IMG/VR virus record: IMGVR_UViG_3300012942_000116
Span: 1 to 28,000 of that record
Source of the DNA: a virus
Lineage: Duplodnaviria; Caudoviricetes
Direction: 5' to 3' (one strand)
Length of the DNA stretch: 28,000 bases
In this document: piece by piece, positions 1 to 28,000 of the stretch
Layout of the letters: every line of letters begins with the position of its first letter
Numbering within the stretch: the first letter of the stretch is position 1
The notes under the pieces: generated by a model
What the model saw: only the letters and a program-made list of their open reading frames with translations
Databases searched by the model: none
Told to the model about the DNA's origin: nothing
Program-made: the position numbers and the translations under genes

Positions 1-1
1 C

Positions 2-466
2 TGGAAATTTACGGCTCAGGAGTGGACTGATAGGGAAATTAAAAACTATCAGCAGATTCCTAAGTATGTGATCTACCACAATCAGAATTTCCCTGAGTAC
101 AAGATTACTCATGCTGCTGTAGTTAATCTGTTCACTCGCGCAACTAGCCGTGACAATCGACTTTTTGTCTTCAAGTGGCTTGATCTGAGTGCGAAGAAAC
201 TCGAGTCTGTCGAGGAAGAAAATAAACTGCTTGTGGGCAAGACCGCATTGATGAAGGAAGTTTTCGAGTTAGGACTTCCAGGTGTGCGACCCGTGAGGAC
301 CGCGGATCACTTCCAATGCAAGATGTGCATCTTTGGTGACGATGTTTGTCCACGACTTGCTGAAGGTAAATCAATCGAAAATTACATTAAGCTTAATTAC
401 GAAAAGAATACTTATTTCGACGAAACTTACGGAGACGAGGAAAAAAATGGATCAGAAACTTCTTAA
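2..466 (+). CDS. C-terminal part of a PD-(D/E)XK / Cas4-like exonuclease (5' end outside window)
   Basis: The frame of ORF 68..466 is open back to base 2: (x)WKFTAQEWTDREIKNYQQIPKY..., resembling the DxK ... Q..Y motifs of RecB/Cas4-type nucleases. C-terminal Cys cluster CKMCxFxxxxC. Lies upstream of an ATPase and an SSB-like gene. Confidence 0.65.
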   Translation, partial: WKFTAQEWTDREIKNYQQIPKYVIYHNQNFPEYKITHAAVVNLFTRATSRDNRLFVFKWLDLSAKKLESVEEENKLLVGKTALMKEVFELGLPGVRPVRTADHFQCKMCIFGDDVCPRLAEGKSIENYIKLNYEKNTYFDETYGDEEKNGSETS

Positions 467-1259
467 GGCTCTTGAGACAGAAGGAAAACCTAAGCCTCTT
501 GCTTCTACGAAACGTTATTACAAAGGCTTTCTCTACGGAGAGTATGGAGTTGGAAAAACAAAGCTTTGCGGTGACTTGGTACAGAAGAAAGGTTTGTGCA
601 TTGCGACTGACACTGGCCCGGAGACTTTCTTCAACCACCCAGAACTTCTAGACAAGATTGACATTGTCGAGTACCAGGGTTTAAGCCACATTACTGCTAT
701 CGCTAGTGCAATTGCAGAAGGGGCTACAGTAGGTGAGACCGATTACAGTGAATATGACTTAGTTTGGGTTGACACTGTTAGTCAGGTACAAGAAGAATAT
801 CTCGACTTCCTTAACGATAACTTCACCTACACTGGTAACTATCGTGAGAAGGCTATGCCGCGTGATCCTAGGTCTGGTCTTACTGTTCAGGAAGTCATTG
901 GACAGCCAGATTACCATTTGACTCGTAACCACATGAGACACCCTATCAAATCCTTGATTAAGGCGCCGGTTGATGTTATATTCACTGCACACCTTCGGGA
1001 GCCCTCGCCGATTGAACAAGGAAAAGGTAAGATTACTAAACGACCTACTCTTACTGAGACAGTCTTTAAATTAATCGCCCGCGAGGCTACCTGGATGGGG
1101 TTGATGGAAAGGGAAGGAACTAAACGAACAATTCAATTTGAAACTACAAAGAAATCAGTAGCAAAAAGTAGAATCGCAGAACTAGACAACAAAGTAATTA
1201 ATGCAGACGCTCTACCGAACATTCTGCATGAATGGAAACGAAAGAATTCAGGAGAATAA
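447..1259 (+). CDS. AAA-family ATPase (AAA_24 / Sak4-like recombination ATPase)
   Basis: Walker A GEYGVGKT, Walker B VWVDT, and an FTAH motif. Start moved from 333 to ATG 447 (MDQKLL), which is preceded by GAGG. Confidence 0.75.
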   Translation: MDQKLLKALETEGKPKPLASTKRYYKGFLYGEYGVGKTKLCGDLVQKKGLCIATDTGPETFFNHPELLDKIDIVEYQGLSHITAIASAIAEGATVGETDYSEYDLVWVDTVSQVQEEYLDFLNDNFTYTGNYREKAMPRDPRSGLTVQEVIGQPDYHLTRNHMRHPIKSLIKAPVDVIFTAHLREPSPIEQGKGKITKRPTLTETVFKLIAREATWMGLMEREGTKRTIQFETTKKSVAKSRIAELDNKVINADALPNILHEWKRKNSGE

Positions 1260-1261
1260 AA

Positions 1262-1732
1262 ATGGGACTTTTTGGTGAGCAGGACGCTTCACAGGTTAAC
1301 GCCGATCCGTTCTTCATCCCGGAGGACATTTACCGTAGTGTCCTTACGGATATGACTCTTCGACAGACTCAGGCCGGTGGCTACGGTCTTTCGATGAACT
1401 GGACTGTGGACGATGAAGATTCGGAATACTACCAGACTGGTATTTCGGATTGGATTAACATCTACTTCCATGACGAGGATGCTAAGGATTCTGCTACGCT
1501 TCGTCGTGCGCGGGCTACTCTTAAGCAGCGTCTGACGGAGATCGGTCTTTCTGAGGCTCAGATGAATGAACTTGTTGACGATTCTGGTGACGAGCCGGTT
1601 CTCAACGATGACATTGTTGACGAGTTTATCGGAACGGTTCGCCTTGTTCAGGTTGTCAACTCGCGCGACAAGAATGACCCGGAGAAGGTCTACACGAACA
1701 TTCGTAAGATTAGTGCTCTTAGCGAGGACTGA
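1262..1732 (+). CDS. putative single-stranded DNA-binding protein
   Basis: Acidic, beta-rich protein directly after the Sak4-like ATPase, ending in ...KVYTNIRKI. ATG 1262 follows GGAG. Call is mainly from gene context. Confidence 0.5.
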   Translation: MGLFGEQDASQVNADPFFIPEDIYRSVLTDMTLRQTQAGGYGLSMNWTVDDEDSEYYQTGISDWINIYFHDEDAKDSATLRRARATLKQRLTEIGLSEAQMNELVDDSGDEPVLNDDIVDEFIGTVRLVQVVNSRDKNDPEKVYTNIRKISALSED

Positions 1733-1806
1733 TTAAAAGTGGTGCCTACGCGGAAGTAGGACAAATGTCGTGAATGCGAAACAGCCACTAAAATAACTAA
1801 ATACAA

Positions 1807-1887
1807 GGCTACAGAGCGAGCCACCCATCTATTTTATTCATTCATTGCTTGACTCGTACTGATTGAATTCACTTTCGTTCTGTAGCC
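1807..1887 (+). ncRNA. putative structured RNA hairpin closed by GGCTACAG/CTGTAGCC
   Basis: ggctacagagcgag (1807-1820) pairs with ttcgttctgtagcc (1874-1887) with two G-U pairs on the + strand. It ends 2 nt before tRNA-Gln. Confidence 0.5.
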
Positions 1888-1889
1888 GA

Positions 1890-1961
1890 AGCCCCATAGT
1901 GTAACTGGCAGCACGCGATACTTTGGTTTTCGTAGTTGAGGTTCGAATCCTTGTGGGGCTG
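1890..1961 (+). tRNA. tRNA-Gln (anticodon UUG)
   Basis: Acceptor agcccca/tggggct, D-arm gtgtaactggcagcac, anticodon stem cgata/tttcg (one mismatch) with loop ctTTGgt, T-arm tgagg-ttcgaat-ccttg, discriminator G. CCA is not encoded. Confidence 0.9.
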
Positions 1962-1963
1962 CT

Positions 1964-2002
1964 TGATCCGGCGCCTTTAGATTCTATATGAATCCCGGAT
2001 CA
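1964..2002 (+). other. bulged hairpin between tRNAs
   Basis: tgatccgg (1964-1971) / ccggatca (1995-2002) plus inner gattc-tatat-gaatc, with an 8-nt one-sided bulge. Confidence 0.55.
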
Positions 2003-2011
2003 GAGTAAAGT

Positions 2012-2076
2012 GGCTACAGGAGCGCAACTAATAGGAATAACGAAATCACAGGCTTTCGCCTATTAGTCCTGTAGCC
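2012..2076 (+). ncRNA. putative structured RNA: three-segment bulged hairpin closed by GGCTACAGGA/TCCTGTAGCC
   Basis: Perfect segments ggctacagga/tcctgtagcc, ctaatagg/cctattag and cgaaa/tttcg (23 bp in total), with 6-nt and 5-nt bulges on the 5' arm only. Confidence 0.6.
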
Positions 2077-2084
2077 TACCTCTA

Positions 2085-2157
2085 GCCCTAGTACTCCAAT
2101 GGCAGAGAGAAGCGACTTAAAATCGTTCCAGTGTGGGTTCGAGTCCCACTTAGGGCA
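2085..2157 (+). tRNA. tRNA-Leu (anticodon UAA), short variable region
   Basis: Acceptor gccctag/ttagggc, D-arm ctc-caatggca-gag, anticodon stem agcga/tcgtt with loop ctTAAaa, T-arm gtggg-ttcgagt-cccac, discriminator A. Confidence 0.9.
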
Positions 2158-2177
2158 CTTTCTAGGAGGTAAGGTAA

Positions 2178-2357
2178 ATGGAAGAAGCAATTAAGAAATT
2201 AGATAATTGGCTTAATTCAGGTCGTTGGGAAGGCGAGCCGAACGAAGTAAGAGTTCTGCTTAGTTCTTCTAAAATAGAAGATGATGTTACCTTAGGCGAT
2301 TTGAAAAGTATTGTTAGCGACTTCCATGCGATGCGAGAGCATATCTCCAATTTGTGA
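2178..2357 (+). CDS. hypothetical protein, 59 aa (not in ORF track)
   Basis: ATG 2178 follows strong AGGAGGTAAGG. Translation MEEAIKKLDNWLNSGRWEGEPNEVRVLL...HISNL, stop TGA 2355-2357. Confidence 0.75.
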   Translation: MEEAIKKLDNWLNSGRWEGEPNEVRVLLSSSKIEDDVTLGDLKSIVSDFHAMREHISNL

Positions 2358-2505
2358 GTACGGCACAGAGAGAGTAATTGGGTACGTACAGTGTCAGAAA
2401 AACCAGCACTTGGATTATCACGCAGCAGAGATTTTAATTCAGCCAGAAGAGCATCACAGAGATTACAGTCTACCAAGAGTAACAATCTGGAAAACATGGA
2501 GGTAA
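2326..2505 (+). CDS. small Cys/His-rich hypothetical protein
   Basis: MRCESISPICEY...QCQKNQHLDYH... fills the gap between flanking genes. Start is uncertain. Confidence 0.5.
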   Translation: MRCESISPICEYGTERVIGYVQCQKNQHLDYHAAEILIQPEEHHRDYSLPRVTIWKTWR

Positions 2506-2510
2506 AGGAA

Positions 2511-2783
2511 ATGGCACAAGACTATGGTAATGAAGTTATGAAGGCAAGTGAAAGCCCCATCAATCCTTTTGACGGATTAGCAAGACTTGAGCTTACAATT
2601 GATTCTATGTACGACACTCTTGCTCCTGTTTTAAAGGCTCCTGACACTGACTCCCCTCATGCTCCGTTTATGAAGAAGGAAGATCGAAGCGAAATTAATA
2701 ATAACTATAGGGAGCTTAACTTCCGAATTCATGAAGCAACCAATCGTCTGAAAGAACTTACTGAACGAATCGACATTTACTAG
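2511..2783 (+). CDS. hypothetical protein with C-terminal coiled coil
   Basis: Part of ORF 2391..2783. ATG 2511 (MAQDYG) follows GGAGGTAAAGGA. Confidence 0.7.
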   Translation: MAQDYGNEVMKASESPINPFDGLARLELTIDSMYDTLAPVLKAPDTDSPHAPFMKKEDRSEINNNYRELNFRIHEATNRLKELTERIDIY

Positions 2784-2793
2784 TAATTAAATT

Positions 2794-2824
2794 GAAAGGC
2801 TATCTGTAAATTGGATGGTCTTTC
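2794..2824 (+). terminator. stem-loop (terminator or tRNA-processing hairpin)
   Basis: gaaaggctatc (2794-2804) / gatggtctttc (2814-2824) with G-U pairs, between a stop codon and tRNA-Lys. Confidence 0.45.
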
Positions 2825-2827
2825 TAC

Positions 2828-2900
2828 GGAACGTTAGCTCAGTTGGTAGAGCAGCGGACTTTTAATCCGCGGGTCCAGGGTTCAAGCCCCTGACGTTCCA
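2828..2900 (+). tRNA. tRNA-Lys (anticodon UUU)
   Basis: Acceptor ggaacgt/acgttcc, D-arm gctc-agttggta-gagc, anticodon stem gcgga/tccgc with loop ctTTTaa, T-arm caggg-ttcaagc-ccctg. Confidence 0.95.
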
Positions 2901-2914
2901 CTTTCTTTCTAGGG

Positions 2915-4657
2915 ATGGATAGATGGGACCGTACGTTGCAGACTGCGGAGTTTCTGCATGAACTATTTGACGGCCTAGAAGGCTATGTCTACGCACCTAC
3001 CAAGGAAGGTGAAGGCGAAGACGCGGAGTGGCTACAGAACTTTTTTAAATGGCCCGCGCAGGAGGAAAAACTCCTAGGTTTCATTGCAGAGAATGCCGAA
3101 ACAAAAGACTGTTACGTAGCACCTGCAATCTTCAAGGCTCCATCTTCTAAGAAGAACTCTTTCAAAGAGACTAACTTTGTATGGATTGAGTTTGACGGAA
3201 ACGCGCCGTCAATTCTCCCGTCGGGAATTCCTGACCCAACTATTAAGATTCAATCTTCTGTAGCCAAGCACGAGCATTGGTATTGGCGGCTACAGGAGTC
3301 CTCTGTTAACAAGAATGTAGTTGAGGGGCTTACTCAGAAGCTAGCCTACACTCTTGATGCAGATAAAAGTGATTGGGACGTTAATCAGGTTCTGCGAATT
3401 CCTGGAACTCGTCATCAAGAGTCTGGTCGCCGCGTAAAGGTACTTAGGTCTACAGGCCAAAAACACGCTATTGGTGATTTTCGCGGCCTTGTTACTAATA
3501 TTCCTGCACCTGTAGCCGCGGGAGTCTATAAGGAAATTCCTGACCTTAAGGCTACTGTAGCCAAGTATACGTGGCCCGAAGAAGCTATTGATTTATTTTA
3601 CAAAGAGTCGCAGCCGATAGGTTCTCGGTCTAGTGCAATGACTGCGCTCAGTTTTCATTGTGTAGAAATGGGTATGAGCGATGCTGAATGTTACGCAGTC
3701 CTTTTTGATGCAGACCAACGTTGGGGAAAATATCGAAGTCGCAGTCCAGAGGATCGGGCGAAACGACTTATTAGTATCATTAGCCATTGTCGATCGAAGA
3801 AGGAGTTGGAAGCAAACCTCGTTCTTACAGAACGTGATAGTTTCCTCAAGCTTGCCGATTTCCGAGCACTTGACCTCCGCGTTGACTGGCTGTATCAAGA
3901 CTTTATCACAACACAAGGACTTGGAATCATTTCCGCTGCACCCGGCACTGGAAAGAGCACGCTCTCGCTTAGACTCGGATTTAACCTCATCTGTGGCAAA
4001 CCATTCCTTAAATGGGATTTTGGAAATGTGCCTGCACAACGCGTTGGATTCCTTTCGCTAGAAATGGCAAGCAATGAGTTGAAGAAATTCATTGTAGATG
4101 ACATGTGGCCGAGTCTTCCGTCAATCGAAGCCGCGCTAATTGATCAGAATTTTTTTCTGCTTCCTCTTGGTTACCAGATGCCATTGTGGACTAAGGAATC
4201 CCAGAAGTTCGTAACAGAAGAGATTCAGCGAAATGGAATTACATTCTTGATTATCGACTCACTCAAAGCAGCCACAAATCTTGATGAAAAGAACATGGAC
4301 AAGTTTTTTGAGTGGATCAATAAGACTCTGCGTAGCGAACTTGGAATTACCGTTTGGTTGATTCACCACAATCGTAAGCCACAGAGTGATGGTAATGGTT
4401 CTAGGGCCCCTAAAGGACTTGAAGACTTCTACGGAGACACTTTTATCACCGCGCATCCGAGTACGGCTGTAGGTTTGCACCGTGTTAGCAAAGCAACACT
4501 TAAGTTTTATCCGTTCAAAGTAAGGCTTGCGGAAGAACTTGATCCGTTCTATATTGCTAGAGATAGAACCCTTGATTTCAAAGTAGTTACTGGTGAAGTA
4601 AAGGAAGAAGAGAATGCCGCTACAGGAACTGACTCCACTACAAGCACTAAGTTTTGA
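2915..4657 (+). CDS. primase-helicase fusion (RepB-like primase N-terminus, AAA_25/RecA-type helicase C-terminus)
   Basis: N-terminal WIEFD, QSS...HEHWYW and D..QVLRIPGT motifs. C-terminal Walker A AAPGTGKS, SLEM, Walker B LIIDS and IHHNRK. Confidence 0.85.
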   Translation: MDRWDRTLQTAEFLHELFDGLEGYVYAPTKEGEGEDAEWLQNFFKWPAQEEKLLGFIAENAETKDCYVAPAIFKAPSSKKNSFKETNFVWIEFDGNAPSILPSGIPDPTIKIQSSVAKHEHWYWRLQESSVNKNVVEGLTQKLAYTLDADKSDWDVNQVLRIPGTRHQESGRRVKVLRSTGQKHAIGDFRGLVTNIPAPVAAGVYKEIPDLKATVAKYTWPEEAIDLFYKESQPIGSRSSAMTALSFHCVEMGMSDAECYAVLFDADQRWGKYRSRSPEDRAKRLISIISHCRSKKELEANLVLTERDSFLKLADFRALDLRVDWLYQDFITTQGLGIISAAPGTGKSTLSLRLGFNLICGKPFLKWDFGNVPAQRVGFLSLEMASNELKKFIVDDMWPSLPSIEAALIDQNFFLLPLGYQMPLWTKESQKFVTEEIQRNGITFLIIDSLKAATNLDEKNMDKFFEWINKTLRSELGITVWLIHHNRKPQSDGNGSRAPKGLEDFYGDTFITAHPSTAVGLHRVSKATLKFYPFKVRLAEELDPFYIARDRTLDFKVVTGEVKEEENAATGTDSTTSTKF

Positions 4658-6437
4658 CGAGCAACTTGATCTTTTTGCTTCTTGCAATTACGCGGCCATT
4701 GATACAGAGGGCTACAGCAGAAATGTTTATGGAATTTCTGTAGCAGCAAAGGGCTTGTTTAGTGGGTTGTACTTTCCTTTAGACCACATTGGTGAAAATC
4801 TTTCTGTAGCCCAAACTAAAAAGTTGTATTCAATTATTGAACGGCTCGATACCGCTGTTTTTCATAATGCGGCGCACGACCTCGAAGTTCTTGAGTCGAT
4901 TGATTTGGAGTACAAAGGTTGGTTTCATGATACAATGCTTATGGCGCATTGGGTTAATGAAGAAGAGTTTTCTTATGATCTAGATAATCTGACTCGCGTG
5001 TATAAGGTGTCTCGTAAGCAGATGCCGAAGTCTATGAAGATGATTATTGATTCAGATGGTTGGCGAGCAGTTCCTCTTCGTTTAATGACTGCCTACTCGG
5101 GTCAAGACGCTTTCTCTACTCTTGAATTAGATGAGAAAATTACTGAGAAGTTTTGGACTCAATTCGATCGTGAACTTTGGGCTACAGAACAAAAGTTTAT
5201 TCGTGAGAATATGATGCCTATGATGCGTCGTGGAATACGTATTGATACGGACTATGCTCTCACTGAGTACATGCGCGGCGATCAGATTATGAAGCAGTTG
5301 AAGGAAGAATTAGGTATTAATCCTTCTTCTTCTAAAGACTTGCAGAAGTTGTTTATTGAGGACCTTGGACTTCCTGTAGTCAAGCACACAAAAGCTTGTG
5401 AAAAGTGTTTCCCTAAGCAGAAGTTTATACGTAAGCAAGGCGTACATACTCATGATGCTAAGCCTTCTTTTGATAAAGAGGCTATGGAAAAGTACGATGT
5501 TTTGCTGGCTAACAATGAAGATCCGCGTGCTAAGCAAATTCTAACTTTCAAGGGTTGGCAGAAGACCTGCTCTAGTAACTACCTTCCTTACATGAAGTTA
5601 GTGGATGAGAATCATTATTTGCATCCTGGTTATAAACTTCATGGAACGCGTACAGGTCGTCTCTCATGTGCAGAGCCAAACCTTCAGCAGATTCCTAAGC
5701 ATTCTGATAAGGATTGGAACGGCGGGTTGAAGCAAGTTTTCATTCCTACTGAAGGTTTCGACAATTGGACTGTAGACTACAGTCAGCTTCAATTCAGAAT
5801 GACTGTTGCTTACGCAGTTGCTTTTGCTCGTGAGAATGGTTTTGAATGTTTTGCGGAAGAAGATCTTCTCGCAGCCTTCAATGATTTTGAGCGAGACGTC
5901 TTTACGGAAATGACAGGTTCATTGGCAATGAAACGTGACGATGTAAAGACTATGGTTTACTTGATTCTTTTCGGTGGTGGAGGACAGAGGGCTGCGGATG
6001 CATTCCGAATTTCTTTGGAAATGGGACAAAGTCGAGTTAATGATTTCTACGAGCAATTCCCAAACATCAAGCGTGTAAGTAAGAGTGCGGAGTCTAACGC
6101 TCGTAGGAATGGTCATGTACGCTACTGGACGGGCCGCAGACGGCATTTCGGCCACGGAGCGCCCTTCTACCGCGCCTTCAACGCCGTTATTCAAGGTGGA
6201 GAGGCAGAAATTATGAAGAGGGCTATGATCTATGCTACAGAAGAAATGGATGAATCAGAGGCTCGTTTCGTTCTTCAGATTCACGATGAACTTGTTCCCG
6301 AAATCAAAAAAGGAATGGAAGATAAGTACCTGCCCATTGTGCAAAACGCAATGGCAAGAGCAGGACAAGACTTCTCCGACTTTATTGGAGTAGACATTAA
6401 ATTCAAAACCGATGTGAAACCTTGGGGTAAGAAATGA
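4614..6437 (+). CDS. polA: DNA polymerase, family A, with 3'-5' exonuclease domain
   Basis: Exo motifs IDTE, FHNAAHD and YSGQD. Polymerase motifs TRTGRLSCAEPNLQQIP, A DYSQLQFR, B RDDVKTMVYLILFG, NAVIQG and C QIHDEL. Confidence 0.95.
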   Translation: MPLQELTPLQALSFDEQLDLFASCNYAAIDTEGYSRNVYGISVAAKGLFSGLYFPLDHIGENLSVAQTKKLYSIIERLDTAVFHNAAHDLEVLESIDLEYKGWFHDTMLMAHWVNEEEFSYDLDNLTRVYKVSRKQMPKSMKMIIDSDGWRAVPLRLMTAYSGQDAFSTLELDEKITEKFWTQFDRELWATEQKFIRENMMPMMRRGIRIDTDYALTEYMRGDQIMKQLKEELGINPSSSKDLQKLFIEDLGLPVVKHTKACEKCFPKQKFIRKQGVHTHDAKPSFDKEAMEKYDVLLANNEDPRAKQILTFKGWQKTCSSNYLPYMKLVDENHYLHPGYKLHGTRTGRLSCAEPNLQQIPKHSDKDWNGGLKQVFIPTEGFDNWTVDYSQLQFRMTVAYAVAFARENGFECFAEEDLLAAFNDFERDVFTEMTGSLAMKRDDVKTMVYLILFGGGGQRAADAFRISLEMGQSRVNDFYEQFPNIKRVSKSAESNARRNGHVRYWTGRRRHFGHGAPFYRAFNAVIQGGEAEIMKRAMIYATEEMDESEARFVLQIHDELVPEIKKGMEDKYLPIVQNAMARAGQDFSDFIGVDIKFKTDVKPWGKK

Positions 6438-6613
6438 CCGAAGAGCAAGAATTAAGGTTAGCAGCATTAGACCGTGCACTTACTTTTGTACGAGATAAGA
6501 AGTTTGCAGATATGCCTCCTAGTGGTGTAACCTTTAGTGGCTCACGTACTACGCATACTGAAGACGACGTTGTCAAAATTGCTAAGAAATTTGAAGGGTA
6601 CCTTACCAAATGA
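6434..6613 (+). CDS. hypothetical protein, 59 aa (not in ORF track)
   Basis: MTEEQELRLAALDRAL...DVVKIAKKFEGYLTK. ATGA overlaps with both the polymerase stop and the next start. Confidence 0.8.
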   Translation: MTEEQELRLAALDRALTFVRDKKFADMPPSGVTFSGSRTTHTEDDVVKIAKKFEGYLTK

Positions 6614-6975
6614 GTATCGCTATTCCAGGAGCCTTAGAGCTTCAGTTCGTCGCTTCTGTTAATCAGACAGCCAGAATTTGTCACGAAATTTCTTTATCAA
6701 AAGGTTTTGGGGACGATCGTAGTTTTGGAGATATTATCTCCTTAATTCATTCGGAACTTAGTGAAGCCTTAGAAGAGTTTCGTAACGGGCACGAACCTAC
6801 TGAGATTTATTTCAATGGGCAAAAGCCTGAGGGAATTCCAATCGAGTTGGCCGATGCGGTGATTCGTATTTTCCAGTATTGTGATACTGCTGGAATTGAT
6901 CTCGGTACCGCAATTATCACTAAAATGGAATTCAATAAAACTCGTCCTTCTAAGCACGGCGGAAAGGTAATTTAA
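6610..6975 (+). CDS. MazG-like nucleotide pyrophosphohydrolase
   Basis: LIHSELSEALEEFR ... ELADAVIRIF ... KMEFNKTR, the ExxE / ExxD metal-binding helices of all-alpha NTP pyrophosphatases. Confidence 0.85.
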   Translation: MSIAIPGALELQFVASVNQTARICHEISLSKGFGDDRSFGDIISLIHSELSEALEEFRNGHEPTEIYFNGQKPEGIPIELADAVIRIFQYCDTAGIDLGTAIITKMEFNKTRPSKHGGKVI

Positions 6976-7310
6976 TGGAGCCTCAGGGACCTACTGAAGA
7001 GCAGCGTGAAAAAATTCTTGAGTTGGTACACTCTATGCAAACAGGTGTACAGTTTGAAATTGCTCATGAAGAAGGAACAGTTGAAATCGATTTTGGGCCG
7101 AGTTCTTCTGCTTCTAATCGTAAGCATTTACGTGTAGGTGTAAACAATGCTCTGGTTGAGATTGGTGCTTTACGAAACACTCTCATTAAGTGTGGTGTTT
7201 TTGAAGAGCATATTTTCTGGAGTACTTATATCGAGGCTTTAGAAGAAGAAGTCAAGGGCTACGAAAAGAAACTGTCTGAGTTTATGGGCTCAGTGGTTCA
7301 CCTACACTAA
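6975..7310 (+). CDS. hypothetical protein
   Basis: 111-aa ORF with TAATG coupling at both ends. Confidence 0.75.
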   Translation: MEPQGPTEEQREKILELVHSMQTGVQFEIAHEEGTVEIDFGPSSSASNRKHLRVGVNNALVEIGALRNTLIKCGVFEEHIFWSTYIEALEEEVKGYEKKLSEFMGSVVHLH

Positions 7311-7789
7311 TGACTATTAATCTTCTTGGAACTCAGCCCATTCACTATCTGGCAATTGACCCAGGTAGTTCTAGAACGGGTTGGGCTGCCGCAGGAGAAG
7401 ATGGCACTGTTCTCGGGAACGGTGTCATTGTTGGAGAAGACGAATTCTTAGACTGGCTTGAAGAACAAGAGTTTAAAGTAGCTATTGTTGAAACTTATAG
7501 AAACCGTGGTAACCGTCACGATTCTTGGTCAAAAATGCCAGTCTCTCAGCACGTTGGTGCTATCAAAAGAATTCTTCGTAAGGCAAAAGCAGAAATCGTA
7601 GAGCAAGAGCCCAGCCCGGCTTTGGCTACAGGGCTAAGGTTTCTAGGCCGCGCAAACGAGTTTAAAGGTAAGCACGTACCTGACGAGATTTCGGCTACAG
7701 CCCATTTAGTTTTCTATCTTCGATTACACAGAATTGGAATTCACGGAGTAGGAGTAGCACGTGCCTCAAAAGACAGTCAAGGTGGGTAA
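7310..7789 (+). CDS. RuvC-like Holliday junction resolvase
   Basis: YLAIDPGSSRTGWA, IVETY, and late HVPDEISA acidic motif (RNase H fold). Confidence 0.7.
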   Translation: MTINLLGTQPIHYLAIDPGSSRTGWAAAGEDGTVLGNGVIVGEDEFLDWLEEQEFKVAIVETYRNRGNRHDSWSKMPVSQHVGAIKRILRKAKAEIVEQEPSPALATGLRFLGRANEFKGKHVPDEISATAHLVFYLRLHRIGIHGVGVARASKDSQGG

Positions 7790-8327
7790 GCGGCACATTA
7801 ATAAGTTCGCTGCCTTGATGGAGCAGTTCGCTGCTCTGAATGGACAGGACGCCGTCGAGAATCTAGAAGCCGTTAAGTTACAGGAACTTTATTCGACTGA
7901 GGGGTTGATGCTTGAAGCCCACGCTGTTTATAATTTCTTCGAAGCGCGGGTTCAACCTTTTATTGAAAAGGACGAGAAGCCTTCAGATTTCGATCGTCGC
8001 TACAGGGAATGGCGTTTTAAGCGTTGTAAGGGATGCGGAGAAGTTTTTGCCTACGCCTGGGATTATGATTCTATTTCCTTCTGTAGCCTAGATTGTCTTG
8101 AGGCCGATTTAGAAAAAGTTGGAATTGTTTTCTCTCGTCACAAAGATCTTAAGCGACGCTGGGGGAAGAAGTACCCTGCAATTGTGCCTTCATCCGCTCT
8201 GCAAACACTACAAGAGCTTCATCCGAATTTAGAGGTAATTCCGCAGGAATTCGTTTCCGACCAGCCCAACGTTGCTTCTGACGCTGACGATCAGTTGGTG
8301 ACTCCCCACCCCAGAAACCAAAGTTGA
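7761..8327 (+). CDS. hypothetical protein with zinc-ribbon motif
   Basis: CKGC-x12-FCSLDC (treble-clef / TRASH-like spacing). GTG start follows GGAGTAGGAG. Confidence 0.7.
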   Translation: MPQKTVKVGKRHINKFAALMEQFAALNGQDAVENLEAVKLQELYSTEGLMLEAHAVYNFFEARVQPFIEKDEKPSDFDRRYREWRFKRCKGCGEVFAYAWDYDSISFCSLDCLEADLEKVGIVFSRHKDLKRRWGKKYPAIVPSSALQTLQELHPNLEVIPQEFVSDQPNVASDADDQLVTPHPRNQS

Positions 8328-8538
8328 TGGAAGGAAACTCCATACCCGCGAGTTTGCATTGTTGGATTACAGGGCAGTCAGAACAGTAAGCACGAATCTT
8401 TCTAGCAGTAGCAAGATTGGCCCCGTTCTTCACATGAGGAAAAAATGGGTCCTGGGCTTCGTCTCTGCGGCGTAGTAATAACAAAATATCTGGATCGTTA
8501 CCGCATTTAGCGTCTCGATACCACATGGGTAGAGTCAC
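8149..8538 (-). CDS. whiB: WhiB-family Fe-S transcription factor
   Basis: W..DAKC ... FFP ... AYCSDCPVIQQC ... GFWGGES..DR: four Cys plus a G[VIF]WGG turn. GTG start with AAGGGG upstream. Confidence 0.85.
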   Translation of the reverse strand: MTLPMWYRDAKCGNDPDILLLLRRRDEAQDPFFPHVKNGANLATARKIRAYCSDCPVIQQCKLAGMEFPSINFGFWGGESPTDRQRQKQRWAGRKRIPAELPLNSDEALVVFAERMKAQLQGTSSPSVA

Positions 8539-8539
8539 G

Positions 8540-8586
8540 AGAGAGCCCCTTACTTCTAGTTATGCGACTAGAGTAAGGGGCTCTCT
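8540..8586. terminator. long inverted repeat (about 20-bp stem), terminator or translational control
   Basis: agagagccccttact(t)ctagt-tatgcg-actagagtaaggggctctct lies between the amidase stop and the whiB start. Confidence 0.75.
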
Positions 8587-8601
8587 TCGTTAAGTCAATG
8601 G

Positions 8602-9267
8602 TTAGTTTGACTTTTTTGCTGGTGGTTTCTTAGCAGTTTTCTTAGCAGCAGTCTTTTTGGCTGGCGCTTTTTTAGCTACAGAAGTTGAGATTTCTGCTTT
8701 AGTCTTAGAGACTAACTTAGCCTTCTGGGCTTTTTCAATCGTCTCTCGTTGTTTGATTAACCAAGGACGAAGCACCTTATGAATTTGGACAATTCGCTTA
8801 GGTCCAGGGCAGGACTTAGGAGTAATTAACCACTGAGTGAATTGACTGTGGTATCCAACACCTTCACCATTCCAGGCACGGGCTAAATGAAGAGGAATAC
8901 CGGCCTCACGGTGAAGCCAAAGAATTAAATTCTTAAGAGATGCAAGTTGCTTCTTGGACCATTTTCCGTTACCAAGGCCCTCGGTTTCAATGGAGACCGC
9001 GAAATCGTTAGCAGCAACATTAGCGTCCGCTTGGACATAAATAGAACGGTACTGCTCAATGGCTCCATTCTTTTTTACAAGAAAGTGCGCCTCGACGTGA
9101 GTCGTGTCTTGTAAACTTAAGAACCAGTTGAATAGACCGTTAGGAGTTTTTGATCCTGCAACGTGGAGAATTACCATCCGCGGTTTGATAGGCGGATCAC
9201 TAGACTCGATTGGTAGTAATTCTACCTTGGCTGCTTTGGGATAAATTCCGTGTTTAACTGTAGTCAT
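8602..9267 (-). CDS. endolysin, N-acetylmuramoyl-L-alanine amidase (Amidase_2) with Lys/Ala-rich tail
   Basis: ILHVAG, AHFLV, SIETEG, GYHSQF and KSCPG zinc-amidase motifs. C-terminal AKKAPAKKTAAKKTAKKPPAKK. Confidence 0.85.
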   Translation of the reverse strand: MTTVKHGIYPKAAKVELLPIESSDPPIKPRMVILHVAGSKTPNGLFNWFLSLQDTTHVEAHFLVKKNGAIEQYRSIYVQADANVAANDFAVSIETEGLGNGKWSKKQLASLKNLILWLHREAGIPLHLARAWNGEGVGYHSQFTQWLITPKSCPGPKRIVQIHKVLRPWLIKQRETIEKAQKAKLVSKTKAEISTSVAKKAPAKKTAAKKTAKKPPAKKSN

Positions 9268-9477
9268 TTAGCTAACTTCTCCATCGGAATCAGAGTCAGA
9301 ACTATTAGCGCTTTTGGACGGTACAAGGAGGCCGACCATCGCCGTCAGGCCGCCCACGGCCACCGTTGGCAGCGTCTCGGGCACGCCACGGTCGAAGGCT
9401 GAGAGCCCAATAATTCCTGCCAGCGCAAGTAAAACCATCGCACCGACTAAGAGTAAAACAATCTTTAAGTGTCCCAT
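9268..9477 (-). CDS. putative holin (two transmembrane segments)
   Basis: 69 aa with two hydrophobic stretches and a polar tail, immediately upstream of the amidase. Confidence 0.6.
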   Translation of the reverse strand: MGHLKIVLLLVGAMVLLALAGIIGLSAFDRGVPETLPTVAVGGLTAMVGLLVPSKSANSSDSDSDGEVS

Positions 9478-9484
9478 CTTTTCC

Positions 9485-9808
9485 CTACTTACTGATTATC
9501 GTTACTGCGGATAAAACAACCATACACACAGGACTGGCTACAGCAGCGAAGATAGCGATTTTGAACTGATTACCGTAGTCTTCTTTTCGTGTTTTATACT
9601 TCTCAAATTCACGCTCCATTTCCGCGTGTCGTTCTTTTAAATTATTCATCTCGTCTAAGACTGGTTGTAAGACAAGATTAAGAGTCTCTTTGGTAGGGTA
9701 ATTGAGGATGATGGTATCTAGCTTAGTTAGTACACTCTGGATAGATTGTTCTAATTGCGTAAGACGCCAGTCAGCCAATGGTGTGGGGCGGATAGACTCA
9801 TCAACCAT
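9485..9808 (-). CDS. membrane protein, coiled coil plus C-terminal TM (lysis-cassette associated)
   Basis: Heptad-like RLTQLEQ...LKERHAEMERE segment and hydrophobic C-terminus, adjacent to holin and amidase. Confidence 0.6.
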   Translation of the reverse strand: MVDESIRPTPLADWRLTQLEQSIQSVLTKLDTIILNYPTKETLNLVLQPVLDEMNNLKERHAEMEREFEKYKTRKEDYGNQFKIAIFAAVASPVCMVVLSAVTIISK

Positions 9809-10106
9809 TACTAAGTGCTTCCTGTAGCCGTTTCCATTGATTCTGTAAAGCCTTGTTGTACCGTGAGGTCTGATTATTGATACTTTGCTGGTAGGTATCC
9901 GCCCCTTGCTGTTGTAAATTAGCTAATTGAGATAATACGTCGTTAGCTTGGGAAGCATAATCATACTCAGGAAGAACATTAGGAAGCCCCGTAGAACTAG
10001 TAGAGTTTTGAATCTCCTGTAGCCAACGTTGCATTGCTTGTTGGGAAAGTGTCTTTCCGGTAACGTCAGGAAGACTTCCCTGCATAATCATAGAATCCGC
10101 AGCCAT
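9801..10106 (-). CDS. Gln-rich hypothetical (possible internal virion) protein
   Basis: Part of ORF 9801..10124. ATG at 10106 is coupled (TAATG) to the upstream stop. Confidence 0.65.
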   Translation of the reverse strand: MAADSMIMQGSLPDVTGKTLSQQAMQRWLQEIQNSTSSTGLPNVLPEYDYASQANDVLSQLANLQQQGADTYQQSINNQTSRYNKALQNQWKRLQEALSNG

Positions 10107-11050
10107 TACTCCAACACTCCCCAACCAGACAAATCAATCGGAACACTAAAGTGCATATAATCTTTTTTGGTGTGCCAGTCCCCGCCCCACACCAAACCAT
10201 ACTTGTTAGCTAAATCGCCTACCGATGAAGGAAGTGTATGTCCAACATTTCCACTTGTATCGTGAGTATAGGGATTTTTGCTAGCGTCAATATCAATAGC
10301 AAGACCGAAACTGTGGAGGCTTGGCGCGCTACTTTCAATCATTGAACGATCAGAGTAACTTCCAATAGAACTAGGAGTGTAACCTGCCTTCTTAAGCGCA
10401 GTAAGGAAGCCCAAAACGTTTGGGGCTACAGAAGCGTTAAGAGTTAGACTGAATCCGTTCCATTTGTAGGTCTGTAACCCCGCGTTGAAGTTGAAGTTCT
10501 TATCCGCGGCAAGATTGTTACCTAAACCTGAGGCTAGGGTAGCCGTGTAATTACCAGGGCTGCTGTCACCCGAACCTTGGCCGTTAACCGCAGGAATAAT
10601 CGGATTGTAGGTACTCTGAGCCTTGTCAATTTGGTTAATTTTCTTCGTAGTTTGGTTACGAAGTTGCCTAATGCTTTGATTAACTGCTTGGCTATTTTGT
10701 GTGATAACGTTTTGCTGCTTTTGGTTGGCGGCCTGCTGCTGAGCAAGCTGCTTTTGTGCGTTTTGTAACGCTTGCTGGCTAAGAGTATTTTGAATGCCAA
10801 CAGCCTGATTCGCGGCCGCGTTAGCATCAAAGTTTTGTACGTTCTGTCGAGTTTGTTCCCACTGGTCAGCAGCGTTTGTCTCGTACTGCTGGGGATTGGT
10901 ACTAAGTACAGAAGGCGTGAAGTTAGAAGCGTCGGGGTTTTGTAACTGTTGGCGTTGCAGTACCTTTTGTAAATTTTGAGTAGAAGCCTGCGTTCCTTGG
11001 TGAACTTTATCAAGTAACGCTTGAAGAACTTCGGGTGACATTGCAGTCAT
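10106..11050 (-). CDS. virion-associated protein with C-terminal M15-family peptidoglycan peptidase
   Basis: Q/N-rich coiled-coil N-terminus. R...SLHSFGLAIDI ... WGGDW ... DYMHF matches the M15 zinc peptidase motifs. Confidence 0.8.
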   Translation of the reverse strand: MTAMSPEVLQALLDKVHQGTQASTQNLQKVLQRQQLQNPDASNFTPSVLSTNPQQYETNAADQWEQTRQNVQNFDANAAANQAVGIQNTLSQQALQNAQKQLAQQQAANQKQQNVITQNSQAVNQSIRQLRNQTTKKINQIDKAQSTYNPIIPAVNGQGSGDSSPGNYTATLASGLGNNLAADKNFNFNAGLQTYKWNGFSLTLNASVAPNVLGFLTALKKAGYTPSSIGSYSDRSMIESSAPSLHSFGLAIDIDASKNPYTHDTSGNVGHTLPSSVGDLANKYGLVWGGDWHTKKDYMHFSVPIDLSGWGVLE

Positions 11051-14000
11051 TAGTTCTTCCTCTTCTCTTCAAATTCAGCAGACTTGGTGTAGCGACCAGT
11101 ACCTGTAATTCCAGCACCAAGAATTGCATTGAGAATTGCTTCGGTACGTGAATTCTCTGTGCCTTCTTGAGTGTGCTTGGTAGCACCAGTAAGCTTTGGA
11201 ACGTTGGAAAGGTAGGGAGTATTAGTAAGGAGGTAGTTAGCAAAACTAAGAGGTTGTCCACCTTCTTGGTTATAAATACCTTGACCAGTCGGTTTATATC
11301 CTGTAGCCAATTCGGCAGGAATCGTGAAGAAAGGAGTTAAGTCGTTGTAGAGTCCTTCACGAATTTGACCAGGTGAGGCATTTTTGCCTAATAGGTCAGA
11401 AATAAGACCGATCGGGAAGGCACCCTGAGAGGGATCAATAATTGTGTAACCCTGTTCTTGTCCACCCATTCCAATACTGTTTTGTCCTAATTTACCGAAC
11501 CAACGAGCAAAAGGATTATCCGATTGGGCTTCGCCAACAGGGCCAATTCCTGTAGCTTCCATCCAATCAGGAAATAATTGATCTTGCGGGAATTGATCAG
11601 TAGGTCCAGGTGATTGAATTCCTACCGCTTGCTGGACAGCGTAAGTAGCCTTAGGGTAGGCAGTAATCTTAGCAGGCTTAAGAACCATTGACTCAAGTAC
11701 AAGAGGAATAGCCTTACGCGACCAAGAATAGAATGGCATGATGTTGCGCATGTACTGCTGTTCGAACTTGGTTAAGTCTGTACCATCAGGGTGGAACTTA
11801 CGAATTTCTTCGGTTCCACCAGAGAAAGCCTGCTTAAGTAGTTCAGCCCTGGCTACAGGATCAGTTTCTTTAGCAAGTTTTTTCAGAGCAACAACGTTTC
11901 CGCGCTTCTCAAGATATCCAATAGCATGAGCCATTCGAACGTAGTGTTCGCGATACTCAGAAACTTTGGCAAAAGTATCGTGAACCTTACCGCCAAACGG
12001 ATTGAAAAGTCGAGATTTACGACCTACCGAGTCACCTGCGTCAAGAAGGTCTTCAACTTGGAAAGCACGAATTAGAAGGCCGTTGTCATGAAGAAGTTCG
12101 TACATTTCTGCAGAAGTAATTCCTGCACCATACTTGTTCACAATTTTGCGGAACGGCTTAGTGGCTACAGAAGCTTTGTCTTCGGTGCCAAGAATCGCAT
12201 GAAGTTCACGACTCATTGTGTCGCCGATTACATCTTCGTAGTAACGACCCGCGTCTTGAAGAACTCGACCCGCGCGATTGAAGATAGAAACATCGTTGTA
12301 CCCAGCCGCCCACGTATTCCAAGTGTCCCCAATTAAGTTACGAATGTGGTGAGAAGGGTAGTAAATAGTAACGGCAGTTTTCCACTTGCGAAGCGCGGTG
12401 GTAAGAAAAGCCGTCATGGGACTGCCGGGACGCCACCCTCCACGGTGAAAATCGTAGAGAAGACGTTGGAATTGTTTGGCAGCCTCGGGATGGAAACGAA
12501 CGTCAGGATGCACGCGAAAATTAACAAACCGTGAAGTGTGAACGTTAGGATCAAAGCCCGCTTCGCCAACTTTGCGACCTGCGTAACCGACAAAAGAGTC
12601 GATTAAGTTGTACTCAGAAAGAGTACGTTGAATTGCAAGGTCTAAGTTGTACAGGAATGAAACAGGGTCTTTGTCAATCGAAGCCAAATCAACGTTTCGC
12701 CAAGAATCTTGCCAGTTTTCACCAGTCTTAAATTGCCACTTAGAGCCAATTTCTTTTAAGTGAGTGTTGATGTTCTGAGGGGTAATAATCGAACGCGCGG
12801 CTACAGAACGGGCGATGTCTTCCTGTAGCTTAGAGTTGCTACCAAGCATTTCTTCCATGTACTGTTCGAAGAAACGACCAAGTTTAACTTCTCGATCAGA
12901 AAGGTTAGTCTCTTGAGTAGCCGCGATTTCAAGAACAGTCCGCTTATCTCCCATTTTAGAAAATGGTTGAACAGCAAGACGCCAGGCTGAAACAATTTCG
13001 TCGTTAGTGTATTCTTTGAGAATACGAGAAAGTTGAGCAGAACGAGCAGCGGCCCACTGACGATTAAGCGTAACTTCTGTGCGCTCCATAGATTTCATGA
13101 AGCCGCGTCCCCACCAAGTTGTGAGATTAAGACCCCACCACTGCTCTACGGTGTTAGCAATTTTAGCAGCATTAAGGAGTTTATCCCCAGTAAGTCCAAA
13201 AGTCTTATTGAGGGACTTAGCAACTTTCCACCTGAGCAGCGCAGCCTCAAGAGCTTCCTTAGAGTAGCCCTTACCGGATACTTCTAAACTGCGAAGACCT
13301 GTAGCCAGATGCTTGGCAATTAAACCGCCCAGAGCGTCTACTAGTTCCTGGGGTTCAATATCTTCTGTAGCCGGATAGTACTCAGCAATAATTTCTTTAA
13401 GACTGTTTTGCTCTTTCTTAGTAAGGGTGCCAACTAAGCCTGCTTCAAGTTTAACCTGCTCAGCCTTTTGAGAAAGCCACTGGCCTAATTGATAAGGAGT
13501 GAGTAGATTCTCCATTTCGGGATATTTACTAAGGATCTGTTGAAACATACGTCCACCAAGAATTCCGTACTGCGCTTGATTCTTGGCTACAGTAGTATCT
13601 ACTGCATCCGTTAAAGCCTTAATAGTAGCAGTCTGCTCTTCTGGCTTCACCTTATCCGCAAATTTGATATTTTTAATCGCCAGGTGGCCGTCAGTAGTAC
13701 TAAAAGACTTAAGTAAGGATTGGATAGTAGTCTTGCCAGAGTAGACAGCAGGGTCTAAATGCTCAATGACGTCAGCAAGATTAAGAGAATTCCCATTCCA
13801 ATCCGCAAAACGAAAGCCTTCCGCTTCCAACTCGCGCTGTGCAGTACGGAAAGCACTGAGTCCGTCGTCAGGACTAAGATGAGCAACTTTGTCAAAAAGT
13901 TTAGCCTGATCTTTGGGAGAAAGAATCTTTTCTTTACTTAGACCTTTTTTGACTTGAAGAGTTGCTTTACGAATTTCTCCTGTAGCGTCCTCAATAGGAG

Positions 14001-15174
14001 AAGAAGTCTTGAAGCGTGGGGTTAGATCTTCAACAGAACGCCCTGAGGTAGTACCTTCTTTTAAGTACCAATCAGAAAGTTTATTGACTAACGCAGGATC
14101 AAAACCTTCGTAAAACGGAAGAGAACCATCACGAAGAGCACGACTATAAGTAAGCGCGTCAAGTTGTGTCTGCCACTCTTCATCACTGAGAAGACCACTT
14201 TCGTGATCTGACATAGCCTTACGTACTTGAGTATCAAAATCTTTTTTAGTCGTACGCGTAAGGTTGTACAGATCACGACCTTGCATAAAGTCGTTTTTGA
14301 AGATAGGAAGTCCAGCAGTGTCTTCGATTAACTGTCTGGCTACAGAAGCGTTGTGAGGGTCTAAGGTAGCCGCGATTTGATCAAAGGCGTCTAAGTCTTC
14401 CTTGAGTTCTTTATTAGCCTGAGTAGGAGTAACGCCTTGACTATAAAGAGTTGCTTTCTTTTGACCAATGTCTCGCGCTTGGCTGAGTAAATTAACCGCA
14501 GCAGTTTTTTCCTCTTTAGAGCCACGCAATGCGTAGTTGGCAGCTTCTACCATTTCAGGAGTCTTGGCAAATACTTTCTCAAGCGCGCCAACCCCGGTAT
14601 AGGTTAGAGGATCGGTAGCAATGTCGATTGCAAAACCTAAGACACCTTTAGCAATTTTCTTGCTGATAGTGTTGTCAGGAAAGTCAAGGTCCTTAAGAAT
14701 CTTGGCGCCAGAAATTTCTTCTCCACCATTGTTTTTAGTTTTAAAGTTGTAGGTAAAGTGGGAGACTTCCTTTTCCCAAGGAGTTTTAATCGGACCTAAG
14801 TCAATGACAGGTTGAGCGTATCCAACAACACCAGCACTCAAGTCCCTAAGAACTTTGCCAGTAACTTTTAACGGAGCGTCGGACTTCTTAACTCCATTAA
14901 TAATGTCGTCAATGGAGTTCTCAACAGCCTGTCCTCCCGACCAAAGCCAGTCAAAAGCCTTGGAAATTACACCGCGATTGTCCTCATTAGAGTTAGCAGG
15001 AGTGATCGAAGTAGGGAGGGTAATTAATTGAGTGCTGTTTAAACTAGGTGCCTTGTACGAGAGCGCGGCTACAGGAGCGGCTACAGAAGTCGACTGTGAG
15101 GGTAACTTTGTAACTGCTTGAGTAAATGCACTTAAATCGAACTTAGGTGCTGCTGCCTTTTTAGGAGTAGCCAT
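11050..15174 (-). CDS. large (1374 aa) putative internal virion / DNA ejection protein
   Basis: Size, helical composition and position after nozzle and internal-protein genes. Motifs GFAIDIATDPLTY, HHIRNLIGD and MPFYSW resemble podoviral ejection proteins (from memory, not a search). Confidence 0.6.
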   Translation of the reverse strand: MATPKKAAAPKFDLSAFTQAVTKLPSQSTSVAAPVAALSYKAPSLNSTQLITLPTSITPANSNEDNRGVISKAFDWLWSGGQAVENSIDDIINGVKKSDAPLKVTGKVLRDLSAGVVGYAQPVIDLGPIKTPWEKEVSHFTYNFKTKNNGGEEISGAKILKDLDFPDNTISKKIAKGVLGFAIDIATDPLTYTGVGALEKVFAKTPEMVEAANYALRGSKEEKTAAVNLLSQARDIGQKKATLYSQGVTPTQANKELKEDLDAFDQIAATLDPHNASVARQLIEDTAGLPIFKNDFMQGRDLYNLTRTTKKDFDTQVRKAMSDHESGLLSDEEWQTQLDALTYSRALRDGSLPFYEGFDPALVNKLSDWYLKEGTTSGRSVEDLTPRFKTSSPIEDATGEIRKATLQVKKGLSKEKILSPKDQAKLFDKVAHLSPDDGLSAFRTAQRELEAEGFRFADWNGNSLNLADVIEHLDPAVYSGKTTIQSLLKSFSTTDGHLAIKNIKFADKVKPEEQTATIKALTDAVDTTVAKNQAQYGILGGRMFQQILSKYPEMENLLTPYQLGQWLSQKAEQVKLEAGLVGTLTKKEQNSLKEIIAEYYPATEDIEPQELVDALGGLIAKHLATGLRSLEVSGKGYSKEALEAALLRWKVAKSLNKTFGLTGDKLLNAAKIANTVEQWWGLNLTTWWGRGFMKSMERTEVTLNRQWAAARSAQLSRILKEYTNDEIVSAWRLAVQPFSKMGDKRTVLEIAATQETNLSDREVKLGRFFEQYMEEMLGSNSKLQEDIARSVAARSIITPQNINTHLKEIGSKWQFKTGENWQDSWRNVDLASIDKDPVSFLYNLDLAIQRTLSEYNLIDSFVGYAGRKVGEAGFDPNVHTSRFVNFRVHPDVRFHPEAAKQFQRLLYDFHRGGWRPGSPMTAFLTTALRKWKTAVTIYYPSHHIRNLIGDTWNTWAAGYNDVSIFNRAGRVLQDAGRYYEDVIGDTMSRELHAILGTEDKASVATKPFRKIVNKYGAGITSAEMYELLHDNGLLIRAFQVEDLLDAGDSVGRKSRLFNPFGGKVHDTFAKVSEYREHYVRMAHAIGYLEKRGNVVALKKLAKETDPVARAELLKQAFSGGTEEIRKFHPDGTDLTKFEQQYMRNIMPFYSWSRKAIPLVLESMVLKPAKITAYPKATYAVQQAVGIQSPGPTDQFPQDQLFPDWMEATGIGPVGEAQSDNPFARWFGKLGQNSIGMGGQEQGYTIIDPSQGAFPIGLISDLLGKNASPGQIREGLYNDLTPFFTIPAELATGYKPTGQGIYNQEGGQPLSFANYLLTNTPYLSNVPKLTGATKHTQEGTENSRTEAILNAILGAGITGTGRYTKSAEFEEKRKN

Positions 15175-16436
15175 TACTGACCTAAAACTTGACCTGCTTG
15201 GGCGTTGAGAAGTTGTTGAAGTTGGGCAAGGTAAGGAGACGTGTCACCCTTGTTAGCCGCGATAACCTTAATTAAGTCAACGAGGTTGCCAATGTTGTTG
15301 TTCAGAATTCCACTAGTAAGTTGGGCTTGGCTAGTAGCACTCTGGTTTTGGTCATTTTGAATCTGCTCGTTAAGTTGTGCCTGTTGAAGTGCTTGAGCAG
15401 AAGCGTCTTGCTGCCAACCAATAGCATTAGCCAGAGCGTCCAGGTAGTTCTTACTGTTATTTGTTTGAGACTTAGTAAAGGCGTTAAGAATAGACTGGTT
15501 GGCACCAGACTTGGCTTGAGCGCGCTCGCCCTTAAGGTTAGCCACTTGTTGTTGGTTACCAAGAAGGTAGTTCTGAAGGGTGTTAGTTAAATCTGCTTGC
15601 TGATTTGTAGAAGATGCGCCAGCAGAAGCAGCAAGGCTGTCTAATAATTGCTCAGCAGAAGCTTGTTGGTTAACTCCTGTAGCCGCAGCAGAATTAAGGA
15701 AATTTAGAGCAGAACTTCCATTTTGCGCAGCACTTTCGGCTACAGGGGCATTGCTTTGTTGAATTGCTGCGGCCGCGTCTTCGGGTGCAAGAATTTGTGA
15801 AAGAGACGAGTTAGTCGCTCCATTAATTGAGTTAGCTAGACCACTAATTTGACTGCTAGCGTTGTTAGCAATTCCGTTAAGTAAGTCAGTAACGTCTGTA
15901 GCGCGGGCTTGCTGTTGTGCCTGAAGACCTTGCATTTGGCTGAGGTAATTTTGGTAGGCGCTAGCGACTCGTGCCTGTGCTTCAGAAGTTTGCTTTTTGG
16001 CTAACTTGTTTTGACCACGAACAGAAGAAATTGCCGCAGTGTAAGGAGCAAGAAGACCTTTAAGATTAAAGTTCTTCCTGTAGTCAGAAAAAGTACCATT
16101 ACTCCCTAACAGACCTTGCGCCTGCATAAGGTATTGACTAATTGCAGAAGAAAGGGGATCAACTTGATTTGCTTCTTCTCCTACGCCAGGACCCGGAGGG
16201 TTGCCAACAAAAGGATTTCCTGTAGTGTCCATGTTGACACTGTTTTTGTTGGCAGCCTTAAGCTGCTCACTTGTTTTAAATTTTCCAGGATTTACAAGAT
16301 AAGGAACTTTAATGTCAGTACCAGGGACAGTAGTAAAACCTACAGTAGGTTCGGGCGACTTCTTCTTGGTAGAATTAAAGCCACCAGTGACAGAAACTAC
16401 GCCAGATTGCTTGGGCGAAGGAGACTTTTTAGTCAT
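15174..16436 (-). CDS. Ala/Gln/Asn/Ser-rich putative internal virion protein
   Basis: 420-aa low-charge helical composition, TAATG-coupled to the 1374-aa gene. Confidence 0.55.
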   Translation of the reverse strand: MTKKSPSPKQSGVVSVTGGFNSTKKKSPEPTVGFTTVPGTDIKVPYLVNPGKFKTSEQLKAANKNSVNMDTTGNPFVGNPPGPGVGEEANQVDPLSSAISQYLMQAQGLLGSNGTFSDYRKNFNLKGLLAPYTAAISSVRGQNKLAKKQTSEAQARVASAYQNYLSQMQGLQAQQQARATDVTDLLNGIANNASSQISGLANSINGATNSSLSQILAPEDAAAAIQQSNAPVAESAAQNGSSALNFLNSAAATGVNQQASAEQLLDSLAASAGASSTNQQADLTNTLQNYLLGNQQQVANLKGERAQAKSGANQSILNAFTKSQTNNSKNYLDALANAIGWQQDASAQALQQAQLNEQIQNDQNQSATSQAQLTSGILNNNIGNLVDLIKVIAANKGDTSPYLAQLQQLLNAQAGQVLGQ

Positions 16437-16444
16437 TTCAGGAC

Positions 16445-17164
16445 CTACTTGTAGGAGTAAGAAGTAGAAGGAAGTGAAACGTTAGTACCATATTGTGTGT
16501 TGTAGCGAGCCAGTGCGTTACCTAAAGCAGAAGCATAGGCTTGGTCACGCTGGTTGGCTAAGGCAGTTTGTTGAAGAACTTGGTTAGCATCAAAACGTGA
16601 TTGATCAGACACAAGATCGTTGTTCTGATTAGTATAATCAGTGTTTAAGTTGTCTTGTGCTTTTTGGAAAATTCCACTTCCATACAGACCGCGGCCCGCA
16701 AAGTCTTCTACCTGATTGTGTTGTGCTAAACCTTGAGAACGAGCAAGTCGCTGCAAAGCAGTAGCGTAGTCTTGGTCACCTGCTTGAGTAGCAAGATTTA
16801 ATTGGTTAAGACTATTGTTGTAAGTGTTATTTAAATTACCGTAGTCGTTGAGCCAAATAGGATCAAGAGACTGGTTAAAACTCGGAGGGTTGCTAGTAGT
16901 AATAGGCGTGTCCGTAGCAGCACCTGAGTCAGGATTGTTTGCGGCTACAGAAGCCTTACTCGCGTCGATGTTTAATTGGAAAGGAGTAATCTGAACAGGG
17001 TTGCCATAAGAGTTAGGATCAACACCTAAGGCATTAAAGTAAGCAATGGCGCGATTACGAGTGTTGGGATTAGTAATAGCCTGAAGCATCGCAGTAGGTG
17101 TAGCGCCATTTTGTACACCCGTTGATAAAAGAGTTTCAAGATTACTATTTGCGTACCTAGCCAT
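16445..17164 (-). CDS. Asn/Gln-rich putative internal virion protein
   Basis: 239 aa containing AGRGLYGSG. Lies directly after the tail genes. Confidence 0.55.
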   Translation of the reverse strand: MARYANSNLETLLSTGVQNGATPTAMLQAITNPNTRNRAIAYFNALGVDPNSYGNPVQITPFQLNIDASKASVAANNPDSGAATDTPITTSNPPSFNQSLDPIWLNDYGNLNNTYNNSLNQLNLATQAGDQDYATALQRLARSQGLAQHNQVEDFAGRGLYGSGIFQKAQDNLNTDYTNQNNDLVSDQSRFDANQVLQQTALANQRDQAYASALGNALARYNTQYGTNVSLPSTSYSYK

Positions 17165-17351
17165 TAGACTTTCCTAAATTCTTTAAACGACGTACCAGGG
17201 CCTCACGTCGTGCAGCAGCCTGTCGATCCCGCTGCCTGTAGCCTAGCATGTCTACCGGGCCCATAGTGGGATTGGATCGGCCACTACCATAAACTTTATT
17301 GCCCGCAGAGTAGGCATTAAAGGTACCTTTAGTTGACCTTTGCGGGAACAA
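17157..17351 (-). CDS. small basic hypothetical protein
   Basis: 64-aa ORF filling the gap between two structural genes, with GGAG upstream of the TTG start. Confidence 0.6.
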   Translation of the reverse strand: MFPQRSTKGTFNAYSAGNKVYGSGRSNPTMGPVDMLGYRQRDRQAAARREALVRRLKNLGKSNG

Positions 17352-18882
17352 GTTCCTTCACTCCTAAAGTAGTATTGAGATTGAATAAACGGAAGGAAGT
17401 GAGTGCTTTAAGTGAATCGTACGTGGGGGCCTGCATTTTAACCGTAAAGACAACATTTCTAAATCGGAATGAGGTTGGGAATTTGACAAAAGAACGATCA
17501 TTTGTGTCTCCAACCTTAGTGGTTGTGTCATTAATTAGTGCCTCTCCATCGGCAGCTAAATAGGCTTGTCCCACAACCTGACCTAAGAAATTTATATCCG
17601 CGCCCCACCAAGTAAGGCGCTTGTAGTTAGCAGCATTATTGAAGTTATACTCTTTTGTAGAAATAGAACAAACAATCGCTGCATAGTAAGTATCTAATAA
17701 GGCGTCTGCGTTGCTGTATTTAGCAAAGGAGTCATACGGAACAGCAGCATCAATATCAATAGTAGCAACTACGCCGTAGTCTTCAATTCCCGGAGTGGAG
17801 ACTACATAGATGCTGTCTGAAAGATGAACCGCTTGGCCATAGGGAAGTCCATTGTTGATTAAGCCTGAGTTAATATCCTCGGGTAACCAGGCTGTCCAAG
17901 TACCTGTTTCCAAATTTAAAACTAGTGCAACAAAACCATGTACAGCGTCACTACAAATTAAAAAGTGGTCGATTAAACATAAGCAGTAACTAGCCAGATC
18001 AATACTACCTTTAAGGATACTGATCTGGTCGCCAATAGGGCTAAACGTGAAGTTAGAAAAAGAATAGAAAGATTTGCGATGAACCAGGAAAAGAGAGTTT
18101 TCATATGCAACTACGCGATTAAGGTCCCCAACTCCAATAGCAGAGTTGATTAATTTAAGAATTCCATCTTCTAGGGCGGAATCGAAAGCAAAGTAATAAG
18201 TAGAATCCGTCTTAAGAAGCAGTAAGTTGTCATTGTAGACAACGATATCAATTAATTGTTGACCATCACCTTGACCAACGGGTAAAAAGTTTTCCGCATT
18301 CCATAATCCTCCTCCTGATAAATCGGTAGTACCTACAGGGATAGGATCAGTAAACCATAATTGATAGCGAGTAGGATCAGTAGTAAAATGATCTGGAACA
18401 ACCCAAAGACGAGTTTTATGAACTACTGCATTTCCACCACGACGTTGCTCTGATTGAGTAGTCCAATCAGTTCCGTCCCAATAGCCACCGTCTGTACCTG
18501 AATCAGAAGTTGCAAAAACATAGACAACACTCTGGTATTGAATAGCACAGGTAGACTTAACACCTGAAACAATCTCAGTAACTACTTTAGTAGAAATGTT
18601 AAGTGCATAAACAGCCCAAGTATCTAATGCGTCATTAGAAGCGCACAGAATTGCGTAGTTGTCTGTGGAGGTAGAATACTTACCAATTACTTTTACACGA
18701 GGTAAAGTAATTTTCTGTAAACCAAGCAAATTGATGCCAGGACGTTGAGTGTAACTTCCATCAGTTTCCATGAAGAAGTTGTTGCACTGACTTAGTTCTT
18801 GATCTGCAATGGAACTAGCGTCAGCAGCATTGTTAAGACCCCCTGTAAAGGGACCTAGGGTTACTGACTGCGGGCGTCCCAT
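17329..18882 (-). CDS. putative tail nozzle / head-closure protein (tail tubular B or P22 gp10-like beta-propeller)
   Basis: N-terminal FTGGLN...I...E...C.N....DG....RPG pattern and beta-rich body. ATG 18882 is TAATG-coupled to the adaptor gene. Confidence 0.65.
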   Translation of the reverse strand: MGRPQSVTLGPFTGGLNNAADASSIADQELSQCNNFFMETDGSYTQRPGINLLGLQKITLPRVKVIGKYSTSTDNYAILCASNDALDTWAVYALNISTKVVTEIVSGVKSTCAIQYQSVVYVFATSDSGTDGGYWDGTDWTTQSEQRRGGNAVVHKTRLWVVPDHFTTDPTRYQLWFTDPIPVGTTDLSGGGLWNAENFLPVGQGDGQQLIDIVVYNDNLLLLKTDSTYYFAFDSALEDGILKLINSAIGVGDLNRVVAYENSLFLVHRKSFYSFSNFTFSPIGDQISILKGSIDLASYCLCLIDHFLICSDAVHGFVALVLNLETGTWTAWLPEDINSGLINNGLPYGQAVHLSDSIYVVSTPGIEDYGVVATIDIDAAVPYDSFAKYSNADALLDTYYAAIVCSISTKEYNFNNAANYKRLTWWGADINFLGQVVGQAYLAADGEALINDTTTKVGDTNDRSFVKFPTSFRFRNVVFTVKMQAPTYDSLKALTSFRLFNLNTTLGVKELVPAKVN

Positions 18883-19520
18883 TAGTATTCGCTTTCCTGA
18901 ATTACTGGGTACGAAGAGCGATCGAACCAAGCTTCGTTTTGGATATAACGCTCAATCTGTTGATTGATTTGACTGAACTTCATTTGATACATTTCAAGAT
19001 TCTCATCCATCTCATAAGCCTTCATGAGACAGAAGTCGAGAACCGTATTGTGGTAATATTGAGGAATCTCTAAGTCGTCAGCAAGAGAGGTAATAGTTTG
19101 GGGATAACGAGTGTAGATTAGTTTAAAGTAGTCATTGACTGAGGCTACAGGAGCCGGAAATACTTCAACGTATCCACTGTTCTCTCCACGAGAAAACACA
19201 ATCGGGTAGTCCGAATAATTAGGGTGTGCTTTAAAACGTTTTTCAAAGTCTCGTGGACTAACATTTGAAAGAACTTTGTATTCCCCAAATAAGTCGAACG
19301 AAAGAACTACCAGGTTGAGAAAATTTGTAGGTAATTTATAGGAAGACTGCCCGGCTACAGAAGCAAACGTCGTAGTGGTACGGAGAAGATCATCGTGCTG
19401 TGTAGCGATTTCTCGTTGCGCGTCATTAATCCAAGAAATAATGTCATTCTGGCCTAACTGCACACCAGCGAGGTCACCAAAGATCTTCTTGGTACGGTTG
19501 AAAACGTCGTTTGCGTTCAC
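18882..19520 (-). CDS. putative head-tail adaptor (tail tubular protein A-like)
   Basis: WINDAQREI, GQSSYKLP, VFPAP and IPQYYH...KAYE patterns. Located upstream of the nozzle-like gene. Confidence 0.65.
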   Translation of the reverse strand: MNANDVFNRTKKIFGDLAGVQLGQNDIISWINDAQREIATQHDDLLRTTTTFASVAGQSSYKLPTNFLNLVVLSFDLFGEYKVLSNVSPRDFEKRFKAHPNYSDYPIVFSRGENSGYVEVFPAPVASVNDYFKLIYTRYPQTITSLADDLEIPQYYHNTVLDFCLMKAYEMDENLEMYQMKFSQINQQIERYIQNEAWFDRSSYPVIQESEY

Positions 19521-19544
19521 TTTTTTACCTAACGGACTGGACGG

Positions 19545-19988
19545 CTAACGGACTGGCCGAAGTTGGTCGTCCACTTTTCGATTTTTACCTAGTTGCAGGT
19601 AGCTCTTGTTATTTGCTGCTACAAAGGCAACAAAGTCTTTCTTTTCCTCTGCTAAGTCCATCTGACGCTTCATTTCAAGTGCACGAACGGCCGCGTTGTG
19701 AGCGTCTAAACGTTTTAAGACGTCTCCGTGCTTACTGTCTCCGTCAAAAAGACGAGCAAGAATAGATTCAGGACTATCTAATTCACCAGCAAAAAGAACT
19801 GCGGAATTAGTAAAGGTGTCCCAAACAACATAAGGTTTTTGCGTTTCAGAAGTTCGTTGGTCGTAAGGAATCCAACGAAGTTCGAACTGCGGATCGTAGT
19901 CTTGAATTACGCGGGCAAGTCGTTCGAAGCGCTCTGAAACGAATCTACCATCATCGGCTGGAATTAATGGATCAATTGTATTGAACAC
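19545..19988 (-). CDS. hypothetical protein
   Basis: 147-aa ORF in the structural operon, coupled to the upstream stop (TAGTG). Confidence 0.7.
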   Translation of the reverse strand: MFNTIDPLIPADDGRFVSERFERLARVIQDYDPQFELRWIPYDQRTSETQKPYVVWDTFTNSAVLFAGELDSPESILARLFDGDSKHGDVLKRLDAHNAAVRALEMKRQMDLAEEKKDFVAFVAANNKSYLQLGKNRKVDDQLRPVR

Positions 19989-20209
19989 TACTCTGCTGCT
20001 TCCTCAGTAGGCTCAGGTGCAGTGTACTCGCCTGAGTCAAAGTCATAAGTATAACCAATAGCTACAGGAGAGCCCATAGGAAGAACTTTTACAGTCCTAG
20101 AAGAATCAGGATAAACAAAAGTAGTGTTCATTTCGGCATCAGCGTCAACGACAATTACGTTTTCCACTAAGCCCTCCGAGTTGATAACAGCAGCACTTGC
20201 AGCAGTCAT
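19988..20209 (-). CDS. small acidic protein, possible tail-fibre chaperone
   Basis: 73 aa (G.VENVIV ... IGYTYD..SGEYTAP), directly after the Gly-rich gene. Confidence 0.55.
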   Translation of the reverse strand: MTAASAAVINSEGLVENVIVVDADAEMNTTFVYPDSSRTVKVLPMGSPVAIGYTYDFDSGEYTAPEPTEEAAE

Positions 20210-20218
20210 TTTTATTCC

Positions 20219-21046
20219 TTAATTGTAGTAAAAGGTAAATTTAGCTACACCAGGAGTTCCGGCACCAGAAGTAGCACTAAAACTAATAGATTTAGTGCCT
20301 GCTGCCCCTCCACCAGAACCAAATCCACTACCCTGAGAAGCAACTACAGAAGCAGTTGAAGAAGCAGCACCTAATCCACCTGTACCCCAGAATCCTGTCT
20401 TAACTCCACTTCTTTGAGAGGCATCTGTGAAAATACCTTCTCCAGGTGCTCCTTGAAAACCTACAGATCTTGGATTAGTGGCAGAATTAGCTAATGATCC
20501 GTAAGGGCTACGTGTTGAAGAACTTGCGTACAAATTAGAGGTAGAACCTCCACCATCTGGATCAGTTTCAAAAGGATATCTGTATCCTACTCCGGCTCCG
20601 TCTGCTCCTACGGTAACACCAAATAAAGTAGTAGCACCACTAGCTATTCCTACAGAACAAGAGCCCCAAGAAGTAGTTCCGCCAGCGTTTCCAGTGAGCG
20701 TGGCACTTTGAGCTGGACCAACTGCTGCGCCTCCTGCTCCAATTACAACTGCTTGTTGACTATACAATTCGATTGGAAGTTCAATGCAAGCATAGGGTCC
20801 GCTAGTACCACCTGAAACACTAAGGGAGCTGTTAGTGGAATTAGCATTACCAGAACCTCCACCTGCTACTAATTCAATTTTAACTCGCTTTGCGCCAGCA
20901 GTGGCAGCAGGAGAAGTTCCTGAAATTGTCATTGTAGTAACATCAGGAGTTTTGGTGGAAACAGAGGCAGCCGCGTCAAGGACGTCTGTCTTAGTCGCTA
21001 AACTAGACAGGTCTACAGGAACAGGAGGATATTTTACGAGTCCCAT
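20219..21046 (-). CDS. glycine-rich tail fibre / receptor-binding-like protein
   Basis: ELVAGGGSG, VVIGAGGA, GNAGGTTSWG, GFGSGGGA and GAGTPG Gly-rich repeats. Confidence 0.6.
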   Translation of the reverse strand: MGLVKYPPVPVDLSSLATKTDVLDAAASVSTKTPDVTTMTISGTSPAATAGAKRVKIELVAGGGSGNANSTNSSLSVSGGTSGPYACIELPIELYSQQAVVIGAGGAAVGPAQSATLTGNAGGTTSWGSCSVGIASGATTLFGVTVGADGAGVGYRYPFETDPDGGGSTSNLYASSSTRSPYGSLANSATNPRSVGFQGAPGEGIFTDASQRSGVKTGFWGTGGLGAASSTASVVASQGSGFGSGGGAAGTKSISFSATSGAGTPGVAKFTFYYN

Positions 21047-21351
21047 TAGGTGATCTTCTTACCGTTGATGTGAACTGCTAAACAGTTAGCGTTAGAACCT
21101 TGAACGTTAACTTTCTTTCCTGTAGCTAGAACTTCATAGCCAGTCCAAGAAAGAACGTCGCCAGGAGACATTGCTGTCCCCGCAATTAGTTCAATTCCAT
21201 CCAACTTGATAGTAATAGTTGAAGCAGTAGTTTTACAGGTAACCGTGATAGACGAGATAACCGCTGTAGTGTTTGCCTCTACAGTGTATTCGTCAGCAGC
21301 TACTGTAGGAGCATAGCCTCTAAAAAAATTAGCCTCTGTAAACGTAGGCAT
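21046..21351 (-). CDS. small beta-rich structural protein
   Basis: 101-aa ORF (YTV...TTAVISSITV...) coupled to the Gly-rich gene. Confidence 0.6.
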   Translation of the reverse strand: MPTFTEANFFRGYAPTVAADEYTVEANTTAVISSITVTCKTTASTITIKLDGIELIAGTAMSPGDVLSWTGYEVLATGKKVNVQGSNANCLAVHINGKKIT

Positions 21352-21352
21352 T

Positions 21353-22000
21353 TTAGAATCCCATCGACATTAACATTTCGATTTGTAAGTTGTTCATCAA
21401 ACTACCTACAAGTGTGCTTACAGAGTTAGCAGCGTTCGTGGCCGCGTCTGTGGCAGTAGTCGCGCTATTAGCGGCATTGGTTGCACTATTGGTGGCGCTA
21501 GTTGCTGCGTTAGAAGCAGTAGTAGCGTCCGCAGAAATTTGATCAATAGTTGTATTTGCTGCATTTGAAATTGCTTGAATGTTTTTCAATAGCGTAATGT
21601 AATCTACGCCTGCTAGGACGGCTACAGTAGGTTCTCCGTCAGGAACTAGATTAAGGTCGAGTTCGTCTGTTCCCACGAAAACTTGGAAGTACTTAACAAC
21701 AGTGATAGTTCGGTCTCCCCCGAAATCTACAATTGCTTTAAATACTCCACTGAATGCAGTTACTGTAGCACCAGAAGAATCTACAAATCCTTCTTGGTCA
21801 CAGTGAGGAAAATCGAAAGTAACAGTACCTTCGTTGTCTGTAAGGTTGCTATCAATTAAGTAAAGTTCATCACCTGTAGCGGTCCAAACTAAATTTCGAT
21901 CAAGAGAAACTGTAGCAGTAATTGACGCAACCGTTCCAAGAACGTCAAGACTACCGCCAAAGGAAACTTCAGCGGTTGTAATTCCTTCAGGTAGCGCCAT
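21353..22000 (-). CDS. putative tail-fibre N-terminal / minor structural protein
   Basis: Beta-rich N-terminus followed by an A/T/S/N heptad repeat (ATTASNAATSATNSATNAANSATTA). GGAG RBS. Confidence 0.55.
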   Translation of the reverse strand: MALPEGITTAEVSFGGSLDVLGTVASITATVSLDRNLVWTATGDELYLIDSNLTDNEGTVTFDFPHCDQEGFVDSSGATVTAFSGVFKAIVDFGGDRTITVVKYFQVFVGTDELDLNLVPDGEPTVAVLAGVDYITLLKNIQAISNAANTTIDQISADATTASNAATSATNSATNAANSATTATDAATNAANSVSTLVGSLMNNLQIEMLMSMGF

Positions 22001-22030
22001 TACTTTGCTCCGTTCTTGAACGCTAACCTT

Positions 22031-22075
22031 AAGAAAGGGCTACAGGGGCCAGAAGCCTAGATTCCCCTGTAGCCC
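22031..22075 (-). terminator. intrinsic terminator after the major capsid gene
   Basis: On the - strand: gggctacagggg-aatctaggcttctgg-cccctgtagccc-tttctt, a perfect 12-bp stem plus U-rich tail starting 10 nt after the stop. Confidence 0.8.
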
Positions 22076-22085
22076 AATCTTAAAA

Positions 22086-23306
22086 TTAACCTTCGATGAG
22101 GTCCTTTAAGCGAGCGTGAGCGTTACGTCGGTGTGTACCAAGTTCCATGTAACGGAACATAGTTGCCGAGTAAGCGTCATACTTACCAGTCGAGTCAGAA
22201 ACTCGCTCCCACCGCGAACCGTCACGATCCATGAAGGCCCAGTCGTCCTCTGCGTAAATCTTGATTTCCTTCTCGTTGAGGAAAACAATCTCATTACTGG
22301 GAGAGTCAACGTCGTCAACCATCGGAATTTCCGTACCATTGTACGTAAACCCAAGAGCCTTAAAACCACCCTCAAAATCAAGAGTATTAGTAATACGACG
22401 TTGCTGTGAAAGAAGATTGAAGTAAGCACGACGAACACCAAGACCCATAAAGGCCGCTGTCGGCGTGCCACCACCCTTCTTACGAAGTTGGTCACAGATA
22501 TCAATTGCAAGACCCTCAGTAAACGCACGAAGCGTTCCACCGTTGTCGTCAACAATTGATTTCCAGACCGGAACAGTACTCGGATCAACTCCGTAAAGTT
22601 CGCCCTCGTCCTGAACAATGGCTCCTAAACCAGTAATTTCGTTATTGAGGTTACCAGTACGAACTAAGTAGTCACCAGAAGCGGACGAAGTACCCGCCGC
22701 AGTAGTGAACGTAACCGTAGTAGTAGTACCATCCGACGAAAGACCAGTAATAGTTTTACCAGAAGCCCGAAGAGTATCAGTGTTATCATAAATATCGATA
22801 ACCATATCCTCTTCAAGATACGTAGCCTGAGCGTCACTACACTTAAAAGTAGTAGTAGAACCGGCAGCGTTAGCAACCGCAAGAGTACCCGAACCGTCAC
22901 CATAAACTTGGCGAGCAAGGTCCTTGCGAAGGTACTCTTTCAGACCAGTAACTTCTTGGTCAAGAGCAGAAGCAAAAGCCTGGAAGTTTTTCTCAGCAAG
23001 AGCAAAAGTCTGACCAGTAAGTTGGATAGAACCATAAAGGTTCATAAGAGGAATGTAAGCAGACTCGTAACTTTGCTTGCCCGGAACAGGAAGAGCCTGT
23101 CCTTCAGCACGCGCACCAAGACCTTGGTTGCGCTTAGTACGAATTGGGAATCGAACGTAACTACCGCCAACTTCAGAAGTAACACCTTCCGAAGAAGTTT
23201 CGATTCGCTTAAGACCAGTAACTTCAGTTTGAAGTTGATCGTGGACCGTGCCTTCATAAATCTCTTTAAGGAGATTAGAGACAGTGGTCATAGTAGCGCC
23301 AGCCAC
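22086..23306 (-). CDS. major capsid protein (HK97 fold)
   Basis: 406 aa following the scaffold gene. LKEIYEG, LRKDLARQVYGDGSG and ELGTHRRNAHARL patterns. AGGAG RBS, followed by a terminator. Confidence 0.85.
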   Translation of the reverse strand: MAGATMTTVSNLLKEIYEGTVHDQLQTEVTGLKRIETSSEGVTSEVGGSYVRFPIRTKRNQGLGARAEGQALPVPGKQSYESAYIPLMNLYGSIQLTGQTFALAEKNFQAFASALDQEVTGLKEYLRKDLARQVYGDGSGTLAVANAAGSTTTFKCSDAQATYLEEDMVIDIYDNTDTLRASGKTITGLSSDGTTTTVTFTTAAGTSSASGDYLVRTGNLNNEITGLGAIVQDEGELYGVDPSTVPVWKSIVDDNGGTLRAFTEGLAIDICDQLRKKGGGTPTAAFMGLGVRRAYFNLLSQQRRITNTLDFEGGFKALGFTYNGTEIPMVDDVDSPSNEIVFLNEKEIKIYAEDDWAFMDRDGSRWERVSDSTGKYDAYSATMFRYMELGTHRRNAHARLKDLIEG

Positions 23307-23340
23307 TTTGAACTCCTAAAATCTAAAAGGTTTTTATAAG

Positions 23341-24219
23341 TTAACTTTGCTGAGCCGTAGCCTGTAATTGCGCTGCAATTGCGGCACGACGCTCCGCAGG
23401 AGTAGCAGTCTTGGGATCAAACTGGCTACTCGGAGCAATTCCGCCTCCACCTAAAACTTGTGGAGCAGCGACTCGTTGTTGCTGGGTCTTAACTTCATTA
23501 ACAAAGTTAAAGTACTGCTCAACATAAGGCTTAAGCGACGTGACATTCTTTCCAGCATTAACATCTTGAAGAGCCTTGGTAATTACCCAACCCTCATCAA
23601 ATTGACCTTGGGCCTTGAATTCCTCTTTGAGGCTGGTAATTTCATCAACTACTTTTTGATCTTCGGCCTGCTGTGCCTTTTGCTGCTGTTCAGAAAGAAG
23701 TGCCTGAGCCATTGTGTTAACAATGGTTTCAATTTCCTTAAATTTAGGATGATTAAGGAAATCACTCGGAATCTCTGCGCTACCATCCCCAGGTTCCTGC
23801 CCCGACGGTTCTTCGGCTACAGGAGGTAATAAACCATTGTCAGTCACGTACTGCTGTAAACTCTGGAAAACTTTAACAGGGTCTTGCTCTAAAGCTTGCT
23901 GTAAAGTAATTGCCTGTTGAATTTGTTCAGGTTGCAGTCCCGCGTCCTTGAAAGGCTTAAACGGTTCCCACTGAGTTTGGACCTCTTGGATTTTACGAGA
24001 AAAATTAGAATCCCAATTTTTAAAATGCGGTGTAACTTGACTGTGAAGTTGCTGCGGGATGATTTGCATAACTTCATCCCAAGCACTCGACAAAGCTTTA
24101 TCTGCCCCACTATCTCCATCAGCAGGAGAACCAATTGGATTTTCCTGTGCAATTGGAGTTTCGGCTACAGAAGTTGTAGGTGCTTCGGGCTCGGGTGCAG
24201 TGCCACTTGGAACAGACAT
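23341..24219 (-). CDS. capsid scaffolding protein
   Basis: 292 aa with an acidic Pro-rich N-terminus, helical middle and C-terminal ERRAAIAAQL helix, directly upstream of the capsid gene. Confidence 0.7.
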   Translation of the reverse strand: MSVPSGTAPEPEAPTTSVAETPIAQENPIGSPADGDSGADKALSSAWDEVMQIIPQQLHSQVTPHFKNWDSNFSRKIQEVQTQWEPFKPFKDAGLQPEQIQQAITLQQALEQDPVKVFQSLQQYVTDNGLLPPVAEEPSGQEPGDGSAEIPSDFLNHPKFKEIETIVNTMAQALLSEQQQKAQQAEDQKVVDEITSLKEEFKAQGQFDEGWVITKALQDVNAGKNVTSLKPYVEQYFNFVNEVKTQQQRVAAPQVLGGGGIAPSSQFDPKTATPAERRAAIAAQLQATAQQS

Positions 24220-24269
24220 TTTACTACTTTCTTACTATTGGCTTCTTATATTTTTACCTTCCGGCAACC

Positions 24270-24746
24270 TTATTTAAAGGAGTCCGGCTGGGTAAGAGTG
24301 CGGGCCGCAAAAACCTTATCGTTAAGAGTCATTTTGTTGACGTCGTAACCGTTCGCGGTAAGGAAGGTGTCTAAATTACCAATGGAGTCGTAAGGACGAC
24401 TAGCAACTAACACTGCTTTGTCCCCTGCGGCAGTTGAAGCTTTTGCGGCCGGACTAAACGTGAGAGTTGCCGAACCAGAGGTTTGGGCAAAAGAAACTGC
24501 TTGGAAAACAGTGTCTTCTTTAAAAGCGCTGGCAGAAGTTTGCAAAGCAAACGACTCACCTGAGCGTAGGACGTTAGTTCCGTCCGTTAGATCAGGTGCG
24601 CCACCAACGATAGTAGTAGTTGAACCTGCGCCCGTTGCGACAAAAACAGTAGGACCAAGAGGCTCAACACTACCAGACTGGGCATCGTCTTTAACTCGAT
24701 GCTTATCTAAGAAATTTAACTCCGGCGGAGTAAGTTGATTTCCCAT
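24270..24746 (-). CDS. hypothetical virion-associated protein
   Basis: 158-aa ORF between portal and scaffold. Its central beta-rich part resembles the internal GSTTT...TVTF..AA..S.A.GD segment of the capsid protein. Confidence 0.6.
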   Translation of the reverse strand: MGNQLTPPELNFLDKHRVKDDAQSGSVEPLGPTVFVATGAGSTTTIVGGAPDLTDGTNVLRSGESFALQTSASAFKEDTVFQAVSFAQTSGSATLTFSPAAKASTAAGDKAVLVASRPYDSIGNLDTFLTANGYDVNKMTLNDKVFAARTLTQPDSFK

Positions 24747-24759
24747 TACTTATTAACCA

Positions 24760-26982
24760 TTAACTTTCAATTGACGGCATACCGCTAAATTGATTAGGTT
24801 GCGTTCCTCCGCTATCCTGCGCCCCGCCAGGCGGCGGGCTCCCAGGGCCAGAGCCGTTACCAGCCATGCTAGCGGATTGCATGGCAGCCTGTTGCATTTG
24901 TTCTTGCTGCATTGCTTGTTGATGTGCATTAACGTGATCATCAAAAAGTTTTTTGGCTACAGGAGATAATGCATCAAAGGCTTGAGACTTGCGATAACGA
25001 TTGTGACGCTCAATGTGCATAGCATTATTGTCCCAATTATTTACAGGAACAATAAGAGGTGGTTGAAGAACAACTCCGTTGGCAACAATATTGCCTTGTT
25101 GGTCAATTTGAATTTCACCAGTTTGCAACGCTTGAGCAAAACCAGGCTGTTGGGCAAGTTGTTGCTTTTGAGCAAGATTCCATTGCTGAATTTGTTCATC
25201 AGTAACTTGAGCCATGCGCAAGTTTTCACGTTGTGCTTGACGAACGTCAATTTGAATTTGATCGTAAAGTTTTTCTGCCCCACCAATCTCAAGAAGTTCA
25301 AGGCCGCGCTGCGGATCAATAAACCCAAATTTCATTAAGTCCATAATGAATGCTTGCTTGGCGGCCTTAGAAACAGGCATTGCCGAGCCGGCCTCAGTAC
25401 GAACGTCAGTGTTATCCCTAAGGTCTGCACCTTGGAACATCTGAACGTCAAAGGTACCGTCTACACCAGTAATTTTAATCTGGTGGTCTACGTCCCAATA
25501 CTGCTTAACGTAGAACAGAGTCTGACGAGCAATTTTAGCAGTTGCTTCCTCGATAGAAGTGAAGGTATAAGTTAACTTACCCTCGTCTTGCTCCTGAAGA
25601 AAACTAATTGCTGTAGCCGCAGTAACTCCCGGCGGAGTTTGTCCCTTGGTAACTTCATGCTGGCCGGAAATATCGTTCATATCACTTTCGATACGATCGA
25701 GTTCTTGCAGCACGTAAGAAGGAATTCCTTGAAGAGGAATAGGAGTAGGTGCCTTGAAACCAGGACGATAGAAAATAATCTGTCCAGGTTCAGAAGTTAC
25801 CTTCGTATGATCGATAGAACCTAATTCCGCAGCAAGTTGCGGCTTAGACATTTTGTTCTTGGATTCAATAATTTGACCACGAGTACGGTTGAATTCTCGT
25901 TGTAAAGGAATTAAGTCAGTAATTACTGAATCCGCATAGAACTTACCAGTCTCAATATGACGAATGTGAGCAAAAGGGAATTCTCCGTGCTCGTAAGGTA
26001 ATTGAGGCCAGAAATTAATTAGTTGATCGCCAACAATGGTAACTAATCCACCACCAGGTAGCATTGAATTTACGCCAGGCTTAACCCAAGCTTCAACAAC
26101 AAGAGTCTGGTTCTTTTTGGACTGAACCGTATCCATCACAGAATTATAGGCTTCATCAATCTCGCCTAGTTTATCCGTGGTTTTGCGAATAGATTCAGCA
26201 GTTTGTTGCTGTGCTTGTTGGTACAAAGAAGCGATTTGTTCCTTATTTCTCATCGAGGCGTGGAGAACAAAAGGCTGACACTCAAGTTCAACTTCAGTTA
26301 AGTCAGGAACAAAAATGTGGAAAGGAGGAACTGTCTGATAATCAATGTCACCTTGGAGTTGATTTAATTGATCGACTTTCGCATCGTTCCAGAACGACTT
26401 GATAAAACCATTGCCAGTAGTTGAAGTCCAAAAGATTGCTCGACGAAAGATTGCATCTAACTTGTGAGAATCTTGGATAGAACTCCAAATTTGTTCAGCC
26501 GCCTGCGCAGCGAACAAGTCATCGTCATTAGATGAAGAAGGAACCACGTAAGTGTCTGGTCGTTGGCTAGAAAGTTTAGCCATTTCAGTTCGCATCAAGG
26601 GACGAACTTTATTGATAACCGGACGTGAGCGATAGTAAGGAGCAGGAGGCGTGACTAACTTGAAATGACTAGCAGCGCCTTTAGTTTCAATTGCTTGAAC
26701 GTTTTGCTTGCCAAAGTAGAAAGCAAGATTAAGGTACCACTGTTTTTCTGATTGCCAACGATCGCTCTTAGCTTTAGTGAAACTATTCTTCACCCAGTCA
26801 GTTAGACGTTGCTTATCCTTATCAGAAAGACTATCAGCCTGATTATTCGTAGCAACATTACTTACTGGAATCGGTAAGTTCAGTCCATCCTTCGACACCG
26901 AGTTCAGCAAATGTGTCAGCGAGCTCTTGATCGGCTGCTGTTCCATATTCATGCTGCTCATAATCTGGTTCACCAGTTCCAC
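24760..26982 (-). CDS. portal protein (podovirus / P22-like); start codon uncertain
   Basis: About 700 aa. INKVRP, G.GFIK..W, FPF, DLIPLQREFN, DMNDISGQHEV..G and TAATAI motifs, with a Q-rich C-terminus. Confidence 0.85.
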   Translation of the reverse strand: MELVNQIMSSMNMEQQPIKSSLTHLLNSVSKDGLNLPIPVSNVATNNQADSLSDKDKQRLTDWVKNSFTKAKSDRWQSEKQWYLNLAFYFGKQNVQAIETKGAASHFKLVTPPAPYYRSRPVINKVRPLMRTEMAKLSSQRPDTYVVPSSSNDDDLFAAQAAEQIWSSIQDSHKLDAIFRRAIFWTSTTGNGFIKSFWNDAKVDQLNQLQGDIDYQTVPPFHIFVPDLTEVELECQPFVLHASMRNKEQIASLYQQAQQQTAESIRKTTDKLGEIDEAYNSVMDTVQSKKNQTLVVEAWVKPGVNSMLPGGGLVTIVGDQLINFWPQLPYEHGEFPFAHIRHIETGKFYADSVITDLIPLQREFNRTRGQIIESKNKMSKPQLAAELGSIDHTKVTSEPGQIIFYRPGFKAPTPIPLQGIPSYVLQELDRIESDMNDISGQHEVTKGQTPPGVTAATAISFLQEQDEGKLTYTFTSIEEATAKIARQTLFYVKQYWDVDHQIKITGVDGTFDVQMFQGADLRDNTDVRTEAGSAMPVSKAAKQAFIMDLMKFGFIDPQRGLELLEIGGAEKLYDQIQIDVRQAQRENLRMAQVTDEQIQQWNLAQKQQLAQQPGFAQALQTGEIQIDQQGNIVANGVVLQPPLIVPVNNWDNNAMHIERHNRYRKSQAFDALSPVAKKLFDDHVNAHQQAMQQEQMQQAAMQSASMAGNGSGPGSPPPGGAQDSGGTQPNQFSGMPSIES

Positions 26983-27265
26983 TTAATCTGGATAATTCAG
27001 CCACGTCGTTACGTGGTAAATTTTCAGGAAATTCTAAATCTAAGTTGGCTAAACTTGCGTACGTTTTAAAATCAGAACTTTGAAGACGGTTCAGAAGGTC
27101 CTTCGACTTTTCCTGTTCCGCTTCCAGTAAGGTCAAGAGTTGATTGTAATTCTGTGTCATTAGGCTTTTCATCTGTCGATTCCACAGTAAGAACAGAAGA
27201 CAGATCGTCAGTAACAACAGGAGTACGGTGCTTAATAAGAAAATCGCTAAGTTGACGGATAGCAT
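26858..27265 (-). CDS. membrane-anchored coiled-coil protein
   Basis: N-terminal hydrophobic run of about 25 aa, then coiled coil and acidic tail. ATG is preceded by GAGGAAG. Confidence 0.6.
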   Translation of the reverse strand: MLSVNLAIFLLSTVLLLLLTICLLFLLWNRQMKSLMTQNYNQLLTLLEAEQEKSKDLLNRLQSSDFKTYASLANLDLEFPENLPRNDVAELSRLSGTGEPDYEQHEYGTAADQELADTFAELGVEGWTELTDSSK

Positions 27266-27578
27266 TTTCTTCTTCCTCAGTTAGTAAAAATGAATTTGCT
27301 TGAGACTCAAGTTCCTCGGCTACAGGAGTTTCGGCTACAGAAGGTTCCTCGATTAGTCCAACCGCGCGACCAACTGCTTTTGCACATTCGAAGCAAAGAT
27401 ATAGAGCACCTTCAAAATCTAAGGAAACTCCTAAATCAAGAGCAAGTTCCTTACCAGTAAAAGGGAATCCACAAGTGATACATTTATGAGGAAGAACAGT
27501 ATTCTGCACTAACACAAATAAGGCTACAGCCTGATTAGTGTTCTTGCGATTATTTTTTAGGGTGGCTTCTTTTGGCAT
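27072..27578 (-). CDS. zinc-finger-containing hypothetical protein
   Basis: CITC ... LYLCFEC, followed by an acidic low-complexity tail. Confidence 0.65.
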   Translation of the reverse strand: MPKEATLKNNRKNTNQAVALFVLVQNTVLPHKCITCGFPFTGKELALDLGVSLDFEGALYLCFECAKAVGRAVGLIEEPSVAETPVAEELESQANSFLLTEEEENAIRQLSDFLIKHRTPVVTDDLSSVLTVESTDEKPNDTELQSTLDLTGSGTGKVEGPSEPSSKF

Positions 27579-27584
27579 GACTAG

Positions 27585-27839
27585 TTACTTGGCTTTCTTG
27601 ACCTTCGTTGCAGTCTCAGCCTTGGCAGACGACGAAGCTTTCTTGGCTACAGAAACGTTCTTATTGGACTGAGTCTTATTTGACTTACTGGTCGACGTGC
27701 TAGTTTTAGCTGCTCCGCGCTTGTGAGGTTTAATTCCAGCGGCCTCTTCACGTGCAGCATGGAAGCCTGCAATTTGTGCAGCCTGAACGTCGTCTAAATT
27801 CGGAATGTGAGCGTTAGGATTCTCAACCTTTTTACGCAT
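27585..27839 (-). CDS. small basic Lys/Ala/Ser-rich (histone-like tail) protein
   Basis: 84 aa, C-terminal half K/A/S/T-rich, TAATG-coupled with GGAG RBS. Confidence 0.7.
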   Translation of the reverse strand: MRKKVENPNAHIPNLDDVQAAQIAGFHAAREEAAGIKPHKRGAAKTSTSTSKSNKTQSNKNVSVAKKASSSAKAETATKVKKAK

Positions 27840-28000
27840 TAGTATTCTCCAATGAACTCATCGAATGCCACGTTCTTCGATCGCGGCCTGCTTAAATTAG
27901 TGTCAAATTTTGTACTAATTGGTGCGGCAGACACTACTCGGGCACCGAGTTGAGCGTCGGCTTGCGCCTGCAATGACAGGATAGCCTGCTTCATTCGGGC
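27839..28000 (-). CDS. 3' end of upstream gene (possibly large terminase)
   Basis: Open frame from 28000: ARMKQAILSLQ...AFDEFIGEY, stop at 27839-27841. Terminase identity is inferred only from position before the portal cluster. Confidence 0.45.
   Translation of the reverse strand, partial: ARMKQAILSLQAQADAQLGARVVSAAPISTKFDTNLSRPRSKNVAFDEFIGEY

Follow-up and report, generated by a model that had tools for sequence, protein, structure and literature searches.

In the window, that is, the whole 28,000-nucleotide stretch of viral DNA analysed here, which belongs to a Jasminevirus-like actinobacterial podovirus, a short word is written through the genes on both strands, and this word is probably the template site (5'-CTGTAGCC-3') where the RepB'-like primase-helicase of the phage would start lagging-strand fragments. 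The counts of the word, its distribution and conservation, the domain folds of the protein and the co-variation of the two are observed, and from these we infer binding, priming, the start of the primer and lagging-strand use.

GCTACAG and GGCTACAG are the commonest 7-mer and 8-mer of the window. The exact 8-mer (GGCTACAG/CTGTAGCC) occurs 47 times (31 copies on the + strand and 16 on the - strand) and GCTACAG/CTGTAGC 61 times (36 and 25, respectively), with third-order Markov expectations of 2.3 and 7.9; an earlier note on this DNA had given about 47 and about 61 copies, which the recount reproduces, and a G+C content of ~42%, which was measured as 44.3%. The longer consensus described there as usual proved to be common only, with the 11-mers GGCTACAGAAG and GGCTACAGGAG together making up 20 of the 47 copies and GGCTACAG-R-A 30 of the 47; conservation of the flanks ends at approximately 11 bases. 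Coding DNA holds 55 of the 61 GCTACAG copies, and the five codon registers noticed previously were recovered (18, 3, and 6 copies in the sense frames, 28 and 1 in the antisense frames, none in the TAG frame). As also claimed earlier, the word stands in both orientations relative to transcription (27 sense and 29 antisense GCTACAG copies within genes) and on both strands in both gene arms, and this lack of orientation distinguishes it from oriented sites of the stoperator or Chi type.

Synonymous-codon shuffling of 34 genes (300 shuffles in each of two versions, the second of which also retained the next base) gave means of 1.4 (maximum 6) and 2.4 (maximum 7) for GGCTACAG, compared with 41 copies seen in genes, and means of 7.0 (maximum 16) and 11.6 (maximum 19) for GCTACAG, compared with 56. 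In addition, fourfold-degenerate sites inside the cognate word are conserved (344/425 versus 13,115/19,891; stratified OR 2.64), whereas non-cognate variants gave OR of 0.68–1.49 in the same test. The shuffles and the conserved fourfold-degenerate sites support the previous suggestion that selection acts on the nucleic acid. The dipeptides AT (72/57.8), LQ (56/44.5), and VA (63/50.5) are mildly over expectation, as an explanation by codon or dipeptide bias would have it; however, the enrichment survives both the Markov null and the codon-preserving shuffles (41 copies of the 8-mer versus at most 7 in 600 shuffles), which refutes this explanation, and cultured relatives with their own variants of the word rule out an assembly artefact. 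Given the shuffles, the five registers, the cultured variants and the silent-site conservation, bias or artefact was rejected as having a negligible probability.

The 36 + strand copies of GCTACAG (722..27652; 31 as GGCTACAG), for which the predicted priming template 5'-CTGTAGC(C)-3' is the - strand, start at positions 723, 1808, 2013, 3031, 3289, 4619, 4711, 5181, 6234, 7625, 7694, 7999, 8675, 9537, 10425, 11852, 12164, 12800, 13586, 14339, 15068, 15080, 15739, 16944, 19144, 19354, 20061, 21621, 22039, 23816, 24164, 24956, 27319, 27334, 27523, and 27646, so that the first copy of the window lies at 723 and the last at 27646-27652. The 25 - strand copies (1880..25617; 16 as GGCTACAG), for which the predicted template is the + strand, lie at 1880, 2069, 3258, 3510, 3555, 4738, 4804, 8081, 9822, 10017, 11301, 11550, 12823, 13299, 13365, 13980, 15677, 15896, 17236, 21120, 21763, 21874, 21910, 22067, and 25611. 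All six non-coding copies form convergent pairs: two pairs (1808/1880 and 2013/2069) are located in 1807..2076, with tRNA genes starting just past each of them (Gln, 1890-1962, and Leu, 2085-2158, respectively), and the third (22039/22067; 22038..22074) is located downstream of the major capsid gene.

The word is predicted to be read by the primase-helicase (580 aa; 2915..4657, + strand; Pfam AAA_25, weak RepB_primase, phrog_3123), which was modelled in AlphaFold with a pLDDT of 88.6. Its residues 1-190 (2915..3484, + strand) form a RepB'-like archaeo-eukaryotic primase (AEP) catalytic domain according to fold matches and invariant columns: similarity was noted with S-2L PrimPol (VIA Z 19.9) and RepB' (3h20; VIA Z 17.5, rmsd 2.6, 167 aligned; Foldseek E 7.5e-10), Pfam RepB_primase matches 21 of the 48 primase homologues with E values not exceeding 0.5, the best being 9e-5, and D94, H121, D150, and R161 are invariant across the 48, the spacing of D94/D150/R161 being like that of D78/D134/R145 in RepB' (PMC8567376). 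No Toprim family match was found in the protein. The all-helical residues 211-304 (3545..3826, + strand) are a predicted helix bundle on the evidence of the structure model, the invariant R238-S239 and W270-x-K272, and a weak profile alignment with the pRN1 helix bundle (E 0.066; 1 of 40 shuffles scores higher); PriCT_1 matches 2 of the 48 homologues (E about 0.06), a fold search with a single-sequence model of this domain gave no clear match, and phmmer found no match for it in the PDB. The C-terminal domain (3851..4585, + strand) is an SF4 (RepA/DnaB/T7 gp4-like) helicase of the RecA fold and not SF3, as indicated by PDB profile matches and VIA (Z 23.9 to RSF1010 RepA and 20.6 to T7 gp4). 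The gene encoding the primase-helicase is often annotated as a RecA-like recombinase. The same replication module encodes a family A DNA polymerase (PolA; 4614..6437, + strand; Pfam DNA_pol_A and exo1), which would extend primers, and two rival readers, namely, a Sak4-like ATPase (447-1259, + strand; phrog_124) and an acidic 166-aa putative SSB (1232-1732, + strand), which is assigned by its position and has no family match in Pfam and phrog searches.

The word, which the earlier note took to be peculiar to the window genome, is found in a large phage family. Among 135 primase-bearing loci of 8 kb or more, 107 passed the motif filter with a variant of the word (CTACAG, CCACAG, CGACAG, or CCACAC) ranked at the top. 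The N-terminal half of the primase has matches in 252 phage records. Members that have been cultured, on harmless hosts, include Jasmine, Adat, Koji, Huwbert, and Lauer. The word is also present in six of eight distant phages that have nothing but the replication module in common with this family, the hosts being Serratia, Pseudomonas, Gordonia, Microbacterium, and Curtobacterium (count/expectation): CCACAC in Serbin (62/22.6), with PMBT14 (74/21.7) and Lauer (80/29.7), GGCCACA in Koji (50/6.6), CCACACC in Huwbert (42/5.9), and AGCACAG in Commonplace (32/3.0). Commonplace retains the primase half, with a DUF3987 helicase and no PolA match, and the word is still present. None of five PolA phages with other primases passed the filter; the control podovirus L184, without a match to the primase profile, passed marginally (CGCACAG, 22/7.7). 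The signal is weak in Clo-PEP-1, and in the 50 of 186 kb examined of Quantum, which has a related primase, the word was not found. In the controls phi8074-B1 and HTVC023P, the words that are enriched (GGACAAGC and GGAACTG, respectively) form clumps and favour one strand (22/2 and 27/6), and they were set aside as another phenomenon. Scanning viral contigs with a single primase protein gave no match. Searches of mainly open-access literature listed no description of the word family, and the word does not come up in main-text passages from the Jasmine paper (PMC5513430) and from a Microbacterium phage paper (PMC7302621).

The prediction that each relative would have its own motif co-varying with one gene is supported by the variants of the relatives and by associations with the primase helix bundle. 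The variable base of the word family is the third position of the template triplet, which is GTG in the CCACAG, CCACAC, and GCACAG lineages (CT-GTG, GT-GTG), GTA in the window, and GTC in others. In 4,856 primase tests of the G versus T variant, the two best positions were located in the helix bundle, namely, 273 (3731-3733, + strand; Tyr in 11/11 versus 8/44, p 6e-7) and 240 (3632-3634, + strand; p 5e-4), while the best of 4,362 PolA tests gave p 1.7e-3. In held-out loci (n = 43), CTACAG prevailed with Phe273 (278/128; CGACAG 106/85) and CGACAG with Tyr273 (170/70; CTACAG 56/50). Residue 273 is not a sufficient code, since the window primase has Tyr273 and yet its word is CTACAG. For the C variant, thinning of its large clade left no associated residue (best p 5e-4 of 4,651), a leave-one-out single-column predictor of the variable base was uninformative (best 0.81 for primase and PolA alike), and one PolA column also scored 5/7 in a sister-pair test. 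Gene-tree parsimony gave 11 versus 14 changes in the first run and tied on matched subsets (primase N-terminal half 11, helicase half 11, PolA 12; 7/7/7 in the Sak4 subset and 4/4/4 in the SSB subset), so the trees do not separate the primase from its module neighbours.

When 3,136 sites from 81 loci were pooled, each strand had one site per 1,103 nt. Between neighbouring sites of one strand, gaps of 1-3 kb were in excess and those >5 kb were depleted (15 versus 39 expected), in keeping with the near-Okazaki spacing expected of lagging-strand priming sites, and the sites of the two strands were largely independent. The coefficient of variation (CV) of the gaps was 0.26/0.31 in Huwbert, where a site occurs about every 1.8-2.5 kb (CV about 0.3), 0.55/0.45 in Koji, and 0.70/0.62 in Jasmine, compared with about 0.96 for random placement. 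Even spacing was not significant in the window itself (7-mer CV 0.77 on the + strand, P 0.08, and 1.13 on the - strand), in DS1 and Serbin, or for the CTACAG hexamer of ctEqG8. No strand switch of the origin type was found in 5-kb bins of complete genomes.

In the proposed mechanism, the SF4 helicase ring would unwind the fork and pass the single-stranded template to the fused primase, the helix bundle domain would read C-T-G-T-A-G(CC), the catalytic domain would make a primer that is rich in purines and begins with A (5'-AG-R-A-R or 5'-ACAG-R-A-R, according to the pRN1 or the RepB' register, respectively), and this primer would be extended by the family A polymerase. Because a site of 6-8 bases is too rare by chance for priming every ~kb, selection would place it in genes wherever positions are silent or tolerant; both strands would carry it, since forks would move in either direction, and a change of the helix bundle would be followed by a change of the word of the genome. 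Of the roles listed in the earlier note, a priming signal is favoured, and virion, nicking, DNA-organising, and host-decoy roles are disfavoured.

The site might belong to the same primase but be used for initiation by strand displacement or for re-priming when a fork has stalled, as in RSF1010, rather than regular Okazaki synthesis, and the three convergent non-coding pairs could then be origins. Both halves of the protein resemble RepB' and RepA of that system, which is leading-strand-only according to passages of PMC8567376, all six non-coding copies of the window stand in convergent pairs, and pooled convergent pairs at 25-50 nt are in excess (60 versus 37.9, z 3.7). Nevertheless, origins would require far fewer sites than the approximately one per kb that each strand carries, with long gaps depleted, divergent pairs at 25-50 nt likewise show a mild excess (53 versus 38.7), and other cross-strand distances are near random, which leaves this explanation unlikely. 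It is improbable that the word is read by another co-inherited protein of the module, as a Chi-like signal for a Cas4-like exonuclease and the Sak4 recombinase or as a loading site of an SF2 helicase. An exonuclease and an ATPase are annotated in the module of every distant motif-bearing phage, the gene trees tie, and no clean control with Sak4 and another primase was found, the listed relatives of Koji Sak4 being the same phage groups as the primase matches. Against this, no residue is associated with the word more strongly than one in the helix bundle of the primase, an association confirmed in the held-out loci, the word is in the register of helix-bundle sites known from passages of the cited structural papers, and Dismas, whose Cas4 exonuclease and PolA are accompanied by a primase of the Toprim type, lacks the word.

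A nick, modification, ejection or packaging mark of virion DNA, or a decoy for a host DNA-binding protein, would agree with the genome-wide spread in both orientations and with the Shocker group, whose second word, CCTTTACAG, is partly clustered in terminal repeats. Such a role is very doubtful: virion, nicking, and DNA-organising functions are disfavoured because the word also occurs in long-tailed phages whose virion genes are unrelated, and a host-protein decoy because phages of the same host differ (GGCCACA in Koji, CCACACC in Huwbert, none in Dismas), while those of different host phyla agree, CCACAC being common to phages of Serratia, Pseudomonas, and Gordonia. Among the 33 window proteins of this incomplete genome, none matched a methylase or nickase family. 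WhiB, present in only 13 of 158 loci, was rejected as a reader.

The priming site favoured here is of a known kind, since sequence-specific primase sites have already been described. T7 gp4, from a short-tailed phage with a family A polymerase, is a primase fused to an SF4 helicase and performs sequence-specific lagging-strand priming. The window protein likewise has an SF4 helicase (Z 20.6) fused behind its primase, but in T7 the primase belongs to the DnaG/Toprim type and reads a triplet by means of its zinc domain, whereas that of the window is an AEP. Phage NrS-1 has an 8-mer that is presumably enriched in its own genome. According to passages of PMC8718748, its primase, an AEP like that of the window, combines a helix bundle with recognition of a long site, as is predicted for the window protein, and uses GTGG (sites TTTGGTTA and GTG(G/A)); it differs in being its own polymerase and in that the 8-mer was proposed to mark a specific start, and these passages describe neither a per-strand even array nor family-wide co-variation. 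RSF1010 RepB' and RepA share the catalytic and helicase folds (VIA Z 17.5 and 23.9), but are separate proteins, whereas those of the window are fused; passages of PMC8567376 describe a sequence-specific RepB' start within GTG (a G-T-x triplet) and one 40-nt hairpin site (ssiA/ssiB) per strand at the origin of a leading-strand-only replicon, whereas the window has 36 and 25 short sites per strand, dozens of them in genes, instead of one long ssi. The helix bundle of pRN1 ORF904, which follows a catalytic domain as the helical domain of the window protein does, reads GTG in 5'-CTGTGCTCA, and S310 and Y352 bind the third base (passages of PMC13469122 and PMC11009956); the word aligns with this structure template, and R-S-x and W..Y motifs of the window protein occupy the places of the pRN1 contacts with the nucleotide and with the third base. 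The equivalence of Tyr273 and Y352 was matched by eye only. As far as these passages go, pRN1 reads a triplet and has an SF3 helicase, whereas the window primase is joined to SF4 with a specificity of apparently 6-8 bases, and the third base of the word family is A, G or C depending on the lineage. The dispersed motifs of actinobacteriophages (Cluster A stoperators, Cluster O 17-bp repeats, SAS/ESAS), present in tens per genome and some of them in genes, are, in passages of PMC4351075 and PMC7302621, longer, mostly intergenic or transcription-oriented, and read as regulatory; the word of the window is short, coding in 55 of 61 copies, and indifferent to transcription.

On balance, it seems that in a very large, host-crossing phage group primase specificity has lengthened from a triplet to a word of 6-8 bases, which is kept evenly spaced per strand by selection on silent codons, so that Okazaki starts would be hard-coded, and which co-evolves with the helix bundle by a partly readable code (Phe/Tyr273), with repeated genome-wide switches. 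For the few sequence-specific primases known, the sites were worked out experimentally; in the present family, the genome sequence itself could give the site for hundreds of phages, and the resulting primase-site pairs would be a natural library for studying how the helix bundle reads DNA. Phages such as Huwbert would allow a direct test of whether site spacing sets the length of Okazaki fragments, and a function is offered for a gene that often bears a recombinase label. The word would represent a replication signal that constrains silent codon choice genome-wide and is rewritten when the enzyme changes, and recoding of such phages could remove signals that they need.

Direct counting in the window reproduced exactly the numbers and strand split reported in the earlier note. 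The 8-mer GGCTACAG occurs 47 times (31 on the plus strand, 16 on the minus strand) and the 7-mer GCTACAG 61 times (36 and 25, respectively), each being the most frequent word of its length, versus third-order Markov expectations of 2.3 and 7.9. The five codon registers claimed for it were also confirmed. The codon-preserving shuffle proposed as a check, in which synonymous codons were permuted across 34 window genes (300 rounds per scheme), did not remove the enrichment: 41 copies of the 8-mer were observed in genes versus a mean of 1.4 (maximum 6 in 300 rounds), or 2.4 (maximum 7 in 300) when the next base was also preserved. Coding DNA holds 55 of the 61 copies of GCTACAG, with 27 sense and 29 antisense copies relative to genes. 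Single-base variants of the 8-mer are close to background at seven of eight positions, a change being tolerated at the first G only, and R-A-G is the preferred flank after the core. The word pattern is real.

The 28-kb contig carries genes for a Sak4-like ATPase, a primase-helicase and a family A polymerase (PolA), for WhiB and two lysins, and for a P22-like portal. Its capsid protein is 41–42% identical to the capsids of Arthrobacter phages Jasmine and Adat, Microbacterium phage Shocker and Cellulosimicrobium phage DS1. Jasmine is described as a podovirus with 1,330-bp terminal repeats (PMC5513430). The six copies of the word outside coding DNA are all arranged in three convergent pairs, two in the region 1807–2158, where they end just before tRNA-Gln and tRNA-Leu, and one at 22038–22074; a third tRNA gene, tRNA-Lys (2828–2901), immediately precedes the primase gene. 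The WhiB gene is antisense to a 188-aa gene and overlaps its 3' part (7761–8538), as is likewise annotated in Jasmine and Adat. The tetramer AGCT is strongly depleted (49 sites in window genes versus about 136–148 in codon shuffles; 0.08 of expectation in another compared locus, L001), and CTAG and CTGCAG are also scarce in the window by the Markov test. AGCT is likely avoided in response to a host restriction enzyme that has an AluI-type site.

The prediction that each relative would carry its own motif was borne out: CCACAG is enriched in Jasmine (101 observed/30 expected) and Adat (90/28), CGACAG in DS1 (116/41) and Shocker (84/46), and CTACAG in ctEqG8 (98/40). A set of 160 loci around primase homologues was then surveyed, of which 135, counting the named phages and the window, were at least 8 kb long with a primase match. 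A heptamer NNNAC[AG][GC] was among the top six of the locus, with log10 P no higher than -4.5, in 107 of the 135; the window's own contig (L094) is not counted among the 107. The 81 loci left after removal of near-duplicates carry CTACAG (44), CCACAG (16), CGACAG (10), CCACAC (5), TTACAG (4), CGACAC (1) and GCACAG (1). The word is family-wide, with one version per relative. Alongside evenly spaced CGACAG, Shocker (L006) and loci L076, L084 and L082 have another word, CCTTTACAG, which is stronger (38/0.7 in Shocker) and partly concentrated in terminal repeats; Shocker also contains TACCCTA (25/0.8) clustered near both genome ends. The top word of locus L079, ACCGTG/CACGGT (45/16), is possibly a further site variant (CCACGG).

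Silent positions within the word are more conserved than elsewhere; the earlier note had named the contrary outcome as refuting. At fourfold-degenerate positions in 18 pairs of related loci, 344 of 425 positions in the cognate word were unchanged versus 13,115 of 19,891 elsewhere. Stratification by pair and codon gave an odds ratio of 2.64; non-cognate variants gave 0.68–1.49, and the 27 of 300 random hexamers with at least 100 sites reached no more than 2.40.

The 3,136 sites pooled over the 81 loci give each strand an average of one site in 1,103 nt. Between neighbours on one strand, gaps over 5 kb are rare (15 versus 39 expected), those under 100 nt are also depleted, and gaps of 1–3 kb are over-represented; matched control hexamers have more long gaps. 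The two strands are largely independent, with a slight surplus of pairs at 25–50 nt. Sites are nearly regular on each strand in Huwbert (L176, CCACAC; gap CV 0.26 and 0.31), which makes it the best cultured system for testing. Spacing is also strikingly even in Koji (0.55 and 0.45) and Jasmine (0.70 and 0.62); Lauer, PMBT14 and Shocker show even spacing on one strand, and it was not seen in Serbin, DS1 or the window itself.

Eight distant phages with primases 22–25% identical to that of the window were chosen from tblastn lists. A clear word was found in six: Serbin (host Serratia), PMBT14 (Pseudomonas), Koji and Huwbert (Microbacterium), Lauer (Gordonia) and Commonplace (Curtobacterium). Clostridium phage Clo-PEP-1 gave a weak signal (TCCACA, 65/35.9), and no enriched word was found in 50 of the 186 kb of Streptomyces phage Quantum (L174), whose helix-bundle region has no match to the family profile; a related RepB-like primase and a DUF3987 helicase are encoded there at 27724–30009. 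Commonplace retains the primase half and the word with a DUF3987 helicase and no PolA match, so both the SF4 helicase and PolA are dispensable. All five control phages with related PolA but other primases, including two Toprim and two AEP-TOTE enzymes, failed the filter (ranks 69, 15, 89, 29 and 30); a marginal pass (CGCACAG, 22/7.7) came from one further control, a podovirus whose capsid is related and whose annotated primase is a DUF3987 protein. Occurrence of the word tracks the primase, not the virion or host. In Clostridium phage phi8074-B1 (L182), GGACAAGC occurs 24 times versus 1.2 expected, 22 on one strand, and was rejected as a primase-type pattern for this strand bias.

The predicted reader is the 580-aa primase-helicase (2915–4657, plus strand). 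In its structure model (pLDDT 88.6), the catalytic domain is of AEP type, with Z 19.9 to S-2L PrimPol and Z 17.5 to RepB'; a helical domain follows, and then an SF4 helicase domain with Z 23.9 to RSF1010 RepA. Many records (including those of loci L010, L011, L012, L013 and L175) label the gene 'DNA recombinase' or 'RecA-like DNA recombinase'; the modelled fold of the window homologue is that of an AEP primase plus SF4 helicase. Relatives that have been characterised act at specific sequences. RepB' is reported to begin at the T within GTG, using dATP (PMC8567376), and NrS-1 to use GTGG and TTTGGTTA (PMC8718748). The pRN1 helix bundle is described as recognising GTG in the template 5'-CTGTGCTCA, the third base being bonded by S310 and Y352 and the nucleotide by R309/S310 (PMC13469122, PMC11009956). 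The template-strand words of the family (CT-GTA-G, CT-GTG-G, CT-GTC-G, GT-GTG-G and CT-GTG-CT) share the register of these reported sites, and their lineage-variable base is the third of the triplet; the C-T opening the pRN1 template was the experimenters' choice, so this evidence is limited to the triplet register. Profile alignment placed R238-S239-x240 on pRN1 R309-S310-R311 as a weak match (E 0.066), and W270..Y273 was paired by eye with W347..Y352.

Residues were compared in 55 loci (11 with the G variant of the word, as in CGACAG, and 44 with the T variant, as in CTACAG), after omission of four loci with TTACAG and one that was ambiguous. Position 273, in the helical domain, was the best of 4,856 primase column-residue tests (Tyr in 11/11 versus 8/44, p = 6e-7), followed by position 240 (p = 5e-4). 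Among 43 held-out loci, one of them left unassigned, the 31 with Phe273 were enriched in CTACAG (278/128; CGACAG 106/85) and the 11 with Tyr273 in CGACAG (170/70; CTACAG 56/50). The rule holds in these loci, within the limit that related loci are not independent of one another. The exceptions are L145 and L150 (Phe273 with an enriched G variant) and the window (Tyr273 with the T variant). That another protein of the replication module reads the word appears improbable: the best of 4,362 PolA tests reached p = 1.7e-3, and Sak4, RuvC and SSB gave 5e-3 or weaker from fewer loci, although parsimony on gene trees leaves the genes of the module tied and one PolA column equals the primase in the sister-pair count (5/7). 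A virion, modification or host-decoy role is more doubtful still, since the word goes with the primase across unlike phages and hosts. Somewhat less remote, but also unlikely, is use of the sites by the same enzyme for strand displacement or re-priming.

Primase recognition sites as such are already known; the literature searched yielded no description of a long word that is spread genome-wide on each strand, is conserved at silent positions and co-varies with the predicted helix bundle across phages infecting several host phyla. Most simply, the word is probably the primase start site on the lagging strand of a T7-like fork. The SF4 ring would feed the lagging-strand template to its fused primase, which would initiate solely at the word, the purine-rich flank supplying the first primer bases; having sites on both strands would provide for forks moving in either direction.
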